From sequence record NZ_CP024587.1: a stretch of 64,000 nucleotides of DNA. One strand, written 5' to 3'. Below, in pieces: positions 1-64,000 of this stretch. Positions within the stretch are counted from its first letter, which is position 1, and the number at the start of each line of letters is the position of its first letter. The notes beneath the pieces were generated by a model, which searched no databases, was not told the origin of the DNA, and worked only from the letters and a program-made list of their open reading frames with translations. The translations under genes and the position numbers were made by a program. The DNA is from a plasmid.

Positions 1-302
1 AACCCGCTGCGGCCGAGCTTGCGGGCCAGGCTCGCCAGATAGGCCGCGACGACCACCGGCTGGGCCGGCAGCGCGGCCACGCCGCCGGCGGCGCACCAGG
101 CGGCGAAGTCGGCCCAGTCGGCGGCATAGGCGCGCCTCGTGTTGTCGGCCAGCGCCCGGCCGGCGTAGCGCGCCGCCTCCGCCACCGCCTCGCCAACCGG
201 ACCGGTGAGCACGGCCAGCGCCTCCGGCGGCAGCGGCTCCCGCACCAGGCGCTGCACCGACCGGGGAAGATCGGAGGGCCAGTCGGCAGGCTGATCCGTC
301 AT
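1..302 (-). CDS. int: Tyrosine recombinase/integrase, N-terminal part only; the gene continues beyond the window start
   Basis: Reverse-strand translation from ATG (complement of 300-302) gives MTDQPADWPSDLPRSVQRLV...TRRAYAADWADFAAWCAAGG. The RRAYAxDxxxFxxW pattern is typical of the SAM-like N-domain of XerC/XerD-type integrases. The start overlaps the vapC stop (tcat at 299-302). Confidence 0.5.
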   Translation of the reverse strand, partial: MTDQPADWPSDLPRSVQRLVREPLPPEALAVLTGPVGEAVAEAARYAGRALADNTRRAYAADWADFAAWCAAGGVAALPAQPVVVAAYLASLARKLGRSG

Positions 303-721
303 GCGGCCTCCCACGGGTTCACCAGCGTGGCACCCAGCCCTTCGAAATCGGTCGTGTTCCGGGTAGCGAGGGTCGCGCCATGGGCCAATGCCATCCCCCC
401 GATCAGCGCATCGGCCAGAGCAATGGGCCGGCCCGCGGCCTCTCGCGCCGCGCGGGCCCGCGCATAACGGGCGACACAGCTCGCATCGAGAACCAGGATC
501 CGGTCCGCGAACCCCTCGGCGAGGAAACGTTCGAAGAGGCTCTCGAGACCGGCCCGGCGCTGCCCCTCCGGCAATCGCGCAAGCCCATAGCGGATTTCGG
601 CCACGACCAGACTGGGCAGGAACAGGGTTTCCAGGCGCTGGGCGGCGAGGAAGCGCCGCACCGCCGCATCCGGGCTGGCCCGCATGAGTTCCGAGACGAC
701 GTTGGTATCGAGCAGGATCAC
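299..721 (-). CDS. vapC: PIN-domain toxin VapC/FitB-like (type II TA)
   Basis: 140 aa beginning MILLDTNVVSELMR with conserved acidic residues later (D, TRNTTDF). Preceded by a small antitoxin gene with a 4-nt overlap. Confidence 0.85.
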   Translation of the reverse strand: MILLDTNVVSELMRASPDAAVRRFLAAQRLETLFLPSLVVAEIRYGLARLPEGQRRAGLESLFERFLAEGFADRILVLDASCVARYARARAAREAAGRPIALADALIGGMALAHGATLATRNTTDFEGLGATLVNPWEAA

Positions 722-978
722 CCTTCGTCCTCACCGAAGAGTGGCGGGCGGTCCCGCTCCGTGCCGCGGGGCGGCAGAACAAGGTCAAAGCCCCGCTCGG
801 CACCGAACAAGCGCTCGGCGATGGCAGGCAGGGTCTCGCTGCCCACGGTGTCCCGGGCCATGGCAGCGCGGAGAAGCTCGCGGGCCTCTTCCTCGACAGA
901 ACGCCGGTGCCGGCGGGCGCGGGCCTTGAGCTGCTCCCGCAACGCCTCGTCGACGTTCCGGATCAACAGGCTTGCCAT
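718..978 (-). CDS. vapB: Antitoxin VapB/FitA-like (plasmid stability StbC-like)
   Basis: 86 aa starting MASLLIRNVDEALREQLKARARRHRRSVEEEARELLR, which is RHH/SpoVT-like. Overlaps the vapC start. Confidence 0.7.
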   Translation of the reverse strand: MASLLIRNVDEALREQLKARARRHRRSVEEEARELLRAAMARDTVGSETLPAIAERLFGAERGFDLVLPPRGTERDRPPLFGEDEG

Positions 979-1290
979 GTCGTGCTTCTGCCCAATCCAG
1001 CCACGGACACTATGCTATCAAATGCTATCAAGCTGCACCAAACCCTTATGAGATCCGGCCGCCCTTCAGCCTTGTGGTCCCGGGCAGTTGCCATGCCCCA
1101 GAACCTCCTCGCAGCCTGCTGGCGTTGGTATGCTCGCCAAGGCTTCATCGGGGGCAGGAAACGAAAGCGCTCTCAGTGCCCGGCTTATGAGCACGCCGAG
1201 GAAATAGCGCTCAGGCGTCGATAGGCTTCCAGCCATGGCGGGCCCGGCTGCGTCGTAGAATCGAAAGAGAAATGGTCGCCGCGTGCTGGG

Positions 1291-1650
1291 TCATGGAGCG
1301 CCCTCTCTGGCGACCGTTGGCTGACCGAAGCCGAACACCCCGAAGAACAGCAGGGCCTGCTCCGCCAGCCAGTCCGCTGGTGCCTCGCCCAGCTTGCCGG
1401 CGATGACCGAGCGATCCAGCGTTGCCAGCTTATCGAAGCGCACCACGGACAGGATCTTTAAGCCGGTCCCCGGACTGGCCGCGAGCGCTGCCATATCGGG
1501 GCCGGTGCGGGGCACGGAGGTGATGAAGCAGACCACGAGGTCGGTCCGCCGGTCATTGTCGCGTGAGACCACCAGCGCCGGGCGCCGCTTGTCGCCGGAC
1601 AGGTCGGTGAAAGGAAAGCGGGTGAGAACGATGCTGCCGAAAGCGAACAC
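1291..1650 (-). CDS. MazF/PemK-family endoribonuclease toxin
   Basis: 119 aa with FPFTDLSGDKRRPALVVS, the typical PemK/MazF N-terminal motif. Immediately downstream of a small acidic ORF. Confidence 0.7.
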   Translation of the reverse strand: MFAFGSIVLTRFPFTDLSGDKRRPALVVSRDNDRRTDLVVCFITSVPRTGPDMAALAASPGTGLKILSVVRFDKLATLDRSVIAGKLGEAPADWLAEQALLFFGVFGFGQPTVAREGAP

Positions 1651-1887
1651 CTAGCGCCGCGTCTCCACCAGGTCGTCATCCGAATATAGGTCGGGCTCAT
1701 CCCGCAGCCAGTCGAACGCCTTGCCGTCCTGAGCCATCCTGCCCATGGGAAGGGTCTCGTTCTCGGTGAACTCGACCACGACATGCACACGGACACCCCC
1801 AGGGATGCCACGCCGGGCGAGTTCCGCCGAGACGTCCCCAGCCGTGGCATCGAGAATGATCTGCGGCATCGATTGGCTCTCCTGCAA
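1651..1887 (-). CDS. Putative antitoxin partner of the MazF-like toxin
   Basis: 78 aa, acidic C-terminus (DEPDLYSDDDLVE), directly abutting the toxin gene. Family not recognised. Confidence 0.45.
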   Translation of the reverse strand: MQESQSMPQIILDATAGDVSAELARRGIPGGVRVHVVVEFTENETLPMGRMAQDGKAFDWLRDEPDLYSDDDLVETRR

Positions 1888-2015
1888 GCCCCGGGATTCT
1901 AGCGGTTCCGGCCCGGGTCGTCTTGCCTGATGAGCGACGACGATCTCCGGAGAAGACCATGCTGGAGCTGTTTAGCCTTCCACTCGAAATAGGGCAACTG
2001 CCAGTTCCTCAATCA

Positions 2016-2048
2016 TCAGGCACGATAATAGATGCTTATCGTGCCTGA
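2016..2048. promoter_or_regulatory. Perfect 13-bp inverted repeat TCAGGCACGATAA-N7-TTATCGTGCCTGA in a lower-GC intergenic region; candidate operator
   Basis: Read directly. Lies about 130 bp upstream of the mazE-like start, between the divergently arranged TA operon and the RHH gene. Confidence 0.4.
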
Positions 2049-2447
2049 TAATCGGATAACACATTGTTGTCGCGAGATAGATGGCGCCATCCACCGGCAG
2101 CAGTCCTCGCACCCAGCATCCCATCACGAAGACAGAAGCAGCCATCCCGGCAGAGGCAGGATCGTGGCACATCCTTCTGCCTTCCGCCGGTGGGAATGGC
2201 GGCGCGGCCCCCGATTTTTCCTGTTCCCGTTCGCATCGCGCGGTTCCAGAGCTTGGAGCCGTCGCCGCGAGAGCACAGCACAATGGGTGGATCGGCCGCA
2301 GCGAGGTACGACGAGGTTCCTGGCCCTTCCTGGCTGGCTCGGGCATGCTTCCAGGTGCCAGCACCAACCCCGTATGCCCCCCGCCCCGGGGCAGGAGCCC
2401 CTTGGAACACCAGGATGGTCCGTCCCCTGACCGACAGAACCGCAAGC

Positions 2448-2801
2448 ATGGGAAAGCTCGATACCCCTCTGCCGGCAAACTACCTGAGCGCCATCCAGCA
2501 GCTGGTCGACAAGCGCAACGCCCAGGCCATGCAGGAACAGAAGCGTTTCTTCGCACGCGATCTGCACGAGGAAGCGCTCGCGGAGCTGATCCAGCGTGCC
2601 GAGGCGGGCGAGCCAATCATCTTCATGGCCACCCCCGCCTCCAGGGCCTCCCGCAGAACTTTGTGGGTCGATGAGAAGCTCAAGGCCGGAGTGGATCACC
2701 TGGCCATGCTGCATGGCGTCACCCGCTCGGCAGTGGTCTGGACCGCCTTGCACGGTTATCTGGAACGCCGGGACGCCCTGCGAGGGGCAATCGCCGCCTA
2801 G
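2448..2801 (+). CDS. Ribbon-helix-helix (CopG/Arc-like) DNA-binding protein, function unknown
   Basis: 117 aa from MGKLDTPLPANYLS. The C-terminal VWVDEKLKAGVDHLAMLHGVTRSAVVWTALHGYLERR has RHH character. The upstream part of the same long frame lacks a convincing start. Confidence 0.4.
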   Translation: MGKLDTPLPANYLSAIQQLVDKRNAQAMQEQKRFFARDLHEEALAELIQRAEAGEPIIFMATPASRASRRTLWVDEKLKAGVDHLAMLHGVTRSAVVWTALHGYLERRDALRGAIAA

Positions 2802-3112
2802 AATACTATTTTGCGGAGTTTTACGGCTGGACTTTGGCCAGCATATGCCCGCAATGTCCACCGTCCGGACTCGTCACCCGACGTTTGCGGACATTCCTTC
2901 CACCGTCCTGTGAGGACCCAACCCATAGCGCGCTGAAAAGCAAAACGGCCGGTGCCTGCAAGCACCAGCCGTATCGCACTGAAAACTCTGGATTGGGCCA
3001 AAAATGTCTGACCCCAATCTAGAAACGGGCTCACCCTTCGTCAAGCGACACTTCGCCTGACAACGGGAGAGCCTTGTCGACGGTGCGGCTGCGCGCTCGC
3101 GAGGAGCGAGCC

Positions 3113-4441
3113 ATGTCGAGTTCGGATTCCGACCCCCCGGCCCCACCCCGGCCCACCGGCCGGCGCCGCGTCACCCCGGCGCAGATCCGCAACACCGCGG
3201 ACCTCACCGGCCGCATCGAGGCGGTCAGCCATGTGCGGGTGCTGGCGGTGTTCAAGCGGGTCTTCCCGCTGCTGGGCCTGGACGAGCGCCTGCGCACGCT
3301 GATCGACGTGCTGTTCCGCTACACCACGGCACAGGACTGGAACGGCGAGGGACTGCCGATCGTCTGGCCCGGCCGCTGGCAGCTGATGCGCGACCTCGGC
3401 CTCGGCCTGCGGGCGGTGCAGTACCACCTCGCTTTGGCGCTGGAGGCCGGGCTGATCGTCTCGCACGAGCAGGGCGGCGGGCAGCACTGGGGCATGCGGG
3501 ATGCGGAGGGACGCATCATCCGGGCCTCGGGCTTCAGCCTGGCGCCGCTGGCCGAGCGGCTGCCCGCCTGGGAGCGGCTGCTGGAGGTGCAGCGGCAGGA
3601 AGCGGCCGAGGCGGCGCGGCTGCGGCGCGAATGCGGCTTCCTGCGGCGGCGGACGCTGGAGCTGACGGCGCTGGGCCAGGCGCGCGAGCTGCCCGGTTCC
3701 GACTGGCTGGCGGTGGAACGGGAGGCCGAGGCCCTCACCCTCCAGAGCCGCCGCCTGGACGATCCGCGTCCCCTGGCCCCCATCGCCGGTCGGCTGCGCC
3801 TGTTGCTGGACGAGACCGAGCGCCTGATCCGGGCGGCCATCCCTGCGGATCACGGGGAGGATTCACCCCACGGTGCAACCTTGGTTCACCCCATTACAAC
3901 TACAAACCACCCCTCTATCGCTAAAGCGATTGCACCCGTCGCCTGCGGCCATGCTCAGGAGGCAGGAGCAGGCGGAACCGGATCGCAGGAGCGGTCGGCC
4001 ACGGAAGCGGTGGCAAAGGGAGCAGGAGGCGAGTCAGGACAGCCGGCGGTGCTGCGCGGCTTCCCGATGACGCCGGAGGTGCTGCTCCACCTCGTCCCGG
4101 GCCTGCGGGACCGGAGCCGCCGCGTGCCGGCCTCATGGCGCGATACCTGGGTGCTGGCCAGCGATGCCGGCGCCGAGATCGGCATCTCGAAACACGCCCG
4201 GCTGCACGCATTGAACCTGCTGGGCCAGCAGGGCGGCGCTGTGGCGCTGGGCACCGTGCTGGCCAAGCACGAGGCTGGCCTGATCCGTAATCCTGGCGGC
4301 TACCTGCGGCGGATGCTGGAGAAACACCAGGAGGGCGACCTGCATCTGGATCGGACTCTGCACGGGCTGGCCGATACTGTGGGCCGGACCGGTACGCCGA
4401 CTCGGGCATCGGGCGCGGCGGGATCCGTCATGCGACCGTGA
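3113..4441 (+). CDS. repA: RepA-like replication initiator / wHTH protein of alphaproteobacterial ICEs and plasmids
   Basis: ATG at 3113 has a GAGGAG RBS. The alternative TTG at 3074 is less likely. Sits downstream of an AT-rich region with short repeats, and its position beside the partition genes fits a replication/maintenance module. Homology is a recollection, not checked. Confidence 0.45.
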   Translation: MSSSDSDPPAPPRPTGRRRVTPAQIRNTADLTGRIEAVSHVRVLAVFKRVFPLLGLDERLRTLIDVLFRYTTAQDWNGEGLPIVWPGRWQLMRDLGLGLRAVQYHLALALEAGLIVSHEQGGGQHWGMRDAEGRIIRASGFSLAPLAERLPAWERLLEVQRQEAAEAARLRRECGFLRRRTLELTALGQARELPGSDWLAVEREAEALTLQSRRLDDPRPLAPIAGRLRLLLDETERLIRAAIPADHGEDSPHGATLVHPITTTNHPSIAKAIAPVACGHAQEAGAGGTGSQERSATEAVAKGAGGESGQPAVLRGFPMTPEVLLHLVPGLRDRSRRVPASWRDTWVLASDAGAEIGISKHARLHALNLLGQQGGAVALGTVLAKHEAGLIRNPGGYLRRMLEKHQEGDLHLDRTLHGLADTVGRTGTPTRASGAAGSVMRP

Positions 4442-4550
4442 TCGGCTGAGGGTGAGGATTCACCGCGCCCCGCAACGTCCTGACGCACGGGCTTTGAACA
4501 GGTCGTGTAGCCGCCCGACCAGGCCGTGCTGTCACGAAACCGGGCACAAG

Positions 4551-4565
4551 GTTCTTGTTATGTTC
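4551..4565. promoter_or_regulatory. Alphaproteobacterial LexA (SOS) box GTTC-N7-GTTC
   Basis: GTTCttgttatGTTC read directly, 26 bp upstream of the 77-aa ORF that heads the imuB-dnaE2 operon. imuAB-dnaE2 cassettes are classically LexA-controlled. Confidence 0.55.
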
Positions 4566-4590
4566 TGGATTCGCCAGATAGCTTGCCGGC

Positions 4591-4824
4591 ATGTCCGACG
4601 AGCGTCCCAACGAATCCAGCGGCAATCCGCTGACCCCCGCGCGGCCGGAGGAGGTGGCCGAGGCCCTGTCCTACGCTCTGCGCTACGACGAGCGCGGCCG
4701 GCCGCGACCGCATGGCGGCGAGATGATCGCGGATCTGGCGGCCCAGCACCTGGCCCGCCATCTGGAGCGGGCCGGCTTCGTGCTGATGAAGCGCCCGCCC
4801 GGTCGGCCGCACCATGTCGGCTGA
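4591..4824 (+). CDS. Small protein in the position normally held by imuA, translationally coupled to imuB
   Basis: 77 aa. Its stop overlaps the imuB ATG (ATGTCGGCTGA). No RecA/SulA-like fold is evident at this length. Confidence 0.35.
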   Translation: MSDERPNESSGNPLTPARPEEVAEALSYALRYDERGRPRPHGGEMIADLAAQHLARHLERAGFVLMKRPPGRPHHVG

Positions 4825-6331
4825 CCTGGAGCACGCCCGTCGCGTCGTCGCGCTGCGGCTGCCCTGGCTGGCCGTGGATGCGCTGCGGCGGCGAGCGCCG
4901 GATCTCGCTGGCCAGCCGGTCGCGACCTGGCAGGCCGTGGGCAACCGGCGGGTGCTGGTCTGCGCCGATGCCCCGCCCCTGCGGGCCGGGCAGTCGCTGG
5001 CCGATGCCCGGGCCATGCTGCCCGACCTCGTGCTGCGCCCCGCCGATACCGCCGGCGAGGCCGATCTGCTGCGCCGCCTCGCGACCTGTGCGCTGCGCTT
5101 CACGCCGGCCGTGGCGCTGGATGCTCCGGATGGGCTGATCCTCGACGTTACCGGCGCCACCAGCCTGTTCGGCGGCGAGACCGCCCTGCTGGCGACGCTG
5201 GAGGAGGGCTTCCGGCGAGCGGGCTACCGGGTGCGGGTCGCGATGGCCGGCAATGCCGATGCCGCCGCCGCCCTCGTCCAGGCCGGGTACCACGGCACCG
5301 TGGTGGCACCGGGCGAGGATGCCACGGCGCTGGACCCGCTACCGGTCGCGGCCCTCCGCTTGCCCGCCGGCGTCGCGGGCGGCCTGGCCCGGCTCGGGCT
5401 GCGGAGCGTGGGCGCGGTGCTGCGTCAGCCTCGGGCGCCGCTGGCCCGGCGCTTCGGGCGGCCGCTGCTCGATGCGCTGGACTTCGCCACCGGCGCCAGG
5501 GTCCGGCCTCTGCAGCTGATCCAGCCGCCGCCGGACTTCTCCGCCGCTCAGACCTTCCTGGAGCCCATCGTCACCCGCCCGGCGATCGACCGCGCCGTGG
5601 ACACGCTGCTGGAGGAGTTGTGCGGCGCGCTGACTGAGGCAGGCCGCGGCGCCCGCCGCCTGAGCCTGCTGACCTTCCGCGTCGACGGCGACGTGCAGGA
5701 GGTGGCGGTCGGCGTGGGCCAGGCCAGCCGCGCCCCGGCCCATCTGCGCCGGCTCTTCGTCGAGCCGCTGGGGCGGCTGGAGCCCGATTTGGGCTTCGAC
5801 CGCTTCGTGCTGCGCGCCACGGAGACCAACCCGCTCGCGGGAAGGCAGATGGCGACCGTCCTGGGCGGCGCGGAGGCGAATGGTGACCAGGAGACAGTGC
5901 TGTCGGAGCTGCTCGACCGGCTGAGCCAGCGCGTGATGCTGTGGCGTCCCAGCCCGACCGGTAGCCACTGGCCGGAGCGGGCGGTGGTCCCGGCCAATCC
6001 CTTCGTGCCGGCCATGGCGGCGCCCGAGGGCTGGGGCGAGCGGCGGCGGCCGGTGCGGCTGCTCGACCGGCCGCGCGAGCTGACGGTGATCGCCGAGGTT
6101 CCGGACGGCCCGCCGGCGCAGTTGCGCCTGGACGGGCGCGTGCACCGGGTGCGGCACGCGGCCGGCCCGGAGCGGCTGGAGCCGGAATGGTGGGGCGAGA
6201 CACACGACCGTCCCCGCCGGGACTACTTCCGGGTGCTGACCGGGACGGGGGAGCGGCTCTGGCTCTGCCGCCTCGGGGTGGACGGGCCCACGGCACCCGC
6301 GCGCTGGTTCCTGCACGGCTACCTGGCGTGA
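4814..6331 (+). CDS. imuB: ImuB, Y-family polymerase-like component of the mutagenesis cassette
   Basis: 505 aa. DinB-like N-terminal layout and gene order immediately upstream of dnaE2. An 8-bp gap separates it from dnaE2. Confidence 0.8.
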   Translation: MSADLEHARRVVALRLPWLAVDALRRRAPDLAGQPVATWQAVGNRRVLVCADAPPLRAGQSLADARAMLPDLVLRPADTAGEADLLRRLATCALRFTPAVALDAPDGLILDVTGATSLFGGETALLATLEEGFRRAGYRVRVAMAGNADAAAALVQAGYHGTVVAPGEDATALDPLPVAALRLPAGVAGGLARLGLRSVGAVLRQPRAPLARRFGRPLLDALDFATGARVRPLQLIQPPPDFSAAQTFLEPIVTRPAIDRAVDTLLEELCGALTEAGRGARRLSLLTFRVDGDVQEVAVGVGQASRAPAHLRRLFVEPLGRLEPDLGFDRFVLRATETNPLAGRQMATVLGGAEANGDQETVLSELLDRLSQRVMLWRPSPTGSHWPERAVVPANPFVPAMAAPEGWGERRRPVRLLDRPRELTVIAEVPDGPPAQLRLDGRVHRVRHAAGPERLEPEWWGETHDRPRRDYFRVLTGTGERLWLCRLGVDGPTAPARWFLHGYLA

Positions 6332-6338
6332 GGCTCCG

Positions 6339-9300
6339 ATGTCCCCCGCCTATGCCGAGCTCGGGTGCCGCTCGAACTTCACGCTGCTCGACGGCGCCTC
6401 GCACCCGCAGGAGCTGGTGGCCACGGCCGCGGCCCTTGGCCATGCCGGGCTGGGGCTCTGCGACACCAACTCCCTGGCCGGGGTGGTGCGCGGGCATGTC
6501 GCGGCGCGCGAGTTCGACCTGCCTTATGTCGTGGGCTGCCGGCTGCGGCTGGACGACGGCGCCGAGTACCTGGCCTGGCCCACCGACCGGACGTCCTACG
6601 GCCGTCTGACGCGGCTGCTCTCGCTCGGCCGGATGCGCTCACCCAAGGGCGAATGCGCCATCACCCGCGAGGAGATGCTGGCCCACGCACCGGGCTGGTG
6701 CCTCGCCGCCGTGTCGCCCCTCCGCCCCGACCTCGCCTTCGCCGATCGGCTGCAGGCCGATGCCCGGGCGCTGCGCGGCGTGCTGGCCCTGCCGCTGCTC
6801 TGCACCGCCACGGTGCGCTTCGACGACATCGACGAGGACCGGCTGGAGGCGCTGGCCGAGATGACGGCGGTGACCGGCACCGGCCTGCTCGCCACCAACG
6901 ACGTGCGCTACCACGCTCCCGGGCGCCGTCCCCTCGCCGACGTGCTGACGGCGATTCGCCTCGGCCGCCCCGTCGACCGCCTCGGACAGGCCGCCGAGCC
7001 CAACGCCGAGCGGCACCTCAAGCCGCCCGCCGAGATGGCGCGGCTGTTCCGCGATCATCCGGACGCCCTGCGCAGCACCCTGCGCGTGCTCGACGCGTGC
7101 CAGGGCTTCTCCCTCTCCCAACTCCGGCACGAGTACCCCGACGAGATCCTGGAGCCCGGCCGCACGCCGCAGCAGACGCTGGCCGTGCGGGTGGCCGAGG
7201 CCGCGACGGCGCGCTTTCCGCGCGGCGTGTCATCCGACATCCAGGCGCGCCTTGACCACGAGCTCGCCCTGATCGGGCAGCTGGACTACGCGCCCTACTT
7301 CCTGACCGTGGACGAGGTGGTGCGCTTCGCGCGGGGACGCGGCATTCTCTGCCAGGGGCGCGGCTCGGCCGCCAACTCCTCGGTCTGCTACGTGCTGGGC
7401 ATCACCGCGGTCGATCCCTCCAAACACGACCTGCTGTTCGAACGCTTCCTCTCGGCCGAGCGGGCCGAGCCGCCCGACATCGACGTCGACTTCGAGCATG
7501 AGCGCCGCGAGGAGGTGATCCAGTTCCTCTACCGCCGCTATGGGCGCGACCGCGCGGCCATCGTCGGCACGGTGATCCGCTTTCGCGGCCGCTCCGCCGT
7601 GCGCGAGGTCGGCAAGGTGCTCGGGCTGTCGGAGGACGTCACCGGCCGGCTGGCCAAGGCCAGCTGGGGGCCAGGGCGGGACGACAGCCTGGTCGAGATC
7701 GCCGCGGCCGAGGGGCTGGACCTCGCCGACCGCCGACTGCGCCTCGCCCTGGAGCTGGCGGAGGAGATCCAGGACTTCCCCCGGCATCTGGCCACCCATG
7801 TCGGCGGCTTCGTCATCTCGCGCGGGCCGCTGATCGAGATGGCCGTCATTGGCAACGCCGCCATGGACGGGCGCACGGTGCTGGAGTGGGACAAGAACGA
7901 CGTCGAGGCGCTTGGCCTGCTCAAGGTCGACATCCTGGCGCTGGGCATGTTGTCCTGCCTGCGGCGTGGCTTCGAGCTGCTGCGCCGGCACCGCCTCGCC
8001 GATCTCGACCTGGCCGCCGTGCCGCGCGACTGCGATGAAACCTACGCCATGCTGCGCCGGGCGGACTCCCTGGGCGTGTTCCAGGTCGAGAGTCGGGCGC
8101 AGATGAACATGCTGCCGCGGCTGCGGCCGAGCCGCTTCTACGACCTGGTGGTGCAGGTCGCGTTGGTCCGGCCCGGGCCGATCCAGGGCGACATGGTGCA
8201 TCCCTACCTGCGCCGGCGCTGGGGGGACGAGGCACCGGTCTACCCCTCCCCCGCGCCGGAGCATGGGCCGCCCGACGAGCTGGAGAAGGTGCTCGGCCGC
8301 ACTCTGGGCGTGCCACTGTTCCAGGAGCAGGCGATGCGGGTCGCCATCGTGGCGGCCGGCTTCTCCCCCGGTGAAGCCGACCAGCTCCGCCGTGCCATGG
8401 CGACCTTCAAATACACCCAGGGTGTTGCGGTGTATCGCGACAGGCTGGTCGGCGGCATGGTCCGTCGCGGCTACGACCCCGAGCTCGCCGAACGGGTGTT
8501 CAAGCAGATCGAGGGCTTCGGCAGCTACGGCTTTCCCGAGAGCCATGCCGCCTCCTTCGCCCACCTGGCCTACGCCTCGGCCTGGCTGAAATGCCACCAC
8601 CCGGCGGTGTTCGCCGCAGCACTGCTGAACAGCCAGCCGATGGGCTTCTACGCCCCGGCGCAGATCGTGCGCGACGCGCAACAGCACCGGGTGGTGGTGC
8701 GGCGACTGGACGTGAACGAGAGCCAATGGGACTGCACTCTGGAGCCAGAAGCTCGCAGCGCCGAGGGCCTGGCGCTGCGGCTGGGCCTGCGGCTGGCCGA
8801 GGGACTGGCGGCCGAGGACGGCAAGCGCGTGGCCGAGGCAAGGCGCGCGGGCAACGGCAGCCCCTTCGCCTCGGTCGACGAGGTGGTGCGCCGGGCGGGC
8901 GTCCCCCGGCGGGCGATCGAGGCGCTGGCCGCGGCGGATGGCTTCGCGGGCATGGGACTGGATCGCCGGACGGCCCTCTGGGACGCCAGGGGAGTCGAGA
9001 ACGATACCCCTCCCCTGCTGCGCCTCGCCGGCCAGGCAGCGGCGGCCGGCGAGCCGCCGCTGCTGTCCGAACCCTCCTCTGCCCTGCCGGCCGAGGACGA
9101 TGGGCAAGCGATGATGCTGGACTACGTTGCGACGGGCCTGAGCCTGCGACAGCATCCGCTCGCCCTGCTGCGGCCGAGGCTGCAAGCGCTGGGCTGCCGC
9201 ACGACGCGGGACCTGGACAGCCTGCGCGGCGGCGCCCGGATCCGGCTCGCCGGCCTGGTGCTGATGCGTCAGCGGCCCGGCACGGCCAAGGGCATCGTCT

Positions 9301-9581
9301 TTGTCACGGTGGAGGACGAGCACGGCACCGCCAACCTCGTCGTCTACGCCGACATCGCTGCACGCGACCGCGCTGCCCTGATCGGGGCCCGGCTGCTGCT
9401 GGTGGAGGGACGGATCGAGCGTGAGGCCGAGCGGGCCGAGGTGCCGGTCATCCACCTGATCTGCCGCCGATTGGAGGACCGCTCCGACTTGCTCAGAGGC
9501 CTTATGGATGACGATTTCAGCGGTCAAAGGCCCCCGGCTCAATCACCCAAAGGCATGCCAGCAAGCCGGGACTTTCGGTAA
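6339..9581 (+). CDS. dnaE2: Error-prone DNA polymerase DnaE2 (ImuC)
   Basis: 1080 aa. N-terminal PHP domain (MSPAYAELGCRSNFTLLDGAS...) and PolIIIalpha core motifs. The length is typical of DnaE2 rather than DnaE1. Confidence 0.9.
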   Translation: MSPAYAELGCRSNFTLLDGASHPQELVATAAALGHAGLGLCDTNSLAGVVRGHVAAREFDLPYVVGCRLRLDDGAEYLAWPTDRTSYGRLTRLLSLGRMRSPKGECAITREEMLAHAPGWCLAAVSPLRPDLAFADRLQADARALRGVLALPLLCTATVRFDDIDEDRLEALAEMTAVTGTGLLATNDVRYHAPGRRPLADVLTAIRLGRPVDRLGQAAEPNAERHLKPPAEMARLFRDHPDALRSTLRVLDACQGFSLSQLRHEYPDEILEPGRTPQQTLAVRVAEAATARFPRGVSSDIQARLDHELALIGQLDYAPYFLTVDEVVRFARGRGILCQGRGSAANSSVCYVLGITAVDPSKHDLLFERFLSAERAEPPDIDVDFEHERREEVIQFLYRRYGRDRAAIVGTVIRFRGRSAVREVGKVLGLSEDVTGRLAKASWGPGRDDSLVEIAAAEGLDLADRRLRLALELAEEIQDFPRHLATHVGGFVISRGPLIEMAVIGNAAMDGRTVLEWDKNDVEALGLLKVDILALGMLSCLRRGFELLRRHRLADLDLAAVPRDCDETYAMLRRADSLGVFQVESRAQMNMLPRLRPSRFYDLVVQVALVRPGPIQGDMVHPYLRRRWGDEAPVYPSPAPEHGPPDELEKVLGRTLGVPLFQEQAMRVAIVAAGFSPGEADQLRRAMATFKYTQGVAVYRDRLVGGMVRRGYDPELAERVFKQIEGFGSYGFPESHAASFAHLAYASAWLKCHHPAVFAAALLNSQPMGFYAPAQIVRDAQQHRVVVRRLDVNESQWDCTLEPEARSAEGLALRLGLRLAEGLAAEDGKRVAEARRAGNGSPFASVDEVVRRAGVPRRAIEALAAADGFAGMGLDRRTALWDARGVENDTPPLLRLAGQAAAAGEPPLLSEPSSALPAEDDGQAMMLDYVATGLSLRQHPLALLRPRLQALGCRTTRDLDSLRGGARIRLAGLVLMRQRPGTAKGIVFVTVEDEHGTANLVVYADIAARDRAALIGARLLLVEGRIEREAERAEVPVIHLICRRLEDRSDLLRGLMDDDFSGQRPPAQSPKGMPASRDFR

Positions 9582-9587
9582 AGTCTG

Positions 9588-9878
9588 CTTTCCCGCTTTC
9601 GGGAAATCAGTAGAAACCGATGGCACGTTCGGTCTGCCCTACTTGTGGTTTGAGGGACGGTACGTTTCTCCCGGCAGATCATCAGCGGCATCTTAGTCAG
9701 TACAAGCGCCTGATTTCTCTTACTAGTTCACCCGATACCGAGATGTACCAAAGGGCTGTTTCCGGCTTTCCCGAAATAGGGAAATAGCTCTTTAGGGCTA
9801 TCGGGTTTCCGTGAAAGCGGGTTACAACGAAGAAGGTGAGCGGGAAAGCCCGGTTTCACGAAACCGGTGTTTCGGGAG
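9588..9878. promoter_or_regulatory. Operator/centromere-like region upstream of parA with several inverted repeats built on TTTCCCG/CGGGAAA and CCGGTTTC-ac-GAAACCGG
   Basis: TTTCCCG-CTTT-CGGGAAA (9590-9607), TTTCCC-GAAATA-GGGAAA (9767-9785) and CCGGTTTCacGAAACCGG (9850-9867) read directly. The region is AT-richer than its surroundings. Confidence 0.4.
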
Positions 9879-9884
9879 AGTTCC

Positions 9885-10562
9885 ATGGCCATTGTGACGT
9901 TTGCCCAGGTCAAAGGAGGCTCGGGCAAGACCACCGCCGCGATGTGTACCGTCGCCGAGCTGGTCGCCCGCGGGGAGACGGTGGCTGCCCTGGACCTCGA
10001 TCCGAACCGCCCCCTGAAGGCATTTTTTGCGAAGGTGCCAGAGCTGACGCGTGTCGAGGTGGCTGTTCCGGATGGGGAGCGCCGGGTCACTGCGCTAGTG
10101 CGAGATCTGGCATCCAAGCACAATCATGTCGTGATCGACTTGATGGGCGCTGCCACCAACGACACCCAGGTGGCAATGGCGCTGGCGGACCTCGTCATCG
10201 TTCCGTCCCAGATGAGCGAAACCGACCTGCGCTGTGGGGTAGAGACCTGGCGGCAGGCCGAGGAGGCCCAGGAGATCAGCGGTCGCCGAATTGCGCGCGG
10301 CATACTTCTGACGAGGACGGCGGCCGGCGCCGCCAGGCCAAGAGTGGAAGCCTTTCTGCGCGAGCAGTACCAGCGGGTAGGCGCACATGTTCTCACGGCT
10401 GCCTTCGGTGATCGGGCCGCGTGGAAGGAAATGACTTACACCGCACATATTCCTCACCTCCATGACAGAGGAAGCAATGCCGCCGCTAACTTCGTCGGGG
10501 TCTTTGATGAGATGATGGCCCTGATAGCAGGCGATCCCTCCACCCTGGCCAGCGCCGCCTGA
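9885..10562 (+). CDS. parA: ParA/Soj-family partition ATPase
   Basis: Deviant Walker A KGGSGKTT. GGGAGAG RBS 6 nt upstream of ATG 9885. Confidence 0.85.
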   Translation: MAIVTFAQVKGGSGKTTAAMCTVAELVARGETVAALDLDPNRPLKAFFAKVPELTRVEVAVPDGERRVTALVRDLASKHNHVVIDLMGAATNDTQVAMALADLVIVPSQMSETDLRCGVETWRQAEEAQEISGRRIARGILLTRTAAGAARPRVEAFLREQYQRVGAHVLTAAFGDRAAWKEMTYTAHIPHLHDRGSNAAANFVGVFDEMMALIAGDPSTLASAA

Positions 10563-10573
10563 AGGATCGACCG

Positions 10574-10978
10574 ATGGCCACCAAACCCCTTCGCCCGGTC
10601 CTGCAAGCCCCGGATCTGGGATCTCGCCCCACGCCGGTTCCCACCTCGGCCCACGATCCACGCTTCAGTGCCGCCGAGGTGCTGGAGACCCCAGAAGCCC
10701 TTGAAAGAGGCTTGAGAAGCGGCGCAGTGCGGGTGGTCAACCCGGAGACAGCACCGGCAGCGAAGCGAGCCGAACCAGGACTTGTGACGTCAGGCCGATC
10801 GCCCGAAATTTCACTGTCTACCAAGGCGCCGGAATACGTCCTGCAGCAGCTTCGGCGACGCTATGCCGAAACTGGGGTGACCATTCGCAACCAGCTCCTC
10901 CTTGCTCTGCGCAAGGACGGGATCGAAGTCTTGGAGGCAGACCTGCACGACGAACGGAAGCGCCAACGCAACCCGTAG
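10574..10978 (+). CDS. ParG-like RHH centromere-binding partition protein
   Basis: 134 aa. Disordered N-terminal region plus C-terminal KAPEYVLQQLRRRYAETGVTIRNQLLLALRKDG, which is RHH-like. Immediately downstream of parA, the type Ib parFG-like arrangement. Confidence 0.5.
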   Translation: MATKPLRPVLQAPDLGSRPTPVPTSAHDPRFSAAEVLETPEALERGLRSGAVRVVNPETAPAAKRAEPGLVTSGRSPEISLSTKAPEYVLQQLRRRYAETGVTIRNQLLLALRKDGIEVLEADLHDERKRQRNP

Positions 10979-10980
10979 GT

Positions 10981-11050
10981 CTCGGGTTTTCGAGGTTTCC
11001 GGAAAACCGGAAAGACCGATATAGATCAATCGGTCTTTCCGGTTTTCATG
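10981..11050. promoter_or_regulatory. Palindromes downstream of the partition operon: TTTCCGGAAAACCGGAAA and GACCGATATAGATCAATCGGTC
   Basis: Read directly. Candidate second centromere/operator site or a bidirectional terminator between convergent genes. Confidence 0.3.
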
Positions 11051-11064
11051 ATTGTCTCTCCATA

Positions 11065-12444
11065 TCAAATGCCGGCAACAGCCAGGCGTACCGCCCGCCA
11101 GCACAGGTCGTCGCGTTCGTCCTGGGATTGCCGTGCAGGGCCGCTGAAGGTGTGAGGAACCAGGGGAACAGGCCCCTGTAGGCCGAGACCTTCGGCCGTC
11201 TCGGCGTGGATGCGTCGCTTCCGTTCGCGATAGACCAGCTCCTCGCTACCCATGGTGGCGACCACCACGAGAGGATGCCCTCGGCGCGCAAACTGGTCCG
11301 AACGAAGGATCCAATCCGGGATGCACGGCTCGCGTGCCTCGTCTCTATCCGGACAAAGGTCGTGCAGAGGCCTTTCGATTTCGATCGAAAGTTCGACCTT
11401 GAGGGCGAGCCAACGTTGCAGGCGGCGCAACTGGTTCAGCGTGCAACGTTCCGCGGCGCCATTGACCAGCATGAGGTGGGTCTTTGAAATGCAGGGATGC
11501 AGGTAGGCGCGCAGCGCCTCAGCAGGCTCCTCCGGTCCAGGCCGACCGATAAGACAGATCGCGAGGTAAGGCGCCCGCGCCATCCCAGATTCGATCCCAG
11601 GGACCGCAGGCCCGATCCATTCTTCCCACACGGAGATGCGGCCTCGAACCTCCAGTGGTTCCCCTTGGGCCATCTGCAGCACGCCGGACTTAAACCCGGT
11701 CACAACCGACAGCAGGACACCGTAGGTCCTGCCGCGCATGAAGGCATCCCCGGAGGCCGCGTCGATCCGCCTCAACAGGAGCGGTAAATCAGGCCGCCAG
11801 GTGCAAAGCCACTCGGCCAGTGGCACGCCGCGATCCAGATCCACCTCCTGTGCCGCGCGACGCAGAGCCCTGAACTGCTCTCCAATCGGCGGCGGAAAAC
11901 CGGGGCCCAGCCGTTGCAGGCCGGCCTCGGCCGCGAGATGGGTGAGCAGGCAGGCAAGGCTTTCGCGCCTGCGCTCGTAGCTCCGGCGATGCAGCCCCGG
12001 CGCCTCGGCCGGCGCCGCCCGGTCCTCGGCGAAGCGGCGAAGCAGCCGCAGCCCGGACACGCCGTGCCGCCGGTCGTAGCTGCGGACCAGATCGGCCTGC
12101 TCGGCCGCGTCGAGGAAGAAATCGCATTCCGCCACATGCTCGGCCCAAGGCTCTTCGCTATGGCGCCGGACGTGGCTTTCGGCCACCGGCACCAGCGCGG
12201 GCGGGCGGACCCGATCCGGTCTGCAGTCGCAGAAGAACCACCGTGCCTGTTGCTGGTGCCGGCGCACCACCTCGGCGCCGCGGCTGCGCGCCCGCTCGCT
12301 CCCGAAGCGGCCAAAGGCCGCGCGTAGCACCGCGTCCTCCTCCGCATCGAGCGGGCGCATGCCGGCTCCGTCTCCACGCCTTCCCACCGCCAGCATGCCG
12401 ATCTCCCTCGTCTCCAGTCGCCTTTCCCGAGGCTCGCTCGTCAC
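11065..12444 (-). CDS. Hypothetical protein, 459 aa, no recognised domain
   Basis: Long ORF with coding-like composition. Divergent from the Toprim operon across a shared intergenic region. Confidence 0.45.
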   Translation of the reverse strand: MTSEPRERRLETREIGMLAVGRRGDGAGMRPLDAEEDAVLRAAFGRFGSERARSRGAEVVRRHQQQARWFFCDCRPDRVRPPALVPVAESHVRRHSEEPWAEHVAECDFFLDAAEQADLVRSYDRRHGVSGLRLLRRFAEDRAAPAEAPGLHRRSYERRRESLACLLTHLAAEAGLQRLGPGFPPPIGEQFRALRRAAQEVDLDRGVPLAEWLCTWRPDLPLLLRRIDAASGDAFMRGRTYGVLLSVVTGFKSGVLQMAQGEPLEVRGRISVWEEWIGPAVPGIESGMARAPYLAICLIGRPGPEEPAEALRAYLHPCISKTHLMLVNGAAERCTLNQLRRLQRWLALKVELSIEIERPLHDLCPDRDEAREPCIPDWILRSDQFARRGHPLVVVATMGSEELVYRERKRRIHAETAEGLGLQGPVPLVPHTFSGPARQSQDERDDLCWRAVRLAVAGI

Positions 12445-12592
12445 GGTGCGAACGAGCAGCGAAGGCTGCGTGGCAATCCTCTTTCCGTTCGCATCACGGC
12501 CCGCGAGCCTGAACCCGATTGGTGCGGAGAGAGGCGAGGCATGGAGGGCAGGAGGGGAGGAGCGGGGCCGCTACCGCGAGCACCGGACACGC

Positions 12593-12655
12593 GACAAGGG
12601 TGCGTCGGCTGGCGCCTCCCGCGCCGGGGCAGGCCCCGGCTGCGCCCTTGTCCCG
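12593..12655 (+). promoter_or_regulatory. Hairpin motif copy a (CAAGGGTGCGTCGG...GCGCCCTTG) upstream of the Toprim operon
   Basis: Core ends about 50 bp before ATG 12705. Shares the GCAAGGG/CCCTTGC stem with eight other copies. Confidence 0.45.
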
Positions 12656-12704
12656 CGTCCGTCTCGCGGTTGGCGGGTGGAATCACGGTGAAGGATTCCG
12701 AGGA

Positions 12705-13658
12705 ATGAGTGGCCCCGATGAGGAGTTGGATAGACTGAGGGAGGGCGTGAACTGTGCCGCCCTGCTGGAGCGCCTGCCGCCCCCCTGGAAGCTGGACAAG
12801 GCGGAAAGCACCCGGGACTGCCTGAAGTACCGGCGCGGCAAGGGTGAGATCATCATCGTCAACCATGGCGGCCAGGGCTGGTGGGACGCCGGGAGCACCG
12901 CCAAGGGCGATGTGTTCCGGCTGGTGCAGCACCTCCGGCCCGATCTGAACTTCGGCCATGTCCGCAAGCTGCTCCGCGAGATGGTCGGGTTGCAGCCGAG
13001 CTTTCCCGAGCACGAGCGGGTGCGTCCGCAAGGGGAGGGGAGCGTCCCACCCGCCATGCGCTGGGCTGCGGCGAAGTCTCTCCGTCCGGGATCGCGGGCC
13101 TGGGGCTACCTGGCCGAGGTCCGGCATCTGCCCTCTCCGGTGCTTCGGGCAGCGGCGGCGGCGGGCGCCCTCCGGGAGGGGGCCTACGGCACCGCCTGGT
13201 TCGCCCATCGCGACGAGAGCGGCACGCTGACAGGCTTCGACATGCGCGGGCCGGTGTTTCGCGGCTTCGCCAAGGGGGGCGAGAAGACCCTGTTCCGCCT
13301 GCCCGGCTGGATCCGCTCGCGGGAGGTGCTGCCGCACCGCCTGGCCGTGGCCGAGGCGCCGATCGACGCCCTGAGCCTCGCGGCGGTCGAACGACTGCGG
13401 GGCGACACCCTCTATGTCGCGACCAGCGGCGGCATGGGGCCTGGAACCGTCCGTGCCCTGGACCTTCTGCTGGCCGCCATGGCCGCCCTCCCGGATGCCT
13501 GCCTGGCCGTCGCCACCGACAGTGACCCACCCGGCGAACGCTACGCCGCCTTCCTGGGGGAGCGGGCCGCGGCGGCGGGCGTGCCCAGCGAGCGCTGCCT
13601 GCCACCGCACGGGCTGAACGACTGGAACGACGCCTTGCGACAGGGGAGGGGGGCATGA
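12705..13658 (+). CDS. DUF3991 + Toprim domain protein (primase-like), common in alphaproteobacterial ICEs
   Basis: 317 aa from MSGPDEEL with a GAGGA RBS. A Toprim-like acidic cluster (ATDSDPPGERY). Domain names recalled, not searched. Confidence 0.6.
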   Translation: MSGPDEELDRLREGVNCAALLERLPPPWKLDKAESTRDCLKYRRGKGEIIIVNHGGQGWWDAGSTAKGDVFRLVQHLRPDLNFGHVRKLLREMVGLQPSFPEHERVRPQGEGSVPPAMRWAAAKSLRPGSRAWGYLAEVRHLPSPVLRAAAAAGALREGAYGTAWFAHRDESGTLTGFDMRGPVFRGFAKGGEKTLFRLPGWIRSREVLPHRLAVAEAPIDALSLAAVERLRGDTLYVATSGGMGPGTVRALDLLLAAMAALPDACLAVATDSDPPGERYAAFLGERAAAAGVPSERCLPPHGLNDWNDALRQGRGA

Positions 13659-13990
13659 GCACCACCGAACGCGCGGCTCCGGCCCCGAGCCACGAAGCGT
13701 GGACCCTTGCACGGGCCCTGCACACCGCCTTTCTCCGGCTGCCCGACCGGCTGAGAGCCCGCTGCACGGTGCCGCCGACCGGGGATGCCGCGATCGACCG
13801 GCCGGTGCTGGTCGAGGCCTGCGACGGCTCCGACCACTACCGGGGCGTGGTGGTCGCGGGACAGCGCGACGAGAGCGGCCTCTGGTTGCTGGACGACGCC
13901 TTCACCCTGCTGACCCTCGACCACGACGACGGCCCCGAGGCCGCGCTTGTCGTCTGCCATGGATGGAACTGCCATGCCGACCGCATCTGA
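13655..13990 (+). CDS. Hypothetical protein, 111 aa, translationally coupled (ATGA) to the Toprim gene
   Basis: ORF in operon context. Confidence 0.4.
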   Translation: MSTTERAAPAPSHEAWTLARALHTAFLRLPDRLRARCTVPPTGDAAIDRPVLVEACDGSDHYRGVVVAGQRDESGLWLLDDAFTLLTLDHDDGPEAALVVCHGWNCHADRI

Positions 13991-16013
13991 CACCACAGAC
14001 CACGACCACCTGGTGGCCGGGCTGACCCCTGCCCAGGGAGAGGCGGCCGGGATGCACGGGCCGGTGCTGGTGCTGGCGGGAGCCGGAACCGGCAAGACCA
14101 AGACGTTGACCGCCGGCGTCGTGCTGCGGATCGCCGAGCGCGGCATCCCCGCCTCTCGCATCCTGGCCGTGACCTTCACCAACAAGGCCGCCAGTGAAAT
14201 GCGCGCCCGCATCGTCGCCCTGCTTGACGGCCAGGCGGCGCCATCCTGGATCGGCACCTTCCATGGTCTTGGCGCCCGCCAGCTTCGCCTGGAGCCGGAG
14301 ATGGCCGGGCTGCGCGAGGGTTTCGACGTGCTCGACGCCGACGACAGCCGGCGCCTGCTCAAGCGGATCATGAAGGCCCGAGGTGAGGATGCCGACAACG
14401 AGGGCATGGGCAGGGACCCGGTCAAGACCATCGCCGGACACATCGGACGCTTCAAGGACAACCTCATCACCCCGGGTGAGGCAGCGATCCGCGCCGAGGC
14501 GATGATTGCTGGAGACCGGATGGCCGACGCCTCCGGCCTGCGCGCCGCGGCGCGTGTCTACCCCGAGTATCAGCGGCGGCTGGTGGAGGCCAACGCCGCC
14601 GATTTCGGAGACCTGCTGCTCTGGCCGAGCGTGTGCATGGGACACGACGAGGAACGCCGGCAGCGCTTCGCCAGCCGCTTCTCCTGCATCCTGGCCGACG
14701 AGTACCAGGACGTGAATGCCGTGCAGTACCGATGGCTCCGGCTGATGGCCAGGGACCATGGCGAGATCTTCGCGGTCGGCGACGATGACCAGGCGGTGTT
14801 CGGCTGGCGCGGCGCGGACATCGAATACATCCGCCGCTTCACGCGCGACTTCCGGGATGCAGCCGTGGTGAAGCTGGAGGACAACTTCCGCTCCACCGGC
14901 CACATCCTCGCCGCGGCCAACGCGGTCATCGCGCGCGAGGACGGCCGCCTCGGCAAGACGCTGCGCCCTACCCGCGAGCAGGGCCAGCCCATCGAGGTGG
15001 TCAGGTTCCGCAACGACGAGGCCGAGGCTACCGGCATCGTGGCCGAGATCCGCAAGCGCGGCTCGGAGGGCGTGCTCTGGCACGACATGGCCATCCTGTA
15101 CCGAGCCAACCACCTGTCGCGCAACATCGAGGAGGAGCTGCTCCGCGCAAGGGTGCCCTATGTGCTGGTGGGCGATGTCGGCTTCTACCAGCGCGCCGAG
15201 ATCAAGGATGCCCTGGCACTGCTTCGCCTCGCCGCAAGCCCTGACGATGGCCAGTCCGACGAGGCCTTCCGGCGCGCCTGCAACACCCCACCCCGCGGCA
15301 TCGGCCCCAAGGCGCTCGATCTGCTGGAGCGCGACGCCGAATGGCGCGGCTCCTCGCTGCTCGCCGCCTGCCACACCGCGGATCTGCCGGCCAGGGTGCG
15401 GGGGGCGGCCGGAGCCTTCGCGGACGCCGTGCGTTCGGTCGCGGCCGACACCGGCGCCACGGTGGCCGACCGCCTGTCCATGCTGCTCGACCGGACCGGC
15501 TACCGACAATGGCTGCGCGACAGCCGCGCCGAGACGGTTGAGGGGCGCCTGGAGAACCTGGCCGAGCTGGTGCTGCTGGCCGGAGGCTTCCATTCGGCGA
15601 CCGACTTGCTGGAGCATGCCGCACTGGCCAGCGCCGCGCCGGGCGAGGAGGCCGGGGGGCGCGTCCAGCTGCTCACCCTGCATCGTGCCAAGGGGCTGGA
15701 GTTCGCTCATGTCTTCCTGCCGGCCTGGAACACGACGATCTTTCCGAGCCAGTACGGCGACGCGGCTGAGGAACGGCGCCTGGCCTATGTGGCGCTCACC
15801 CGCGGCAAGGAGCGGGTGGCGGTCAGTTATGCCGAGTTCCGCCGCGGCTACGTCGATCCGTCGCCCTTCCTCGACGACATCCCCGAAGCCAACCGGCATG
15901 AGGGATGGCTGCGCCCCCTGGAGCGGCGGCCGGCGCGACCCTCGCCCCGCCAGGCCGGCATGGACGCCCTCAACGAGATGCTCGCCGGCCTCCGTACCCG
16001 GCCAAGGGCATGA
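13947..16013 (+). CDS. uvrD: UvrD/Rep-family SF1 DNA helicase
   Basis: Walker A AGAGTGKTKT, RILAVTFTNKAASEM, motif II DEYQDVN and downstream SF1 motifs. 688 aa. Confidence 0.85.
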   Translation: MSSAMDGTAMPTASDTTDHDHLVAGLTPAQGEAAGMHGPVLVLAGAGTGKTKTLTAGVVLRIAERGIPASRILAVTFTNKAASEMRARIVALLDGQAAPSWIGTFHGLGARQLRLEPEMAGLREGFDVLDADDSRRLLKRIMKARGEDADNEGMGRDPVKTIAGHIGRFKDNLITPGEAAIRAEAMIAGDRMADASGLRAAARVYPEYQRRLVEANAADFGDLLLWPSVCMGHDEERRQRFASRFSCILADEYQDVNAVQYRWLRLMARDHGEIFAVGDDDQAVFGWRGADIEYIRRFTRDFRDAAVVKLEDNFRSTGHILAAANAVIAREDGRLGKTLRPTREQGQPIEVVRFRNDEAEATGIVAEIRKRGSEGVLWHDMAILYRANHLSRNIEEELLRARVPYVLVGDVGFYQRAEIKDALALLRLAASPDDGQSDEAFRRACNTPPRGIGPKALDLLERDAEWRGSSLLAACHTADLPARVRGAAGAFADAVRSVAADTGATVADRLSMLLDRTGYRQWLRDSRAETVEGRLENLAELVLLAGGFHSATDLLEHAALASAAPGEEAGGRVQLLTLHRAKGLEFAHVFLPAWNTTIFPSQYGDAAEERRLAYVALTRGKERVAVSYAEFRRGYVDPSPFLDDIPEANRHEGWLRPLERRPARPSPRQAGMDALNEMLAGLRTRPRA

Positions 16014-16065
16014 GGGAGCATAAAAGGTAAGGGAGGACGCGACGGCAGGGGAAGGAGATGGACTC

Positions 16066-16140
16066 TGTGCCACCCTCGGCCGGATCGCCGCAAGGGTGCG
16101 TCGGCTCACGCCTCCCGCCGCTGCGCGGCGCCCTTGCCCC
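16066..16140 (+). promoter_or_regulatory. Hairpin motif copy b (GCCACCCTCGGCC...CCGCAAGGGTGCGTCGG...GCGGCGCCCTTGCCCC)
   Basis: Ends 64 bp before GTG 16204. Confidence 0.45.
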
Positions 16141-16203
16141 GCTCCGCCCGGGGCGGCTGCGCGTGGGGGTCTTCGAGAAGAAGATCAGCAGGAGAGGCTA
16201 CCC

Positions 16204-17976
16204 GTGACCCACGCCACCACCATCATGCCCGCGCCGTCCATTCCGATCGCCCGCATCCGCGGCGCCCTGGGCGAGAAGGTGCTGCGCAAGAGCCCGGAGC
16301 TGTTCAACCAGTCGCTGCCCACCGTGCTGGCCGAGGTGCTGCAGAACGCCCGCCGTGCCGGCGCCAGCCGGGTCGAGATCGAGCACTTCGGCGAGGAGGG
16401 CCGGGCCACCCTTGTCGTGCGCGACAACGGGCACGGCATTGCCGACATGGGCAAGCTGGTGACCTTCGGCGCCTCCGCCTGGGACGAGCGGACGGATCTG
16501 GCGGAGAACGCCGCCGGCATGGGGGTGTTCTCGCTCGCCTCGCGCGGCGTGACCGTGCGTTCCCTCGGCCGGCGGGTGACGCTGAGCCGGGCGGTGTTCT
16601 GCGGCGAGGCCGACGCCGCGGTGCTGCCTGACCCCGGGATGGACGCTGGCACCGAGCTGACCTTTCCGGTCACGGAGGCTGGTGTCGCACGGCTCGTGGA
16701 GCGGGCGTGCCGCTTCTACCCATTGCCGGTGACCCTGAACGGCCAGCCCCTGGGGCAGCGCGACTTCCTGGCCGCCGCCGAGCATGTGGTGGAATGGCAG
16801 GGGCTGCGCCTGGGTGTGTTCCGGGAGCCCGGACCTCAGGTGCTGGATCTGTTCGACCGCCACCGTGGCTGGAGCAGCCGTCTGTACCTGAACTTCCACG
16901 GCCACGTCGTGGAATGCGGCACGGCGGTCGCCCTTGCCGAGGTGAGGGGGCCCACCCGGAGCGTGTTCGTGGACGTGATGTCGGCCCCGGACCTGCGCCT
17001 GGTGCTGCCGGCGCGCAACGAGCCGATCGACAACGACTTCTTCCGCGCCATGCGGGCGCGGGCGGAGCGGGCTCTGCTGGAGGCGGTTGCCCGGCAACCG
17101 AAGCATGCGCTGGCCTTCACCGACGCGGAGCGGGCCGAGCGGCTGGGGATCACCCTGCCACCCGTGGAGATCGCGCTGTCTCCCTGGCGGATGGTCACCT
17201 ACGAGACGCGGAGCCGTCTGGATGGCGTGGAGGCGCCCGTGGTGCTCGGAACGGATGGAACCGAGGTGCTGCTGGCGGACGGCGTCAGGTGGAGTGAGGC
17301 CTGCGACCAGGCCAACCTGCACCGCCTGCTGCTGGGCTGGAAGGATGGTCCCCGGGTGGTGGAGTCCAATCCCCGTTTCGCCGGCTATCCCGCCTATGAC
17401 GCGCTGCGCGTCGTGTGGGAGGTGTCGGCGGTCGGCGTCGGTGCGGACGGTATGACCGAGGAGCTGGCGCCGCCGGTCTCAGGCAGCCCGCCCGTGTCGT
17501 GCGAGGACGATCGCCGGGTGGTCGAGACGGTGCGTGCCCGCCTCCTGGTGCAGAACGGAGGCCATTCACCCGGCGTGCCGACCCTTCTGCACGAGGCGGA
17601 GGTTCCCTTCTTCTTTACCTCCGAGGCCTTCGGTGATCTGTTCCCGGACTTCGTCGTGACGCGTGGCACCGCTCCCGGTGATCTGACTGATGCCCTGGTT
17701 GAGGGGTTCTTCAGCTACAGCGACGATGCTGATGCCGACAGCTACGACCGGCAGCTGGAATGCTTCACGGTGGATGCCCTGGACATGGCTCGCGGACTGC
17801 TGCTGGACAATGACGCGGCCGTGGCGGCGCGGATCGTCGACGCCCTCCGGGATTCCCGCTGGGTGCTGCGCACCCTGGGCACCGGGCGCATCGAGCTGCA
17901 GATCACCGAATCCCAGGTAGGCAGCACGATCCGCATCGTCAACGCGGCGGGCAAGGAGGTGACGGCCACCCTGTAG
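16204..17976 (+). CDS. Stand-alone GHKL (HATPase_c/Bergerat-fold) ATPase, MORC/Hsp90-like N-domain with a long unknown C-terminal region
   Basis: N box LAEVLQNARRAG, G1 box VRDNGHGI, G2 NAAGMGVFSLA. A GGAGAGG RBS precedes GTG 16204. The alternative start is ATG 16225. Confidence 0.6.
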   Translation: MTHATTIMPAPSIPIARIRGALGEKVLRKSPELFNQSLPTVLAEVLQNARRAGASRVEIEHFGEEGRATLVVRDNGHGIADMGKLVTFGASAWDERTDLAENAAGMGVFSLASRGVTVRSLGRRVTLSRAVFCGEADAAVLPDPGMDAGTELTFPVTEAGVARLVERACRFYPLPVTLNGQPLGQRDFLAAAEHVVEWQGLRLGVFREPGPQVLDLFDRHRGWSSRLYLNFHGHVVECGTAVALAEVRGPTRSVFVDVMSAPDLRLVLPARNEPIDNDFFRAMRARAERALLEAVARQPKHALAFTDAERAERLGITLPPVEIALSPWRMVTYETRSRLDGVEAPVVLGTDGTEVLLADGVRWSEACDQANLHRLLLGWKDGPRVVESNPRFAGYPAYDALRVVWEVSAVGVGADGMTEELAPPVSGSPPVSCEDDRRVVETVRARLLVQNGGHSPGVPTLLHEAEVPFFFTSEAFGDLFPDFVVTRGTAPGDLTDALVEGFFSYSDDADADSYDRQLECFTVDALDMARGLLLDNDAAVAARIVDALRDSRWVLRTLGTGRIELQITESQVGSTIRIVNAAGKEVTATL

Positions 17977-18030
17977 GGAGGCGGATTCGAGAGGAGGGAA
18001 GGGAGAGGAACGAGGGGGCGGGGGAGGCCC

Positions 18031-18111
18031 TGCCACCCTCGGCCAGGACGCGGCAAGGGTGCGTCGCTCCGCTCCCGCCGCTGCGCGGCGCCCTTGCCCC
18101 GCCCCGGCCGG
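18031..18111 (+). promoter_or_regulatory. Hairpin motif copy c (same GCCACCCTCGGCC prefix as copy b)
   Basis: Ends 55 bp before ATG 18166. Confidence 0.45.
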
Positions 18112-18165
18112 GGCGGCCGGCGGGCTGGGTCTTCGGGAAGAAGACGCAGCAGAAGGAACGGGATC

Positions 18166-18339
18166 ATGGATCTCGCCGACCGCCTCGCCCGCCGCAAAGG
18201 ACGCCGCGAGGACCTCGCCGCCATCGCCGGCCTCCTCGCCTTCCTGGCCGCGATCCTGGCCATCGTGATCCTGCCCGGGTTCCTGGTGCAGAGCGCCTCC
18301 ACCAGCCGCGTGCCCGCCCAGCAGGAGGCGCGGCGATGA
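18166..18339 (+). CDS. Small single-pass membrane protein (57 aa)
   Basis: Hydrophobic stretch LAAIAGLLAFLAAILAIVILPGFLV. First gene after motif copy c. Confidence 0.35.
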   Translation: MDLADRLARRKGRREDLAAIAGLLAFLAAILAIVILPGFLVQSASTSRVPAQQEARR

Positions 18340-18698
18340 GCGGCACCACCCTGACCGGCGGCGCCGGCAAACTCGACGTGGCCGTGGTGGAGGACGTGGT
18401 GGAAGACGGCTACGGCCTGGTCCGCACCGCCGAGAGCCCGGCCCTGGTAGTGGCCGTGCTGCATGACGGGACCTCACGTGGCCACGCCCTGGCCCACGGC
18501 ACCGCCGCCGTGCTCGCCGTGGCGCCCGCGATGCGGCGCCTGCTCGACGAGGCCCTGAACATCTTCCGCGAGCAGTTCGAGGAGGATGAGCCGGTCTCCG
18601 GCGCCGACCTCGTGGACTGGTTCGCGGGCTGGCGCCGGAAGGTCAGTGCCCTGCTGACACAGCCCGCGCCACCACCGGAAACCCGCACGGACCCCTGA
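18336..18698 (+). CDS. Hypothetical protein, 120 aa
   Basis: ATGA overlap with the upstream small gene. Confidence 0.4.
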   Translation: MSGTTLTGGAGKLDVAVVEDVVEDGYGLVRTAESPALVVAVLHDGTSRGHALAHGTAAVLAVAPAMRRLLDEALNIFREQFEEDEPVSGADLVDWFAGWRRKVSALLTQPAPPPETRTDP

Positions 18699-18754
18699 CG
18701 GGCGCGCCGCACCCTCCCGGCTGCCCCCACCATCCCCACCCGAAAGGAACCGCC

Positions 18755-19345
18755 ATGCCCAACCCGGCACGGCCGCCACGGCTGCTTGTCCTGCGTCCCT
18801 ACCTGTCGCACGCCGGTCGTGACGACGCCTACGCGCATGTCGACGCCCTGGTAATGCACACGCGCGACGGCGCGATGCCACGGCGCTACGGCGATCTGCG
18901 ACCGCTGCTGTGGCACGAGGACGGCGCCCGGCCGATCCTGCACGAGGGCTTCCGCTTCACCTGCCAGATCGACGACCGGCATGCCGAGCCCTACGCACCC
19001 CGCTACGGCTATATGCCGGAGTGCGGAGAGGTGTTCACCACCAGCGATCTCGCGCGCTTCGGCAAGCCCCTCGCGGCCCTGCAGCGCGGCATGGCTCGGC
19101 TGGTCGAGCAGGAAGGGCGCAGCGAGGATCTGGGCCAGATCCTGGCCCGTCTGGCGCGGGTGCTGCGGGTCGACGGCATCGTCCTGCTGGCGGTTCGGGA
19201 ACACGGCAGCTTCTTCGCAGAGGATCATCAAATCCGCCTGACGGCCGAGGCGCCGAACTACGGCGAGGTGATCGGTGATCTCGGCTCCGTCGCCCGCGAG
19301 CTGCATCTCCACTGCGCGAAGCGCGCGGGCCGCAGCGTGGCCTGA
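18755..19345 (+). CDS. Hypothetical protein, 196 aa
   Basis: ORF in an operon-like plus-strand array. Confidence 0.4.
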   Translation: MPNPARPPRLLVLRPYLSHAGRDDAYAHVDALVMHTRDGAMPRRYGDLRPLLWHEDGARPILHEGFRFTCQIDDRHAEPYAPRYGYMPECGEVFTTSDLARFGKPLAALQRGMARLVEQEGRSEDLGQILARLARVLRVDGIVLLAVREHGSFFAEDHQIRLTAEAPNYGEVIGDLGSVARELHLHCAKRAGRSVA

Positions 19346-19348
19346 ACC

Positions 19349-20155
19349 ATGAGTCTCACCTGCGATCCCTCTGAAGGGCTCCCGGCGGCCTGCCCCTGGT
19401 GTGGCGGGCCAGCTGTGCTGGAACTGGCCGAGGCGTGGACCGACCACGCCTTCCAGCTGGAGACCTGCTGCGAGGCGGCCCATGAGGAGGTGTGTGCCGG
19501 CCTTGCCGACGATCCCGCCTGGGCGCGCGACCTGCTGCGCCAACTCGGCGCCGAGGTGCTGTTGGGAGGCACGCTTCGCCGGGTGGCCGATACCGGTTGC
19601 GGCCAGCTGCTGCTGGACTGGAAGCTCGAGATCCGGCCCGTGAGTTTCGCGGCCGCGGCCGGCTTCGTGCGGCGGCATCACGCCCACAATGCCGCCCCGG
19701 TCGCCTGGCGCTACGGCGCCGCCATCGCCAACGGGCCGACCCGGCTGCTGGGCGTGGTGATGGTCGGCAACCCTGTCGCCCGCGGCCTGATGGGCCGCGG
19801 CACGGTCGAGGTGAACCGGCTGTGCATCCGCCGCGACGTGCCCCGCGTCCTGGCCTGGAACGCCTGCTCGCAGCTCTACGGCTGGGCGGCGCGGGAGGCC
19901 GAAGCGCGGGGCTTCGAGCGCATCGTCACCTACACCCGTGCCGATGAGGAGGGCGGTAGCCTCACCGCCTCGGGCTGGACCAGGGACGCCCGCGTGCGCG
20001 GCCGTTCCTGGAGTAGCCCGGCCCGGGCGCGCCGCGATCAGGGCGTGCCGATCGACAAGTGCCGTTGGTCCCGCCTCCTGCGGCCTCGCCGGGCAGCGGA
20101 GCGCCCATCCGCGCCGAATCCCGTCATGCCTCTCACCCTGGATGCTCCCGGGTGA
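19349..20155 (+). CDS. Hypothetical protein with N-terminal Cys cluster (CPWCG...CCEAAHEEVC) and a C-terminal region of possible GNAT-like character
   Basis: 268 aa. Begins 4 nt after the preceding gene. The fold assignment is a weak impression only. Confidence 0.35.
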   Translation: MSLTCDPSEGLPAACPWCGGPAVLELAEAWTDHAFQLETCCEAAHEEVCAGLADDPAWARDLLRQLGAEVLLGGTLRRVADTGCGQLLLDWKLEIRPVSFAAAAGFVRRHHAHNAAPVAWRYGAAIANGPTRLLGVVMVGNPVARGLMGRGTVEVNRLCIRRDVPRVLAWNACSQLYGWAAREAEARGFERIVTYTRADEEGGSLTASGWTRDARVRGRSWSSPARARRDQGVPIDKCRWSRLLRPRRAAERPSAPNPVMPLTLDAPG

Positions 20156-20195
20156 GCCGGCCCGTCCGACAACACCAGCAAGGAGGAGCCACGCC

Positions 20196-20576
20196 GTGGC
20201 CACCATCAACATCGTCCTGTCCGCCTATCCCGGCCGTCGCGTGCGCGAGGTGGGCTGCAGCTGGACCTCCATCGGCATCGGCATCGGCGGCGGCACGCCG
20301 ACGCGCCGCCTGGCCGTGCAGGGCCTGGGCGGCATCACCGAGGCCGTGTCCGCCTTCGGCCGCGACGTGCTGGCCGCCAACCCGGAGGCAAGCTTCGTCA
20401 TCTCCGTCACGATGGCAAGCGACCAGCGCAAGCCCCGCGGCTTCGACGACGCCGAGAGGGCCGGGACCTTCGGCCAGCACGCTCATCTGCGCGATGACGT
20501 TGGCGAAGAAGCGAATTACCGGAAGCTGGCCAGTCCGACCGTTTCCGCCCCGACACCGGCTCCAGTCCCGGCATGA
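20196..20576 (+). CDS. Hypothetical protein, 126 aa, GTG start with strong AAGGAGGAG RBS
   Basis: RBS at 20179-20187, 8 nt before GTG 20196. The upstream part of the long frame has no start. Confidence 0.4.
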   Translation: MATINIVLSAYPGRRVREVGCSWTSIGIGIGGGTPTRRLAVQGLGGITEAVSAFGRDVLAANPEASFVISVTMASDQRKPRGFDDAERAGTFGQHAHLRDDVGEEANYRKLASPTVSAPTPAPVPA

Positions 20577-20610
20577 GGCAGGAGAGATGAGAGACAGGGA
20601 GGAGGGGCGT

Positions 20611-20680
20611 GCCGCACCCCGTCCCCCGCCGCAAGGGCAGGGGCCTGACGGCCCGCCGCTGCGCGGCGCCCTTGCCCCGG
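20611..20680 (+). promoter_or_regulatory. Hairpin motif copy d
   Basis: CCGCAAGGGCAGG...GCGGCGCCCTTGCCCC ending 50 bp before ATG 20730. Confidence 0.4.
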
Positions 20681-20729
20681 GGGCACGGGGCGCCGGCGAC
20701 AGGGGAGGTGTTCGGAAAGGAACACCGCC

Positions 20730-21077
20730 ATGGAAATCCGCCGCCTTGCCGCCCGTCCGGGCACGGCCCTGCTCACCCCGCTCGCGCCCGCCGCCGCGAA
20801 CGACGCGATCGCCTGCTCCCGGTGCAGCACGGCCTTCGGCACCGATCCGACGCTTGCGGTTGACTGCCCGGTCTGCCGCGCTCCGCAGGGCGAGCGTTGC
20901 CGCCAGCCGGCGCAGGGCGGCTTCCACCGCTCACACTACACCCGCGCCCGCATGGCGCTGGCCCTTGGTCGCATGGGCGCCTGCCCGGCCCTGACCTGGG
21001 ACGATCTCCACGCCCTGCCAGTGCGCGTGGCGCCGGCATCCCCGACCATCGACCAGCCCGTCCCCGAGAGCCCTTGA
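20730..21077 (+). CDS. Hypothetical Cys-rich (zinc-ribbon-like) protein, 115 aa
   Basis: CSRC...CPVC...C pairs. Confidence 0.4.
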   Translation: MEIRRLAARPGTALLTPLAPAAANDAIACSRCSTAFGTDPTLAVDCPVCRAPQGERCRQPAQGGFHRSHYTRARMALALGRMGACPALTWDDLHALPVRVAPASPTIDQPVPESP

Positions 21078-21087
21078 GGAGCCCCCC

Positions 21088-21366
21088 ATGAGCGCCGTCC
21101 GCACCTTTCTCGACCTGTCCACCGCCCATCTCTCGGATGAGGATCGGACGCTGCTCGAAGCCTGCGCCGGACACGACACCGGCGAGGTCCTCTGCGCCAG
21201 GACCCCCTACGGCTGGTTCGTCTTTGCCTGCGAGGAACGGCCAGAGATCTCCGACACCCTCTGGGGATTGTTCCAGAGCGCCCGGGAGCAGGGCTGCGAG
21301 TACCTCCTGTTCGACCGTGACGCCCCGATGCTCGACGACTTCGCCACCTTCGAGTGGCACGCCTGA
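21088..21366 (+). CDS. Hypothetical protein, 92 aa
   Basis: ORF following the zinc-ribbon gene. Motif copy e begins 40 bp after its stop. Confidence 0.4.
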   Translation: MSAVRTFLDLSTAHLSDEDRTLLEACAGHDTGEVLCARTPYGWFVFACEERPEISDTLWGLFQSAREQGCEYLLFDRDAPMLDDFATFEWHA

Positions 21367-21405
21367 TCCGGTGATCCCGGAAGAAACGGGGCATCGGGAG
21401 AGCAG

Positions 21406-21500
21406 GGCCGTCCCGCACCGGGGACGGCCGCCGCAAGGGGCCGTCGGCTGGCGCCTCCCGCGCTGCGCGCGCCCTTGCCCCAGCCGCCCCGGATGCGGGT
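21406..21500 (+). promoter_or_regulatory. Hairpin motif copy e (extra 5-prime hairpin GGCCGTCCC-GCACC-GGGACGGCC plus core)
   Basis: Near-identical to copy f over about 90 bp. Ends 31 bp before ATG 21531. Confidence 0.5.
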
Positions 21501-21530
21501 TCGGGTCGCATCGCGAAAGGAGACAGGGCG

Positions 21531-21845
21531 ATGACGACCACGATCCACAATCTCAAGCGTGAGGCACTGCGGCCGGGCGATGTGCGGATCGACCGCCGCA
21601 CCGAGTTCGGCAATCCGTTCGTGCTGGGGCGCGACGGCACCCGGGCGGAGGTGATCGCGCAGTTCGAGGCCGCCGAGCGCGCGCGGCTCGCCGACCCGAA
21701 GACCGGCGCGGCGCGGCGGGCGAAGGTGCGGGCGATGCACGGCCGGCGGCTTTTCTGCTGGTGCGCGCCGCTGCCCTGCCACGGCAACGTTTACGCCAGG
21801 CTCGCCGCCGAGCTGGTGCAGGCCGAAGGCGAGGCGAAGCCGTAG
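21531..21845 (+). CDS. DUF4326 family protein
   Basis: 104 aa. RRTEFGNPF and CWCAPLPCHGNV match my recollection of the DUF4326 signature. Confidence 0.55.
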   Translation: MTTTIHNLKREALRPGDVRIDRRTEFGNPFVLGRDGTRAEVIAQFEAAERARLADPKTGAARRAKVRAMHGRRLFCWCAPLPCHGNVYARLAAELVQAEGEAKP

Positions 21846-21897
21846 GGCAGGCGGAGGAGAAGGAAACCAGCGGCAGAGAGAGGGGAGGGAGAGGCGA

Positions 21898-21990
21898 GCC
21901 GTCCCGCACCGGGGACGGCCGCCGCAAGGGTTCGTCGGCTGGCGCCTCCCGCGCTGCGCGCGCCCTTGCCCCGGCCGCCCCGGATGCGGG
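21898..21990 (+). promoter_or_regulatory. Hairpin motif copy f
   Basis: Ends 39 bp before ATG 22029 (ardC). Confidence 0.5.
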
Positions 21991-22028
21991 GGCGGGGAGG
22001 TGTTCCGAGAGAATGAAAGGGAACACCG

Positions 22029-23003
22029 ATGGCCCATCCCCGCCGCCAGTCGTCCGAACGCCCGGCGTCCCGCGACCACTACGCCGAGATCACGGCCCAG
22101 GTGATCGCGGCACTGGAGGCGGGCACCCTGCCGTGGCGCCGTCCCTGGGACCAGGACAAGGCCGGCGCCGGTCCGCTCTCGCCGCGCAATGCCACCACCG
22201 GCCGCCGTTATCACGGGATCAACCTGCTGCTGCTCGGCATGACGGGCATGGCCTTCGCCGGCACCGACCCCCGGTGGCTGACCTACAAGCAGGCCGAGGC
22301 GAAGGGCTGGCAGGTCCGCCGCGGCGAGCGCGGCTCGCGCGTGTTCTTCTTCCGCAAGCTGACCCTGCGCGACGGCGACGCCGCGCCGGATGCCGGCGGC
22401 GAGGGGGAGGGGGCCACCCGCACCGTGCCGGTGCTGCGCGCCTACACCGTATTCCACGCGAGCCAGGTGGACGGCATCGCCCCCTTCGAGGCGCCTTCCG
22501 TCGAGGAGGCGTCCTGGCGCACGCCCGAGGCAGCCGGGACCATCATGCGCAACAGCGGCGTGGTGTTCCGCGAAGGCGGCGACCGTGCCTTCTACTGCCC
22601 CGCCACCGACCACATCCAACTGCCCCCACGCGCCGCCTTCGCGAGTCCGGAAGGCTATTGCGCGACGGCGCTGCACGAGCTGGCGCACGCCTCCGGCGCG
22701 ACGCACCGGCTCGACCGCGACCTGACCGGCCGCTTCGGCAGCCAGGCCTACGCGCAGGAGGAGCTGCGCGCCGAGTTGGCCTCCTGCTTCATCGGCGCCG
22801 AGCTGGGCCTGCCCTGCGATATCCCCAACCACGCCAGCTACGTGGCGTCGTGGCTCAGGACGCTGCGCGAGGACAAGCGCGAGATCTTCCGCGCCGCGGC
22901 GGAGGCACAGAGGATCACCGACTACCTGCTGGCCTTCCACCCCGGATACGCCCGGATCGCGGCCGAGGACGCACGGCGCGACGAGGCCGGCGACGAGGCG
23001 TGA
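22029..23003 (+). CDS. ardC: ArdC-family antirestriction protein (N-terminal ssDNA-binding domain + C-terminal zincin-like HExxH metalloprotease)
   Basis: 324 aa, with LHELAHA as the HExxH motif. Confidence 0.8.
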   Translation: MAHPRRQSSERPASRDHYAEITAQVIAALEAGTLPWRRPWDQDKAGAGPLSPRNATTGRRYHGINLLLLGMTGMAFAGTDPRWLTYKQAEAKGWQVRRGERGSRVFFFRKLTLRDGDAAPDAGGEGEGATRTVPVLRAYTVFHASQVDGIAPFEAPSVEEASWRTPEAAGTIMRNSGVVFREGGDRAFYCPATDHIQLPPRAAFASPEGYCATALHELAHASGATHRLDRDLTGRFGSQAYAQEELRAELASCFIGAELGLPCDIPNHASYVASWLRTLREDKREIFRAAAEAQRITDYLLAFHPGYARIAAEDARRDEAGDEA

Positions 23004-24010
23004 GCGCCACCCTGAGGCAAGGCCAGGCCGGGGATGCGCCCGACCTGCGCTCCTACGACCACGTCGTCCTGTTCACCTCCGGCGGCAAGGACGCCACGGC
23101 GTGCCTGCTGCACCTGCTGGAGCAGGGCGTGGACCCGGCCCGCATCGAGCTGCACCACCACGAGGTGGACGGCCACGGAGCCACCTTCATGGACTGGCCG
23201 GTGACGGGCGCCTACGTCGCCGCCCAGGCGGAGGCCTTCGGCCTGCCGCTGTTCCGCTCCTGGCGCGAAGGCGGCTTCGAGCGGGAGATGCTGCGCCAGG
23301 ATGCACCGACGGCGCCGATCCTGTTCGAGACGCCTCATGGCCTCATGAGGGCAGGAGGCGCGGGGCCACGCAACACCCGGCTGCGGTTCCCCCAGGTCTC
23401 GGCCGACCTCTCGGTGCGCTGGTGCTCGGCCGCGCTCAAGATCGGCGTCGGCGCCGCCACGATCGCCGGTCAGGACCGCTTCCTGGGCCGCCGCACCCTG
23501 GTCGTGACCGGCGAGCGGGCGCAGGAAAGCGCGGCACGGGCACGCTACGCCACCTTCGAGCCGCACCGCACCGACACGCGCGGCGGCACACGCCGGTCGC
23601 GTCATGTCGACCATTGGCGGCCGGTCCATGGCTGGGACGAGGCCCGGGTCTGGGAGGCGCTGCGGCGCCACGGCGTGCGGCCGCACCCGGCCTATGAGCT
23701 GGGCTGGTCGAGGCTGTCCTGCATGGCCTGCATCTTCGGCTCGGCGGCGCAGTGGGCGACGATCCGCCATATCGCGCCAGCGCTGTTCGAGCGCATCGCG
23801 GCCTACGAGGAGCGGTTCGGCCGCACCATCCAGCGCGCCCGCTCGATCCGCGCCCTGGCCGATATTGGCCGTCCCTACCCGGTTGCCCTCGCCCGTCCCG
23901 ACCTCGTGGCGCTTGCCCTGGGCGAGACCTGGGATCTGCCGATCCTGGGGTCGCCCTTGGCCTGGACCCTGCCAGCAGGCGCCTTCGGCGAGGCCGCCGG
24001 GCCTTCCTGA
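23000..24010 (+). CDS. Phosphoadenosine phosphosulfate reductase-family (PP-loop ATP pyrophosphatase) protein
   Basis: GTG overlapping the ardC stop. LFTSGGKDATAC is a PP-loop SGGxDS-type motif. 336 aa. Confidence 0.65.
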   Translation: MSATLRQGQAGDAPDLRSYDHVVLFTSGGKDATACLLHLLEQGVDPARIELHHHEVDGHGATFMDWPVTGAYVAAQAEAFGLPLFRSWREGGFEREMLRQDAPTAPILFETPHGLMRAGGAGPRNTRLRFPQVSADLSVRWCSAALKIGVGAATIAGQDRFLGRRTLVVTGERAQESAARARYATFEPHRTDTRGGTRRSRHVDHWRPVHGWDEARVWEALRRHGVRPHPAYELGWSRLSCMACIFGSAAQWATIRHIAPALFERIAAYEERFGRTIQRARSIRALADIGRPYPVALARPDLVALALGETWDLPILGSPLAWTLPAGAFGEAAGPS

Positions 24011-24234
24011 CCATACCCCTGTTTCCACCCCCGCACACAAGGGAGGCCCCCATGGGCTGGCTCGTTTCCGATCGCCCCCTGACCCACGAAACCCCGGCCG
24101 CCTATCTGTCCCGGGAGTTCGCCTGCGCCAACGAGACCAACCGCACGGAGGTGCTCGCCGCGAGCCAGGTGAAGGGTGCCGTCTACCTGGCGGTGCGCCA
24201 CACCTCCCTCACAGGCGAGCGGGCTGGCCGCTCC

Positions 24235-25753
24235 TACGTAGTCGGCCTTGAACAACGTCTTCAGGCTGTCGCCCCTGCGAGCAGGGTGCGGCCTGTCGGG
24301 ACGCTGGCTTGGCTGATCGGGGTGAGGATTGCCTGTCGGAGGGCGGCGAGGAGAGCGGCCAAAAGGGCCCTGAGGTGGGCGAGGATCTTGCGGATGTTGT
24401 GGCCGCAGCCGCAGAGGACGGCGTAGAGAGCATCGCCGAGCGTGCCCTTGAGGGCGCAGCGGGCGAGGCGGCCATCGGTCTTCATGTGGCCGATCTCGGG
24501 CTCGATGGCGCTGCGGCGGCGGAGCAGCCGGCGCAGGCGGGGCGTGAGGCCGCGGCTGGTGCCGCTGACGAGCACCCTGGTTGCCGTGACGCCATGGCCG
24601 CGGTAGCCGCGATCGACCACGGCGAGGCTGGGACGCTGGCCGGTGAGGGTCTCGACCTGCTGGAGGGCGTCGGCGAGGGTGTGGCCGTCGTAGGGATTGC
24701 CGGGCTGGCTGCGCATGCCGACGACGAAGCCACCGGCGAGGGTGGTGGCGATGCTGACCTTCGTGCCGAACTCGTAGCGCACCCGCGCCTTGCCCTTGGC
24801 GATGCAGTCCACCTCGGGCTCGTGCAGGGCGTAGAGCTTGCGGGACGACTTCGGTGTCTGGAGCAGCAGGCGGGTGACGAGGGCGATGCGCTGCTCGATG
24901 CGCGCCCGCAGTGGCCCGTCAGGGACGGCGCCGAGCTTGCGTTCAACATCGCGCAGGATGCGGCCGGTGTAGCCCTTGAGCGTGCGCAACGCCTTGCGCA
25001 TGCGGCGGAACTGCCGGGCGTGGGCGTAGCGCCCCACCTGGCCGGCCAGGCGCGGCGCCAGGCGATTGTAGTTCTGGCGCAGGGCGATCCCGGCCTTGTG
25101 CGCCAGCGTCACCAGCGAGTGGCGGGCCCGCTCATAGAGGCGGCTGTCGGTCGGATGGGCGATGGCCTTCTCCATCACTGTGGTGTCCACTGCGATCTCG
25201 GCCAAGCTGTTCGACGTCACAGCTCCCGAAGCCTGAGCCGCCTCGATCGTCCTGGTCAGCAACCACTCGACACCTTCCTCACCGATGCGACCGCGCCAGC
25301 GGCTGAGAGAGGAGGGATGGATGGGCGCACGGTGCTGGAAGAAGGTCTCACCCGTGAAGTGCTGGAAGTACGGGTTCTCCACCCAGCGCGCGAGCACCGC
25401 CTCGTCGGAGAGGCCATGGGCGTGCTGGAGGTACATCAGCCCGGCGACCAGACGCGGATGCGTGGCCGGCCGTCCCTCAGCGGCGGGGAAGAAGCCGGCC
25501 CATTCCCGCTCGAACCAGGACCAGTCGATCAGCGCCGCCAGCCGCACCAGTTCGTGCCGCCCATCGATCATGTCGACCAGCCGCGGCCGCAGCAGATCGG
25601 CCTGTTCCGGCGGGCGCGGGCGGTGCTTCATGCCCACAAGATTCGCAGGGTTTGTCGTCGAAAACAATCGAACCCTGCAAATCCAGGTCGCCGAGCCCGG
25701 AAAATCTCACAGCTAGATCAGTGCCTTACGAGTTATTCAAGGCCGACTACGTA
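24235..25753 (-). mobile_element. IS5/IS1182-like insertion sequence, 1519 bp, 22-bp terminal inverted repeats TACGTAGTCGGCCTTGAA(C/T)AAC, no obvious target duplication
   Basis: IRs read directly at 24235-24256 and 25732-25753. One transposase ORF inside. Confidence 0.7.
24261..25667 (-). CDS. DDE transposase, IS5-family (IS1182-like)
   Basis: 468 aa. InsH-like N-terminal region (LLRPRLVDMIDGRHELVRLAALIDW) and a DDE-type C-terminal region. Family call is approximate. Confidence 0.7.
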   Translation of the reverse strand: MFSTTNPANLVGMKHRPRPPEQADLLRPRLVDMIDGRHELVRLAALIDWSWFEREWAGFFPAAEGRPATHPRLVAGLMYLQHAHGLSDEAVLARWVENPYFQHFTGETFFQHRAPIHPSSLSRWRGRIGEEGVEWLLTRTIEAAQASGAVTSNSLAEIAVDTTVMEKAIAHPTDSRLYERARHSLVTLAHKAGIALRQNYNRLAPRLAGQVGRYAHARQFRRMRKALRTLKGYTGRILRDVERKLGAVPDGPLRARIEQRIALVTRLLLQTPKSSRKLYALHEPEVDCIAKGKARVRYEFGTKVSIATTLAGGFVVGMRSQPGNPYDGHTLADALQQVETLTGQRPSLAVVDRGYRGHGVTATRVLVSGTSRGLTPRLRRLLRRRSAIEPEIGHMKTDGRLARCALKGTLGDALYAVLCGCGHNIRKILAHLRALLAALLAALRQAILTPISQASVPTGRTLLAGATA

Positions 25754-26381
25754 TTCTGCGCCGTCGTGCTCGTCTTCAACAACGCCCGGCAGGGCTTTGG
25801 CCGAAAGACCATGGACGAGAGCTGCGGCCCCTGTGAGGTCGACTGCCCGGCCCGGATCATGGCGCTGCTCTCGCCGATCGAGGACATCCCCAATCCTGGC
25901 TACGCAGCGGATTGGCGCGCACGGGTCGCCGCGGCGGCGGCCTTGCGCCGCGAGGCGACCGCCAGCGGCCGGAACCTCGATCCCGGACAGCGGATCAGCC
26001 TTACCCAGCAGATCAGCTTTGACGGCGGGCGGGTCGTCACGAGCGAGTTCGAGGTCGTGCCGACGCCGCCCGGCCGGCGCGGGCCGATCTTCCGGCCCGT
26101 GGGGCACGACTTCCTTTGCCGGGTGCCCCGTCACCTCCTAGCCACGGCGATGCACGTCGCGGGCGGCGCCGCTGACACAGCATCCCGGAGCATGCCGTGA
26201 TCGCCCAGGCGGAGGTCCGGGACGGCAACACCAGCGAGGCGGGCCTGCGCCGCCTACGCCAGTCGGAGAGGACCGAGGCGTACCGGCGGATGGTGCTCAT
26301 CCTCACGGTCGGCAGGAGCGAGACACAACCCGACCTGCTGCTGCCGTGACAGCGGGGCCAGCGTCTAAGCCTCCTGAAAGC

Positions 26382-26640
26382 CTGCAAGCCTGCAAGCCTG
26401 AGTTCGGGAAATCCCGAAAGAGGGAAAGCAGGAAAGCAGGAACGAGAGAATCAGGGGCGAGAAGCTGCTGGCATCCCGGCCGTCCCGGCACCGCTGCGCT
26501 CCATGGCCGGCAGCGCAACCCAGCCCGTCTGGGCCGCAACCCTGCGGGCCGCGTCCTGCGCCGGCCAGGGCCGCTCCCCGGCCATGGTGCCGGCCCGCCC
26601 GCGCTGCCCGCGGCGGAGGGGTCATAGGAACAGACCCACA
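26382..26640 (+). promoter_or_regulatory. Regulatory cassette B: direct repeats (CAAGCCTG x2; GGAAAGCA x2-3), IR TTCGGGAAATCCCGAA, then a ~170-bp GC-rich leader paralogous to 32676-32850
   Basis: Read directly. About 75% identity to cassette C by eye. Confidence 0.5.
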
Positions 26641-26850
26641 GGAGGCTCCATGGGAAACAGGTACGAGGCCTGCCATTCGCACAGCCAGTTCCCCGGCACC
26701 GCCGTCACCGTGACCGCCCCCTGGCCGCTGCGCCAGAGCCCGCCGTCCTGGCTGGCCTGACAGCCTGAGCGGCACCTGAACGGCCCGCTCTCCCCGAAAC
26801 CTCCGCCCCTCCTCCAACCACCGCATCGCACAGGTCACCCGGTCGCCCGC

Positions 26851-29800
26851 ATGGGCCGCCGGGCGGCCGCGCATGCGCGCTCGGGAACCCGCGCCATGGC
26901 CAAGGCCAAGTCCTCCCTCGACCAGCTCAGCCTGTTCGACACCACCGCCCTGACCTCCTTCTCGCTCGACGGCGGCGGCTTCGGTACGCTGCTGCCGCCT
27001 CTCGATGCGACGGAGGAGGAGCCGGACGACGCGCCGATCGCGCCCGCCGTGCCGCGCGTGGTCGCCCACGACTTCCGCCTCGCCGGCGACCGTGGCCTCG
27101 CCAGCAGCTGGAAGGCCCGTGCCGCAGGCAACCTCGCCGCCATCCGGCTGATGCAGCGCATCGAGGCCGAGACGCGTCCGGCGACCGCCGAGGAGCAGGC
27201 GGTGCTGGCGCGCTTCGTGGGCTACGGCGCCTCCGACTTGGCCAACGCGCTGTTCCGCCGCCCCGGCGAGGCATGGCGGGAGGGCTGGGCCGAGCAGGGC
27301 GACGGGCTCGAGCAGGCCGTGTCCGCCGCGGAGCTGGCCAGCCTCGCCCGCTGCACGCAGTACGCACACTTCACCCCCGAATACGTCGTGCGCGCCGTCT
27401 GGGCCGGGCTGACCCGGCTCGGCTTCCGTCAGGGCAGCATCCTGGAGCCCGGTTGCGGCACCGGCCTGTTCCTGGCCCTGCGGCCGGAGGGGATGGCGGA
27501 CTGCTCCACCGTGACCGGGATTGAGATGGACACGGTCACCGCCCGTATCGCGGCGCTGCTCCATCCGAAGGCCTGGATCCGCCAGGAGGACTTCACCCGC
27601 GCCCGTATCCCCGAGACCTTCGACCTCGCCCTCGGCAACCCGCCCTTCTCGGACCGCACGGTGCGGGCCGACGACCCGGCCGGCAAGCTCGGCCTCAAGC
27701 TGCACGACTACTTCATCGCCCGTGCCGTCGAGCGCCTGAAGCCCGGCGGATTGGCCGCCTTCGTCACCAGCCACGGCACGCTGGACAAGGTGGACCCCAA
27801 GGCACGCGAGCACATCGCGGGGATGGCCGACCTGGTGGGCGCGATCCGCCTGCCCGCCGGCAGCTTCGCCGCGGCCGCCGGCACCGACGTCGTGGTGGAC
27901 ATCCTGTTCCTGCAGCGCCGCGAGCGCGGTGCCGAGCCGAACGGGGTGGAATGGGCCCATCTCGCGGAGGTGGTCCCGGCCGAAGCCGGCGAGGCGGCGA
28001 TCCACGTCAACGCCTGGTTCGCCGCGCACCCGGAGACGGTGCTGGGCCGCCACGGATGGACCACCGGCCCGTTCGGCCTGGCCTACGACTGTGCCCGCGA
28101 CGGACGTGACCTGGACGCCGCCCTGGCCGAAGCCGTCGCCCGGCTGCCCCAAGGCATCCACCAGCCGCCGGCGGACGCCGTGGCGGCGCGCCCGGCGAGG
28201 ACCGCCGCCCGGGCCGGCACCGCCGCCGAGGGTGCGACGATCAAGGAGGGCTCCTACCTGATCGGCGAGGGTGGCGTGCTGTTGCAGGTGGTGGACGGCA
28301 CCGCCGAGCCGGTCGCGGTGAAGTCCGGCAAGGGCACGGTCGGCCTGTTCGCGAAGCACGCCCGCATCATCCGCGGCCTGATCCCGGTCCGCGAGGCGGT
28401 GCGCGGGGTGATCCGTGCCCAGGAGGCCGACCAGCCCTTCGGCGCCGCCCAGGTGCGGCTGCGGGCGGCCTATGGCAGCTTCGTGCGCGCCTTCGGGCCG
28501 ATCAACCTCACCAACATCAGCACCAGCACGGATGAGGAAACGGGTGAGGTCCGCGAGACCGTGCGCCGGCCCAACCTGCAGCCCTTCCTCGATGACCCGG
28601 ATTGCTGGCTGGTCTCCTCGATCGAGGAGTACGATCCCGAGACCGGCACCGCCCGCAAGGGGCCGATCTTCACCGAGCGGGTGATCCACGCCCCGGCCGA
28701 GCCGATGATCGTCTCGGCCGCCGACGCGCTGGCCGTGACGCTGGCCGAGCGTGGCGTGGTGGACCTAGCCCATGCCTGCGACCTCCTCGGCCGCGACCGC
28801 GAGACGGTGCTGGCCGAGCTGGGCGACACCGTGTTCCTCGATCCTGACCTGACCACCGAGGGCTTCGAGGCCTGGCAGACCGCCGACGAGTACCTGTCGG
28901 GGCAGGTCCGCCGCAAGCTCGCCGCGGCCCGTGCCGCCGCGACGCTGGATGCGCGCTACGCCCGCAACGTCGTGGCGCTGGAGCGGGTGCAGCCCGAGGA
29001 CCTGCGCCCCTCCGACATCACCGCCCGCCTCGGCGCCCCCTGGATCCCGGCCCGGGACGTCGCGGCCTTCATCCAGGAGGTGATCGGGGTGGAGACGCCG
29101 GTCCGTCACACCGTCGAGGTGGCGCATTGGAGCATCGACGTCCACCGTTTCGTGGGGCTGGCCTCCGCCACCTCGGAGTGGGGGACGCACCGCCGCCACG
29201 CGGGCGAATTGCTGGACGATGCCCTGAATGCCTCGATCCCGCAGATCTGGGACGTGTGGCGGGACGCCGAGGGCGAGCACCGGCAGCTCAACGCCCAGGA
29301 AACCGAGGCGGTGAAGGACAAGCTGGCGAAGATCAAGGACGCCTTCGAGCGTTGGGTCTGGACCGACAGCGACCGCGCCGAGCGACTGGTCCGCCTGTAT
29401 AATGACGCCTTCAACAGCCTGGTTCCCCGGCACTTCTCGGGCGAGCACCTGCAGCTGCCGGGCGCCTCCACGGTGATCCAGCTGCGCCCGCACCAGAAGC
29501 GTGTCGTCTGGCGCATCGTCGCCTCGGGGCAGACCTACGTCGCCCACGCGGTCGGCGCCGGCAAGACCTTCACCATCGCCGCCGCGATCATGGAGCAGAA
29601 GCGCCTCGGCCTGATCTCCAAGGCCATGCTGGCCGTGCCCGGCCACTGCCTGGCCCAGGCCTCGCGCGAGTTCCTGCAACTCTATCCGGGTGCCCGCATC
29701 CTGGTGGCCGACGAGACCAACTTCTCCAAGGACAAGCGCGCGCGCTTCCTGGCCCGGGCGGCCACCGCCAACTGGGACTGCATCATCATCACCCACTCGG

Positions 29801-31968
29801 CCTTCAAGTTCATCGCCGCCCCGGCCGCGTTCGAGCGTGGTCTCGTACAGGACCAGCTCGATGCCTACGCGGCCCTGCTGGAGAAGCTCGATGGCGACGA
29901 CCGCATCGCCCGCAAGCGCATCGAGCGCATGAAGGAAGGCATGCAGGAGAAGCTCGAAGCGCTCGCCTCGGCCAAGGACGACATGCTGACCATCGCCGAG
30001 ATGGGCGTCGACCAGGTGATCGCCGACGAGGCACAGGAGTTCCGGAAGCTCTCCTTCGCCACCAACATGGGCAACCTCAAGGGCATCGCCCCGGACGGCT
30101 CGCAGCGCGCCTGGGATCTGTTCGTGAAGTCACGCTTCGTGGCGACCGTGAACCCGGGCCGGGCGCTGATCCTCGCCTCCGGCACTCCCATCACCAATAC
30201 CCTGGGCGAGATGTTCACCCTGCAGCGCTTCATGCAGCCGGAGATGCTGGAGGAGCGCGGCATCCAGGAGTTCGACGCCTGGGCCGCCAACTTCGGGGAC
30301 ACGCGCACCGAGCTGGAGCTGCAGCCCTCGGGCCTCTACAAGCCGGTGACCCGCTTCTCGGAGTTCGTCAACGTCGCCGACCTGATCGCCATGTTCCGCT
30401 CGGTCGCGGACGTCGTGCTCAAGGACGACCTGCGCCAGTACCTGAAGCTGCCCGCCATCCAGGGCGGCCGGCGCCAGATCGTCACCGCCCCCGCCAGCCC
30501 GGCCTTCCGGGACTACCAGAGCGCCCTCGCGGCGCGCATCAAGGCCATCGAGGCGCGCAAGGGCAAGCCCCAGAAGGGCGAGGACATCCTGCTCTCGGTC
30601 ATCACCGATGGCCGCCATGCCGCCATCGACCTGCGTTTCGTCGTGGCGGAGGCGGAGGATGACCCCGGCAACAAGCTCAACGCGCTGATCGACAACGCCT
30701 TCCGCATCTGGTCGGAGACGCGCGGCAAGGTCTTCCGCAACCCGGACGGCACGCCGCACCCGACCCCCGGTGCCACGCAGATGATCTTCTCCGACCTCGG
30801 CACCGAAGGGGCAGCGGCGACGCGGGGCTTCTCGGCCTACCGCTGGATCCGGCAGCGCCTGATCGGCCTCGGCGTGCCGGCCGAGCGCATCGCCTTCATG
30901 CAGGACTACAAGAAGGCCGAGGCCAAGCAGGGCCTGTTCACCAAGCTGAACAACGGCCAGGTGGATTTCCTGCTCGGTTCCTCGGCCACCATGGGAACGG
31001 GGGTGAACGCCCAACGCCGGCTGGTGGCGCTGCATCACCTCGACGTGCCCTGGCTGCCCTCCGAGATCGAGCAGCGCGAGGGCCGTATCGAGCGGCAGGG
31101 CAACCAGAACGACGAGATCGGCCTCTACGCCTACGCGACCCTGGGCTCGATGGACGCCCAGATGTGGCAGAACAACGAGCGCAAGGCGCGCTTCATCGCG
31201 GCGGCGCTGGGCGGCGACCGCTCGATCCGCCGGCTGGAGGATATCGGCTCCCAGGCGAACCAGTTCGCGATGGCCAAGGCCATCGCCTCGGGCGACCCCC
31301 GCCTGATGCAGAAGGCTGGGCTGGAGGCCGAGATCGCCCGGCTGCAGCGCCAACGGGCGGCGCATTTCGACGACCAGCACGCGGTGCGGCGGCGCGTCGC
31401 CGAGGCGCGCTCGGCCATCGGCCGTGCCACCCAGGCCATCACCGACACCGAGGCGGACCTCGCGCGCCGGGTATCGACCCGGGGCGAGGAGTTCCGCATG
31501 GAGGTGCAGGGCAGGACCTTCGCCGAACGCAAGGAGGCGGGGGCCGCACTGCTGAGGATCCTGCGCACTGTGCAGTTCGAGGGCCGCCAGGGCGATTGGG
31601 AGCTCGGCGCGGTCGGCGGCTTTCCGCTGACGCTGGAGGCCCGCCGTTACCGCCAGGGGGCCGATCTGGACATCCACCTGCTGCTGGGCCGCGCCTACGG
31701 CCAGCAGGAGATCCAGGTGGAGGACGACCTGTCCGCGCTCGGACTGGTGGCCCGGCTCGAATACGCCCTGGGACGCTTCGAGGCGGAATTGGCCGGGCAC
31801 CGGCGGGACCTGGAGGAAGCCGAGCGCCGGCTGCCGGCCTACCAGGCCCGGCTGGGCGACGCCTTCGAGTTCCAGGCCGAGCTGGATGCCAAGCTGGCTG
31901 AAATGCAGGCACTGGAGGCGGATCTGGCGCAGAGTGGCAAGGAGGAGGCGGTTGCCGCGGCGGCATGA
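26851..31968 (+). CDS. Large fusion protein: N6-adenine DNA methyltransferase (NPPF) + SF2/SNF2-like helicase; phage P1 DarB-like antirestriction candidate
   Basis: 1705 aa. MTase motif I EPGCGTGLF and motif IV LGNPPF. Helicase GAGKT, DEAQ, ASGTP and QREGRIERQG. The alternative start is ATG 26896 (MAKAKSS). Confidence 0.85.
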   Translation: MGRRAAAHARSGTRAMAKAKSSLDQLSLFDTTALTSFSLDGGGFGTLLPPLDATEEEPDDAPIAPAVPRVVAHDFRLAGDRGLASSWKARAAGNLAAIRLMQRIEAETRPATAEEQAVLARFVGYGASDLANALFRRPGEAWREGWAEQGDGLEQAVSAAELASLARCTQYAHFTPEYVVRAVWAGLTRLGFRQGSILEPGCGTGLFLALRPEGMADCSTVTGIEMDTVTARIAALLHPKAWIRQEDFTRARIPETFDLALGNPPFSDRTVRADDPAGKLGLKLHDYFIARAVERLKPGGLAAFVTSHGTLDKVDPKAREHIAGMADLVGAIRLPAGSFAAAAGTDVVVDILFLQRRERGAEPNGVEWAHLAEVVPAEAGEAAIHVNAWFAAHPETVLGRHGWTTGPFGLAYDCARDGRDLDAALAEAVARLPQGIHQPPADAVAARPARTAARAGTAAEGATIKEGSYLIGEGGVLLQVVDGTAEPVAVKSGKGTVGLFAKHARIIRGLIPVREAVRGVIRAQEADQPFGAAQVRLRAAYGSFVRAFGPINLTNISTSTDEETGEVRETVRRPNLQPFLDDPDCWLVSSIEEYDPETGTARKGPIFTERVIHAPAEPMIVSAADALAVTLAERGVVDLAHACDLLGRDRETVLAELGDTVFLDPDLTTEGFEAWQTADEYLSGQVRRKLAAARAAATLDARYARNVVALERVQPEDLRPSDITARLGAPWIPARDVAAFIQEVIGVETPVRHTVEVAHWSIDVHRFVGLASATSEWGTHRRHAGELLDDALNASIPQIWDVWRDAEGEHRQLNAQETEAVKDKLAKIKDAFERWVWTDSDRAERLVRLYNDAFNSLVPRHFSGEHLQLPGASTVIQLRPHQKRVVWRIVASGQTYVAHAVGAGKTFTIAAAIMEQKRLGLISKAMLAVPGHCLAQASREFLQLYPGARILVADETNFSKDKRARFLARAATANWDCIIITHSAFKFIAAPAAFERGLVQDQLDAYAALLEKLDGDDRIARKRIERMKEGMQEKLEALASAKDDMLTIAEMGVDQVIADEAQEFRKLSFATNMGNLKGIAPDGSQRAWDLFVKSRFVATVNPGRALILASGTPITNTLGEMFTLQRFMQPEMLEERGIQEFDAWAANFGDTRTELELQPSGLYKPVTRFSEFVNVADLIAMFRSVADVVLKDDLRQYLKLPAIQGGRRQIVTAPASPAFRDYQSALAARIKAIEARKGKPQKGEDILLSVITDGRHAAIDLRFVVAEAEDDPGNKLNALIDNAFRIWSETRGKVFRNPDGTPHPTPGATQMIFSDLGTEGAAATRGFSAYRWIRQRLIGLGVPAERIAFMQDYKKAEAKQGLFTKLNNGQVDFLLGSSATMGTGVNAQRRLVALHHLDVPWLPSEIEQREGRIERQGNQNDEIGLYAYATLGSMDAQMWQNNERKARFIAAALGGDRSIRRLEDIGSQANQFAMAKAIASGDPRLMQKAGLEAEIARLQRQRAAHFDDQHAVRRRVAEARSAIGRATQAITDTEADLARRVSTRGEEFRMEVQGRTFAERKEAGAALLRILRTVQFEGRQGDWELGAVGGFPLTLEARRYRQGADLDIHLLLGRAYGQQEIQVEDDLSALGLVARLEYALGRFEAELAGHRRDLEEAERRLPAYQARLGDAFEFQAELDAKLAEMQALEADLAQSGKEEAVAAAA

Positions 31969-31976
31969 CTGTCCAT

Positions 31977-32016
31977 CCCGAATATCCATATTTTCTGGAT
32001 ATTCGGGATCCGGATC
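31977..32016. promoter_or_regulatory. Perfect 12-bp inverted repeat CCCGAATATCCA-N7-TGGATATTCGGG followed by palindrome GATCCGGATC; candidate brnA operator
   Basis: Read directly. AT-rich, about 100 bp upstream of brnA. Confidence 0.45.
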
Positions 32017-32113
32017 TCGGCCGCGAGGCGCTTGAAGCAGGCAGAGGAGGAGGAACGGGTACGTCTCGTCAGCGCGCGGCGGGCGACCAGGGCGGAACGG
32101 AGGGCCTACGAGG

Positions 32114-32398
32114 ATGGCAGCGATCAGTAAGGAGCAGCGCGAGCGCCTGGAACGGCTGGCCGCCGCGCCGGAGGATGAGATCGACACCACGGACATTCCG
32201 GAAGTCCGGGACTGGTCCGATGCGGTGCGCGGCGGCCTCCACAGGCCGCGCAAGGAAGCCATCACGATCCGGCTGGATGCGGATGTGCTGGCCTGGTTCA
32301 GGGAGCACGTCCAATCGGGCCGGGGCTATCAGACCGAGATCAACCGAGTGCTACGCAAGCATGTGCGGAATGCCGCGAAGGGGGGCAAGACCCTGTAG
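32114..32398 (+). CDS. brnA: BrnA-family (DUF4415) antitoxin-like protein, apparently orphan (no BrnT/DUF497 partner)
   Basis: 94 aa. DTTDIPE...ITIRLDADVLAWFR...GYQTEINRVLRKH matches the BrnA pattern as I recall it. Only 145 bp of non-coding DNA lie upstream. Confidence 0.6.
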   Translation: MAAISKEQRERLERLAAAPEDEIDTTDIPEVRDWSDAVRGGLHRPRKEAITIRLDADVLAWFREHVQSGRGYQTEINRVLRKHVRNAAKGGKTL

Positions 32399-32616
32399 CT
32401 CGGCCTTGGACCGGCCGTGCAAAAAGAAAGGCGGCGCCCGAGGGTGCCGCCCAAGTTTAGGGAGGAAACGTCCAAGTAAGGCGGCAACCCAGCGGGTGCC
32501 GTGTCGCCGCACCCCGCACCATGACCCAGGCTGCCCTTCGGGTCCAATCAAATGACGCGCCGCAGCAGAACGGGCCGAGCCGGTGTCCTCGTGCTCCGCT
32601 CTCATGCCTGGGATGT

Positions 32617-32850
32617 TGGAAAGCCGGAAAGCCGGAAAGCGGGAAATCGGGAAACACGGAAAGCGGGGGAGAGGAGGAGCAGGAGCGCTGGCATCCGGGC
32701 ACCGCCCGGCACCGCTTCGCTCCACGGCCGCCTGCGCAGCCCTGCCCCGCTGGGCCGCAGCCCGCCCTGCCGGGCTGGGCCGCGTCCGGCGACGGGTCAG
32801 GGCCGCTCGCCCGCCGTGGTGCCGGACGGCCCCCGGCCGCCGGCGTGGGA
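32617..32850 (+). promoter_or_regulatory. Regulatory cassette C: six tandem 8-bp repeats GGAAAGCCG/GAAAGCGG/GAAATCGG/GAAACACG then a ~170-bp leader paralogous to cassette B
   Basis: Read directly. Confidence 0.5.
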
Positions 32851-32906
32851 GGGGTCAGCCCAGGAATGGGGTGACGGGAACCCCGGTCCGGAGAGCCACT
32901 CTCGCC

Positions 32907-34673
32907 ATGAAGATCGTCCACGCCAACCCGCGCAAGCTGCGCGACAACCCCGAGAACCCCCGCCGCACCAGGCCGAGCGCGGAGGCCGACGCGCAGTTGC
33001 TCGCCAATATCCAGGCGGTCGGCATCCTGCAGCCGCCCACCGCGCGCGAGATCGCGGGTGAACTGGTCCTGATCGCCGGCCACCGTCGCCGCGACGCGGC
33101 CATCAAGGCGAAGCTGAAGGAGATCGCCGTCCTCGTCCGCGAGCCCGGCGACGACGCCGCGCAGGGCGGCGACGGCGTGCGGGCGCTGGCCGAAAACATG
33201 GTCCGCACCGCGATGAGCCCGGTAGACCAGTGGCGCGCCGTCGAGGCGCTGGTCGGGGAGGACTGGACCGAGGACGCCATCGCAGCCGCGCTGAACCTGC
33301 CGGTGCGCCGCATCCGCGCCCTGCGCCACCTCTCGCGCGTGCATCCGGCGATGCTGGACCACATGGCACGCGGCGACATGCCGACCGACCAGCAGCTCCG
33401 CACCATCGGCCTCGCCTCGGCCGAGGATCAGGCCTCGGTCTGGCAGAGGAGCAAGCCGAAGCGCGGCGAGCGCGCCCACTGGCACGGTATCGCCGCCGCC
33501 CTGGAGAAGCGCCGCATCCCCTTCGCCGTCGCCAGGTTCGGCGAGGCCGAGACCGAGGCCTTCGGGATCGTCTGGCAGGACGACCTGTTCGCCCCCGCCG
33601 GAGAGGAGGGCCGCTTCACCACCCAGCTCGACGCCTTCCTGCAGGCGCAGCAGGCGTGGCTGGAGGCCAACCTGCCAGACCGCGCCGTGCTCCTGGGCCT
33701 CGACGAGTGGGGCCGCGTCATGTTCCCCAAAGGGGCGCAGGAGCTCTACTACAAGCAGCCCCGCGACGAGTTCGACCGCATCGGCCTCACCGTCGATCCG
33801 CGCTCCGGCGAAGTGCGGCAGACGCTGTTCCGGGAGGCACCGCCCCGCGAGGAGCGCGGTGGCCGGGGCCGTGAGGCATCGGCCGATGGCACGGTGCTGC
33901 CCAAGGTCACCCGCCCGCCGCTGACCCAGAAGGGCGACGCCATGGTGGGCGACCTGCGCACCGACGCGCTGCACGAGGCTTTCGCGCAGGCCGAGATCCC
34001 GGACCAGACCCTGATCGGCCTGCTCGTGCTCGCGCTCGCCGGGCAGAACGTGCAGGTCCGCAGCGGCGCCAAGGGCGACGACCTGTACGCCGGAGCGCGC
34101 GCCGCGATCGCCGCCGGCCTCCTCGAAGGCGGCGTGCTCACCGCAGACGCGGACGCCCTGCGTGCCGCCGCCCGCGCCATGCTGCGCCAGGCGCTGTCCT
34201 GCCGGGTGGGCTTCTCCACCTCGGGCCTGGTCGCCCGCTACGCCGGGGTGGCTGTCGATGCCGACGCCTACCTTCCCACCACCGCCACCGAGGAGTTCCT
34301 GGCCCATCTGAGCAAGGACGCGATCATGGGCACGGCCAGCGCCAACAACGTGGCGCCGCGCAACACCGGCAAGGCAACCCGTGCTGCGGTGGTCGAGCGC
34401 TTCAAGGGGCAGACCTTCCTCCACCCGCTGGTGCGCTTCGCGCTGACCACGGAGGAGCAGCGCAAGTTGGCCGAGCAGCGGCAGCGGGAGGAGAGCCGCG
34501 CCGCCCTGCGCGCCAGCTGGCAGTCCTCTGGGGAGGATGATGGGGAGGACGAGAGCTCCGGCGAGGAAGAGACCGCGGGCAACATGGATATGGATGGCGA
34601 GGAGGTGGATCTCCCTACCGATGGCCTCCATCCGCCGTCCGGCAGCCAGCCCCCGGTTGTCCATACCACCTGA
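32907..34673 (+). CDS. ParB/Sulfiredoxin-domain protein (ParB-like nuclease/KorB-like), 588 aa with long C-terminal extension
   Basis: N-terminal MKIVHANPRKLRDNPENPRR...LIAGHRRRDA is ParB-box-like (GHRR). Acidic tail. Confidence 0.7.
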   Translation: MKIVHANPRKLRDNPENPRRTRPSAEADAQLLANIQAVGILQPPTAREIAGELVLIAGHRRRDAAIKAKLKEIAVLVREPGDDAAQGGDGVRALAENMVRTAMSPVDQWRAVEALVGEDWTEDAIAAALNLPVRRIRALRHLSRVHPAMLDHMARGDMPTDQQLRTIGLASAEDQASVWQRSKPKRGERAHWHGIAAALEKRRIPFAVARFGEAETEAFGIVWQDDLFAPAGEEGRFTTQLDAFLQAQQAWLEANLPDRAVLLGLDEWGRVMFPKGAQELYYKQPRDEFDRIGLTVDPRSGEVRQTLFREAPPREERGGRGREASADGTVLPKVTRPPLTQKGDAMVGDLRTDALHEAFAQAEIPDQTLIGLLVLALAGQNVQVRSGAKGDDLYAGARAAIAAGLLEGGVLTADADALRAAARAMLRQALSCRVGFSTSGLVARYAGVAVDADAYLPTTATEEFLAHLSKDAIMGTASANNVAPRNTGKATRAAVVERFKGQTFLHPLVRFALTTEEQRKLAEQRQREESRAALRASWQSSGEDDGEDESSGEEETAGNMDMDGEEVDLPTDGLHPPSGSQPPVVHTT

Positions 34674-34742
34674 CACCGCAAGCCTGGTCGCATGGCCGAC
34701 GCCCTGGGAAGGCTGAGAAGCGGACGCAGGACACGAAGGCCC

Positions 34743-34840
34743 CTGCCGCATCCGTCCCCCGGCGGCAAGGGTGCGTCGCTGCGCTCCCTCGCTCCGCTCG
34801 CCCTTGCCCCCGGCGGTCCGGAACGCGGCGGCTGGGGAGG
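34743..34840 (+). promoter_or_regulatory. Hairpin motif copy g (CCGCATCCGTCCCCCGGCGGCAAGGGTGCGTCG...CGCCCTTGCCCCCGGCGG)
   Basis: Near-identical to copy h. Ends about 20 bp before ATG 34861. Confidence 0.5.
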
Positions 34841-34860
34841 GATCAAAGTAGGAGAAAGCC

Positions 34861-35058
34861 ATGCGCGCGAGCGAAACCGAACTCGACCGCCTCTGGAACA
34901 GGTGCGCGAGCCTCGCCAACGACCTGGAGGAAGGTCTGTGGTCCATGTTTCCGCGGGAATGGGAAGACATCGCCGGGAAACTGGATGAACTGCTGGGCGA
35001 GATGGAGGAACTGTCTCCGTCCAGACGCCAGACATTCGCGGAAAGCCTCGGCCGCTGA
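34861..35058 (+). CDS. Hypothetical acidic protein, 65 aa
   Basis: GGAGAAAG RBS. Confidence 0.4.
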   Translation: MRASETELDRLWNRCASLANDLEEGLWSMFPREWEDIAGKLDELLGEMEELSPSRRQTFAESLGR

Positions 35059-35213
35059 CACGCACCCGGCGCCCTAGGCGGCGCCGGGCCCTCCTTGCTC
35101 CCTCGCAAGCACCAATACGAGTGCGCGCCCTTGCGGCGCGCGCCGCGTGATCCACGCATGCCCGGCATCCAGCCGGGCCCCCCTTTCCACGATAATCAGA
35201 ACGAGGTGGCCCA

Positions 35214-35510
35214 ATGGCCTTCATCAGCGTTGCCACGCGAGGCTCGGAATCCGAGCCGTTCCAGCTCTCCGGCAAGAACCCGATCCAGCACACGCCGGGT
35301 GCCTGCGAGAGCCACGACCGCTTGTTCGAGTATGCCGGAGGCCACCTGGGCTTCTACGGCTTCCTGCGCGTCGCCAACGCCCGCATCTCCCGGCGCCTTG
35401 GGATCGGGCTGGCGGATCTGCCGGACCGGCTCTGGCGGGATGCCTACGACGACGAGGCGCACCCTTCCGAAGCCGCCGACGAGGCGATCGAGGAAGAAGC
35501 CGGCGAATAG
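35214..35510 (+). CDS. Hypothetical protein, 98 aa, acidic C-terminus
   Basis: ORF with a plausible RBS (GAGGTGG). Confidence 0.4.
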   Translation: MAFISVATRGSESEPFQLSGKNPIQHTPGACESHDRLFEYAGGHLGFYGFLRVANARISRRLGIGLADLPDRLWRDAYDDEAHPSEAADEAIEEEAGE

Positions 35511-35523
35511 GAGCGGAGGGAGC

Positions 35524-35624
35524 GCTGCCGCATCCGTCCCCCGGCGGCAAGGGTGCGTCGCTGCGCTCCCTCGCTCCGCTCGCCCTTGCCCCCGGCGGCC
35601 CGGAACGCGGCGGCTGGGGAGGGT
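35524..35624 (+). promoter_or_regulatory. Hairpin motif copy h
   Basis: About 95% identical to copy g over about 95 bp. Confidence 0.5.
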
Positions 35625-35693
35625 CGAGGAGAAAGCGGCCGGCAAGGCCGGGGCCACCTCGGCATCCCGAATCCCTGATGGGAGTTGAGCAAT

Positions 35694-36392
35694 ATGGACA
35701 CCCTGGTTGAGCGCGCCCTGCGCTCGGCAGCCGAGGATCTCGGCCTTTCGCCCGATGGATGGAGCCGGATCCGGGGCGATTCCGGCACGAGCCAGGCCTT
35801 CCGGCACACCGCCCGCCCCGCCCTGGTGGTCGAGGTGAGCATGGATGGGCCCGGATGGAGCTGGACGGCCAGCCTGGCGAAGTCGCATCGCCAGCCCGCC
35901 CTTGGTCCTGCCCAGCCCTGGGCGTGCATCGACGGCCTTGCCGTCCGGGTCAGCCCCAGCCAGCGCGGGGCGCTCCTCGATGCCCTGGCGATCGCCGGCG
36001 ACAACATCGCGGAGGCCAACGCCTGCTCGACCGCGATGCTGCAGACCCGCCTGGACGTGCTGGTCAGCCGTCGCGGTTTCGACCTGTTCGTCGCCCCCGT
36101 GCAAAACCTCGACAGGAGGCAGGCCGAGCCGGCTGCCCCGCTGCGCCTGGATTGGAGCTACCGAGGGCAGACGCCGGACGGCGACGACGTCGCGGGCGTC
36201 GTTCAGGGCGCAGACGAGGCCGAGGCCATCGAGGCGGTCGAGCGCCTCTGGGCCGGCCTCGACCTCATGGAGCTATCACCACGCCTCGCCGGGCTGGCGC
36301 CCTTGTCCTCCGCTGCCCGCCGCTTGGCCGAAGATGGATTGCGGCAGGCGGGAGCCCAGGGGCCCGCATCGGGTCTGCCCGCGCTGCACTGA
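35694..36392 (+). CDS. Hypothetical protein, 232 aa
   Basis: ORF with a GGAG RBS. Followed by a strong palindrome. Confidence 0.4.
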   Translation: MDTLVERALRSAAEDLGLSPDGWSRIRGDSGTSQAFRHTARPALVVEVSMDGPGWSWTASLAKSHRQPALGPAQPWACIDGLAVRVSPSQRGALLDALAIAGDNIAEANACSTAMLQTRLDVLVSRRGFDLFVAPVQNLDRRQAEPAAPLRLDWSYRGQTPDGDDVAGVVQGADEAEAIEAVERLWAGLDLMELSPRLAGLAPLSSAARRLAEDGLRQAGAQGPASGLPALH

Positions 36393-36424
36393 TCCTCCCA
36401 CCCCCCGAAACAGCCATCGGCATC

Positions 36425-36458
36425 GCGAACGGCAGGGCCTGGGCCCTGCCGTTCGCGT
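36425..36458. terminator. Perfect hairpin GCGAACGGCAGGGCC-TGG-GGCCCTGCCGTTCGC followed by GTTT; terminator of the upstream gene and/or operator of the MTase gene
   Basis: Read directly. Only a short T-tract. Confidence 0.35.
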
Positions 36459-36475
36459 TTCAGGAGCCCCGCGCC

Positions 36476-38284
36476 ATGATTTCCGAGCACGGCCACGCCA
36501 CCATTCTGCACGCCCACCTCTTCGCCGGCCTCGGCGGAGGTGCCCGCGGCTTCAACCGCGCCACCTCGCGGGTGGGCAACCTCACCGCCAGCTTCCGCTG
36601 CCTCGGCGGCATCGACGTCGACGCCGGGGCGATCCGCGACTTCGGCCGCCTCGCCGGTGTGCCCGGCACCTGCATGGACCTGTTCGACCGCGAGCAGTAC
36701 CGCGACTTCCACGGCCAGGAGCCACCGATCGGCTGGCGCGAGGCCACCGTGGACGATGTGCGCGCCGCCTTCGGCCACGAACGCCCCCACGTCCTGTTCA
36801 CCTCGCCACCCTGCAAGGGCTTCTCCGGCCTGCTCAGCGAGACCAAGAGCAGGACCCGGAAATACCAGGCGCTGAACCGCCTGACGCTGCGCGGCATCTG
36901 GCTGGCGCTGGAGGCCTATCGCGACGATCCGGTGGAGCTGATCCTGCTGGAGAACGTGCCGCGCATCGCGTCGCGCGGGCGTCCCCTGCTCGACCGGATC
37001 ACCGGCCTGCTACGCGCCTATGGCTACGCCGTGGCCGAGACCACCCATGATTGTGGGCAGTTGGGTGGCCTGGCGCAGTCGCGCCGCAGGTTCCTGCTGG
37101 TGGCCCGCCACACCGCCAAGGTGAAGCCCTTCCTCTACCAGCCGCCGAAGCGCCCGCTGCACGGCGTGGGGGACATTCTTTCCCGGATGTCCCTGCCGGG
37201 CGATCCGGCGGCCGGGCCGATGCACCGGGTCCCGATGCTGCACTGGTCCACCTGGGTCCGGCTCGCCTTCGTCGAGGCCGGAAGCGACTGGCGTTCCCTC
37301 GGCAGGCTCAAAGTCGAGGACGGGATGTTGCGCGACTACGCCCTTGCCCCCTGCGGCGAATGGCGCGGCGGCGTTCTCGGCGTGAACCGCTGGGACGAGC
37401 CGTCCGGCACCGTGGCGGGCCGTTCCGGTCCCTCCAACGGCGCCTACAGTGTCGCCGACCCGCGCCGCGCCGAAGGCGTGGCCGCCTTCGGGCAGTACGG
37501 GGTCAAGCGCTTCGACGAGCCGTCCCAGGTGGTGATCGGCAAGGCCGCGGTCGGGGCCGGCCATTTCGCCGTGGCCGATCCTCGCCACGCCGGGCCGCCC
37601 AAGCACAGCAACGAGTTCCGCATCGTCCCCTGGGACGGGGCCGGACGGGCGGTCACAGGCGCCCATGGCACCGGCCAGTGCGTGGCGGATCCGCGCGGAG
37701 ACGTGCGCCGCTCCGGAGCGCTGGGCGTCGTGTCGTGGGAGTCCAATGCCGGCACCGTGGCGGGTGAGAGCCTGCCATCCAACGGCACCTTCGCGGTCGC
37801 CGATCCCCGGCCGCGCCTGGAACGGGAGAAGGGTGACGACTACTACGGCGCCGGCCATTACGGCGTGGTGCCGTGGCGGGAGCCCACGGGTGCCGTCAGC
37901 GCCGCCGCCGGCTACGACAACGGCCGCTGGAGCGTGGCGGACCCCCGCCCGATCCTGCCCAGCGCGACCGAGAAGGTCGTGGCCCGCATCCGCGCCCTCG
38001 ACGGCACCTGGCACCGGCCTTTCACCACCGCCGAGCTGGCGGCGCTGCAATCGTTGTTCGACCCGGAGGAGCAGGCCGAGCTGGACGGGCTGAGCGATGC
38101 CGACTGGCGCGAGCGCATCGGCAACGCCGTCCCGCCCGACGCCGCGCAGGCCATCGCCGAGACGATGGGCCGCACGCTCCTGCTGGCCTGGTCGGGCGAG
38201 GGCTTCATGCTCTCGGCCCTGCCGATCTGGGTACGTCCGGTCGCGGTGGCCCTCTCCGTACGCCAGCCCCAGGACGAGGCCTGA
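36476..38284 (+). CDS. dcm: DNA (cytosine-5) methyltransferase with an unusually repetitive variable (TRD) region
   Basis: Motif I LFAGLGGGARGF, motif IV PPCKGFS, motif VI ENV, motif VIII QSRRRF, motif X GNAV. Between VIII and X are five roughly 40-aa repeats, each ending in VADPR. Confidence 0.85.
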   Translation: MISEHGHATILHAHLFAGLGGGARGFNRATSRVGNLTASFRCLGGIDVDAGAIRDFGRLAGVPGTCMDLFDREQYRDFHGQEPPIGWREATVDDVRAAFGHERPHVLFTSPPCKGFSGLLSETKSRTRKYQALNRLTLRGIWLALEAYRDDPVELILLENVPRIASRGRPLLDRITGLLRAYGYAVAETTHDCGQLGGLAQSRRRFLLVARHTAKVKPFLYQPPKRPLHGVGDILSRMSLPGDPAAGPMHRVPMLHWSTWVRLAFVEAGSDWRSLGRLKVEDGMLRDYALAPCGEWRGGVLGVNRWDEPSGTVAGRSGPSNGAYSVADPRRAEGVAAFGQYGVKRFDEPSQVVIGKAAVGAGHFAVADPRHAGPPKHSNEFRIVPWDGAGRAVTGAHGTGQCVADPRGDVRRSGALGVVSWESNAGTVAGESLPSNGTFAVADPRPRLEREKGDDYYGAGHYGVVPWREPTGAVSAAAGYDNGRWSVADPRPILPSATEKVVARIRALDGTWHRPFTTAELAALQSLFDPEEQAELDGLSDADWRERIGNAVPPDAAQAIAETMGRTLLLAWSGEGFMLSALPIWVRPVAVALSVRQPQDEA

Positions 38285-38443
38285 GCGCCATGCACCCCAC
38301 ACCATCCATCCCCTGCCGCCGGACCTGGCAGCGGATCCTGCACCGCCACAGCCATCGTGCCCCGCCGAAACTGGGGCACCGGCGTCGCAGCCAAGGGTCC
38401 GGCCGGGGCACAGCCTGCCGGCAGGACGGCGAGCGGCCTAGCC

Positions 38444-38995
38444 CGCCGCGGCGCGGATCCGGGCGAGATCGAGGACGCCCTTCGCGCCCCAGCCCTTCGT
38501 CCCGGCTGCCACCTCCGGGCGGAACTGCTCATAGAGCCGGAAGGCCACCCGGTTCAGCTCATCCGGATCCAATGTGGCCGCCAACTCCTCCATCGCCTTC
38601 CTGACCGGCGCCAGATCCTCCCCGAAGGCCCTCCGGACATACCCGGCTGCCGCCTGCGCGGACGCCGGCTTGTCGTGATCGAGCGCGCGTAGCGACCCAT
38701 CCACCTCGACCACCGGCAGGTCGCGGCCGAGCAGATGCACCGCCTTCTGCCGATGCCTCCCCTGACCCTGCTTGCGCGCCTCGTCACGCAGGTCGCCGCT
38801 CTCATGCCCCTCCTCGGCGATGCCGATGGACTTCGCCTTCGCGCGGGCACTGAGGCCGGCGACGGCCCGGCCAAGCGTGATCGCCGTTTCGGGGTCATGC
38901 CCCAGGCGCTCGGCCACCACCGCGGCCCAGAGCGTCAACACCGGCGCCCGGTTCACCTGGACCGTCGGCCCCGCCTTCGTCCCGGTCATGCGCGT
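38444..38995 (-). CDS. Hypothetical protein, about 183 aa (MTGTKAGPTVQVNRAPVLTLWAAV...)
   Basis: The C-terminal part of a long reverse frame looks genuinely coding. The start is chosen at the first plausible Met. Upstream of that the frame runs antisense to another gene and is rejected. Confidence 0.35.
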
Positions 38996-39118
38996 CCATC
39001 CCATCCATCCCGCTCGCCTCAACGAGCGAGCGGCGGGACGGATGCGCCACGCCGGCTTCCACCATCCCGGCCATTGGCCGAGCCGGCGCCTCGCGGATTC
39101 CGGGGCAGAGCCAACACC

Positions 39119-39613
39119 ATGAAGATCGAACTCCGCAGTGTCAGCTACAACGCCGCCCTGAGCGAGGAGACGATGAACTTCCACGCCGACATCTGGATCG
39201 ACGGGAGGAAGGCGGGCTTCGCCCATAACCACGGGACCGGCGGCAACACCAACGTGCAGCCCAACACCCTGCGCCAGCGCCTCGACGAGTACGGCAGGAC
39301 TCTCCCGCAGGTGGACATCGGGACCGCCACGGGCGGCGAGCCGCGCATGATCACCCAGGACGCCGAGTGGATCGTGGACAGCCTCCTGACGGAATGGATC
39401 GTGCGGCGTGACCTGAAGCGGGCACTGAAGAACCGCGTCCTCTACACCCACACGGAGATGCCCGGGGTCTACCAGACCAAGGTGCTGAAACCGGACGAGA
39501 TGGCGAAGATCCTCGCGTCGACGGAGGTGAAAGCAAAGTGGAAGGTCAAGGCTTGGCTGAACACCATGCCGGAAGAGGAGGCCATCGCCATCTACCGGAA
39601 CAACGGTCGCTGA
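39119..39613 (+). CDS. Hypothetical protein, 164 aa, noticeably lower GC than its neighbours
   Basis: MKIELRSVSYNAALSEETMNFHADIWIDGRKAGFAHNHGTGGNT... Codon usage differs from the flanking DNA. Confidence 0.45.
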   Translation: MKIELRSVSYNAALSEETMNFHADIWIDGRKAGFAHNHGTGGNTNVQPNTLRQRLDEYGRTLPQVDIGTATGGEPRMITQDAEWIVDSLLTEWIVRRDLKRALKNRVLYTHTEMPGVYQTKVLKPDEMAKILASTEVKAKWKVKAWLNTMPEEEAIAIYRNNGR

Positions 39614-39642
39614 AACGCGCACGAGGGCAGGACGGAAGATGG

Positions 39643-39735
39643 CTGCCGCATCGTGGCGTCCGCCGCAAGGGAAGGCGGCTGCGCCGCCCGCGCGAAGCGC
39701 GCGCCCTTGCCCCGGCCGCCGCCGTCGCGGCCGGC
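39643..39735 (+). promoter_or_regulatory. Hairpin motif copy i (CTGCCGCATCGTGGCGTCCGCCGCAAGGG...GCGCGCCCTTGCCCCGGCCGCC)
   Basis: Followed by a 12-codon mini-ORF (39756-39794) and then the gene at 39826. Confidence 0.45.
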
Positions 39736-39825
39736 CAGAACGGGACAGGGGAAAGAATGGCCAGGCGCGGCAGCGGGCGTCCGGCAAATCCCTGATCCAT
39801 CCATGACGCTGCGGAGATCAGCCCA

Positions 39826-40037
39826 TGTCGGACCCGTTCCACGATGTTCACGCTCCGGGCCTGGAGGCCCGGACCTGCGGCGGAACCCATGATGCATGCG
39901 TGGAGATGGACCGCCTCTCGCAGCTGCTGTGCGCCTGCGACGACGGCGTGCTGACGGAGGAGGGCCTCCACGAGGCGGCCGTCCTCGCCGAGCGGCTGGG
40001 ACGCACTGACGAGCTGTTCGACGCACTGATGAAGTAG
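39826..40037 (+). CDS. Hypothetical protein, 70 aa, acidic
   Basis: ORF with a GGAG RBS. Confidence 0.4.
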
Positions 40038-40072
40038 CCGATGCCGCCCGCGCCCGGCCGGGTCATGATGGG

Positions 40073-40261
40073 CTACGCTGACTGCCTCTCCAGTAGCCGC
40101 AGGATCACCACCACCTCTCCCGGAGGGCCGATCTCGGCCCATCGGCGGACGCTGCGCGCCACGTCTCGCGCAGGGTGCCCGTGGTCCGTCAGCCACCGGC
40201 CGAACGCCGCCTGGGTGAACCCCAGATCAGCGAGGGCGGCGCGGAAATCCTCAGCGGTCAT
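40073..40261 (-). CDS. Small putative HTH DNA-binding protein (62 aa)
   Basis: MTAEDFRAALADLGFTQAAFGRWLTDHG... has an HTH-like character. The start is chosen at an internal Met, which gives an 11-nt overlap with the upstream gene. Confidence 0.3.
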   Translation of the reverse strand: MTAEDFRAALADLGFTQAAFGRWLTDHGHPARDVARSVRRWAEIGPPGEVVVILRLLERQSA

Positions 40262-40595
40262 CAATGATGCTCCTCCGGAGCGCCCGCATCCGACGCCCCC
40301 ATTCCCGGTGGTAGTCTGCTGTCGCCACAGCGGCGTCATAGGCTGCCTGTGCGTCCCCGGGCGGGCACATGCCCTGCCGGATCGTCATGACGCGACCCTG
40401 CACGGGCGATCCGTCCCTGAGCGGCATCACCAGATGCCACTCATCCCTGCGGGTCACCGGGTCGTGGACCTCGACCGCCAGGCATCCGCCACCCAACTGT
40501 CCGGTCAGGGCGCGGCGCATCGAGGCGGCGCTGTCCACCTCGTGCATGGAGCGCGGCGCCGCAGCCGACGAGTGTGCGAGTATCGCGATCCGCAT
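40251..40595 (-). CDS. Hypothetical protein, 114 aa
   Basis: ORF in a minus-strand trio. Confidence 0.35.
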   Translation of the reverse strand: MRIAILAHSSAAAPRSMHEVDSAASMRRALTGQLGGGCLAVEVHDPVTRRDEWHLVMPLRDGSPVQGRVMTIRQGMCPPGDAQAAYDAAVATADYHREWGRRMRALRRSIIDDR

Positions 40596-40604
40596 CGTCG
40601 CCTC

Positions 40605-40991
40605 TCACGCGTAGTAGGCGTAACGGACGGGCTCGCCCCACAGCGTGCCCTCGGCCTCACCAGCAAAAAAGCCGCGGCCGAAACCCGTGAACCGCAGTTC
40701 CTGCCCCGCCTCGGTGATCACCTGGGGAGCCACACTGCCGTTGTCGCGCATCAGGCGACGGGCCGTCCAGGACCGGGCGCTGGGGGCCGGGCGCGCAACC
40801 GGCGCGGCCGGGACAGCCATCGCGCCGATCGCTGCGATGACGCGGTCGGCCTCGCGACGGTTCACGAACACCGTGACGGTCAGGCCGTCCACCGAGCTGT
40901 CACGCGCGCCGGGCGCCAGCATGGTCTGCACCAGGGCAGACACCGCGCCCTTGATGCGGGGCAGTGGCGTCGATCCGGGTCTTGGCGCCAA
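40605..40991 (-). CDS. Hypothetical protein, 128 aa
   Basis: ORF. An AT-rich promoter-like region lies just upstream at 41000-41137. Confidence 0.35.
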   Translation of the reverse strand: MAPRPGSTPLPRIKGAVSALVQTMLAPGARDSSVDGLTVTVFVNRREADRVIAAIGAMAVPAAPVARPAPSARSWTARRLMRDNGSVAPQVITEAGQELRFTGFGRGFFAGEAEGTLWGEPVRYAYYA

Positions 40992-41137
40992 ACCGGCTGG
41001 TGGTGATAGAAACGCTCATCGTCTCGGTCTCTCCCGGCCGGACCTCATTGCCCTTGCCGATAACCAACATATAGGCGCATTTCACCTATCTAGTAACAGG
41101 AAAACGTACTCACCGGCCGATTTTTCGGAAACCACCG

Positions 41138-41743
41138 ATGCCCGCTGATATCCCCTGCGCCGAGGCCAACGCCACGGCCATCGCGTTCATGCGCCGAGGC
41201 GAAACCATGCCTGGCTGGTCAGGGCCAAAAGAGGAAGGGGTCCGTCTGATCTTGGACGCATCAGGGCTGACGCTGCTCAGCCTTTATGAAAGCCCCACCG
41301 CCCGGGAGATCCGTGGGGCGCGGACGGGGAAGATGCGTGTCGGCCTGCTGCCGATCGGCATGCACACACTGATGCTGCTCTACGATGTTGATCTGCTCAC
41401 CAACAGCTGGTCGGATGCCCCGTTCGCGCTGGGAGCGCAGGGCCCCGGGAACCGCACGCTGATGGCGCGCGAAAGGGGGCAGGGACGCCTCCTCATGTCC
41501 ATCATGGCGGACGCCACGAGCGGCATGGTGCATGCCCTGCGCGGCTTGAGCCTTACGCCGAGCTTCTGTGATGTCCTAGACGATCTGGTGGAAGCGCAGC
41601 GCGCTGCCCTGCCAACCTACACCCCGCAGGCCTATGCCGCTGAGCTGAACGCCGCCTATGCCCGATGGCCGACCTCGACGGCGATGGTGCCGCATGCCCG
41701 GATCGTCGAACGCGTCGGGTTGCCGATCGGCGAAGCGAGCTGA
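41138..41743 (+). CDS. Hypothetical protein, 201 aa
   Basis: ORF divergent from the minus-strand trio. Confidence 0.4.
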   Translation: MPADIPCAEANATAIAFMRRGETMPGWSGPKEEGVRLILDASGLTLLSLYESPTAREIRGARTGKMRVGLLPIGMHTLMLLYDVDLLTNSWSDAPFALGAQGPGNRTLMARERGQGRLLMSIMADATSGMVHALRGLSLTPSFCDVLDDLVEAQRAALPTYTPQAYAAELNAAYARWPTSTAMVPHARIVERVGLPIGEAS

Positions 41744-42525
41744 GTTAGTCAATCATCCTGGACGCCAGTCGGGCAACCGTTCGGACCCAAGGCTCGCACG
41801 GCGCATCTTCAACGCCTGGCGCATCGGAACCGCCATGCCGATGCCCGACATCGCTCGCCTGCTGGACGTCTGCGGCCATGGGGCGGCTGCCAGCCGGATG
41901 CGCCAGACGGCGCTGGAGGGCGGCAGCAATCCCGGCCTGACCCTCGAAGAAGTCACCGATCTCATCTCCTGCTGGGCGGACGAAACACGGGCTGCGCGAC
42001 GCAACGCCACGCCTTGAGGCGGGCTCGCGGGGTGCCCCCTTTCGCCGCCGTCGACCGCGATCCCGCGGAAAGGATGGCATTGGCGCCGCTGATGCCCGGC
42101 TCCTGACCAGTCCATAGAGGTCGGATCAGGGATAGGATGGAGGGGGAGGAGGGGAATAGAGGAGATTGGAGACGGGCCAGGGGAGATGTCCGAAGGACGA
42201 GAGTGGGGAGACGTGTGTCGGCTACCTGCCCGTGCCGGCCGCATATCCTCGGGGTGCTGCGGTCTGAGCCACGGCGCCGGCCGCTCCTACCCCCGCTTTC
42301 CCCGAAGCCGGGGAAAGCGCCTCCGGCTCGGCACGCTCGGTCAGGGGCCGGGGCCGCGCCTTGCGCGGGGCGATGCCCCGCTGCGGCGCAACCCCAACCC
42401 CCTCCCTCACATGCCTCGGGGGTAGGACCGCCCGCCACCGCGCCTCTGTTCGACCGCACCCGAGGATACGCGACCGGCACGGGCCGGAAGCCTCTTCGGG
42501 GAGAGAGAATGAAGAGGATCTGACG

Positions 42526-43014
<489 letters not shown>

Positions 43015-43123
43015 CGGCTCGCGCTCCGGTGCCCTTGGCGGGGCACCGGGCCGCTTCCCGCTGCTCCCGCTCCACCCCACCGGGCCGCCTGATGGCTGGC
43101 CCGGCTCACGAGGATTCCGCCCG

Positions 43124-43408
43124 ATGCCCGCAAGCCTGCTCGCGTCCATCGCCCCGCCGCGCCCGCATGCGCTCACCACCATCATCTGGGATACCATCCA
43201 CGAGGAGGGTTTCCAGGGCCTCTATGGCCGCTGCCACCTCACGAGCTCCTACCATCCCTATCGTTTCGCCTCACGCGAGGCCGCTGGCCGCTTCGCCGCC
43301 GCGATGTGCGAACGCCTCGGCTACGACGGCTTCCGCCTGGACACGCCCGGCCACCGACCGCCGCCGTTCCCTGCGGTGATGTTCGACGACTGCGAAATCC
43401 CGTTCTGA
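43124..43408 (+). CDS. Hypothetical protein, 94 aa
   Basis: ORF. Confidence 0.35.
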   Translation: MPASLLASIAPPRPHALTTIIWDTIHEEGFQGLYGRCHLTSSYHPYRFASREAAGRFAAAMCERLGYDGFRLDTPGHRPPPFPAVMFDDCEIPF

Positions 43409-43418
43409 GGAGCGTGGC

Positions 43419-43670
43419 ATGGGTTTCGTACTGATCTTCGACCCCGAGCCGCTGCTGAGCGCGCCGCAGTTCTTCGGCCCCTTCGCCTCCCAGTCAGCGG
43501 CCAAGCGGTATGCCGAGGCCACGGGGATGACCCTCGGTCGCGACTTCGACCAGGCCGCCGCCGAGGCGGACAGTCCGGAGGGGCACGGAACGACCGACTT
43601 CCCCTGCGCGGTGGCCGCCCTGCGGCCCGGCAATGCTGGCCCCCGGAACACCGTGGAGGAGCGGACCTGA
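43419..43670 (+). CDS. Hypothetical protein, 83 aa
   Basis: ORF. Confidence 0.35.
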   Translation: MGFVLIFDPEPLLSAPQFFGPFASQSAAKRYAEATGMTLGRDFDQAAAEADSPEGHGTTDFPCAVAALRPGNAGPRNTVEERT

Positions 43671-44059
43671 TGCTGCGCCAGTATCACGCCCCGCGCCGCC
43701 AGGGCGGCGACAACCCGCTCGGCGTCGGCACCATCGCCCTCGGCTCCGTCTTCTATCTCCAGGACGACGGCCACTGGCGCGCCCGCTTCCGCGGCGGCGC
43801 CAGCTGTCGCGCACCCTGGATCGTCGAGGCCTTCCTCAACGGGCAGTACCACGCCGCCCGCCGCGATCCCGCCACGGGCCACTGGCTCAGCATCTACGCC
43901 GCCAACCGCACCGACCTGGCCCTGGTGCGCTCCCTGCGCGACGGCCGCCGCCTCACCGTCGCGATCCGCCTCCTCCAGCTGCACGAGGACGAAGGCCTGG
44001 GGCTTCCGGACAACCGCTACCCGTCCTTGCCCCGGCCGCGTCAGCGCCCGGCGCACTGA
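43670..44059 (+). CDS. Hypothetical protein, 129 aa (ATGA-coupled to the previous gene)
   Basis: ORF. Confidence 0.35.
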   Translation: MLRQYHAPRRQGGDNPLGVGTIALGSVFYLQDDGHWRARFRGGASCRAPWIVEAFLNGQYHAARRDPATGHWLSIYAANRTDLALVRSLRDGRRLTVAIRLLQLHEDEGLGLPDNRYPSLPRPRQRPAH

Positions 44060-44334
44060 GGCCGCCCGCCCGGCCGAGGGGGGGTGGCCACGCCACCTTC
44101 CCTCCCCCCGACAGAAGGCCACCACCATGCCCGCGACCTCGTCCCACGACCGGCACGCTCATGCCCTCACCATGGCCAGCAGCCTCGCTTCCGCCCGTCG
44201 CTGGCAAAGCGAGGCCTGCGCCCTGCGCGAGCACGCTGCCCTGCCTCGCCTCACCGCCGCCCAACGTGCGCAGCTACTCCGCGAGGCCGAGGCCGCCGAC
44301 CGTCAGGCCCGCTTCTGGCTCGACGGCCCGCCCG

Positions 44335-44925
44335 TCACCCCGCCGGGCGACCGGCGCGACTGAGCGACCCACGCGGGGACGGCGGCAGCCACCACTCGTC
44401 CCCCGCCGCGTCGCGCTCGGCCGCAGGCCGCCACGTCTCGCCCCGGCGCGCCATCGACACCACCGTCGCCGCCGCCGACGCCTCCAGCGACAGACCATAG
44501 GCTTCCAGCGCCAGACGAGCCGCCTCCGTGGCCATCTCGTCCGCCCGGCGCCGCAGCACCTCCAGCCCGGCATCGCCACGGCGCTGCGACAGATCCGCCA
44601 CGCGAGCCTGCGCCGTCTCCGCCGCCGCCCATGCCTCGTCGGAGACCTCCCGCGCCGCTGTCGCCCGGCTGTCGTAGTCCAGCAGCAGCGACCGCAGCGC
44701 CGCATCCCGCCGGGCGCCCCGCTCCGGCGGCACGTTCGCCTCGACGAACCCCGCTACCGCCGCTTCCGCCCGCTCCCGCAGATCCGCCGCCGGCATGTCC
44801 AGCTGGAACGCCTCCGCGATCTGCAGCACGACCCGCACGTCTGGCACCGCCTCGTGCGCTGCGGCCTCCCGCTCGGGCAGCACCCGCAGCAGCGGGAACC
44901 GCACCACCTTGCCAACCTCCGTCAT
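44335..44925 (-). CDS. Hypothetical protein, about 196 aa
   Basis: Starts at MTEVGKVVRFPLL. An AT-rich divergent promoter region lies at 44926-45077. Confidence 0.4.
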   Translation of the reverse strand: MTEVGKVVRFPLLRVLPEREAAAHEAVPDVRVVLQIAEAFQLDMPAADLRERAEAAVAGFVEANVPPERGARRDAALRSLLLDYDSRATAAREVSDEAWAAAETAQARVADLSQRRGDAGLEVLRRRADEMATEAARLALEAYGLSLEASAAATVVSMARRGETWRPAAERDAAGDEWWLPPSPRGSLSRAGRPAG

Positions 44926-45077
44926 CGCCGCCTCCTGGCCGGATGATTCCATGGGGCGGAACATAGCCGGGATTTTGCGGAGAAGCAAGTAAGTAATTGA
45001 TATCACTACAATAAATTGGGGAGCCATGCCCCTTGCTCGCCCGCTCCGACCGTTCGTGTCACAAGGAACCCACGACC

Positions 45078-46058
45078 ATGGATCATCCGCAGCCCGACAT
45101 CCTCGGCGAGCTGGCCGCCGCTTACGCGAACCGTCCGGCGTTGCCCGACTGGTCCAGCGCCTGGGCGGCCCAGGGCGCCGCGGCCGCTGCCTCGCCGATC
45201 GCCGAGGCCCTCGCCCCGATGCTCAGCCAGCCCGACACGCCCCATGAAAGGGGCAACGCCGTCATCGCGCTGCTCCGCCGCCTGCACGGCATTCTCCCCG
45301 GTCTCCCGCCGGTCAATGCTGGCCCCATCCATGACCTTTGGCCGCCCGATCTCCGCGGTCGTTTCGTCCTCGCCGACGAGCGCATGGTCCACCCCTGGAA
45401 CCGGACCTGGCCCGCGGATGACGTCCTGCTGCTGGCCGAGGCCCTGGGTCGCGCCCAGCATCACCTTGGCGGCCGCGACGCCCTGGAAGCCGAGCTGATG
45501 CGTCTCGCCACCGGCCCCTGCGCCGAGGCCAGGCGCTCCGCTGAGGCTCATCGGATCGCCGCCGACGAGGGCCGGCGCCGCATCGAAAGCGTTCGCCGCT
45601 CGGCCGACGACACCCTGCTCCGCTATCTCCTGGCCGCCCTGACCCTGAACACCCTCCATCACGTCGACCAGGAGCGCTCCGACGAAGCCCGGCAGGCAGC
45701 CAGCCTCCGCTCCGAAGCCGGCATGTGGACCCTGGGGCCGCCCGACAGGGCCTACCTGAACACATGGGTGCGGCAGCTCTCCGATCTCCTCGCCGGACAG
45801 CCAGATCCATCAGGGATGCGCTACGCCGAGGAGTTCCTCCGCTGCGAAGCCTCCTATCACAGCACCGCTCTGCCGGAGGACGCCTCCCCAGCCGAGATCG
45901 TCGCCTGGCTCGTGCCGTTCCTGTACGCCGACGAGGCCATCGAGCTCTACCACCGCCTGGGCGCCGAGCCCTTCGAGGTGGACGCGACTGACGAAGCGGA
46001 CGACGCGGACGACGCGGACGGGGACGACTGCCCCGATGCCCCGCACTTCTCCCCGTGA
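45078..46058 (+). CDS. Hypothetical protein, 326 aa, acidic tail
   Basis: ORF from MDHPQPDILGEL. Confidence 0.4.
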   Translation: MDHPQPDILGELAAAYANRPALPDWSSAWAAQGAAAAASPIAEALAPMLSQPDTPHERGNAVIALLRRLHGILPGLPPVNAGPIHDLWPPDLRGRFVLADERMVHPWNRTWPADDVLLLAEALGRAQHHLGGRDALEAELMRLATGPCAEARRSAEAHRIAADEGRRRIESVRRSADDTLLRYLLAALTLNTLHHVDQERSDEARQAASLRSEAGMWTLGPPDRAYLNTWVRQLSDLLAGQPDPSGMRYAEEFLRCEASYHSTALPEDASPAEIVAWLVPFLYADEAIELYHRLGAEPFEVDATDEADDADDADGDDCPDAPHFSP

Positions 46059-46545
46059 GCCCCGCCATGGATGCAGCCGACCCACCATCCAAACCGGCCC
46101 CTGTCCAGCGTCCCGGCCAGCCAGCCCGATCCCGCTCGCGCCGGCCGCATCGTCGCCACCCCTGGCCTGCCCTTCGAGCACAACCGCGGCGTCTGCGGCC
46201 GCTGGGGCGCTCTGCGCCTCGCCTACGATCCCGCCAAGGGCAGCGACGGCACCTGGTTCTGCGAGGCACACGTCCCCGCCTCCTTCCACCGCTACCGTGG
46301 CGCCTGAGCCGTCTCGGCAAGACCGGCAGCAGAAACAGGGCACGTCCCCGCAAGCGGGGACCGGGCTCTACTCGGCCGCTTCGCGACCTCCCCAAGCCCC
46401 CTTCGGGGTCTTGGCCCTTCGGGTGACGATCCCTCGCGCAGGCGCCTGACCCCGGTGTAAACAGCAGCGGCCGCAGAGCAGGCTGAGCCGTCTTTCCTCG
46501 CTGGCGATGGCTTCCGCAGCGCCCGTCACCCGTTCCGGCGCCCCG

Positions 46546-46812
46546 TGTGTGGATCAGCCTTTCCCTCGCCCCTCTCTCCGGGCGGTAGCAGGACCGGGCT
46601 CCGCCCTGGCACGCCGGCTTAGGGCGACGACCCCGCGCCGCTGGCATGGCGAGTATTCGCTTGGCATTGCAAGTATAGCCGAAATATTCATGCGTCTCGA
46701 TTTGCCCCCGCCATGCCATCGTCTCGGGGCAGCCGCCCACGCCCGCGCACCAGGCCGGAACCCGGTCCTACTACCTGAGAGATGCGCGAGGGAAAGGCTG
46801 ATCCACACAAAC
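46546..46812. repeat. Long imperfect inverted repeat (arms about 70 bp at roughly 85% identity, spacer about 125 bp AT-rich) inside an 800-bp non-coding region; cruciform / MITE-like / structured RNA candidate
   Basis: Left arm GTGTGTGGATCAGCCTTTCCCTCGCC...GGACCGGGCTCCGCCCTGGCACGCC pairs with the reverse complement of ...GCGCACCAGGCCGGAACCCGGTCC...GCGAGGGAAAGGCTGATCCACACAAAC. Confidence 0.5.
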
Positions 46813-47106
46813 CTCCCGGCGCGCCTCCACTACCGTCCGTGCGCGCCCTCAACCCCCCCACAAGGGGGGGGCGTCGGACGCGCAACCTCCGGCGGGCAAA
46901 GGGCTCCGCCCTCTGCACTCCCGGCGCTCAGGAAAGTCTGATTATCTTCCTATTACTTGGGATGCCGCAGTTGATCGTTAGACTTTTACTGTGGACACCG
47001 GGCAGGATTACTTATATTCTTCTCTTGTTCCCGAGAGAGGGAACGGCCGGAAGGGCGGGCTGGAACCCCACCCCCCCGGCCTCACCAGAGACAGGAAATC
47101 GGATCA

Positions 47107-47822
47107 TGTCCCAGGCTCAGCAGAACATCGCTTCCGGCACCGTTTCCGACAAGGGCGAGGCTGACAACGCCATGGCCCAGGCCATCAAGGGCGCTACCCC
47201 CCGCAAGCCCGCTTCCAACAAGGGCAAGGGCAAGCAGCCCCAGCCCGCCAAGGACCAGGCCCGCGCGCCCGTTCGCGGCTCCATGGGCAGCCGCCAGACC
47301 ATCACCCTTGCCACCGCCGCCGCCCAGGCGCCCACCGCCGACCAGATGGCCCGCATTTGCAGGATGTTCGGCACCGAAGCCGTGGACGTGGACGGCATCC
47401 ATTCCGCGACCTCCGACAGCCTCATGCAGCAGGCGGAAGCCCTCCGGCCCAACCTCAGCGACAAGGCGATGGAGATGCACTTCCAGCGGATCGTCGGCGC
47501 CTATGTCGGCAGCGCCTATGGAGCCGCGCAGTTCTACGACGCGAAGCGCCTCGTGGCCCGCGACATGGCCAGCAAGTTGAACGAGATGCGCGACGAGGAC
47601 CGCGACGGCCCGAGCGGTTTCGAGAGCCGCTTGGAGCGTGCCCAGATGTTCGCCGCCGACATGGCCGCTCAGAGCTTCGCCACCCTGGCCGCCGCGGAAG
47701 GCGCGGTTGCTGCCTATGCCGAGATCACCGGCAACGAGTGGAAGCCTTACGTCGCCAACACCCCCGACACCCAGGCCGTCAGCCGTCAGGCCGCCACCCT
47801 CCGCGCTTCCGCTTTCGACTGA
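47107..47822 (+). CDS. Hypothetical protein, 238 aa, Ala/Gln-rich, lower GC
   Basis: MSQAQQNIASGTVSDKGE... with an AGGAAA RBS. Preceded by an AT-rich promoter-like tract at 46920-47100. Confidence 0.45.
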
Positions 47823-48311
47823 TCCCGCGATGGGCGGGGGCTTCGGCCTCCGCCCTGGCGGAACCCGCGGCCAGGGGGGCGCCGCCCTCCGGGCTTCGCC
47901 CCCCTGGACCCCCCAGGTTTCCCCAGGACCCACCGTTCCACACAAGACGCCCTGGCCGCCGGATCATGCGGACGGCGCTTCGCGCCGGACCATGCCTCAT
48001 GGCGTCCCCTTCGGGGCCGCGCCAGACCAGACCTCACCGCCCGGGGCCATGCCCCCTCCGGCGTGGCGGGGCCGCCCCTGCCGCAACGCCGCTTCGCGAC
48101 GCCGCGTCCGGCGCAGCCCAGCCACGCCAGGGCGCATGGCGGTGCCCACCATCACACACGGTTGACTAATTATAAAGATTATGTATCTAAAAAATGCTAC
48201 AGTACCAAATTAGATTTCAACCCGAGCTTCCGGCAATGCGGGTGTTCAGGACGTGGCCTTCCGCCAACGCCCTGCGAGGCCGGGCGCACCATCGAGCAGG
48301 AAGCCACAACC

Positions 48312-48593
48312 ATGTCCCAGACCTTCAGGATCAGGCTTCGAGAGATCACCTCCGCCAGCGGTTGTGTCGATTTCTACGTCACCGCCGAAACGCCCGAGGA
48401 AGCCGCCCAGATCCTCAGCACGGCCTACGAGGCCGCCCGCGCCAGCAACACCTCCGTCGTCACTCTCCCCGACGGCCAGGTCGGCATCATCGACCCCGAA
48501 AGCCCGGAGGTTGTCGGCGTGAGCTATCACCTTCTCGACGGCGCGGACGCCGAGATCGCCACCATCGCGCCTGCCGCCCCGAAGCCGAACTGA
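48312..48593 (+). CDS. Hypothetical protein, 93 aa
   Basis: ORF after an AT-rich tract (48150-48300). Confidence 0.4.
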   Translation: MSQTFRIRLREITSASGCVDFYVTAETPEEAAQILSTAYEAARASNTSVVTLPDGQVGIIDPESPEVVGVSYHLLDGADAEIATIAPAAPKPN

Positions 48594-48658
48594 CCTTCCT
48601 CGCCGGCAACCCCGGACGATCCGCGACACAACGTCACACCTCGTCCGACACCTTCCCC

Positions 48659-49070
48659 TCATCTGCCGGCCCGCTGCCAGGACAGCGGCAGGCTCCCATC
48701 CTCCGCCCGCGTCGCCCCCGGCCGGACCGCGCAGACCTGCCGCTCCCCGCCCTGGGCCTGCACCACCGCCCCTTCCGAATAGCCCTGTCCCGCGAAAACG
48801 CACTCGGCCCGCGGCAGCGACGTCCGCTCCGACACGTTTCCCGACCGGCGCGGCGTCACATCGCTCTGGAAGGGCGCGCCGTCGAACGGTGCGCTGCTGA
48901 AGGGAGAGCTGCTGAACGGACCACTGGAGAGTGGCGGGGTCACGACCACGCCACCGCCGAAGGCCGGCGGCATCGCTCCACCCTCCGGCCCCACATACTG
49001 CGCCGGCGACGGCTGCGCCGCCGCCAGCACCGGCCCCAGCAACAGTGCCGATACCACCACAACCTGCCTC
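48659..49070 (-). CDS. Putative secreted protein (signal peptide), Gly/Pro/Ser-rich
   Basis: MRQVVVVSALLLGPVLAAAQP. Confidence 0.4.
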
Positions 49071-49309
49071 ATCCCGACCTCTCCCGGCACCCGGCATGCC
49101 CTCCGCACGCCATGGCCGCAGCCTCACCCCTCACCGTGCGAACCGGAAATCCGCGTCCTCGTCAGGCCGCCATTCGCATCGCCCGGCGTCAGCCTTGCCC
49201 CATGCCCGATGCCCTGCCAGACTTCCTCCGCCTCCTTCCCCCGGAAGCGGGCCCCTGTGTTCAAAACGAACACACCTCCCCGCCGCCTTCCGTCCAGCCG
49301 CCTTTTCCG

Positions 49310-49534
49310 ATGTCGGGACACCGACTGAGCCGGTGCCTCATCGTCATCGGCTGGAACGAGCGCGAGCTGGCCCGGCGCACCGGCCGTCACCAGACCCAGG
49401 TGCGCCGCTGGATCAAGGGCGAGAGCCCGATCCCTTCACCCGTCGCCGCCTGGATCACCGAGCTCGCCGATTTCATCGTGGCCCATCCGGGACCGCGCCT
49501 CGTCAGCGCGCTTTCGGCCACTTCCGGCCACTGA
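49310..49534 (+). CDS. XRE/Cro-type HTH transcriptional regulator (74 aa)
   Basis: LIVIGWNERELARRTGRHQTQVRRWIKGESPIP. Confidence 0.5.
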   Translation: MSGHRLSRCLIVIGWNERELARRTGRHQTQVRRWIKGESPIPSPVAAWITELADFIVAHPGPRLVSALSATSGH

Positions 49535-49774
49535 CCGCCAGGATCAGCACCACGAAGCCGATCGCCCCCCACCACCCCAGCTGGGCGACCTCGCGGGCCT
49601 GTGGCCCGTTCGCCATCAGCGCACCCAGCACGCAGAACACGGCCCCGGCCACGAACCAGGGCAGTCCTGGCGGCCCCCGCAGCGAACCGACGCGTCCGGC
49701 ACAGGATCGTAGCAGGCCGGAAAGGGATGCATCGCGAAAACGGCTGGCTGGCCATGGAGGCCAGCCAGCAGCCC

Positions 49775-50191
49775 TCAGCGCGGCGGCCGGATATAGTCGA
49801 AGCCCAGGCGGCCATTCGACATCATCGCCGGCACGCAGCGCACGCCGGGAGCGTTTCTGTTGACCCACGGCACCAGCACCCTCTGGTCAACCCATCCCGG
49901 CCGGCCATCGAGGTGCATCACCTCCAGGTAGCCGTTGCGTGCGACATGCGGGCTCTTGACGATCACCGAGATCGTCGCGATCCCCACCTGCGGGGCATTC
50001 GCCCGGGGCTCTGCCAGCACGCGTGGCAGTTGGTCCCATGTCGCCTCCTGGAAGCCGTCCCGCAGTCCCATGCACTCATAACCCGCGATATGGCCTGTCA
50101 CCTTGAGGCCGGCAGACGGCGCGCCTTGGGCATGGCCAGCGCCGCTCCAGGCACCCATCGCGAGCGCCAACAACAGAATGGTCTTCTTCAT
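49775..50191 (-). CDS. Putative secreted/periplasmic protein, 138 aa
   Basis: MKKTILLLALAMGAWSGAGHAQG signal peptide. Confidence 0.45.
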   Translation of the reverse strand: MKKTILLLALAMGAWSGAGHAQGAPSAGLKVTGHIAGYECMGLRDGFQEATWDQLPRVLAEPRANAPQVGIATISVIVKSPHVARNGYLEVMHLDGRPGWVDQRVLVPWVNRNAPGVRCVPAMMSNGRLGFDYIRPPR

Positions 50192-50194
50192 GTT

Positions 50195-51037
50195 CTAGCT
50201 TCCCAAAAGGACCGGCTGCGTGGCCGCGTCACCCATGCGCGCCGACATCATCGTCCTCCACTCTCCGACCGTGGTACTCCGCGTAATGCCGTTCTGGGTA
50301 AAGACCTTGTCGGAGGCATTGAACATGATCTGGCCCATGGTCTCGGACGAGGCCGCCTGGGCAATCGCAGCACTGTAGGACTGACCGAAGTTGTACCCAC
50401 CGCGCACGTCCAGCACCGTAGGATTGGAAACGCCGCTTTGCTGCAGGGTTTCGGCCAACGACCGCATGTAGGCGGCCGCGCTGTAGGCCTGGTTCCCGGC
50501 GTCCATCGACCCATCGACCCCACGCTCGATGGTCCCTGCCAGGCTCGAATTGTAGCTGATCGCCTGCGTCACCCCCCACTCATAGGTGGAATCCAGCATC
50601 TGGAACGCACCGCGTATGCCCGAAGCTGACCCGTTCACGCTCTGGCACTGGCTTTCCACCATGCAGGTCGCCGCCAGCGCCGAGGGGTTCACCCCCACCG
50701 CCGTCGCCGCTTCACTCGCCTGCGTTCCCCATGACCGCGAACTCATCAGGTCCAGCGCCGTGCTACCACCCGCCGCCGTCGCCCCGCTGCTGCCACTCCC
50801 GTCACCGGACCCGGTCCCCGAGCTGCTGGTGTCCGGCGTGACGGAACCCTGGGTCGGCGTGATCGTGAACGAGCCGAGCCCCAGCTCCATCACACGCGGG
50901 ATCACCTGCTCCGGCGCCCCGCTCATGCTGACCACGCCCGATTGTGCCAGCGCCGGCATGCCAGGCCCGGCCCCCATGGCCATGCCCAGCGCGATCGTCC
51001 AACCTCCCGCCCGGGAGCCCTCTCGATACCGCTTCAT
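50195..51037 (-). CDS. Lytic transglycosylase (SLT domain), VirB1-like, T4SS-associated
   Basis: ES...Q...GIRGAFQM catalytic motif, signal peptide, Ser/Gly-rich linker. Confidence 0.7.
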   Translation of the reverse strand: MKRYREGSRAGGWTIALGMAMGAGPGMPALAQSGVVSMSGAPEQVIPRVMELGLGSFTITPTQGSVTPDTSSSGTGSGDGSGSSGATAAGGSTALDLMSSRSWGTQASEAATAVGVNPSALAATCMVESQCQSVNGSASGIRGAFQMLDSTYEWGVTQAISYNSSLAGTIERGVDGSMDAGNQAYSAAAYMRSLAETLQQSGVSNPTVLDVRGGYNFGQSYSAAIAQAASSETMGQIMFNASDKVFTQNGITRSTTVGEWRTMMSARMGDAATQPVLLGS

Positions 51038-51118
51038 CGCCGTCGCCTCCTTCGCGACGGCGATGACCCTTCCAGATCGTGGTGCGAATGACGGCCGGCG
51101 TGAGCGCCGGCCGCTCCG

Positions 51119-51784
51119 TCACCGCCGCTCCTGCGCCGGCCCCTGCGGCCCCGGCGCGGGCTGCGGCGTGCCAAGCACATTCGCCGCCAGGCACCAGCCC
51201 CGGCCATCGGGGGCATGCACCACCCCGGCCCGGCAGCGTTCCACGCCGCTGACAGCGGCGTAGGTCTGCCAGTAGGAAAGCAGGAACCCCACCAGCAGCA
51301 CCGACCCGAACATCCCCGCACCCTGCAGGTAGAACAGCAGGCGCCGGCGCCGTTCATAGTGCCTGGCCTTGATGACCAGGGTGCCGCCGAGCTTGTCCAC
51401 CAGTCCCGGCGCCACCTTCGCGATCATGCTCTCGATCACCTGGTCCCGCTGCACCTCCGTCGCCGCCGCGGCGGCCTTCGCCTGCGCCGTCGCCGCTTCG
51501 GCCACCCGGATCGCCTCCCGAAGCTCCCGGATCTCGGCCTCGACCAGCGCCTTGGCTCCCTCCTGGGTATTCGCGACAGCCAAGGCCATCTCCGCCGCCA
51601 TGTCCCCGAAGGCCAGCTGGCTGCTGGTCATCGCGTGCAACAGGACGCTTTCGGGATGGCCGGGCCGGACGCCGAACTCGCTCATCGCGCGCCGCAGCTC
51701 TTCCGTGCGTTCGGCCAGGTTCGCCATCGCCGTCGTCACGATTTCCTCGGTGCCGCGCATTCCAGGCTTGATCGACCCGTCCAT
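51119..51784 (-). CDS. Membrane protein of the transfer region, unknown function
   Basis: Starts MDGSIKPG. C-terminal TM segment LLFYLQGAGMFGSVLLVGFLLSYW. Confidence 0.4.
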   Translation of the reverse strand: MDGSIKPGMRGTEEIVTTAMANLAERTEELRRAMSEFGVRPGHPESVLLHAMTSSQLAFGDMAAEMALAVANTQEGAKALVEAEIRELREAIRVAEAATAQAKAAAAATEVQRDQVIESMIAKVAPGLVDKLGGTLVIKARHYERRRRLLFYLQGAGMFGSVLLVGFLLSYWQTYAAVSGVERCRAGVVHAPDGRGWCLAANVLGTPQPAPGPQGPAQERR

Positions 51785-51785
51785 G

Positions 51786-52628
51786 TCACGAGCCCTTTCC
51801 CGGTGCAGGGATGTGCGGCATCCAGGCCGCCGGGATGCGCCCGAAGAACGCCGGCATCTCCTTCTCCCACCAGAGCGCCGTCCGCTCTTGGTCGAAGAAC
51901 GACGTGTCCTCGTGGCCTTCGGCCTGGACGTCATTGGCCATGTCCTCGAAGGTCAGCCCCCGCTTGGTCACCTCGCTCATGCAGCTCAGGGACGGCATGA
52001 CCACCGTCTCGGCCCCGGTACCCAGCGCGGCAATCATCGCCGGGTGCGCTCTCACCTCCTGAAACGCGACCGCCGACGAGTTGCCCGACGTGATGAGCCC
52101 CTCGTTCATCACCATGAGCGTCGCCTTCGGCATGAAGGTCCGGCTCTCCATGAAGCGTCTCAGGTAGTCGAGGTCCGCGGGGTCCGGACCGAGCAGGTGA
52201 ATGCCGACCACCCGGATCTTGCGTCGCTCCAACGCCTCCACCAGCCGCAACTCCTGGACCAGGCGGTTCAGCGCGGTCTCGCCGCCGCCCACATCGAGGA
52301 TCACGTCATACCGGTGCCGCGTCTGGTCGCGAATGCGCTCCTCCAGCCAGTCCACGACATCCGACATCGAACCCGACGGGGCGGAGACCGCATCGCCATG
52401 GAAGGCCGTGAGGTTGTTCGTCGTGTTCTGGTGGTCCGCGTTCCATACCTGAAGGTTTGCCCCTCGCTTCCTGTAGTATTGGGCCGTTGCATTGAGCAGC
52501 GTGGTCTTCCCGACCCGCTGCCGCCCAACCGCCACGATGGTCACGGGCATGAGCTCCGCTCCAGCGGCATCCATCGGCGGGGCGTCCATGGTCGTCGTCA
52601 TGTGCTCGGATCCCTTTCTCGCCATCAC
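51786..52628 (-). CDS. P-loop NTPase, possibly a TraL-like conjugative transfer ATPase
   Basis: Walker A GRQRVGKTT. Walker B-like VILDVGGGE. ATGA-coupled to the upstream gene. Confidence 0.5.
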   Translation of the reverse strand: MMARKGSEHMTTTMDAPPMDAAGAELMPVTIVAVGRQRVGKTTLLNATAQYYRKRGANLQVWNADHQNTTNNLTAFHGDAVSAPSGSMSDVVDWLEERIRDQTRHRYDVILDVGGGETALNRLVQELRLVEALERRKIRVVGIHLLGPDPADLDYLRRFMESRTFMPKATLMVMNEGLITSGNSSAVAFQEVRAHPAMIAALGTGAETVVMPSLSCMSEVTKRGLTFEDMANDVQAEGHEDTSFFDQERTALWWEKEMPAFFGRIPAAWMPHIPAPGKGS

Positions 52629-53200
52629 GGCTTCTTCCTCGTCACCGGCATGCCCATCCAGGCATCCGTTCGCCTGAACTGCTCGTCCAGCAGCCTCTGG
52701 TTCCTCGCGATACGTTCCTCCGGCGTCTCATTGGGCGGGATGACGCAGCTCGGAACCTTGGGGAGTGGCAGGGCGCTGTCCGGCACCTCGGCAAAGCTGG
52801 GCCTCGGCGCTTCCTTGGTGACATGGCCCGATGCGAACGGCGCGGCGGTCGGAGGCTTCGAACGGTTGCCTTCCGCCGAAGGGGGGTGTGCAGAGATGCG
52901 CCTTTTGGCCTTGCCCACTCGGCTTCTTGCCTCCTGCTGGGTCTCGGCGCGTTCCTTCCGGCGGCAAACCACAGCCCATGTTCTGGCTACCTGCCAGCGA
53001 GATGCTTTGCCGCCATACCTGCCGGAAGCTCCCGCCACGCGGATGCGCTCGCTGATCGCGTCCCAGCCGACAAAGCCTGTCCTCATGCTTTCCTGAATCG
53101 CTGCGTGGTTGTCCCAGAGCCACTGGAAGATGGCACCGTCCGCCTCGCGTCGCCGCTCCTTGAGAGCAGCCGTAAGCTGTAGGTCTTTCCACTTCGCCAT
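52625..53200 (-). CDS. Hypothetical basic protein (about 191 aa), candidate relaxosome accessory / oriT-binding protein
   Basis: Starts MAKWKDLQLTAALKERR. First gene divergent from the repeat-rich oriT-like region. The remainder of the longer reverse frame lies inside that repeat region. Confidence 0.4.
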   Translation of the reverse strand: MAKWKDLQLTAALKERRREADGAIFQWLWDNHAAIQESMRTGFVGWDAISERIRVAGASGRYGGKASRWQVARTWAVVCRRKERAETQQEARSRVGKAKRRISAHPPSAEGNRSKPPTAAPFASGHVTKEAPRPSFAEVPDSALPLPKVPSCVIPPNETPEERIARNQRLLDEQFRRTDAWMGMPVTRKKP

Positions 53201-53290
53201 CGGCGCTACGTCCTGCTGCCGAAGGCACAGGATGAGATCTTGCCGTATCGCGACGCCAAGGCGCCGCCTGATATGCGAGCGGCTATTGGG

Positions 53291-53378
53291 CATCGGGCGA
53301 GCATCGCGAGGGCATCGGGCGAGCATCGCGGAGGCGTCGGGCGAGCATCGCGGGAGCATCGGGCGAGCGCCGCCCGAG
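53291..53378. repeat. Four tandem roughly 22-bp direct repeats (CATCGGGCGAGCATCGCGRGG) in the divergent intergenic region between the accessory gene and the relaxase operon; oriT/iteron candidate
   Basis: Read directly. Followed by the IR CGGGCC-TGC-GGCCCG at about 53465-53480. Confidence 0.45.
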
Positions 53379-53556
53379 TTTCGCGGGAGCGCCGCTCGGT
53401 CAGCCGATGTGCGGGTGGCGAGCAGGTAGACAGGCAGCTCCATACACCATTGCACCCTATGTGCGCGGGCCTGCGGCCCGATCCCCTTTCCGACACGTCG
53501 GATTCTCCGTTCGCATGGACCATCGGCAGGCTCTTCCCCGGTCAAAGGAGAGCCCC

Positions 53557-53874
53557 ATGGACGGCGCAGCCAACACCACCCCGATGCGAACGGCGGAAAC
53601 GGAAAGCAGGATCCTCGATCTGCTGCAGGAACACGGCGTCATCCTGCGGACCCAGAGCGAGCAGCTGGCCGCGATCCTCAAGGCCCTGACGCCCCCGCCG
53701 CAGGAAGGGCCCACCACGAGCGAAATGCTGCAGGCCATCATCGCCCTGCTGGGCGAGCACACCACGCTGCTGCAGGACAACAACGGCCACATCCTGGCCC
53801 TCCCGGCCTCCCTGCCGGGGCTGGTCGCCCGCGAGATCCGCCGCGGCCAGCGCCTCGGGGATCTCGCCGAATGA
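53557..53874 (+). CDS. Small protein (105 aa) immediately upstream of and ATGA-coupled to the relaxase; candidate relaxosome accessory (TraC/TraD-like)
   Basis: AAAGGAGAG RBS. Confidence 0.45.
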   Translation: MDGAANTTPMRTAETESRILDLLQEHGVILRTQSEQLAAILKALTPPPQEGPTTSEMLQAIIALLGEHTTLLQDNNGHILALPASLPGLVAREIRRGQRLGDLAE

Positions 53875-56800
53875 TGACCTTCCGCAAGCTCTCGGCCGCC
53901 GGCTCGGGCAAGCTGCTCCGCGCCTACTTCACCGAGAACACCCCCGAACCCGCGCGCGACCCGGCGACGACCCCGGGCCGACACCTCGACCCCGGCGGCC
54001 GCCTGACCGCCTACTACACCGGCCGCGACAGCCGCGCCTCCTGGCGGCCCGACATGCCCCGCGCCATCGCCAATGCCCTCGGCATCGACACCACCCGCAT
54101 GCCGAAGGACGAGGCCCTCGACCGGCTGTTCGAGGCCAGGCGCGCCGACACCGGCGAGGCCTGGTCCGACCAGAAGCGCGAGATCAGCGCCTACGACCTG
54201 ACGCTCGCGCCGCACAAGTCGGTCTCCCTGGCCGCCGAGTTCGCCGCCACCCCGGCCGAGCGCGCCGCCATCTGGTTCGCCATCGACCGCGCCAACGATG
54301 CCACCATGCGCTACGTCGCCCGCGAGCTGGGCTGGGCCCGCAAGGGCAAGGGCGGCTCCCTCGGCGCCGATCCGGGGGCGGTCGGATGGGTCAGCTTCCG
54401 CCACCACACCGCCCGCCCCACCGTCACCGTCCGCGACGGCAAGGCCGGCCCCACCTACCTCGCCGAGGTCACCAGCATGGCCGGCGACCCCCATGCCCAC
54501 ATCCACAACGCCCTGTTCAACGCCGTCGTGACCGAGGACGGCCGCGTCGGCTCCCTCGACACCCAGCGCCTCCATGCCCGGGTCCACGAGTTCGGCGCCT
54601 ACTTCCAGGCCCGGCTGGCCGACCACCTGCGCGAATTGGGCGCCCGCGTCTCCTACGACCGCCAGCAGCAGGCGGCGGTGCTCGACGCCATCCCCCAGGC
54701 GGCCTCCGACCTCTTCTCCAAGGGCCGCCGCCAGGTCGAGCGCTCCGCCCGGGCCTACGCCAGCAGCCAGGGCCTCGACTGGGACACCCTCTCGGCCGAG
54801 GGCAAGTTCAAAATCCTGGCCACCTCCGGCCTCGCCGCCCGTCTCGACAAGAACGCCGCCAAGGGCGACCGGGAGACCTGGCTGGCCCAGGCCGAGGCCA
54901 TCGGCTGGCGCCACGTCACCGTCATGGAGGAGGTGGAGCACACCCGCCTCCCCGACGCCGAGCGCCTCGACCGCGCCTACCGCTTCGCCGCCCGGCACCT
55001 GGCCACCGAGTTCCACACCGCCGCCGTCATCGACCACGACCGGCTGCGCCTCCACGCCGCCCGCGGCCTGATCGGCACCGGCATCGGCGGCGGCACCGGC
55101 GACATCGACCGGGTGGTCGAGCTGATCGAGCAGCGCGGCATCACCCTGCGCGGCGAGCACGTCGCCCTGCTCGTCGGCCTCTCCGGAGACAAGGTGCGGG
55201 TGACCAACACCGCCCAGCTGCGGCTGGAGGAGAGCCTGCAGGCCCAGGCCCACCGTGCCGCCCGCGATCGCTCGGGCGCCCTCCCGGCCGCCGCCATCAC
55301 CGCCGCGATCGACGCCGCCATCCGCGCCGGGCGGATCGACCTCACCCGCGAGCCCGCCCAGGCCGCCGCCCAGCGCGCGGCCATCTACGCCCTCGGCCAG
55401 GGCGGCGCCCTGTCCATGCTCACCGGCGTCGCCGGTGCCGGCAAGACCACCCTGCTGCAGCCGCTCGTGGCCGCCTGGAAGGCCGACACCCGCTTCGGCG
55501 CCGGCGGGCGCGAGGTGATCGGCGCGGCGACCGCCTGGCGCCAGGCCAGCGCCCTGGGTGATGCCGGCATCGAGCATACCGTGGCCATGGACCCGCTGCT
55601 GCGGAGCATCGAGGCCGGCCGCCTGGTGCCGACCCGCAACACGGTGCTGGTGATCGACGAGGTGAGCCAGGTCGCCCCGCGCGCCCTGCTGCGGCTGCTG
55701 GAGGTGCAGGCCCGCACCGGCATGACCATCAAGGTGCTGGGCGACCGCGAGCAGGCGCAGTCGGTCGAGGCGGGCGACGCGGTGGAGCTGATGCGCCGCG
55801 CCCTGCCCCGCTCCGAGCAGGCCGAGCTCCTCGACACCGTGCGGCAGGCCAGCCAGGAGGACCGCCACGTCGCCGGCCTGTTCCGCGAGGGCCGCGCCGC
55901 GGAGGCGCTGGCCCTCAAGCGGGCCCGCGGCGACGGCTCCGCCCGGCTGCTGGGCGGCGACCAGGACCAGGTGGTCGAGCAGATCGCCGACCTCTACATG
56001 GCCCGGCGCGACGCCCTGCTGGCCGCCGGCTCGAAGCTCGGCGTCACCATCTCGGCCCCCACCAACGAGGACGTGGCCGAGATCAGCCGCGCCATCCGCG
56101 GCCGCATGAAGGCCCGCGGCGAGATCGGCGCCGACGAGGTGGCCTACCAGGCGATCGACCAGCGCGGCGAGACCTACGACCTGCCGATCGCCACCGGCGA
56201 CAGGGTGCGCCTGTTCAGCCGCACCTGGGCGACGCTACCGGACGGGAAGCACACCTACATCGGCGCCAATGGCGACGTGCTGACCGTGGTCGGGCAGAGC
56301 CAACAGGGCCTGCGGCTGCGCAACAAGGACGGGTTGGTCGGTGACGTCGAATGGCAGCGGCTGCAGGACCGGGCGACGGGGCGGCTGCAGCTGGGCTTCG
56401 GGCATGCGCTGACGGTGGACGCGGCCCAGGGCATCACCTCGGCCGAGCACATCGACGCCCTGCCGCGCGGCACCGCCGGCGTCACCGCCTTCAAGGGCTA
56501 CGTCGCCGAGAGCCGCGCCAAAGGGACGACCTGGACCCTGATCTCCGAGGCCGCCACCTTCGAGGCGATCAAGCGTGGCCGGGCGCTGGGCGACGCCACC
56601 CCGATCACCAGCGAGGACCTCTGGGCCAAGGCGGCCGAGGGCCTGTCGCAGAAGCCCTACAAGCCGCTCGGCAGCGACCTGCTGGAGGACATGCGCGCGA
56701 GCCGCGAGAAGGCCACCAGCGCCTTCATCCGCTTCTCGCACCGCATGGAGATGGCGGAGCACCAGGGCCGCGACTTCGCCCGCGAAGTCCGCGACCACCG

Positions 56801-56993
56801 CGAGGCGATGGCCATCCAGGCCGAGATGCCGCGCAACCTCACCGCGCTGGACGAGGCGCTGCGGCAGATGCGGGGCGGCGCCGTCACGCCGGCGGAGGAG
56901 CACCTGCGGCGGCTGCGCGTCGAGACCGAAGTGGCGCGACGGGAGATCGAGGCATCGGTCCGCCCGTCGTCGCCCTCTGCAGCGGTAGGGTGA
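53871..56993 (+). CDS. traA: MOBF-family relaxase with C-terminal SF1 helicase (TrwC/TraA-like)
   Basis: Relaxase motif III-like HHTARP...GDPHAHIHNALFN (His triad). Walker A GVAGAGKTT about 500 aa in. 1040 aa. Confidence 0.85.
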   Translation: MMTFRKLSAAGSGKLLRAYFTENTPEPARDPATTPGRHLDPGGRLTAYYTGRDSRASWRPDMPRAIANALGIDTTRMPKDEALDRLFEARRADTGEAWSDQKREISAYDLTLAPHKSVSLAAEFAATPAERAAIWFAIDRANDATMRYVARELGWARKGKGGSLGADPGAVGWVSFRHHTARPTVTVRDGKAGPTYLAEVTSMAGDPHAHIHNALFNAVVTEDGRVGSLDTQRLHARVHEFGAYFQARLADHLRELGARVSYDRQQQAAVLDAIPQAASDLFSKGRRQVERSARAYASSQGLDWDTLSAEGKFKILATSGLAARLDKNAAKGDRETWLAQAEAIGWRHVTVMEEVEHTRLPDAERLDRAYRFAARHLATEFHTAAVIDHDRLRLHAARGLIGTGIGGGTGDIDRVVELIEQRGITLRGEHVALLVGLSGDKVRVTNTAQLRLEESLQAQAHRAARDRSGALPAAAITAAIDAAIRAGRIDLTREPAQAAAQRAAIYALGQGGALSMLTGVAGAGKTTLLQPLVAAWKADTRFGAGGREVIGAATAWRQASALGDAGIEHTVAMDPLLRSIEAGRLVPTRNTVLVIDEVSQVAPRALLRLLEVQARTGMTIKVLGDREQAQSVEAGDAVELMRRALPRSEQAELLDTVRQASQEDRHVAGLFREGRAAEALALKRARGDGSARLLGGDQDQVVEQIADLYMARRDALLAAGSKLGVTISAPTNEDVAEISRAIRGRMKARGEIGADEVAYQAIDQRGETYDLPIATGDRVRLFSRTWATLPDGKHTYIGANGDVLTVVGQSQQGLRLRNKDGLVGDVEWQRLQDRATGRLQLGFGHALTVDAAQGITSAEHIDALPRGTAGVTAFKGYVAESRAKGTTWTLISEAATFEAIKRGRALGDATPITSEDLWAKAAEGLSQKPYKPLGSDLLEDMRASREKATSAFIRFSHRMEMAEHQGRDFAREVRDHREAMAIQAEMPRNLTALDEALRQMRGGAVTPAEEHLRRLRVETEVARREIEASVRPSSPSAAVG

Positions 56994-57045
56994 CGGGTTC
57001 GGGGCTTATGGAGGAAGGCCGGCCGGGTGGGATGGGAGCCTTGCA

Positions 57046-59493
57046 TCAGCCGGTCGGGTCGGTGCGGAAAGCCGCCCGTTCCCGGTGCTTCGCCAGGAGC
57101 TCGGAGGCCCGTTCCAGGATGCCGCCCGGCATGCCCGCCCTGGCGGCCACGCGCAAGCCGTAGGACTGGCCCGCCCGCCCGGGCTTGACCTTGTAGGCGA
57201 ACATCTCCTCGTGCCGCCCGGCCGCGGCGTCCATCATCATGCAGGCCCCGTGCTCCATCGCCTCGGCGACGTCGGCGAGCTCGTGGTAGTGCGTCGCGAA
57301 CAGCGTGCGGCAGCCCACGACGTCGTGCAGGTACTCCATGCACGCCTGGGCGATGGCCAGGCCGTCGTGGGTGGAGGTGCCCCGGCCGACCTCATCGAGG
57401 ATCACCAGCGAGCGATCGGTCGCCTGGTTCATGATGGCCGCGGTTTCCAGCATCTCCACCATGAAGGTCGAACGGCCGGCGGCTAGGTCGTCGGACGCGC
57501 CGATCCGGCTGAACAGCTTATCGACGATCCCGACCCGGGCGTGGCTCGCCGGCACGAAGGAGCCGATCTGGGCCAGCAGCACGACGATCGCGACCTGCCG
57601 CAGGAAGGTGGACTTGCCTGCCATGTTGGGACCGGTCAGCAGCCACAGCCGGTTGCCGCCTCCCATCACGCAGTCGTTCTGCACGAAGGTCCGGCCCTGC
57701 CCTTCCAGCAGTCGCTCCGAGACGGGATGACGGCCGCCCTGGATGGCCAGCACGCCCTCGGTGGTCAGCTCCGGCTCGGTCCACAGGCTCTCGGCCGCTG
57801 CCTGGGCCAGCCCGCACACGAGGTCCAGCGCCGCCGCCGCATGCGCCACCCGCATCAGCGCTTCGCGGAGGCCCAGCACCGCTGAGGCGAGGGACCGGAA
57901 CACCGCCTGCTCTACCGATCGGGCCTGTTCCGTGGCTGCCTCCAGGGCGCCGGCGAGCTGATCCAGCTCCGTCGTCGAGAAGCGGGTGGTGGACGCCAGA
58001 CCCTGTCGCAGCCGGAATTCGGAACCGAGGCCCCTGGCGGCAGCGGAGGGGACTTCGACATGGTACCCGAGTACCAAATTGGATCGGATCTTTAGGGTCT
58101 TGATCCCGGTCTCCTGCGCGTAGCGGCCCTGCAGCGCCTCGATCGCTGCCTTCGTCGCCTCCACCTCCGTGCGCAACTTGTCCAGGCGCTCGTCATACAG
58201 CGGGGCGACGAAGCCCGGCTCGGTCACCGAGAGGGGCGGCGCCGCGATCAGGGCCCGTCGCAACATGGCGGCCACGCCGCGCCGCACGCCCTCGGCGGCG
58301 CCAAGCTCCCGACGGGCCGTCGCCAGGCCGGGTGGCAGATCCGAACTCTCGTCCAGGCGCGCCGTCAGCACGGCGGCACAGCCCAGACCGTCCCGCACCG
58401 CTGCAAGGTCCCGGGGGCCGCCCTTGCCGAGCGACAGGCGTCCGCAGGCCCGCAGCAGATCAGGCATGCCGGACAGGCCTTCCCGGCAGCTGCGGCGCAG
58501 GCCGACGTCCGCCACGAGGTAGCGCACCATCGCCAGCCGGCGGCCGATCACCTCAATGCTGGTCAGCGGCGCGCAGAGCTGGCGCCGCAGCAGCCGGGCG
58601 CCGGCGGCCGTCACCGTGCGATCAAGTACCGCGAGCAACGACCCTTCGGCACCGGACGCCGAGTCCAGCACTTCCAGGCCCCGCAGGGTCGGTGCATCGA
58701 TCTCCATGGTGTCGCCAGTCGCCGCCCGGCGCGGTGACGGCAGCGCCGCCGGCAACTGCCCGACGACAACCCTGACATGGTCCAGCAGGGCGGCCAGCGC
58801 GCGCAGCTCCGGCGGCGAGAAGCCACGCATCGCGGTCCGCCCGGCCGGTCCGAACGCCTCGGACAGCACGGCCTCGACCGCTTCCGGCGTCAGGGACGGA
58901 CGGCCGAGGTCGCCATGGCGAAGGCCCGCGCTGCGGATGGCGACGGCGAGCGCATCCGAATCCTCGGGCCACTGTGCCACCAGGATCTCGGAAGGGCCAA
59001 TGCGGGCCAGGGCCGGCCCGCATCCCTCGAGCGAGGCCATGCAGGTGCTGATCTCGCTGGTGGACAGGTCGATCCAGGCGAACGCCACCGCCCGACCCTC
59101 GGCCAGGGCGACGGTCAGGTTGTTGGCCCTGCCCGCAACCAGCACGTCGGCATCGACCGAGGTGGCCGGCGTCATCAGACGCAGGGGGCGCTCGCCCCCC
59201 GCCTCGACGGGCTGCTCGGAGAGAGCGACCCTGTGCCCGGCGGCCAGCAGGCGGGCGACGGCCCCGGCGGCACTGGCCGATGGCACGCCGCACATCGGCA
59301 CGTCGGGCGCATCCCTCTGCCGCCGGTGGGTCAGCTGCAGGCCGAGCGCCCGGGAGGCGATCGGGGCATCGGAGCCGAGGATCTCGTAGAACTCGCCGAC
59401 CCGGTACAGCACCAGGTAGCCCGGCGCCGCCGCGCTCGCCTGCGCGTGAGCGGCCATCATCGGGCTGGCGGGGGGCCGGGTAGGTGTGTCCAT
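57046..59493 (-). CDS. mutS: MutS-family mismatch-recognition ATPase, full length (815 aa)
   Basis: Domain I motif LYRVGEFYEIL (the GxFYE Phe-x-Glu mismatch-contact motif). C-terminal ABC ATPase TGPNMAGKSTFLRQVA ... LVILDEVGRGTSTHDG. Confidence 0.8.
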   Translation of the reverse strand: MDTPTRPPASPMMAAHAQASAAAPGYLVLYRVGEFYEILGSDAPIASRALGLQLTHRRQRDAPDVPMCGVPSASAAGAVARLLAAGHRVALSEQPVEAGGERPLRLMTPATSVDADVLVAGRANNLTVALAEGRAVAFAWIDLSTSEISTCMASLEGCGPALARIGPSEILVAQWPEDSDALAVAIRSAGLRHGDLGRPSLTPEAVEAVLSEAFGPAGRTAMRGFSPPELRALAALLDHVRVVVGQLPAALPSPRRAATGDTMEIDAPTLRGLEVLDSASGAEGSLLAVLDRTVTAAGARLLRRQLCAPLTSIEVIGRRLAMVRYLVADVGLRRSCREGLSGMPDLLRACGRLSLGKGGPRDLAAVRDGLGCAAVLTARLDESSDLPPGLATARRELGAAEGVRRGVAAMLRRALIAAPPLSVTEPGFVAPLYDERLDKLRTEVEATKAAIEALQGRYAQETGIKTLKIRSNLVLGYHVEVPSAAARGLGSEFRLRQGLASTTRFSTTELDQLAGALEAATEQARSVEQAVFRSLASAVLGLREALMRVAHAAAALDLVCGLAQAAAESLWTEPELTTEGVLAIQGGRHPVSERLLEGQGRTFVQNDCVMGGGNRLWLLTGPNMAGKSTFLRQVAIVVLLAQIGSFVPASHARVGIVDKLFSRIGASDDLAAGRSTFMVEMLETAAIMNQATDRSLVILDEVGRGTSTHDGLAIAQACMEYLHDVVGCRTLFATHYHELADVAEAMEHGACMMMDAAAGRHEEMFAYKVKPGRAGQSYGLRVAARAGMPGGILERASELLAKHRERAAFRTDPTG

Positions 59494-59949
59494 TATCGAG
59501 AGATGCCGCGTCCCCGGCCCGGTTTCCAGTTCGTCCAGGCGGTGCCGCCCGCCATGTCCCCGGCTGCGAGGTGCGGGCCCGGGTCGGCATCGGTAGCGCC
59601 GAGTTTGCCCGGACCTACGCCACCGTGCCGGTCCGGGCGGATGCGGTGCTGATCTCCCTCGGCGCCAACGATGGAGCCCGATCCGATACCCTGGAGCAAC
59701 TGGCGGCCGTCCGCGCCGCGGTGATCGCCCGCCGGGTCACCTGGGTTCTGCCAGCCCGGGGAGAGGCCGCCCGCTCCACCTCCCCCAGCCGGCGCGCCGG
59801 CAGGCCGGCGACCCCTCCGGCCGACACGCCCGCCGGGGTGGCGGCGACCGCGACCAGGAAATCGAGCGCCGTCCGCACGTCCCGTTCGGTGATGAAGTGC
59901 GGATGATCGGGGCCGCGATAGCAGATCGGGATGGCGCACGGGACGAAGG

Positions 59950-60876
59950 TCACGACGTAGCCTCCTGGGCAACGCCGGTCAGGGGCGGCCGCCGCTGTGG
60001 GCGTCGCAGGTTGGCTGGTGGCAGGGCCGGCGTGCCGGCGCGGGCATACCGACCCCAGCCGACGCGAACGACCTCGCCGGACGCCTGCAGGGCGCGGAGA
60101 TGGCCGGTGACGTTGGAGATCGAACGGCCGACATGGCCGGCGATCTCGCCCGCCTGACGCGGCTCCGACAGGAAGCTCAGGATGGCATCGCCCACCCGCC
60201 GCCCCCGCGTGCGCGAATCTCCACCGCAGGGCGCCGGCAAGGCAACCAGTCCGGCAGAACGGGTCCCGGTCGGGGCGTAGAGGCCGGGCCCCAGGTGGGC
60301 CACTTCACCGCGGCGAAGCATCGCCTGCAGCAGGTCGTTCATCCGGGCCGGGGGCAGGCCCAGGAGCCTCGCCAGATGGAAGCTGCGGATCGGCCGGGCG
60401 GGCTCGGCAAGGACCGCGCCCCGCGCCAGCATCCGGACCAGGGCCTGGCGCTGGGAGGGGGTCGGCACCCGGATCCCGGCCCGCCGCCATGATCCCTGCG
60501 GGCCACGCTCGGCGGCACCGAGGCGCATCAACGCCTCCACCTCGGCCCCGATCACGGCGGGCGGCAAGGCGGTATGGGACCATAGATGGGCCAGGGATAC
60601 CCCGCCGGTGACCGGCAAGGCCGCGGCAATGCGACGGCTGGCGGACCACTCCGGGTCCACCGGGCCATCCCGCAGCTCGGCTACGGAATCGGTCCGGATC
60701 ACGAGGTCCTGGCAGTAAGGGCGCAGATGGTCCCGGGCGGAAAGCCCGAGCAGCACCAGCGCCACCTCGGCCGGGCTCGCATCGCACTCCCGCGCGAGAG
60801 CGCCCACGCCGAGAGGGCGTGTCAGAGCCGTCCAGAGCCTCGCCGCCAGATCGCCCGCCAGCTCCTGACCGGCCAT
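59950..60876 (-). CDS. Winged-HTH DNA-binding protein (about 308 aa) translationally coupled (ATGA) to the coupling-protein gene
   Basis: Start at MAGQELAGD. wHTH-like segments GDLAARLWTALTRPLGVGALARE and ILSFLSEPRQAGEIAGHVGRSISNVTGHLRALQASGEV. Confidence 0.45.
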   Translation of the reverse strand: MAGQELAGDLAARLWTALTRPLGVGALARECDASPAEVALVLLGLSARDHLRPYCQDLVIRTDSVAELRDGPVDPEWSASRRIAAALPVTGGVSLAHLWSHTALPPAVIGAEVEALMRLGAAERGPQGSWRRAGIRVPTPSQRQALVRMLARGAVLAEPARPIRSFHLARLLGLPPARMNDLLQAMLRRGEVAHLGPGLYAPTGTRSAGLVALPAPCGGDSRTRGRRVGDAILSFLSEPRQAGEIAGHVGRSISNVTGHLRALQASGEVVRVGWGRYARAGTPALPPANLRRPQRRPPLTGVAQEATS

Positions 60877-63179
60877 CACGAAGCCAGCCGCGCGGTCAAG
60901 AGGCGTACCCGCCCGGCCAGCTCCTCCGGACCCATGGCGGGCGGCTCCGGCAGGATGACGAGCCTCGCCTGCGCGAGGGCCTGCCCAACCGCTGCCGCCG
61001 CGGCCTGGGCTTCCTCCGGGCTCTGGCCGGCCAGCACCTCGATCGCGGCCACCGCACGCTCGACCTGTGGCGAACGGCGCAGCCAAAGGGCTGAGCCGGG
61101 GCCGGCCGGAGGGAGCGGCTCAGCCGGCGTCGTCCCGCTCTCCAGCATGGCCGTGCTCGACGTCACAGGAGGCTCGGTTCCGGGATCACCGGCCGGACGT
61201 GGCACCATCACGAGGCCAGCCGCGGCGACGGCCGCCGTGGCCCTTTCCGACAGCGAGGCGGACCCTGACGCCGCGAACACCTCCACCATAGCGGCCAGCG
61301 CGGCGTCCGGCTGCTCCGGGACACCCATGGGCACCCGGCCCGTCTCGATATGCCCCAGGACGTCGATGATCCGCCTGGCCTCCTCCTGCGTCTCGTCCGT
61401 GGGCCCTGCCAGCATGACCGGCCGGTTGCGGCGGATCGGACCCTCGACCTCGATCGCCGCGTGGTACAGCTTGGCGTAGACGCGCCGGCCGCCGAGCAGG
61501 ATCACCGCCTCGCCCTCCAGCAGCTTCTGCAGGTCGGACCAGGCAACACGGTTGACCTTGCGAACCTCGGCCGATGGTCCTTCGCGGTAGTTTCCCGCCT
61601 CGCCCGCGACGAAGCTCGTCGCCTGCGTCACCTCAGTCTCGCCGGCGGTCTTCTCGATCCAGTTCCGGGTGCGCTCCGCATCCTGCTGGCGCATGGCGAT
61701 GGTCAGGTTGGCGTTGCCCAGCAGCGAGGCGGTCTTCTCGCCGAGACGGGCCCAGACGCCGCTGATCTCCTGGAAGGCCAGCCAGAAGGCGATGTTGAGG
61801 CCGCGCCCCATGGCCAGCATGCGGTCCATGCCGTTGGTCGCATAGTAGGCCAGCTCGTCGAAGACGACGTAGAACGGGCCCTCGCCCATCCCGGGCTTGA
61901 GCGAGAAGATCTCCCGGGTGTCGCCTTCGAGGCGGGCGCCCAGCAGCTGCGCGAGCATGCCGCGCAGGCTGGCCACGACGATCTTTCCCAGCGACGCCAG
62001 GGTGTCGTCGGAGTTCTCCAGCGCCGGCAGGTTGACCACGAGGATGCGCCGGTTCAGCACCACGTCGCGCATGTCGATGTCGCCATGCGTGACCTTGAAG
62101 ATGTGCCCCAGGCTGACCGACAGCTGGGTGAAGGGGCCGGTGAAGTAGAACAGCGCGAAGCCGTGCTGCTTCGACGGCTCCTCGCCCTTCTGCTTGTTGT
62201 AGGGCTGGGTGGTGTCGTAGCCCGGCAGCTCGCCGAGATAGGCGTTCAGCGGGTAGAGGATCTCCTCGGGGATATCGTTGACGAAGATCTCCCTCACCGT
62301 TCCCCTGATGCCCTCGCGGTGCAGGAAGACCTTGCGGGTCGCCAGCATGCCGATGGAGCGCAGCTCCAGCGCGAAGCGGATCGTCTCGATGTTGATCGGG
62401 ATGCCCTTCTCGTCGCGCATCCACACCAGCACCGGGGCGATGGTCCCGACCAGCGCGATCGCGCGGGTGCGGAAGACGCCGTTGCTGTCCTCGGAGCGCT
62501 GCTCGCCCAGCTGGCTGACCAGCATCTCGCGCAGCGCATCGGCATTGCCGTGGGCAAAGGGATTGAAGGTGTTGCTGTCCTTCACGCCGGAGGCCACGAG
62601 GAGGTTGAGGGCCAGGAGGTCATCCTCCCGGCCATAGTGCCGCAGCAGCGCCGCGACCTGGCCGTAGAGCTGGTTGTCGGCCTTGCCGTCGACCAGCACG
62701 AAGCCGGTTCCCTGGGCCAGCGCATTGGTCAGCAGGCTGAGGATGGCCGTGGTCTTGCCGGCGCCGGTGGTGCCGGGGATGGTGCAGTGCTGGCGCGCAT
62801 CCTCGTTGGTGATCCACAGCTCCTGTCCGGTCACCTGGTCGGTGCCGAGGTAGAGGCTGCCCGCGGCCATGCGAGGCGAGCGGTCCTTCGGGCTCGGGTA
62901 GTTCCAGTCGAGCTGGCCCGCGCTCTGTGGCAGGCGCAGCGGCAGCATGACATGCCGGCGCATGACCCAGGCCGCATAGGCGATCGAGGTGGGCACCAGC
63001 AGATCGAGGGCCGCCGGGAAGAAGAACGCCCCCGCCGCGGTCACCCCCAGCAGGAGGCCGGAAAACTGGCTGCCGAGCAGTTCGGCGAGCCGCACGGTGA
63101 GCGGCCGCACGTCGCGGTAGCCCATGCCGCCGCCACGCTCGAAGCGGCCTTGCGGACCGGAAATCTCGCGCTGGATCAT
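60876..63179 (-). CDS. traG: Type IV coupling protein (TraD/VirD4/TraG family)
   Basis: 767 aa. N-terminal TM region. Walker A TIPGTTGAGKTT. Walker B/DE region FYVVFDELAYYATNG. Confidence 0.85.
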   Translation of the reverse strand: MIQREISGPQGRFERGGGMGYRDVRPLTVRLAELLGSQFSGLLLGVTAAGAFFFPAALDLLVPTSIAYAAWVMRRHVMLPLRLPQSAGQLDWNYPSPKDRSPRMAAGSLYLGTDQVTGQELWITNEDARQHCTIPGTTGAGKTTAILSLLTNALAQGTGFVLVDGKADNQLYGQVAALLRHYGREDDLLALNLLVASGVKDSNTFNPFAHGNADALREMLVSQLGEQRSEDSNGVFRTRAIALVGTIAPVLVWMRDEKGIPINIETIRFALELRSIGMLATRKVFLHREGIRGTVREIFVNDIPEEILYPLNAYLGELPGYDTTQPYNKQKGEEPSKQHGFALFYFTGPFTQLSVSLGHIFKVTHGDIDMRDVVLNRRILVVNLPALENSDDTLASLGKIVVASLRGMLAQLLGARLEGDTREIFSLKPGMGEGPFYVVFDELAYYATNGMDRMLAMGRGLNIAFWLAFQEISGVWARLGEKTASLLGNANLTIAMRQQDAERTRNWIEKTAGETEVTQATSFVAGEAGNYREGPSAEVRKVNRVAWSDLQKLLEGEAVILLGGRRVYAKLYHAAIEVEGPIRRNRPVMLAGPTDETQEEARRIIDVLGHIETGRVPMGVPEQPDAALAAMVEVFAASGSASLSERATAAVAAAGLVMVPRPAGDPGTEPPVTSSTAMLESGTTPAEPLPPAGPGSALWLRRSPQVERAVAAIEVLAGQSPEEAQAAAAAVGQALAQARLVILPEPPAMGPEELAGRVRLLTARLAS

Positions 63180-63188
63180 GGTGGGACC

Positions 63189-63650
63189 TCAGCGTTCCAG
63201 GCCAAAGGCATTGCGGGCCGGGGCGCCGGACGGCGCCGGCCCCTGAACCTGGGTGCCGGGCGTGGAGGGCATGACGATGCGCGGGCGCTCTGCCAGTTGC
63301 TGCTGCAGTCGCGGCGGGAAGGATGGCGGCATCGCGGTCACGGCAGGTGCTGGCACCGCCCCCGGTATCGCCGCGGATCCAGCGGCGAAGGCGGCAGGGT
63401 CCATTCCCCCGGCGGTCAGGTAGCCCGCGAGGAATATGGCCGCCCCGAGACCGAGCATGGCGCCCAGCCTCAGCAACGGGCGCCGCTGACGCCGTTCCTG
63501 GCGCTCCGGCGCCTGAGCTGCCGCCATGGCCTCGCCGAGATGGATGTGCAGATGCACGACCTGCGGCCCGGCGCCGGGTTCCGCCACTCCCTCCTGGAGC
63601 CCGGGAAGGTTCACCACCAGCCCGCCCTCCGCCATTGCAAGTTTCGCCAT
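63189..63650 (-). CDS. Hypothetical membrane protein (about 153 aa) immediately upstream of the coupling protein
   Basis: Start MAKLAM. Hydrophobic LLRLGAMLGLGAAIFLAGYL. Confidence 0.35.
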   Translation of the reverse strand: MAKLAMAEGGLVVNLPGLQEGVAEPGAGPQVVHLHIHLGEAMAAAQAPERQERRQRRPLLRLGAMLGLGAAIFLAGYLTAGGMDPAAFAAGSAAIPGAVPAPAVTAMPPSFPPRLQQQLAERPRIVMPSTPGTQVQGPAPSGAPARNAFGLER

Positions 63651-64000
63651 CACCCCTGCTCCCTTCGCTTCGGCTCGGAGCGATCCTGCTGGACGGTCAT
63701 GCGAATGGCGCTCACGGCTTCCTCGACGCAGGGCTGGAACAGGGCATGCCGCGCCGTCCGCTCGGCCTGCCAATGGGAACGGGCGCCGACCGCCTCGACG
63801 CGTGGATTGGGGTGGCTGTTCTGCCCTGGCCCGTGCCCGGGAAAGCCCAGCGAATGCAGCGCATACCAGAGGTTGCGATCCACCAGCTTGAGGCCGTTGA
63901 ACTGCGCCGGCGCCAGTACGCCGGAGGCCAGTCGAGCGGCATTGAGGAGCCCCATCAATGCGGTGGTCTCGTAGCCATGGAGATTGGCGGCGATGTCAGC
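63650..64000 (-). CDS. Partial ORF open to the window edge, unknown function
   Basis: The reverse frame continues without a stop to position 64000 (…ADIAANLHGYETTALMGLLNAARLAS…). Confidence 0.3.
   Translation of the reverse strand, partial: ADIAANLHGYETTALMGLLNAARLASGVLAPAQFNGLKLVDRNLWYALHSLGFPGHGPGQNSHPNPRVEAVGARSHWQAERTARHALFQPCVEEAVSAIRMTVQQDRSEPKRREQG

Follow-up and report, generated by a model that had tools for sequence, protein, structure and literature searches.

Nine similar hairpins precede plus-strand genes in the 64-kb stretch of plasmid DNA analysed here (the window). In which molecule do they fold, and what would such a structure do at the head of so many genes?

A hairpin family in the leading region of a Roseomonas plasmid

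A covariance model built from the nine copies (R1) was used to search both strands of the window with filters off. It recovers exactly the nine places listed in the preliminary description, with 44.4-83.5 bits and E-values from 1e-14 to 1e-6, while the best score outside them is 21 bits; a broader covariance model, R2, returns the same nine. The core GCAAGGGKGCG, allowing at most one mismatch, occurs 21 times versus 9.0 +/- 2.9 in shuffled sequence. The copies and the genes that follow them are:

12568..12676, minus strand: hairpin a (R1 55.4 bits), upstream of a DUF3991-Toprim gene with its start at 12705
16062..16164, minus strand: hairpin b (73.8 bits), upstream of a GHKL ATPase gene (Pfam), GTG at 16204
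18025..18126, minus strand: hairpin c (66.8 bits), upstream of a small ORF, ATG at 18166
20609..20700, minus strand: hairpin d (44.4 bits), upstream of a Zn-finger gene (ATG at 20730) and a DUF5983 gene
21402..21509, minus strand: hairpin e (75.2 bits), upstream of a DUF4326 gene (Pfam), ATG at 21531
21899..21995, minus strand: hairpin f (83.5 bits), upstream of ardC, ATG at 22029
34740..34836, minus strand: hairpin g (77.3 bits), upstream of a small ORF, ATG at 34861
35524..35614, minus strand: hairpin h (80.2 bits), upstream of an ORF starting at 35694 and a C5-methylase gene
39640..39737, minus strand: hairpin i (64.9 bits), upstream of a small ORF, ATG at 39825

The small ORF at 18166, after hairpin c, leads a block of unknown genes.

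Each copy is an imperfect hairpin of 91-109 nt, with a variable outer stem, an invariant inner stem GCAAGGG/CCCTTGC and an apex that mostly splits into two mini-hairpins. The conserved GC-rich core had been described correctly; the boundaries had been drawn too narrowly, and the 'extra hairpin' attributed to e and f is really the 5' arm of their outer stem. Copies g and h, estimated at about 95% identity, agree at 96 of 100 positions, and e and f at 95 of 103 (92%). Compensatory, double-sided changes affect 21 of the 28 stem pairs. Paired cells amount to 89.1% in the hairpins, compared with 72.5% in shuffles and 33-59% in slid controls; none of 500 shuffles matches the observed pairing and covariation values. 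DNA-type GNA triloops at the minus-strand apex were considered and rejected: they occur in 20 of 45 distinct apexes, and one subfamily has a plus-strand GAA.

The structures correspond to no RNA family catalogued in Rfam 15: searching the window at gathering score produced nothing, and neither did a search of 12.5-22.1 kb with the threshold relaxed to E<=1. Terminator calling reports none of the copies, whose tails are G/A-rich; as they have no U-tract, they are not terminators. An E. coli-type scan for canonical sigma-70 promoters and terminators finds none in 12-23 kb and none at any copy, nor was promoter-like sequence found in the purine-rich tracts upstream of the copies.

All nine hairpins share one orientation and none lies outside 12.5-39.7 kb of the window. 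None has a minus-strand gene downstream, as had been noted before (9/9 co-oriented), and the distances from model hit to start codon are 26, 38, 40, 25, 23, 30, 23, 74 and 85 nt. Several copies come after a divergent gene and therefore head transcription units. In four annotated sister plasmids, all 30 copies are on one strand in one region; the start codon lies 22-45 nt from the hairpin in 24 of them, and the distance from the upstream stop codon varies from 9 to 296 nt.

Although first taken for part of an ICE, the window represents the leading region of a conjugative Roseomonas megaplasmid of MOBF type. Three further features define this setting:

42526..43014, plus strand: ssb (Pfam SSB, 1e-33), a leading-region marker
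53290..53368, no strand assigned: 11-nt tandem repeats upstream of the relaxase operon, a candidate relaxosome/oriT region
53871..56993, plus strand: TrwC/MobF relaxase (Pfam TrwC, 3e-41), annotated as mobF in a sister plasmid

All copies belong to the ssb/ardC/methylase/ParB block and point the same way as the genes they head and the MobF relaxase gene. On a complete 137.9-kb plasmid, 9/9 copies fall on one strand within a single 26-kb block, and none elsewhere.

The family precedes the same genes in other Acetobacteraceae and Rhizobiales plasmids, including pTiC58, which has two copies in 50 kb. The pTiC58 copies occupy 116792-116925 and 119135-119228 of NC_003065.3, and pGOX1 carries copies at 26040-26139 and 30383-30496. 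A copy stands directly upstream of the DUF3991-Toprim gene in most plasmids examined, from Acetobacteraceae to pTiC58, and orthologues of copy a precede this gene in at least 10 genera. Gene order is syntenic across genera, gene content between the copies differs among sister plasmids, and the core boxes are kept across plasmids that differ in backbone and MOB type. A loose pattern scan of a genome collection gave about 12 true-member loci among the matches listed, which places the family in other genera too. We found no description of these hairpins in the literature on alphaproteobacterial plasmids.

Two duplex-DNA or mobility-based readings can be weighed on this evidence. Near-identical copies in one plasmid (e/f, g/h), the differing gene content between them and a structure that forms in single-stranded DNA could point to selfish or recombinational repeats, either REP/REPIN- or MITE-like, or attC-like sites that shuffle gene modules. 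We regard this as very unlikely. A REP/BIME-like element, occurring on both strands and irrespective of gene starts, had been named as the outcome that would count against a regulatory role; instead, the copies have 100% one orientation, in the leading block only of a complete 138-kb plasmid. Orthologous copies before the same genes from Acetobacteraceae to Rhizobiales argue for long-term vertical conservation, not mobility. The conserved boxes are inner ones, whereas those of attC are outer, and spacing is keyed to the gene that follows, not to the one before. The window ORFs that were scanned, a subset, include neither an integron integrase nor a RAYT gene.

The other reading, already offered as an alternative in the preliminary description, takes the copies for operators of one plasmid-encoded repressor or activator, a regulon in duplex DNA. 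An invariant inverted repeat, GCAAGGG...CCCTTGC, before many genes is what such operators might look like, but the half-sites are a variable 23-73 nt apart, and 25-30 outer-stem base pairs beyond the boxes covary while their sequence itself is free. The strong strand asymmetry described below would be meaningless for a duplex site, and the boxes persist across plasmids of different backbones and MOB types. We reject this reading as very improbable.

Strand asymmetry of the hairpins

Relaxase genes are, as a rule, located in the lagging region (PMC11541004). Since the MobF relaxase is plus-oriented, this rule suggests that the transferred strand is the minus strand. An R388-like nic motif was not found, and an inverted-repeat search for oriT/nic gave nothing decisive.

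The hairpins themselves carry a strand signature. In an anchored alignment of 43 non-redundant copies, the minus strand has 75 purine-purine mismatches versus 11 pyrimidine-pyrimidine ones, its arms are G-rich, and G.T pairs number 60 on the minus strand versus 34 on the plus strand. The wobble asymmetry is visible only in this anchored, non-redundant alignment: the counts on the union of minimum-energy folds (49 versus 45) and on a loose stem alignment (74 versus 65) are both uninformative. DNA folding energy is lower on the minus strand in 40 of 48 copies. The strand that folds is thus most likely the minus strand, presumably the transferred one.

Other hairpins of the same region were compared:

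42228..42484, minus strand: a separate 257-nt hairpin upstream of ssb (-89 kcal/mol on the minus versus -69 on the plus strand)
26480..26640, minus strand: second hairpin family, upstream of an N6-methylase/SNF2-helicase gene (26851)
32700..32860, minus strand: second hairpin family, upstream of a ParB_N gene

The ssb hairpin provides the clearest evidence for minus-strand folding. Its energy is 15-22 kcal/mol lower on the minus strand in 5/5 plasmids (the window and the four sisters); it has nine G.T pairs on the minus strand versus one on the plus strand in the window, and 9-10 versus 1 in three of the five plasmids.

These counts bear on a reading in which the functional molecule is plus-strand RNA, made from conventional promoters: a 5'-UTR or intercistronic structure acting as an RNase III-type processing or stability signal, or as the site of an RNA-binding regulator or antiterminator. 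Phage T7 has such a system: about ten similar RNase III hairpins separate co-oriented genes, regularly spaced from the start codons. The copies here likewise are long, near-perfect hairpins that separate co-oriented genes and keep a fixed start-codon distance, they fold strongly as plus-strand RNA (-58 to -82 kcal/mol), and covariation by itself cannot separate RNA from DNA. The T7 sites act in coding-strand RNA, however, and here both the mismatches and the wobble pairs speak for the non-coding DNA strand: in RNA the 75-versus-11 excess would consist of C.C, C.U or U.U mismatches, the plus strand would have 34 G.U pairs where the minus strand has 60 G.T pairs, and it folds less stably in 40/48 copies. 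There is no U-tract and no Rfam match, two published start-site maps show no start upstream of the copies, the upstream tracts hold no promoter-like sequence, and copies that come after divergent genes are not intercistronic. We judge an RNA function unlikely.

Promoter-like positions in the folded strand

The minus-strand hairpin displays a fixed geometry. Positions are counted from the first T of TTG (position 1), on the arm that would be non-template. An A is found at position 25 or 26 in 46 of 49 distinct arms of the Acetobacteraceae set and at position 26 in all 14 Rhizobiales arms; the preceding base is C (29) or T (11). Altogether, a paired TTG(ACG) is followed 25-26 nt on by [C/T]A in 60 of 63 distinct arms, with neither a TATAAT nor a -7 T. 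The -35-like box reads TTGACG in the Rhizobiales copies; the CCCTTGA box would, we presume, also be compatible with an RpoH-type -35. The geometry is not consistently present in the second hairpin family, the ssb hairpin or other pTiC58 intergenic regions. Its lack in the second family and the ssb hairpin, like the missing TATAAT and -7 T, speaks against a promoter.

Promoters measured in G. oxydans follow ttGnnn-16-23-nAtnnn, the first -10 position being t in 40% and c in 39% (PMC5756330). The TTG-N-[C/T]A geometry fits this consensus, which is a very lax one.

In the folds, TTG is paired in 49 of 52 copies and the -12 position in 47, and the near-invariant A is unpaired in 36. In the other 16 it pairs with T in the minimum-energy fold, which counts against a promoter. 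In seven of the nine window copies the invariant A forms an A.C mismatch on the minus strand (its complement in copy a is T12572). On the plus strand the same position is a T.G wobble partner in these seven, a point in favour of plus-strand RNA: a conserved U.G pair could equally account for it.

The -11 position of the plus-strand 3' arm is never A in the nine window copies or in the seven Rhizobiales copies read; it is mostly G in the former and G or C in the latter. A gene-directed promoter would thus be complete only in the folded single strand, since the plus-strand arm is devoid of the -11 A. The check proposed earlier, for promoter elements that arise only upon folding, therefore yields a paired TTG and a -11-like A only on the minus arm. 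In duplex DNA, TTG-N-[C/T]A would face leftwards, antisense to the genes. Published maps of pGOX1 (G. oxydans) and pTiC58 (A. fabrum C58) show no vegetative-cell start sites at the copies, and no antisense ones either, expression there being low. The lack of vegetative starts is compatible with a single-strand promoter, but it is not proof: it is also expected from a repressed or quorum-controlled conventional promoter.

Downstream of the main hairpin lies a second, short one:

22001..22028, plus strand: short hairpin (GGTGTTCC...GGAACACC) between hairpin f and the ardC start, carrying the Shine-Dalgarno region

Hairpins of the same kind come after copies a-d and after the ssb hairpin, with a compensatory change from GGTCTTC/GAAGACC to GGTGTTC/GAACACC, and the motif recurs in distant taxa. 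If the near-invariant A is taken as -11, the predicted transcript start coincides with the first bases of this conserved hairpin. In the window, starts some 10-12 nt beyond the base opposite this A would lie near 12683, 16170, 18130, 20710, 21511, 22002, 34841, 35623 and 39744.

We propose, with a probability of roughly 60%, that the hairpins represent a new and compact type of promoter active in single-stranded DNA, and that they form in the recipient on the transferred (minus) strand. While single-stranded there, the minus strand would fold, and each hairpin would mimic a duplex promoter: the invariant CCCTTG(C/A) box, base-paired to GCAAGGG, would serve as a -35 element in double-stranded form, a stretch of about 17-18 positions with imperfect pairing as the spacer, and the near-invariant [C/T]A close to the stem base as positions -12/-11. 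The -11 A would be already flipped out, as it is usually mismatched or unpaired. Host RNA polymerase might then initiate some 10 nt beyond, at the foot of the short RBS-bearing hairpin, and read the downstream gene with the minus strand as template: DUF3991-Toprim (primase-like), GHKL ATPase, ArdC, DUF4326, methylase or small unknowns. Complementary-strand synthesis would remove the hairpin, and expression would stop after duplex conversion because the rightward-facing duplex has no -11 A. The short RNAs may additionally prime complementary-strand synthesis, as proposed for Frpo.

Priming could also be the sole role of the hairpins, as single-strand sites for the DUF3991-Toprim enzyme or a host primosome without any mRNA-promoter function. 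Several copies on the presumed transferred strand across 27 kb would suit lagging-type synthesis of a 5'-first strand, a copy directly precedes the DUF3991-Toprim gene in most plasmids, and a primer RNA has been put forward for Frpo too (PMC12672017). Yet priming gives no reason for a start-codon distance of 22-45 nt alongside an upstream-stop distance of 9-296 nt, nor for a conserved leader hairpin with an RBS downstream, and the invariant positions match -35 and -11 of the host promoter consensus. General priming is further disfavoured because the two copies in 50 kb of pTiC58 are too few. We hold this role alone to be unlikely.

A related system is known in RSF1010, where ssiA and ssiB, short conserved single-strand hairpins, act with RepB', a plasmid enzyme of Toprim/primase type. 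These sites are about 40 nt long, lie in oriV, one per strand, and are not gene-proximal; the Roseomonas copies, unlike them, all lie on the same strand, have a start codon 22-45 nt away and show invariant positions that resemble a promoter. The DUF3991-Toprim enzyme and the hairpins as its cognate sites might even constitute a priming system carried by the plasmid: on the incoming strand, the head of each operon would serve twice, as a site where primers for discontinuous complementary-strand synthesis are made and as the point where the first mRNA begins. This we find improbable; if true, DNA conversion and early expression would be mechanically coupled in alphaproteobacterial plasmids, Ti included.

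Relation to known single-strand promoters

Promoters of this kind are already established in plasmid leading regions (Masai & Arai 1997, as cited in PMC11541004); to speak of a new regulatory system, as the preliminary description did, was an overstatement. In pESBL/F, three classes of single-strand promoters were mapped by 5' RACE and six hairpin-headed operons verified by the same method; these enterobacterial promoters are poorly active in S. meliloti (PMC12672017).

We compared the family with Frpo1-2 of the IncF plasmid F, ssi1-3 of the IncI1 plasmid ColIb-P9 and the class 1-3 promoters of pESBL. Common to all are imperfect hairpins of the transferred strand (here presumably the minus strand) in the leading region, several per plasmid and one per operon. 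Frpo/ssi hairpins precede ssb, anti-restriction and methylase genes, with the transferred strand as template; their stem reconstitutes -35 and -10 elements, and a burst of expression before duplex conversion has been proposed (PMC11541004, PMC12672017). The Roseomonas hairpins are smaller and less stable, at about 100 nt and -40 kcal/mol compared with windows of about 300 nt below -75 kcal/mol. They also differ from Frpo/ssi in being GC-rich, with a forked apex; of the -10 element only [C/T]A is left, its A mismatched. A single plasmid can carry as many as 9-10 copies of the family, the hosts are Alphaproteobacteria, and activity is predicted. The separate ssb hairpin resembles Frpo in size and position.

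A blastn search (word size 11) of one copy against 72,556 plasmids matched 32 Acetobacteraceae records only and no enterobacterial plasmid, and hence showed no similarity to Frpo/ssi. Of the Frpo/ssi-like function suggested initially, single-strand promoter activity is the reading best supported by computation; sequence similarity to Frpo/ssi is lacking.

Folded single strands that mimic a promoter are also found in ori(-) of M13/f1 and in ssoA of rolling-circle plasmids, read by host RNA polymerase in a strand- and orientation-specific manner. Those elements differ from the hairpins described here: they make a replication primer RNA, occur once per replicon, do not stand before genes and have no sequence relation to them.

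Experimental documentation of single-strand promoters is limited to enterobacterial IncF/IncI plasmids, and elsewhere such promoters are recognized mainly by similarity to five sequences. The present family is compact, supported by covariation and searchable with a covariance model. Its members stand before anti-restriction, methylase and primase-like genes on both Acetobacteraceae and Rhizobiales plasmids: those of human-skin Roseomonas and of industrial Gluconobacter and Komagataeibacter, and Ti, Ri and symbiosis-type plasmids. If our reading is true, the question is directly testable in pTiC58 or pGOX1. The family would then represent a minimal single-strand promoter of about 100 nt, whose key -11 adenine is pre-exposed by a mismatch, and would account for the expression of leading genes at entry throughout a whole bacterial class.

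The leading region and its gene block

The window, with a G+C content of about 70%, carries the following genes:

3-9.6 kb, plus strand: imuA/imuB/dnaE2
within the window, plus strand: DUF3991-Toprim, UvrD-type helicase, GHKL ATPase, small unknown genes, DUF5983, DUF4326
within the window, plus strand: ArdC, 1705-aa N6-methylase/SNF2 helicase, ParB_N protein, C5-methylase, SSB
53.9-57.0 kb, plus strand: TrwC/MobF relaxase

By megablast the window matches plasmid 1 of Roseomonas gilardii U14-5 at 94.5% identity and many R. mucosa plasmids at 82-95%. These matches identify it as the leading (establishment/anti-defence) region of a MOBF megaplasmid rather than part of an ICE, as the preliminary description had it. 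pTiC58 holds the same gene block, likewise directed towards oriT and the relaxase.

The imuA-imuB-dnaE2 error-prone polymerase cassette (3023-9581) closes the leading block at its distal end and is co-oriented with it; its gene order is kept from Roseomonas plasmids to pTiC58 (segment L138, local coordinates 6282-11726). The block has its own UvrD-type helicase and primase-like DUF3991-Toprim protein, encoded at 13947-16013 and 12705-13658. Host UvrD is reported to aid the single- to double-strand conversion of entering plasmids (PMC12672017), so these two proteins may provide the plasmid with its own conversion machinery. An IS5-family (DUF772/DDE) insertion lies within the block on the minus strand (24261-25667). 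Also within the block, Rfam reports a hit to suhB/mmgR (RF00519), an alphaproteobacterial sRNA family, at 32414-32489 on the minus strand (57.2 bits, gathering score 41). It falls between the methylase-helicase and ParB genes, which are on the other strand. The pTiC58 homologue of the N6-methylase/SNF2-helicase gene is ATU_RS23500 (L138 17457-22538, 5082 nt), whose 'lactate dehydrogenase' label is probably a mis-annotation. Upstream of a small ORF and the MobF relaxase operon runs an 11-nt tandem repeat, GCATCGGGCGA (7.2 copies, 53290-53368), where the relaxosome may bind or oriT may lie.

Structure, placement and folding strand of the hairpins

A covariance model built from the nine hairpin copies and run on both strands of the 64 kb recovered every one of them, with scores of 44-84 bits; no other hit exceeded 21 bits. 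A broader model returned the same nine, which share one orientation. The conserved family noticed earlier is real and scores far above chance. Each copy is an imperfect hairpin of 91-109 nt with an invariant 7-bp GCAAGGG/CCCTTGC helix, a small G.G internal loop (on the minus strand) and an apex that is usually forked into two mini-hairpins; the outer stem varies in sequence among subfamilies and retains its complementarity. Among 47 distinct sequences from at least 10 genera, paired cells reach 89%, whereas shuffles give 72.5% and slid controls 33-59%. Compensatory changes occur at 21 of 28 pairs, and none of 500 shuffles attained the observed values. Because the stems covary and the distance between the two core boxes ranges from 23 to 73 nt, the duplex operator proposed as an alternative is excluded.

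In four annotated sister plasmids each of the 30 copies lies between genes, on the gene strand, 9-296 nt behind the upstream stop and, in 24 cases, 22-45 nt from the next annotated start. Some follow a divergently transcribed gene. We therefore assign the copies to the gene downstream, at the head of whose transcription unit they can stand. A complete plasmid of 137.9 kb has nine copies, all on one strand of a single 26-kb block (71.4-97.6 kb), co-oriented with mobF, with none outside it. REP- or attC-like repeats are unlikely: in the plasmids scanned, the copies keep one orientation, stay within one block and have orthologous positions across genera. In the sister plasmid L004 an IS6 insertion has removed the 3' arm of one copy (13963-14072).

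Every hairpin is preceded, some 30-40 nt upstream, by a purine-rich plus-strand tract (mean 77% purine, GGAGGGAGAGG-like), a composition kept across genera, for example:

21858-21897, plus strand: purine-rich tract
17985-18024, plus strand: purine-rich tract

The tract may serve SSB loading. The leader downstream is also purine-rich on the plus strand, so that on the minus strand both flanks are pyrimidine-rich (77% and 70%); unable to pair with each other, they may keep a fork at the stem base.

To assess the folding strand, the stems of 43 non-redundant copies were placed in a strand-neutral alignment, with the conserved loop left out. The minus strand has 75 purine-purine mismatches against 11 pyrimidine-pyrimidine ones, 60 G.T pairs against 34 on the plus strand, and the G-rich arms; with DNA parameters it folds more stably in 40 of 48 copies. 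The clearest result, again favouring minus, comes from a separate element:

42228-42484: ssb hairpin, imperfect, 257 nt, 41 nt upstream of ssb

In each of the five plasmids compared, its minus strand is the more stable one, by 15-22 kcal/mol; that strand has 9-10 G.T pairs against 1 on the plus strand in three plasmids, and 3 against 2 and 5 against 1 in the other two. A plus-strand RNA element, acting as a processing or stability signal, would fit the position of the copies, but this strand asymmetry points the other way. As a rule the relaxase gene is found in the lagging region, and the T-strand is the template of leading genes (PMC11541004); by this rule and the relaxase orientation, the minus strand is the one expected to be transferred. 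As no nic site was found in the window, we infer this polarity.

Promoter-like anatomy of the minus strand

We infer from sequence that the hairpins are probably single-strand promoters, and our functional statements are all of this kind. In the folded minus strand the gene-side arm would be the template and the 3' arm, read from apex to base, the non-template. Numbering from the first T of the invariant TTG, 46 of the 49 distinct arms in an Acetobacteraceae-centred set have an A at position 25 or 26, and it stands at 26 in all 14 Rhizobiales arms, whose -35 box is TTGACG; the preceding base is C (29) or T (11). The TTG-to-A distance equals that from -35 to -11 in a promoter with a 17-18-bp spacer. 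The CCCTTGA box would presumably also suit an RpoH-type -35. Measured promoters of Gluconobacter oxydans, a host of family members, follow the consensus ttGnnn-16-23-nAtnnn, in which the -35 G and the -10 A are conserved and t (40%) or c (39%) precedes the A (PMC5756330).

Of 52 minimum-energy folds, 49 have the TTG paired, 47 have the -12 position paired and 36 leave the A unpaired; in seven of the nine window copies the A faces a C. In a rightward duplex promoter the non-template strand would be the 3' arm of the plus strand; there the corresponding base is never A, being mostly G in the nine window copies and G/C in the seven Rhizobiales copies read. As read from sequence, a gene-directed promoter would therefore be complete only in the folded minus strand. 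The earlier proposal of boxes confined to the folded strand would hold in the form of the paired TTG and the minus-arm A; the '-10' is minimal. The hairpins may instead be priming sites only, perhaps for the DUF3991-Toprim enzyme that occurs with them. This less likely reading is compatible with a dual role of priming and promoter, but leaves the tight start-codon coupling and the promoter-like invariant positions unexplained.

With the A taken as -11, single-strand promoters of this form would start transcription at the opening bases of a further, short hairpin (GGTSTTC-loop-GAASACC, in which one C-G/G-C change is compensatory), which bears the Shine-Dalgarno region upstream of the start codon. 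The same module recurs behind the ssb hairpin and behind copies from distant genera. Published vegetative start-site maps have no start at the copies of the Gluconobacter plasmid pGOX1 and no plus-strand start at all at 109-139 kb of pTiC58; E. coli-type prediction gave no promoter or terminator at any copy.

Other hairpins, distribution and known single-strand promoters

The window holds a second, longer hairpin family with a shared start, CCGGCACCGCTNCGCTCCAYGGCCG:

26480-26640: upstream of the N6-methylase/SNF2-helicase gene
32700-32860: upstream of the ParB_N gene

It does not share the TTG-N-A geometry of the nine copies, and none was recognisable in the ssb hairpin, which resembles Frpo, the F-plasmid single-strand promoter, in size and position. 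At 48035-48200 a further strong hairpin (minus -52, plus -41 kcal/mol) is directly followed by an AT-rich island of 40 nt (GGTTGACTAATTATAAAGATTATG...) that contrasts with the 70% G+C of the plasmid; both lie shortly ahead of the ORF at 48194-49534.

BLAST finds the nine-copy family's element in Acetobacteraceae plasmids only (Roseomonas, Gluconobacter, Komagataeibacter, Lichenicola, Novacetimonas); the covariance model adds, among the matches listed, Rhodopila, Acidocella, Caulobacteraceae and Rhizobiales contigs. In Methylocella, Roseibium, Bradyrhizobium, Rhizobium, Bosea, Shinella and pTiC58 it precedes DUF3991-Toprim and DUF1419 genes, and the backbones are of the MOBF, MOBP and MOBQ types. 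Two copies occur in the 50 kb of pTiC58 scanned around tra/oriT, and seven to ten in each Roseomonas plasmid whose whole leading block was scanned.

Neither Rfam nor the literature searched yielded a match to or description of the family. Its proposed kind, the single-strand hairpin promoter, is already known: six leading-region operons of pESBL and F each have a hairpin promoter confirmed by 5' RACE, and these promoters are weak in S. meliloti (PMC12672017). Compared with them, the present family is non-homologous, about one third of the size, GC-rich, multi-copy and, judging by its bases, fitted to a different promoter consensus.

Follow-up and report, generated by a model that had tools for sequence, protein, structure and literature searches.

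What does a duplicated leader do when it stands ahead of two large establishment genes on a conjugative plasmid? The window analysed here, a 64,000-nucleotide stretch of plasmid record NZ_CP024587.1, carries two copies of such a cassette, at 26373-26625 and 32618-32857, 6.2 kb apart. The original prediction regarded the leader as conserved and non-coding, and proposed that it serves either as an operator array for a partition protein or as a structured 5' UTR.

A duplicated non-coding cassette ahead of two establishment genes

The features on the downstream side of the two copies are as follows.

26851..31968, plus strand: gene for a 1705-aa N6-methyltransferase (MTase) with SNF2/ResIII helicase, downstream of copy 1 (Pfam)
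32907..34673, plus strand: gene for a 588-aa ParB N-terminal-domain protein, downstream of copy 2 (Pfam)
26615..26624, plus strand: conserved GGAGGGGTCA box, copy 1, just outside the hairpin base (alignments)
26640-26645, plus strand: Shine-Dalgarno AGGAGG after the copy-1 GGAGGGGTCA box, followed by the ATG of a 36-codon ORF (26650-26760)
32848..32857, plus strand: conserved GGAGGGGTCA box, copy 2, between hairpin 2 and the ParB start codon (alignments)

The MTase-helicase protein has partial NCBIfam matches to DISARM DrmD and MADS MTase, and the ParB-like protein belongs to the NCBIfam PRK13832 family (603.8 bits), with homologues aligning from residue 1. Alignment of the two cassettes by blastn delimited a core of about 160 bp (26467-26624 versus 32687-32857; 77.8% identity over 171 columns, E 4e-32) and no third copy within the 64-kb window, confirming the predicted duplication ahead of the two large genes. 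Because the indels between the copies are 1, 10, 1 and 1 nt in length and indel variation continues among 31 homologues, no reading frame is kept in the core. The leader is thus non-coding, as had been proposed, and the coding remnant of a gene duplication that was set against this proposal is not what the sequences show. The leaders were also thought to end just before the start codons, which is correct for the ParB copy (hairpin end at 32840, ATG at 32907) but not for the MTase copy, whose end at 26608-26625 falls 225 nt short of the MTase ATG (26851) and lies 25-40 nt upstream of the Shine-Dalgarno sequence and ATG of the 36-codon ORF. The GGAGGGGTCA box showed no enrichment across the window as a whole.

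A search of PLSDB, GTDB genomes and metagenomes for homologues found 39 copies, 33 of them with readable downstream sequence. All 33 are positioned directly upstream of, and co-oriented with, a gene that encodes a ParB-like protein in 23 cases and an MTase-helicase in 10, and the distance from the end of the copy to the Shine-Dalgarno sequence and start codon is 20-70 nt throughout. The fixed place beside ParB may be a matter of conserved synteny and not of promoter function. When 72,556 plasmids were searched by blastn, matches appeared only in Roseomonas and Rhodovastum plasmids; the enterobacterial plasmids in this set gave no match to the element, which thus has no apparent homology to the known Frpo/ssi signals.

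The core forms a hairpin conserved on the minus strand

The core corresponds to a single long imperfect hairpin of 140-150 bases with four helices, and its conserved pairing resides on the minus strand, which serves as template for the downstream genes.

26470..26608, minus strand: hairpin 1 (MTase-helicase copy), four helices, apical loop at 26543-26545 (consensus structure and column mapping)
32691..32840, minus strand: hairpin 2 (ParB copy), the same four helices as hairpin 1, apical loop at 32764-32776 (consensus structure)

Folded as DNA, hairpin 1 reaches -57.6 kcal/mol on the minus strand versus -49.2 kcal/mol on the plus strand, and hairpin 2 reaches -73.4 kcal/mol (z -3.0) versus -61.8 kcal/mol (z -0.4). 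The single-copy z-scores of the two hairpins (-1.5 and -3.0) are modest because the element is about 84% G+C. The RNAalifold consensus gave -70.7 kcal/mol with 46 pairs for the minus strand versus -35.8 kcal/mol for the plus strand. Among 31 homologues, 96.2% of cells were paired on the minus strand versus 86.3% for the same pairs read on the plus strand, while controls slid out of register dropped to 32-46%. The covariation check suggested along with the original prediction was run on these 31 sequences; 12 pairs showed compensatory changes, and the minus-strand score of 0.218 was reached in 0 of 500 shuffles. Most of these changes occur in the basal helix (8 of its 16 pairs), the sequence of which is free to vary, and both arms of helices 2-4 are highly conserved in sequence. 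Minus-strand mismatch cells comprised 111 G.T versus 3 C.A, and at two pairs the minus strand invariably has G.T where the plus strand has C.A. This G.T-biased asymmetry could in part stem from biased C-to-T mutation of a strand that frequently exists in single-stranded form. With its pairing conserved on the opposite strand, the leader fits neither the structured 5' UTR nor the operator that had been proposed; moreover, it is kept in more than 30 plasmids or contigs, most of which have a purine-rich tract in place of the GGAAAGC arrays.

One arm of the hairpin carries an invariant side element.

26491..26500, minus strand: 10-nt side element, copy 1, in the 3' arm; the minus strand reads AGCGCAGCGG and holds GCGCAGC (26493-26499)
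32712..32721, minus strand: side element, copy 2; the minus strand reads AGCGAAGCGG and holds GCGAAGC (32714-32720)

This asymmetric 10-nt insertion, restricted to a single arm, contains GCG(A/C)AGC in 31 of 31 copies and on the minus strand only, the sole variable base being the N of a GNA triloop. The genome contains the heptamer GCGNAGC often, 103 times on the minus strand and 46 times on the plus strand. As DNA, d(GCGNAGC) makes a mini-hairpin of extraordinary stability, far above that of its RNA counterpart; reports place this type at the primase origin of phage G4 and in the single-strand promoters of N4, and a related GNA mini-hairpin, CCGAAGG, occurs in RSF1010 ssiA (PMC13037366). An orientation-specific single-stranded DNA hairpin with a conserved small loop motif of the GNA class is a property that the element shares with the ssi/sso sites of primases.

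The minus strand is the transferred strand as judged from a predicted nic

The right-hand part of the window provides an orientation for conjugative transfer.

53440..53466, minus strand: predicted oriT nic region; the minus strand reads GCGCACATAGGGTGCAATGGTGT/ATGG, resembling the R388 nic 25-mer (PMC4176350)
42215..42490, minus strand: a second, unrelated T-strand hairpin family of about 270 nt, directly upstream of ssb (fold z-score)

The nic-like block, GCGCAC(C)-loop-GGTGCAATGGTGT/ATGGA on the minus strand, is followed downstream by a small ORF and then by the MobF relaxase gene. Four plasmids with an overall identity of only 68-73% share the block unchanged, and conservation stops just past the predicted nic. 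Its repeat arms GCACC/GGTGC equal R388 IR2 in three of the four plasmids, the distal arm in the window being a 4-bp GCAC. Given this R388-like nic on the minus strand, the minus strand is the transferred strand (T-strand), and both copies therefore sit, together with ssb and ardC, in the leading region to the left of nic. Genes between 12.5 and 48.6 kb are nearly all on the plus strand. In 10 of 11 plasmids possessing both the element and oriT-mobF the two are co-oriented, and in 7 of them oriT lies 17-38 kb downstream of the element. A long stable stem-loop forms on the T-strand rather than on its complement, in the leading region and with the T-strand as template of co-oriented downstream genes, as is the case for Frpo/ssi signals. 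The hairpin upstream of ssb displays the same strand preference (z -8.9 for the minus strand versus -3.2 for the plus strand), the minus strand being more stable by 10-21 kcal/mol in four plasmids, and the same layout as the cassette, with a purine-rich tract, a hairpin, a short leader and then the gene. Further minus-biased hairpins with this layout are located at 46.6 kb and 48.0 kb.

A putative single-strand initiation signal

That the fold is confined to the strand sent first into the new cell makes it most likely a single-strand start signal for two early genes. We consider it somewhat more likely than not that each core of about 150 nt is a single-strand initiation signal of the Frpo/ssi kind on the T-strand of a MobF-type conjugative plasmid. 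The analysis shows a conserved strand-specific structure, its fixed position and orientation and which strand is the T-strand; that RNA synthesis begins at the hairpin, and the kind of enzyme responsible, we infer. During transfer, the minus strand would enter the recipient 5' first from nic near 53443, delivering first ssb (at 42 kb), then the ParB-like gene (33 kb), next the gene for the MTase-helicase (27 kb) and after it ardC (22 kb). At the single-stranded stage the element would fold into the long four-helix hairpin with a protruding GCG(A/C)AGC mini-hairpin, forming a duplex-like island with an unstructured pyrimidine-rich tract on its 3' side. This island may be recognised by an RNA-synthesising enzyme, most likely host RNA polymerase, with a primase as the alternative, and RNA synthesis on the T-strand would then leave the hairpin toward the Shine-Dalgarno sequence and start codon 20-70 nt away. 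The outcome would be early, transient expression of the ParB-like and MTase-helicase genes, possibly together with primers for complementary-strand synthesis, until conversion into double-stranded DNA abolishes the hairpin fold.

The promoter searches relied on E. coli-type definitions. No canonical -35/-10 pair (TTGACA/TATAAT) is readable in either arm and no sigma-54-like spacing was seen; a consensus scan of 26000-33100 returned 0 sites on both strands, using a consensus that may not be the host's. By the same E. coli-type definition the minus-strand arms hold no TTGACA-N17-TATAAT-like pair, and the best partial candidate, TTGCGC-N17-AGCGGT, is without key -10 bases.

The likeness to known signals is mainly one of layout. 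In the F plasmid, Frpo1 and Frpo2 are 92% identical and 5 kb apart, precede leading operons and are needed for early expression (PMC9849209); of the six ssDNA promoters in pESBL, one precedes the M.EcoGIX MTase (PMC12672017). The element resembles these and the other Frpo/ssi signals of IncF and IncI1 plasmids (F Frpo1/Frpo2, ColIb-P9 ssi1-3, pESBL classes 1-3) in its leading-region position, in a T-strand fold that is the template of the downstream genes, and in a long imperfect stem-loop directly before establishment or anti-defence genes (ssb, MTase, ParB-like). Both systems also have paralogues a few kb apart, at 78% identity and 6.2 kb in the present plasmid. By contrast, the element has no apparent sequence similarity to them, is about 84% G+C, belongs to an alphaproteobacterial host, and has an activity that is putative. 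It also differs in that no TTGACA/TATAAT pair is recognisably reconstituted in the stem (E. coli-type consensus), that an invariant GNA mini-hairpin branches off its side, and that a purine-rich flank (pyrimidine-rich on the T-strand) replaces the A+T-rich UP element.

The mini-hairpin finds its closest parallel in the early promoters of the N4 virion RNA polymerase, where a small GNA-triloop DNA hairpin on the template strand is the recognition element for transcribing single-stranded or extruded DNA with the assistance of SSB. However, the N4 enzyme is an injected T7-like polymerase of the phage itself and makes do with a 5-7-bp hairpin, whereas the mini-hairpin described here is embedded in a 150-nt stem and no plasmid RNA polymerase turned up among the ORFs scanned.

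Alternative functions of the hairpin

An unlikely alternative is a pure priming signal of the ssi/sso type, at which a primase or RNA polymerase primes the complementary strand with no role in the expression of neighbouring genes. Known sites of this kind (the G4 complementary-strand origin, RSF1010 ssiA/ssiB with RepB', and ssoA/ssoU of rolling-circle plasmids) are likewise strand-specific ssDNA hairpins that work in one orientation and are thought to remain free of SSB, with GNA-type DNA mini-hairpins at or near the initiation site; the mini-hairpin here is of the GCGNAGC class seen near the G4 primase site, ssiA having the related form CCGAAGG. Candidate primases would be host DnaG or PriA, or the DUF3991-Toprim protein encoded by the plasmid itself (12519-13658). 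The lack of recognisable sigma-70 hexamers by the E. coli-type consensus also suits this reading, and Frpo itself primes DNA synthesis too. Such sites, however, lie within or next to origins of replication with no tie to gene starts, and they are shorter (40-150 nt) with conserved boxes of a different kind, whereas the present elements, at 26.5 and 32.7 kb, are far from RepC (3074-4441) and always abut a start codon. The position of all 33 readable copies relative to a co-oriented gene start is not needed by a priming site, and paralogous copies ahead of two different gene families also argue against it.

It is considerably less probable that the hairpin acts as RNA, within a transcript running antisense or divergently and controlling the mRNA of ParB or the MTase, for example upstream of an mmgR-like sRNA (32414-32489) or joined to it. 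G.U pairing would be equally compatible with RNA, this minus-strand sRNA is 200 nt from the ParB copy, and the CU-rich tract 3' of the hairpin is anti-Shine-Dalgarno-like. Against this, the scan with an E. coli-type consensus gave no minus-strand promoter, no sRNA accompanies the MTase copy, neither strand has an Rfam match, the surrounding genes are nearly all on the plus strand, and the invariant GCGNAGC is far more stable as DNA than as RNA.

We regard as very improbable the sense-strand 5' UTR structure (an attenuator, thermosensor or riboswitch-like leader) of the original prediction. The element has a possible promoter upstream of it and the start codon downstream, and RNA from the plus strand of the ParB copy can still fold (-117.6 kcal/mol, z -1.5), but that of the MTase copy has a z-score of +0.35 and the consensus energy on the plus strand is half the minus-strand value. 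The features of a cis-regulatory 5' UTR are lacking in a plus strand with about 86% of cells paired as opposed to 96%, two invariant C.A mismatches and no Rfam family match at E up to 5.

Equally little credence is due to a double-stranded protein-binding site, in which the arms are distant inverted sites (operator- or parS-like) for the ParB-like or another dimeric protein and the hairpin is merely formal. Such a model would accommodate the conserved arms of helices 2-4 and the ParB-family gene directly after the element, and covariation can be imitated by inverted sites. Arm mismatches almost all of one type (G.T on the minus strand) are not, however, what symmetric double-stranded sites would give, and the model is also at odds with a basal helix that varies and yet stays paired and with an insertion in one arm only. 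Finally, a selfish palindromic repeat (MITE/REP-like) inserted by chance upstream of both genes would be a long imperfect palindrome with two or more copies per replicon, but can practically be dismissed, since exact-pattern scans of 185,579 species genomes and a metagenome collection showed only two gene contexts with 1-2 copies per contig and an orientation that never differs, did not show many dispersed copies in unrelated contexts, and otherwise yielded chance matches inside coding DNA.

GGAAAG arrays resemble repeats at the par locus

The repeats upstream of the hairpins have a different distribution from that of the core.

26373..26444, plus strand: array 1, nine consecutive 8-bp units identified by eye (NNNGAAAG type; CCTGAAAG/CCTGCAAG... 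GGGAAAGC AGGAAAGC)
32618..32667, plus strand: array 2, six 8-bp units, GGAAAGCC GGAAAGCC GGAAAGCG GGAAATCG GGAAACAC GGAAAGCG (Tandem Repeats Finder, 5.9 copies)
9573..9878, no strand assigned: parA upstream region, with GAAA/TTTC boxes of the kind seen in arrays 1 and 2, spaced at 8 bp
10986-11052: further box cluster, downstream of the 134-aa 'ParG-like' ORF

Array 1 lies within a purine-rich tract directly upstream of hairpin 1 (purine fraction 0.78), and array 2 has a purine fraction of 0.82, against a background of 0.49 +/- 0.07. Tandem Repeats Finder detected period-8 arrays at 26373-26400, 26416-26442 and 32618-32664, in agreement with the tandem repeats predicted for both cassettes. The related GGAAA/TTTCC motifs predicted upstream of parA were recovered as well, with clusters at only five places in 64 kb (9573-9602, 9759-9812, 10988-11036, 26407-26431 and 32618-32658). 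GAAA/TTTC arrays in strict 8-bp phase were found only upstream of parA (9573-9616) and at 26408-26435 and 32619-32662; none arose in 100 Markov shuffles, and none occurred at periods 6, 7, 9, 10 or 11. Phased GAAA boxes are common to the arrays and the operator region of parA, so that the proposed operator role remains viable for the arrays, but not for the leader of about 170 bp with its pairing on the opposite strand.

Short phased repeat arrays are the layout used by ribbon-helix-helix (RHH) centromere/operator proteins such as ParG and omega, and the arrays share it, with short boxes in fixed phase and the same box at the par promoter/centromere. The comparison with RHH par systems, which have phased arrays of 7-8-bp boxes (ParG/parH of TP228; omega heptads of pSM19035), and with the ArdK and KorA/KorB regulons of IncW and IncP establishment genes fits the GGAAAG arrays and not the hairpin. 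As in those systems, the same box is found at the par promoter and before other plasmid genes. Unlike them, the arrays are confined to this plasmid lineage and the candidate binding protein is without a recognisable family: the 134-aa ORF after parA (10574-10978), earlier called ParG-like RHH, had no Pfam or NCBIfam match. The arrays are present in the window and in one homologue (L001) and partly in another (L008), the other homologues having the purine-rich tract only; they are a lineage-specific addition outside the conserved cassette. They are probably double-stranded binding sites for the partition/centromere-binding protein of the plasmid, and the shared box would couple expression of par and other plasmid genes to one small repressor.

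Implications for plasmid establishment

To our knowledge, such single-strand signals have been demonstrated by experiment only in E. coli-type plasmids. On the best reading of the data, the cassette cores represent a new, GC-rich family of candidate Frpo/ssi-like signals in Acetobacteraceae plasmids. We also put forward, as a speculative and on balance doubtful extension, that the GNA mini-hairpin on its three-way-junction-like stem is recognised by a plasmid-supplied enzyme (the DUF3991-Toprim protein being a candidate, possibly carried over with the DNA) rather than by the host sigma-70 holoenzyme. If true, priming or transcription of the leading region would be self-contained and host-independent, like the N4 virion polymerase with its hairpin promoters or RepB' with ssiA, and the 8-bp par-type arrays would let the partition protein shut off both genes once the plasmid has become double-stranded.

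Results

The 'leader' is a duplicated non-coding element

The original prediction of a duplicated cassette before the MTase-helicase and ParB-like genes was confirmed by alignment of 26467-26624 with 32687-32857 (78% identity, E 4e-32) and by tandem arrays of period 8 lying 5' of both copies. The two copies differ by indels of 1 and 10 nt, and homologues show more; this rules out a conserved reading frame and bears out the claim that the cassette is non-coding. No extra copies in the window beyond the two were found by blastn and nhmmer, and no Rfam match to the element was obtained at gathering threshold or at E up to 5, with only a nearby mmgR-like sRNA being recovered. Homologues were collected from PLSDB, an exact-pattern scan of 185,579 species genomes and a metagenome collection, and 39 copies were confirmed by nhmmer. 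Ten of 23 metagenome pattern-match loci were not recovered by nhmmer and were discarded as chance matches, mostly in coding DNA.

The window is a segment of a conjugative plasmid with 70% G+C, and its main features are as follows.

Features of the plasmid segment
3074-4441, RepC
4814-9581, ImuB and DnaE2 error-prone polymerase pair
9885-10562, parA
10574-10978, 134-aa ORF after parA
12519-13658, DUF3991-Toprim protein
22029-23003, ArdC
24261-25667 (-), IS element with DDE transposase (DUF772/DDE_Tnp_1), between ardC and the MTase cassette
26470-26608 (-), hairpin of the MTase copy
26851-31968, N6-MTase/SNF2 helicase
32691-32840 (-), hairpin of the ParB copy
32907-34673, ParB N-domain protein
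35759-38284 (+), C5-MTase
about 42.5 kb, SSB
53871-56993, MobF/TrwC relaxase
57046-59493 (-), full-length MutS homologue, between relaxase and coupling protein
elsewhere in the window, UvrD and coupling protein

The closest public relatives in PLSDB are plasmids of Roseomonas and Rhodovastum, family Acetobacteraceae. Roseomonas, the host genus, includes skin commensals and opportunistic pathogens among its members and carries many large plasmids. The ImuB/DnaE2 pair and the MutS homologue are unusual cargo beside transfer genes. The interval occupied here by the DDE transposase contains a PAPS-reductase-family gene together with small ORFs in the syntenic plasmid NZ_CP015585.1 (L001), so that the transposase appears to mark an IS insertion or replacement at this site. 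Just 3' of the MTase-helicase gene is a BrnA-type antitoxin ORF (32114-32398, plus strand, Pfam E 1e-15), for which no obvious BrnT partner was called. Also between the MTase-helicase and ParB genes, and antisense to the leading-region genes, lies a full-length Rfam suhB/mmgR (alpha-r8 family) sRNA (32414-32489, minus strand; 57.2 bits, with the gathering score at 41) with a CCUCCC motif and a terminator; its core TTTAGGGAGGAAACGTCCAAG recurs 5' of the ParB element in four other plasmids or contigs carrying the element (L002, L004, L005 and L007).

The core folds preferentially on the minus strand

Each core forms a single imperfect stem-loop along its whole length. In DNA folding, the minus strand is more stable than the plus strand in both the ParB copy (-73.4 vs -61.8 kcal/mol) and the MTase copy (-57.6 vs -49.2 kcal/mol). 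Given that single-sequence z-scores were weak for the MTase copy, as DNA and RNA alike, the argument was built on comparative data. The minus-strand consensus, built on 23 distinct sequences and later on 31, comprised 46 pairs in four helices at -70.7 kcal/mol, compared with only -35.8 kcal/mol for the plus-strand consensus. Standard pairs filled 96.2-96.3% of cells on the minus strand, 86.3% when the identical pair set was read on the plus strand, and 32-46% in a control with the partner slid by 1-3 columns. The minus-strand covariation score of 0.21-0.22 was reached by none of 500 shuffles. Most compensatory changes fall in the basal helix: its sequence varies freely, and 8 of its 16 pairs changed on both sides. 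Helices 2-4 are nearly invariant in sequence. The core thus has a strand-specific structure, of which we are far more confident than of the function proposed below.

The gap in pairing between the two strands consists almost wholly of wobble pairs, two pairs being G.T in every sequence. A symmetric double-stranded binding site would favour no single mismatch type, but the minus strand contains 111 G.T cells and only 3 C.A cells, which argues against such a site in the core. A structured 5' UTR, as originally suggested for the 'leader', is excluded by the conserved pairing, which falls on the wrong strand for a UTR. Taken together, minus-strand pairing, G.T bias and basal-helix covariation indicate that selection acts on the fold in a single-stranded minus-strand molecule.

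One arm only carries a 10-nt insertion reading AGCG(A/C)AGCGG on the minus strand. Within it, all 31 copies have GCG(A/C)AGC, with variation at the middle base alone (A in 17, C in 14). The d(GCGNAGC) sequence has been described as an 'extraordinarily stable DNA mini-hairpin' with two G-C pairs and a sheared G.A pair forming a GNA triloop; it melts at 76 C when N is A and at 71 C when N is C, its RNA forms are much less stable, and the motif class has been reported in the G4 primase origin, RSF1010 ssiA (as CCGAAGG) and N4 virion-polymerase promoters (PMC13037366). The plus-strand counterpart, GCT(T/G)CGC, is without a GNA loop. The heptamer occurs often in this genome, so that motif counts carry no weight by themselves; what matters is the invariance and placement of the motif.

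The element has a fixed position before two gene types

Wherever the downstream sequence could be read, the element immediately precedes a gene in the same orientation as itself: a ParB-like gene in 23 copies and an MTase-helicase gene in 10. None of these copies is in any other gene context. Beyond the hairpin base there is a conserved GGAGGGGTCA box, followed by a Shine-Dalgarno sequence and a start codon 20-70 nt on; in MTase copies the nearest start codon belongs to a short ORF preceding the MTase gene. With 52 matches at up to one mismatch vs 64 expected, the window shows no enrichment of the GGAGGGRTC box, so that only its conservation among homologues is informative.

The idea that the cassette is an operator tied to the partition system fits the 8-bp GGAAAG arrays (26373-26444 and 32618-32667), which have phased GAAA/TTTC boxes in common with the parA upstream region, but is wrong for the 'leader' with its minus-strand fold. 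Strictly phased GAAA/TTTC arrays were found nowhere else in the window. The boxes are consistent with the arrays being an operator for a small partition protein; the candidate binding protein, the 134-aa ORF after parA, has no recognisable family. The arrays are confined to one lineage (the window, L001 and partly L008, a further carrier of the element). In L004, L005 and L007, an A+T-richer conserved block about 60-110 nt 5' of the ParB hairpin stands in place of the array; it contains the inverted repeat TGCTGCGCTGCACAAG ... TTGTGCAACGCAGCA and could represent an ordinary double-stranded promoter or operator in these plasmids.

The minus strand is the predicted transferred strand

The minus strand at 53440-53466 reads GCGCACATAGGGTGCAATGGTGT/ATGG; a small ORF and the relaxase gene lie downstream of this site. 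The R388 nic substrate, GCGCACCGAAAGGTGCGTATTGTCT/A, consists of a 5-bp inverted repeat, about 9 single-stranded nt and the nick, followed by a purine (PMC4176350). In three other Roseomonas plasmids with an overall identity of only 68-73%, the block GGGCCGCAGGCCCGCGCACC-loop-GGTGCA(A/T)TGGTGTATGGA is invariant outside the loop, conservation ends just beyond the predicted nick, and the arms GCACC/GGTGC are those of R388. These comparisons make it very probable, much more so than the function of the element, that the minus strand is the one transferred. With this nick it would enter 5' first and leftwards, through ssb, the ParB-like gene, the MTase-helicase gene and ardC, and the relaxase gene would enter the recipient last. 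The relaxase gene is likewise last to enter in F and R388. The genes between 12.5 and 48.6 kb lie almost all on the plus strand, so that the T-strand (the strand sent first into the recipient) would be their template. Element and oriT-mobF are co-oriented in 10 of 11 PLSDB plasmids having both, with oriT 17-38 kb downstream of the element in 7 of them. Immediately next to the predicted nic on its leading side, 53290-53400 contains about 3.5 tandem 22-bp units (GCATCGGGCGAGCATCGCGRG; TRF: period 11, 7.2 copies) together with short inverted repeats, likely a binding array of a relaxosome accessory protein.

Other hairpins share this layout

A sliding DNA-fold scan of 11-53.6 kb for minus-biased intergenic windows found its clearest case in a hairpin of about 270 nt directly 5' of ssb (42215-42490, minus strand; z -8.9 vs -3.2 on plus). 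It is kept in L001, L002 and L008, and the minus strand is more stable by 10-21 kcal/mol in four plasmids; its side hairpin GCGCTTTCCCCGGCTTCGGGGAAAGCG bears the GGAAAGC motif of the arrays. Further minus-biased hairpins lie at 46570-46790 (z -8.0), with an A+T-rich apex, and at 47990-48230 (z -4.7). The latter has GCGAAGCGG, GGGCTGCGC and CGCCGGACGCGGC in common with the ParB-copy hairpin, of which it may be a degenerate relative. Purine-rich plus-strand tracts, pyrimidine-rich on the T-strand and among the few such tracts in the window, precede these hairpins. A hairpin 5' of ardC (21840-22035) showed no strand bias and was left out of the supporting evidence.

A second non-coding cassette likewise occurs in two copies, at 34743-34841 and 35525-35623 (99 nt, 99% identical, 782 bp apart), each copy 5' of a plus-strand ORF (34861-35058 and the C5-MTase gene, respectively). 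It forms a hairpin of about 90 nt with GGAGCGCAGCG on the minus strand, ends in GGGGAGGGATCA and a Shine-Dalgarno sequence, and showed no strand bias in single-sequence folds.

Discussion

To our knowledge, single-strand promoters are known by experiment only from enterobacterial IncF and IncI plasmids, and wider searches have been based on Frpo similarity or the E. coli -35/-10 consensus. In these plasmids, Frpo/ssi elements are leading-region T-strand stem-loops from which RNA polymerase transcribes the ssb, psiB, ardA and MTase operons ahead of complementary-strand synthesis, and they may provide primers too (PMC9849209, PMC12672017, PMC11541004). F carries two Frpo copies, 92% identical and 5 kb apart (PMC9849209), and pESBL has six single-strand promoters of three classes, which are barely active in Sinorhizobium meliloti (PMC12672017). 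This is the closest known system, and the element resembles it in location, strand, shape, paralogy and downstream gene type. On these sequence comparisons, the 'leader' is probably a single-strand initiation signal of the transferred strand, a reading that we favour with moderate confidence.

Unlike the E. coli-defined Frpo family, however, the element has a canonical -35/-10 pair readable in neither arm, and it is without sequence similarity to enterobacterial plasmids in PLSDB. Inspection by eye of both arms in both transcription geometries gave no convincing sigma-70, sigma-54 or ECF-like motif, and a consensus promoter scan gave 0 sites under an E. coli-type definition that may not be that of the host genus. 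We therefore do not call the element a member of the Frpo family, but a variant of the Frpo/ssi kind. We infer both an RNA start at the element, for mRNA, primers or both, and the enzyme responsible. Transcription is favoured because of the fixed position before start codons; the alternative that the element is a primase site is kept alive by the GNA mini-hairpin and by the plasmid's own Toprim protein.

Single-strand promoters explain how anti-defence and establishment genes are expressed before a plasmid is double-stranded. If the element is such a signal, it would represent a GC-rich alphaproteobacterial family defined by strand-asymmetric covariation, not by consensus boxes, and a concrete test object for the recognition of such signals in other hosts. 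A signature that may serve in searching for them elsewhere is intergenic DNA of the leading region in which T-strand pairing is biased towards G.T and which leads into a Shine-Dalgarno sequence and a start codon.

What the first reader, a model, noticed from the sequence alone, without database searches (positions are those of the whole stretch)
26851..34673. Anti-restriction/establishment block: DarB-like MTase-helicase, orphan BrnA with a palindromic operator, and a ParB/Srx-like protein
The 1705-aa fusion of an N6-adenine MTase with an SF2 helicase resembles phage P1 DarB, which protects incoming DNA from type I restriction in cis. It is followed by a brnA-type antitoxin gene with no brnT partner but with a perfect operator palindrome (CCCGAATATCCA-N7-TGGATATTCGGG, 31977-32007). 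An orphan antitoxin on a transferred element could neutralise recipient BrnT-like toxins (anti-abortive-infection) or act purely as a regulator. The 588-aa ParB/Srx-like protein completes a trio typical of plasmid leading regions, but the specific combination and the shared leader cassette are notable.
Basis: partly seen in the sequence, partly recalled or inferred. Interest (0 to 1): 0.6.

Follow-up and report, generated by a model that had tools for sequence, protein, structure and literature searches.

The report
Plasmid establishment genes with decayed toxin-antitoxin
This is the usual "first-to-enter" gene block of a Roseomonas conjugative plasmid: a DarB-type methylase-helicase and a ParB-type DNA clamp, with a broken toxin-antitoxin cassette between them, so the lone antitoxin is a deletion leftover; the conserved DNA hairpins in front of the genes are the more interesting feature.

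Summary
All the sequence features exist as described. The 1705-aa protein is a true DarB homologue, with colinear hits to P1 DarB and about 41% identity over 95% of its length to phage "DarB-like" proteins. The 588-aa protein belongs to a ParB family (PRK13832) found next to DarB-like genes on 482 alphaproteobacterial plasmids. brnA is real but is not a designed orphan. The last 28 codons of brnT sit directly upstream. One relative has intact brnTA in the same slot and another keeps only a ~45-nt scar. The palindrome is not BrnA's operator: the closest relatives carry it over the promoter of a phd antitoxin gene, and the native brnTA promoter was deleted. One is an mmgR/suhB-family sRNA on the opposite strand (32414-32489). 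The other is that the "shared leader" is one of 11 co-oriented long hairpins, each preceding a leading-region gene. The parB-type hairpin shows covariation across two alphaproteobacterial orders and pairs better on the predicted transferred strand. It is a candidate single-strand promoter or roadblock analogous to F's Frpo/ssp, though no canonical -10 element was found. The trio is ordinary; the hairpins deserve follow-up.

The parts
26466..26605 (-). Type-B leader hairpin upstream of the DarB-like gene. It is followed by a 36-codon ORF (26650-26760) with a good Shine-Dalgarno sequence.
   Evidence: nhmmer hit E 5e-19. Direct repeat D13 with the parB leader. DNA fold is -59.1 kcal/mol on the minus strand versus -51.9 on the plus strand.
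26851..31968 (+). DarB-family N6-adenine methyltransferase / SF2 (SNF2-like) helicase fusion. An alternative start lies at 26896.
   Evidence: Pfam N6_Mtase, ResIII, SNF2-rel, Helicase_C. Three colinear BLASTP segments to P1 DarB. About 41% identity over 95% of length to Bcep22-like phage DarB-like proteins. NPPF, GxGxG, GAGKT, DEAQ and QREGR motifs can be read in the translation.
31977..32007. Perfect 12-bp inverted repeat with a 7-nt spacer. It is AT-rich in a ~70% GC plasmid. Most likely a relic promoter/operator of a phd-type cassette.
   Evidence: Sequence. The same half-sites at the same spacing occur in CP015585 and CP025190, overlapping TTGAAT-17-TAAAAT just upstream of phd. It is absent from 8 other Roseomonas slots.
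32044..32130 (+). brnT pseudogene remnant: the last 28 codons plus the stop. The only in-frame start candidate is TTG at 32032.
   Evidence: 85.4% identity over 82 nt to the brnT 3' end of AP031464.1, E 3e-17. Alignment A1. Translation reads ...RVRLVSARRATRAERRAYED..., matching the BrnT C-terminus. The reference gene is PF04365 at 79 bits.
32114..32398 (+). brnA antitoxin gene, intact, 94 aa.
   Evidence: PF14384 E 1e-15. 86% amino-acid identity to BrnA of AP031464.1. The identical protein with the identical junction occurs in 168 collection blocks.
32414..32489 (-). mmgR/suhB-family small RNA (Rfam clan CL00108) with a UUUCCUCCCUA loop and an intrinsic terminator. It is encoded antisense to the surrounding genes.
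   Evidence: Rfam RF00519 at 57.2 bits (gathering score 41), full length. The same family occupies the same slot in four other Roseomonas plasmids.
32620..32684 (+). Purine-rich tract (GGAAAGC-type short repeats, GGAGG runs) preceding the hairpin.
   Evidence: Sequence. Equivalent tracts precede the hairpin in all relatives.
32685..32841 (-). Type-B leader hairpin upstream of parB. It is about 150 nt, imperfect, and carries a conserved asymmetric bulge.
   Evidence: Fold -72.7 kcal/mol, z -3.0. Covariation across 18 sequences: 93.4% of cells paired versus 79.5% in shuffles, and 21 of 37 pairs with double changes. Strand asymmetry: 61 G.U cells versus 7 A.C cells.
32907..34673 (+). ParB-CTPase-like protein of the PRK13832 family, 588 aa.
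   Evidence: ParB_N E 6e-10. NF010406 at 603.8 bits over the full length. PDB matches to Spo0J/ParB/Noc N-terminal plus HTH regions only. 44% identity over the full length to the Bosea homologue. 482 plasmid records hold a homologue.

Best explanation
The interval is part of the establishment (leading-type) region of a Roseomonas conjugative megaplasmid. Its backbone is a conserved gene pair found on hundreds of alphaproteobacterial plasmids: a DarB-family methyltransferase-helicase followed by a ParB-CTPase-like protein. Each gene is preceded by a purine-rich tract and a long hairpin. By inference from P1 DarB, the DarB-like enzyme translocates on and modifies the incoming plasmid DNA, blunting type I restriction. 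By inference from its CTP-binding motifs and from F-plasmid HerB/YfjB, the ParB-like protein acts as a DNA clamp on plasmid or host DNA rather than as a partition protein. The short spacer between the two genes is an insertion hot spot. In this lineage it received a brnTA toxin-antitoxin cassette, and a ~250-bp deletion later removed the brnTA promoter/operator and the first ~70% of brnT. That left a dead toxin stub and an intact brnA. brnA is now reached only by read-through from the DarB-like gene or from a weak relic promoter that carries the palindrome. The palindrome is a dimer-binding operator shared with the phd cassette of the closest relatives, not a BrnA site. An antisense mmgR-family sRNA also occupies the slot. 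Shown: homologies, the brnT remnant, comparative slot structure, hairpin covariation. Inferred: biochemical roles, direction of transfer, timing of expression.
For: The region matches Roseomonas plasmids. Window map: RepC, imuB/dnaE2, DUF3991-Toprim, UvrD, ArdC, DarB-like, ParB-like, C5-MTase and SSB all lie on the + strand and point towards a TrwC relaxase at 53871. This is the same geometry as the F leading region. DarB homology. The MTase-SNF2 dyad is a known module of phages and conjugative elements (PMC5512222). ParB family. The DarB-ParB adjacency also occurs in Bosea, Bradyrhizobium, R. rhizogenes, pTi, pSinA, p42a and Komagataeibacter. brnT remnant. Slot series: the slot is empty in L006 and L008-L012; L001 has intact brnTA; the window has a truncated brnT; L007 keeps a ~45-nt scar; L002 and L005 have phd plus a truncated toxin start; Aureimonas has mqsRA; Afipia has IS110. 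Palindrome context. No phd gene and no second brnT occur in the window. sRNA.
Against: Neither oriT nor the nick site was identified, so the direction of transfer and the 'leading' status are inferred from gene content and orientation only. MOB-suite types some relatives as MOBP or non-mobilizable. No functional data exist for this DarB-like or ParB-like family. brnA is intact, and the deletion allele is found in many samples, including one contig whose DarB-like gene carries a divergent tract. Retention for a function therefore cannot be excluded. The origin of the 36 nt between the palindrome and the brnT stub is unclear.
Confidence: 0.7

Rival explanations
1. One reading: brnA is a selected orphan antitoxin. 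It would neutralise BrnT toxins of recipients or of competing sister plasmids (anti-addiction or anti-abortive infection) and would be autoregulated through the palindrome.
For: brnA is intact. The same deletion allele occurs in 168 collection blocks. Antitoxin-only remnants arose twice in this slot, brnA here and phd in L002/L005. A sister Roseomonas plasmid carries intact brnTA whose BrnA is 86% identical, so cross-neutralisation is plausible. Orphan antitoxins in leading regions have been proposed as anti-defence factors (PMC11541004).
Against: A brnT stub proves origin by deletion. Another relative has lost brnA as well, leaving only a scar. Losing the toxin first is the expected neutral order of toxin-antitoxin decay (established knowledge). 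The native brnTA promoter repeats are deleted, and the palindrome belongs to a phd context. The contigs carrying the allele are identical from the junction through parB. They therefore give no evidence of purifying selection.
Confidence: 0.12
2. The leader hairpins act at the RNA level or are generic repeats. They could be 5'-UTR structures of the + strand mRNAs, mRNA stabilisers or terminators between genes, or REP-like intergenic repeats. On this view they have no role in single-stranded DNA.
For: They lie in intergenic spacers and would be transcribed by read-through. With RNA parameters on 131-nt windows, the + strand of several type-A copies folds as well as or better than the - strand. 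No canonical sigma-70 -10 hexamer was found in the arms (and reading of A4).
Against: In the conserved stems, wobble pairs fall on the minus strand. Type B has 61 G.U versus 7 A.C cells, and consensus energy is -38.2 (minus) versus -19.1 (plus). Type A has 8 G.U columns versus 1 A.C column. All 11 copies have one orientation and occur only in the 12.5-39.8 kb co-oriented block. No U-tracts follow them. The F Frpo zones show the same transferred-strand energy bias.
Confidence: 0.35
3. The ParB-like protein is an ordinary partition or regulatory ParB for this replicon (annotated 'plasmid partitioning protein'). The block would then serve maintenance rather than establishment.
For: NCBIfam PRK13832 is named 'plasmid partitioning protein'. 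The N-terminal ParB/HTH region matches Spo0J/ParB structures.
Against: No ParA gene is adjacent in the window or in 20 relatives. The constant neighbour is the DarB-like gene. The plasmid has a RepC-type replicon, and on repABC plasmids RepA/RepB provide partition (established knowledge; no repA or repB was identified in the window). The 400-aa C-terminal part has no ParB C-terminal domain match.
Confidence: 0.1
4. The MTase-helicase is part of a defence system (R-M, DISARM or BREX-like) that protects the host, rather than an anti-restriction factor.
For: There are weak partial matches to DrmD, BrxH, MADS and MTase models.
Against: The matches cover only single domains and score far below the curated cut-offs, for example 44 bits against 1100. 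No partner defence genes are adjacent. Full-length homology is to DarB-like proteins of phages and conjugative plasmids.
Confidence: 0.05

Closest known systems
Phage P1 DarB and 'DarB-like antirestriction' proteins of Bcep22-like Burkholderia/Ralstonia phages (the SWI2/SNF2 - N6A methylase module of Iyer et al. 2017, PMC5512222)
   Same: Same domain order and colinear homology: MTase 30% identity, E 5e-24; helicase N-lobe E 2e-21; helicase C-lobe E 7e-11. About 41% identity over 95% of length to the Bcep22 group. Catalytic motifs are intact.
   Different: It is 1705 aa versus 2255 aa for P1 DarB and lacks the P1 C-terminal ~600 aa. It is plasmid-borne, so delivery cannot be by virion packaging. 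Anti-restriction activity is untested.
BrnTA type II toxin-antitoxin system (Brucella abortus BrnT/BrnA; PF04365/PF14384)
   Same: The BrnA domain is intact, and the brnT stop overlaps the brnA start as in intact operons.
   Different: brnT codons 1 to ~69 and the promoter/operator are deleted, so the locus is not a functional toxin-antitoxin system.
F-plasmid leading-region ParB-like CTP clamp YfjB/HerB (PMC13370423), and ParB/Noc/KorB-type CTPases
   Same: N-terminal ParB CTP-binding fold plus an HTH region: 26% identity over 154 aa to YfjB, E 1e-6. Similar size (588 versus 652 aa), no ParA partner, and location among leading-region genes. The NPENPR, GHRRRDA and ENMVR motifs are read from the translation.
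   Different: No detectable similarity beyond residue ~165. It belongs to a separate alphaproteobacterial family, PRK13832. DNA targets are unknown.
Frpo/ssi/ssp single-strand DNA promoters of F-like plasmids (Masai and Arai 1997; PMC11541004; bioRxiv 10.64898/2026.01.09.698686)
   Same: Long imperfect hairpins just upstream of leading-region genes, more stable on the strand that is the template for those genes. They show the same energy bias as the F zones. A conserved bulge lies on the arm that would act as the non-template strand, and a TTGAGC -35-like motif sits 17-18 nt before the hairpin base region.
   Different: No sequence similarity was noted by eye (no alignment against known Frpo/ssi sequences was run). 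The GC content is very high and there is no canonical -10 element. There are eleven copies per region rather than two or three. Activity is untested.
mmgR/suhB (RF00519) and the alpha-r14/15/35 'cuckoo' sRNA clan CL00108
   Same: Full-length covariance-model match with the conserved UUUCCUCCCUA loop and terminator.
   Different: It is plasmid-borne and sits antisense between two establishment genes. In p42a and an R. rhizogenes plasmid, the same slot holds ar15, another member of the clan, on the + strand.

Membership tests
DarB family (MTase-SNF2 helicase antirestriction proteins) | N-terminal N6-adenine methyltransferase domain with SAM-binding and NPPF motifs | tested here: met
   PF02384 E 3.5e-6. 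30% identity over 210 aa to the P1 DarB MTase. EPGCGTG and NPPF are read.
DarB family (MTase-SNF2 helicase antirestriction proteins) | SF2/SNF2-like helicase core downstream of the MTase, colinear with P1 DarB | tested here: met
   ResIII, SNF2-rel and Helicase_C domains. BLASTP segments 822-1203 and 1384-1539 align to DarB 778-1199 and 1484-1646.
DarB family (MTase-SNF2 helicase antirestriction proteins) | Protects incoming DNA in cis from type I restriction | not testable with these tools
   Needs conjugation assays into R-M-proficient recipients.
DarB family (MTase-SNF2 helicase antirestriction proteins) | Delivered with, or made immediately upon, DNA entry | not testable with these tools
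   Only context is available: co-oriented leading-type genes.
BrnTA type II toxin-antitoxin system | BrnA antitoxin (PF14384) | tested here: met
   58.3 bits against a cut-off of 26.1.
BrnTA type II toxin-antitoxin system | Intact adjacent BrnT toxin (PF04365) | tested here: not met
   Only the last 28 codons remain. There is no Pfam hit on the stub and no other brnT in the window.
BrnTA type II toxin-antitoxin system | Own autoregulated promoter/operator upstream of brnT | tested here: not met
   The GTACATACAAT/GTGCATACAAT repeat region of AP031464.1 is deleted from the window.
ParABS partition system | ParB N-terminal CTP-binding domain | tested here: met
   PF02195 E 6e-10. Spo0J/ParB/Noc structures match residues 9-175.
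ParABS partition system | Adjacent ParA ATPase partner | tested here: not met
   The neighbours are the DarB-like gene upstream and small hypothetical genes downstream, in the window and in 20 relatives.
ParABS partition system | Cognate parS centromere | tested here: inconclusive
   The only strong palindrome nearby is absent from most relatives that keep the ParB-like gene. Its half-site is not enriched in the window.
Frpo/ssp single-strand promoters | Long hairpin on the transferred strand immediately upstream of leading-region genes | tested here: met
   11 copies, one orientation. Covariation. Minus-strand wobble bias. The identity of the transferred strand is itself inferred.
Frpo/ssp single-strand promoters | -35 and -10 hexamers correctly placed in the stem | tested here: inconclusive
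   A TTGAGC -35-like motif is conserved in Hyphomicrobiales copies with 17-18 nt spacing, but the -10 position reads CCCGAT/ACCGGT and similar. None was seen in type A.
Frpo/ssp single-strand promoters | Transcription or priming from single-stranded template | not testable with these tools
   Needs in vitro transcription or zygotic-induction reporters.
mmgR/suhB sRNA (RF00519) | Covariance-model score above the gathering threshold, with the conserved loop and terminator | tested here: met
   57.2 bits against 41, model positions 1-77 of 77.

The most novel reading that the evidence does not exclude
The 'shared leader cassette' is a new class of element active in single-stranded DNA. Eleven co-oriented GC-rich hairpins (two type B, nine type A) would form on the incoming transferred strand and serve as zygotic promoters and/or replication roadblocks. 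They would be functional analogues of F's Frpo/ssp with no obvious sequence resemblance. On this view the DarB-like, ParB-like, ArdC and other establishment genes of alphaproteobacterial plasmids, including Ti/Ri and symbiotic plasmids, are expressed before the complementary strand is made. The plasmid's own UvrD would later resolve the hairpins.
Probability: 0.3. Interest if true: 0.7.

Novelty: new member of a known kind. Interest (0 to 1): 0.38.

Why it matters
The trio itself adds little. DarB-like/ParB-like pairs are common and already annotated on alphaproteobacterial plasmids, and the lone antitoxin is a decay product. The comparison does show that the spacer between the two genes is a recurrent landing site for toxin-antitoxin cassettes and small RNAs. 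It also shows that the genes of this region are each preceded by a conserved, covarying hairpin that pairs best on the strand expected to enter the recipient. If these hairpins are single-strand promoters or roadblocks, early 'zygotic' expression of anti-defence genes would extend from enterobacterial F-like plasmids to the large plasmid families of Rhizobiales and Acetobacteraceae. That would also give a direct handle for testing how Ti, Ri and symbiotic plasmids establish in new hosts.

Tried and rejected
(1) I scanned genome contigs with the ParB-like protein to collect relatives. Plasmid records were fetched one by one instead.

(2) I scanned metagenome contigs for GAATATCCA-N7-TGGATATTC. 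It gave over 120 contigs, but they are AT-rich (median GC 35%), carry unrelated recurrent spacers, and have no phd, brnA or brnT homologue nearby. This says nothing about the Roseomonas palindrome.

(3) A sigma-70 promoter and intrinsic terminator scan of 31800-33000 found nothing. The window's palindrome promoter (ATGACT-18-TATTTT) is only 8 of 12 by eye.

(4) A half-site search in the window found no enrichment: 5 matches against 2.6 expected. The palindrome is therefore not a dispersed parS-like site.

(5) PADLOC and NCBIfam defence models gave only partial domain matches.

(6) Rfam at E-value threshold was run on the parB leader only (31900-32950) and gave no family; the darB leader was covered only by the gathering-threshold scan of the whole window.

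(7) I tried to test selection on brnA from natural variants. All ten contigs carrying the allele are identical from the junction through parB, so the test is uninformative.

(8) I looked for a canonical -10 element in the hairpin arms. None was found.

(9) The sRNA seed versus + strand duplex scan put 7 of the top 24 trans sites in leader purine tracts. Such tracts match any anti-SD seed, so I treat this only as a lead.

Full report
OBSERVATION.
- The 1705-aa ORF lies at 26851-31968.
- A 94-aa brnA lies at 32114-32398, matching PF14384 at E 1e-15.
- The perfect palindrome CCCGAATATCCA-N7-TGGATATTCGGG is at 31977-32007. Its fold z-score is -5.75.
- A 588-aa ParB_N protein starts at ATG 32907 and ends at 34673.
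- A leader element is shared by the first and third genes (D13).

SOURCE AND CONTEXT. The window has about 70% GC. The interval matches Roseomonas plasmids, best to R. gilardii CP015585 at 95% identity. One NCBI contig, from GCA_054574535.1, is 100% identical over 6.3 kb.

Gene calls and Pfam give this map:
- RepC (3074-4441)
- imuB/dnaE2
- DUF3991-Toprim (12.5 kb)
- UvrD (13947-16013)
- an HATPase protein
- DUF4326
- ArdC (22029-23003)
- an IS5-type transposase on the minus strand
- the DarB-like gene, brnA and the ParB-like gene
- a C5 DNA methyltransferase
- SSB (42361-43014)
- a TrwC relaxase (53871-56993, + strand)
- MutS and a coupling protein, both on the minus strand

All plus-strand genes from 12.5 to 43 kb point towards the relaxase. 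This is the geometry of the F leading region. I did not identify oriT or the nick site. 'Leading region' and 'minus strand = transferred strand' are therefore inferences.

THE METHYLTRANSFERASE-HELICASE. Pfam finds N6_Mtase, ResIII, SNF2-rel and Helicase_C. BLASTP against P1 DarB itself gives three colinear segments:
- MTase: 30% identity over 210 aa, E 5e-24
- helicase N-lobe: 25% identity over 432 aa, E 2e-21
- helicase C-lobe: E 7e-11

P1 DarB has the same Pfam architecture. Against phage genomes the protein aligns over 95% of its length, at about 41% identity, with the 'DarB-like antirestriction' proteins of Bcep22-like Burkholderia and Ralstonia phages. The SAM-binding, NPPF, Walker A, DEAQ and motif VI residues are intact. 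'DarB-like' is therefore a homology statement, not only a resemblance. The module is already described as common to phages and conjugative elements (PMC5512222), and darB genes have been noted in leading regions (PMC11541004). Defence-system models match only single domains, far below their cut-offs.

brnA IS A DELETION SURVIVOR. R. mucosa plasmid AP031464.1 carries intact brnT (PF04365, 79 bits) and brnA in exactly this slot.

Aligning it with the window shows that the window keeps only the last 28 codons of brnT, at 32044-32130. This stretch is 85% identical over 82 nt, E 3e-17. It translates to ...RVRLVSARRATRAERRAYED.... About 250 bp are missing: the brnTA promoter, with its GTACATACAAT/GTGCATACAAT repeats, and brnT codons 1 to ~69. 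The only in-frame start candidate is a TTG at 32032. The resulting 32-aa peptide could at most preserve translational coupling to brnA.

Plasmid CP025192 keeps an even smaller scar of about 45 nt, comprising the brnT end and the first brnA codons. Seven other Roseomonas plasmids have a bare 244-411-bp spacer. In CP015585 and CP025190 the slot holds a phd/yefM antitoxin (PF02604) followed by a truncated toxin start.

Other plasmid families carry mqsRA, an IS110 or a CoiA gene in the same position. The slot is thus a cargo hot spot in which toxin-antitoxin cassettes arrive and decay, toxin first. This is the expected neutral order.

The deletion allele is widespread: 168 collection blocks hold the identical BrnA, and all ten contigs I read share an identical 148-nt junction. 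Those contigs are identical from the junction through parB, so they say nothing about selection.

THE PALINDROME. It is found only in the window, CP015585 and CP025190. In the two relatives, the same half-sites (GAATATCCA) at the same spacing overlap a good promoter, TTGAAT-17-TAAAAT. That promoter lies about 20 nt upstream of the phd start. Homology with the window ends just after the palindrome. The plasmid with intact brnTA lacks it.

Conserved half-sites with a variable spacer indicate a dimeric protein operator, most simply that of the Phd-type cassette. No phd gene is present in the window. The half-site is not enriched elsewhere in the window. It is therefore a relic promoter/operator, not BrnA's site.

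THE ParB-LIKE PROTEIN. It matches NCBIfam PRK13832 over its full length, at 603.8 bits against a cut-off of 640. Solved ParB/Spo0J/Noc structures match only residues 9-175.

The NPENPR, GHRRRDA and ENMVR motifs expected of CTP-binding ParB proteins are read directly from the translation. Their interpretation rests on established ParB literature. Homologues occur in 482 plasmid records: Agrobacterium 177, Rhizobium 100, Bradyrhizobium 40 and others, of which 331 are typed as conjugative. In nearly all the examples I fetched, the homologue lies directly downstream of a DarB-like gene and has no ParA partner.

Similarity to F-plasmid YfjB/HerB is limited to the ParB/HTH part, E 1e-6. HerB is a leading-region CTP clamp that reprograms the recipient (PMC13370423). 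It is the best functional analogue, but membership of that family is not shown.

(a) A small RNA. Rfam finds a full-length mmgR/suhB-family sRNA on the minus strand at 32414-32489, at 57.2 bits against a gathering score of 41. The same family sits in the same slot in four other Roseomonas plasmids. In p42a and an R. rhizogenes plasmid the slot holds ar15, another member of the same clan, on the plus strand.

(b) The hairpin leaders. The 'shared leader' is one of 11 long hairpins: nine of type A and two of type B. All are in one orientation and all lie between 12.5 and 39.8 kb. Each precedes a plus-strand gene: ten by no more than ~70 nt, while the darB copy lies ~45 nt before a 36-codon ORF and ~245 nt before the DarB-like start.

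The type-B hairpin upstream of parB is conserved in Roseomonas, Bosea, Bradyrhizobium, Rhizobium, Mesorhizobium, Nitratireductor, Agrobacterium pTi, pSinA, p42a, Aureimonas and Afipia. On 18 sequences the results are:
- 37 consensus pairs, 21 with compensatory double changes.
- 93.4% of cells paired, against 79.5% in shuffles (0 of 500 shuffles as high) and 31-47% when partners are slid.
- Wobble pairs fall on the minus strand: 61 G.U cells against 7 A.C cells.
- Consensus energy is -38.2 kcal/mol on the minus strand against -19.1 on the plus strand (also for the Roseomonas-only and type-A sets).

The sequences fall mainly into two clades, so independent events are fewer than cells.

As an approximate positive control, the hairpin zones of the F leading region show the same 6-7 kcal/mol advantage on the transferred strand.

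In Hyphomicrobiales copies, the arm that would act as the non-template strand reads TTGAGC-N17/18-CCCGAT-like, with the hairpin base about 7 nt further on. That is Frpo-like geometry with a poor -10 element.

In F, such stem-loops are both promoters and replication roadblocks resolved by UvrD (bioRxiv 10.64898/2026.01.09.698686). This plasmid encodes its own UvrD. No Rfam family matches the leaders.

MECHANISM (best estimate). On entry of the minus strand, the hairpins form and allow early expression and/or delay conversion to double-stranded DNA. The DarB-like enzyme modifies or shields the new DNA from type I restriction, alongside ArdC. The ParB-like clamp loads on DNA. brnA is a passenger. 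The homologies, the remnant, the comparative slot structure and the hairpin covariation are shown. Everything biochemical is inferred.

NOVELTY AND SCORE. The trio as proposed is a new member of known kinds. Its most distinctive claim, a designed orphan antitoxin with its own operator, fails. The hairpin leaders and the recurrent sRNA slot are the parts that could be new. I give 0.3 probability that the hairpins are elements active in single-stranded DNA. Overall interest is 0.38.

Noticed in passing
window 32414-32489 (-); also L008 6636-6711, L010 6631-6705, L011 6643-6718, L012 3949-4024; L031 353-463 (+) and L026 223-335 (+): An sRNA of Rfam clan CL00108 recurs in the spacer between the DarB-like and ParB-like genes. 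It is mmgR/suhB on the minus strand in Roseomonas plasmids, and ar15 on the plus strand in R. etli p42a and an R. rhizogenes plasmid. Its anti-SD-like CCUCCC loop could pair with the purine-rich tracts that precede the leader hairpins: 7 of the top 24 predicted trans sites lie there.
   Followed up: partly
window 12558-12692, 16049-16179, 18016-18139, 20590-20718, 21393-21516, 21884-22010, 34728-34849, 35507-35628, 39625-39752: Nine type-A hairpin cassettes (core GCAAGGG...CCCTTGC), all in the same orientation, each just upstream of a plus-strand gene. The genes include DUF3991-Toprim, HATPase, DUF4326, ArdC and the C5-MTase region. 12 of 25 stem columns show two or more Watson-Crick pair types among the paralogues. 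A type-A copy precedes parB in Komagataeibacter pKNA07.
   Followed up: partly
window 13947-16013 (+), 57046-59493 (-), 4814-9581 (+): The plasmid encodes its own UvrD helicase within the leading-type block. It also encodes a full-length MutS next to the relaxase and an imuB-dnaE2 mutasome cassette next to repC. The UvrD is notable because host UvrD resolves single-strand promoter stem-loops in F.
   Followed up: no
window 53289-53398: Seven tandem 11-nt repeats (GGCATCGGGCG / AGCATCGCGAG types) lie about 160 nt upstream of a small ORF (53558-53874) and about 470 nt upstream of the TrwC relaxase gene (53871). This is a candidate oriT accessory-protein or iteron-like array. The nick site was not identified.
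   Followed up: partly
window 29632-31269, compared with L015-L023: Among contigs that are otherwise identical from the junction through parB, all differences are clustered tracts inside the 3' half of the DarB-like gene. For example, L022 has 129 differences within 30132-31155. This suggests gene conversion between paralogous darB-like genes of co-resident plasmids, or chimeric metagenome assembly.
   Followed up: partly
window 24261-25667 (-): An IS5-type DDE transposase (DUF772 + DDE_Tnp_1) lies between ArdC and the DarB-like leader. Relative CP015585 has a PAPS-reductase-family gene and small ORFs between ArdC and the DarB-like gene.
   Followed up: no
window 26650-26760 (+): A 36-codon ORF with a strong AGGAGG Shine-Dalgarno sequence lies directly after the type-B hairpin and about 90 nt before the DarB-like start. 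Relatives annotate 50- to 88-aa hypothetical genes in this position.
   Followed up: no
window 46546-46581 and 46774-46809: A 36-nt inverted repeat, 92% complementary, with arms 192 nt apart. It may mark the ends of a small mobile element (I3).
   Followed up: no
L035-L154 (metagenome contigs): The pattern GAATATCCA-N7-TGGATATTC recurs in over 120 AT-rich metagenome contigs with a few dominant spacers (GATTTCT, GATTTTT, GACTTTT). It therefore marks some unrelated conserved element in low-GC organisms.
   Followed up: no
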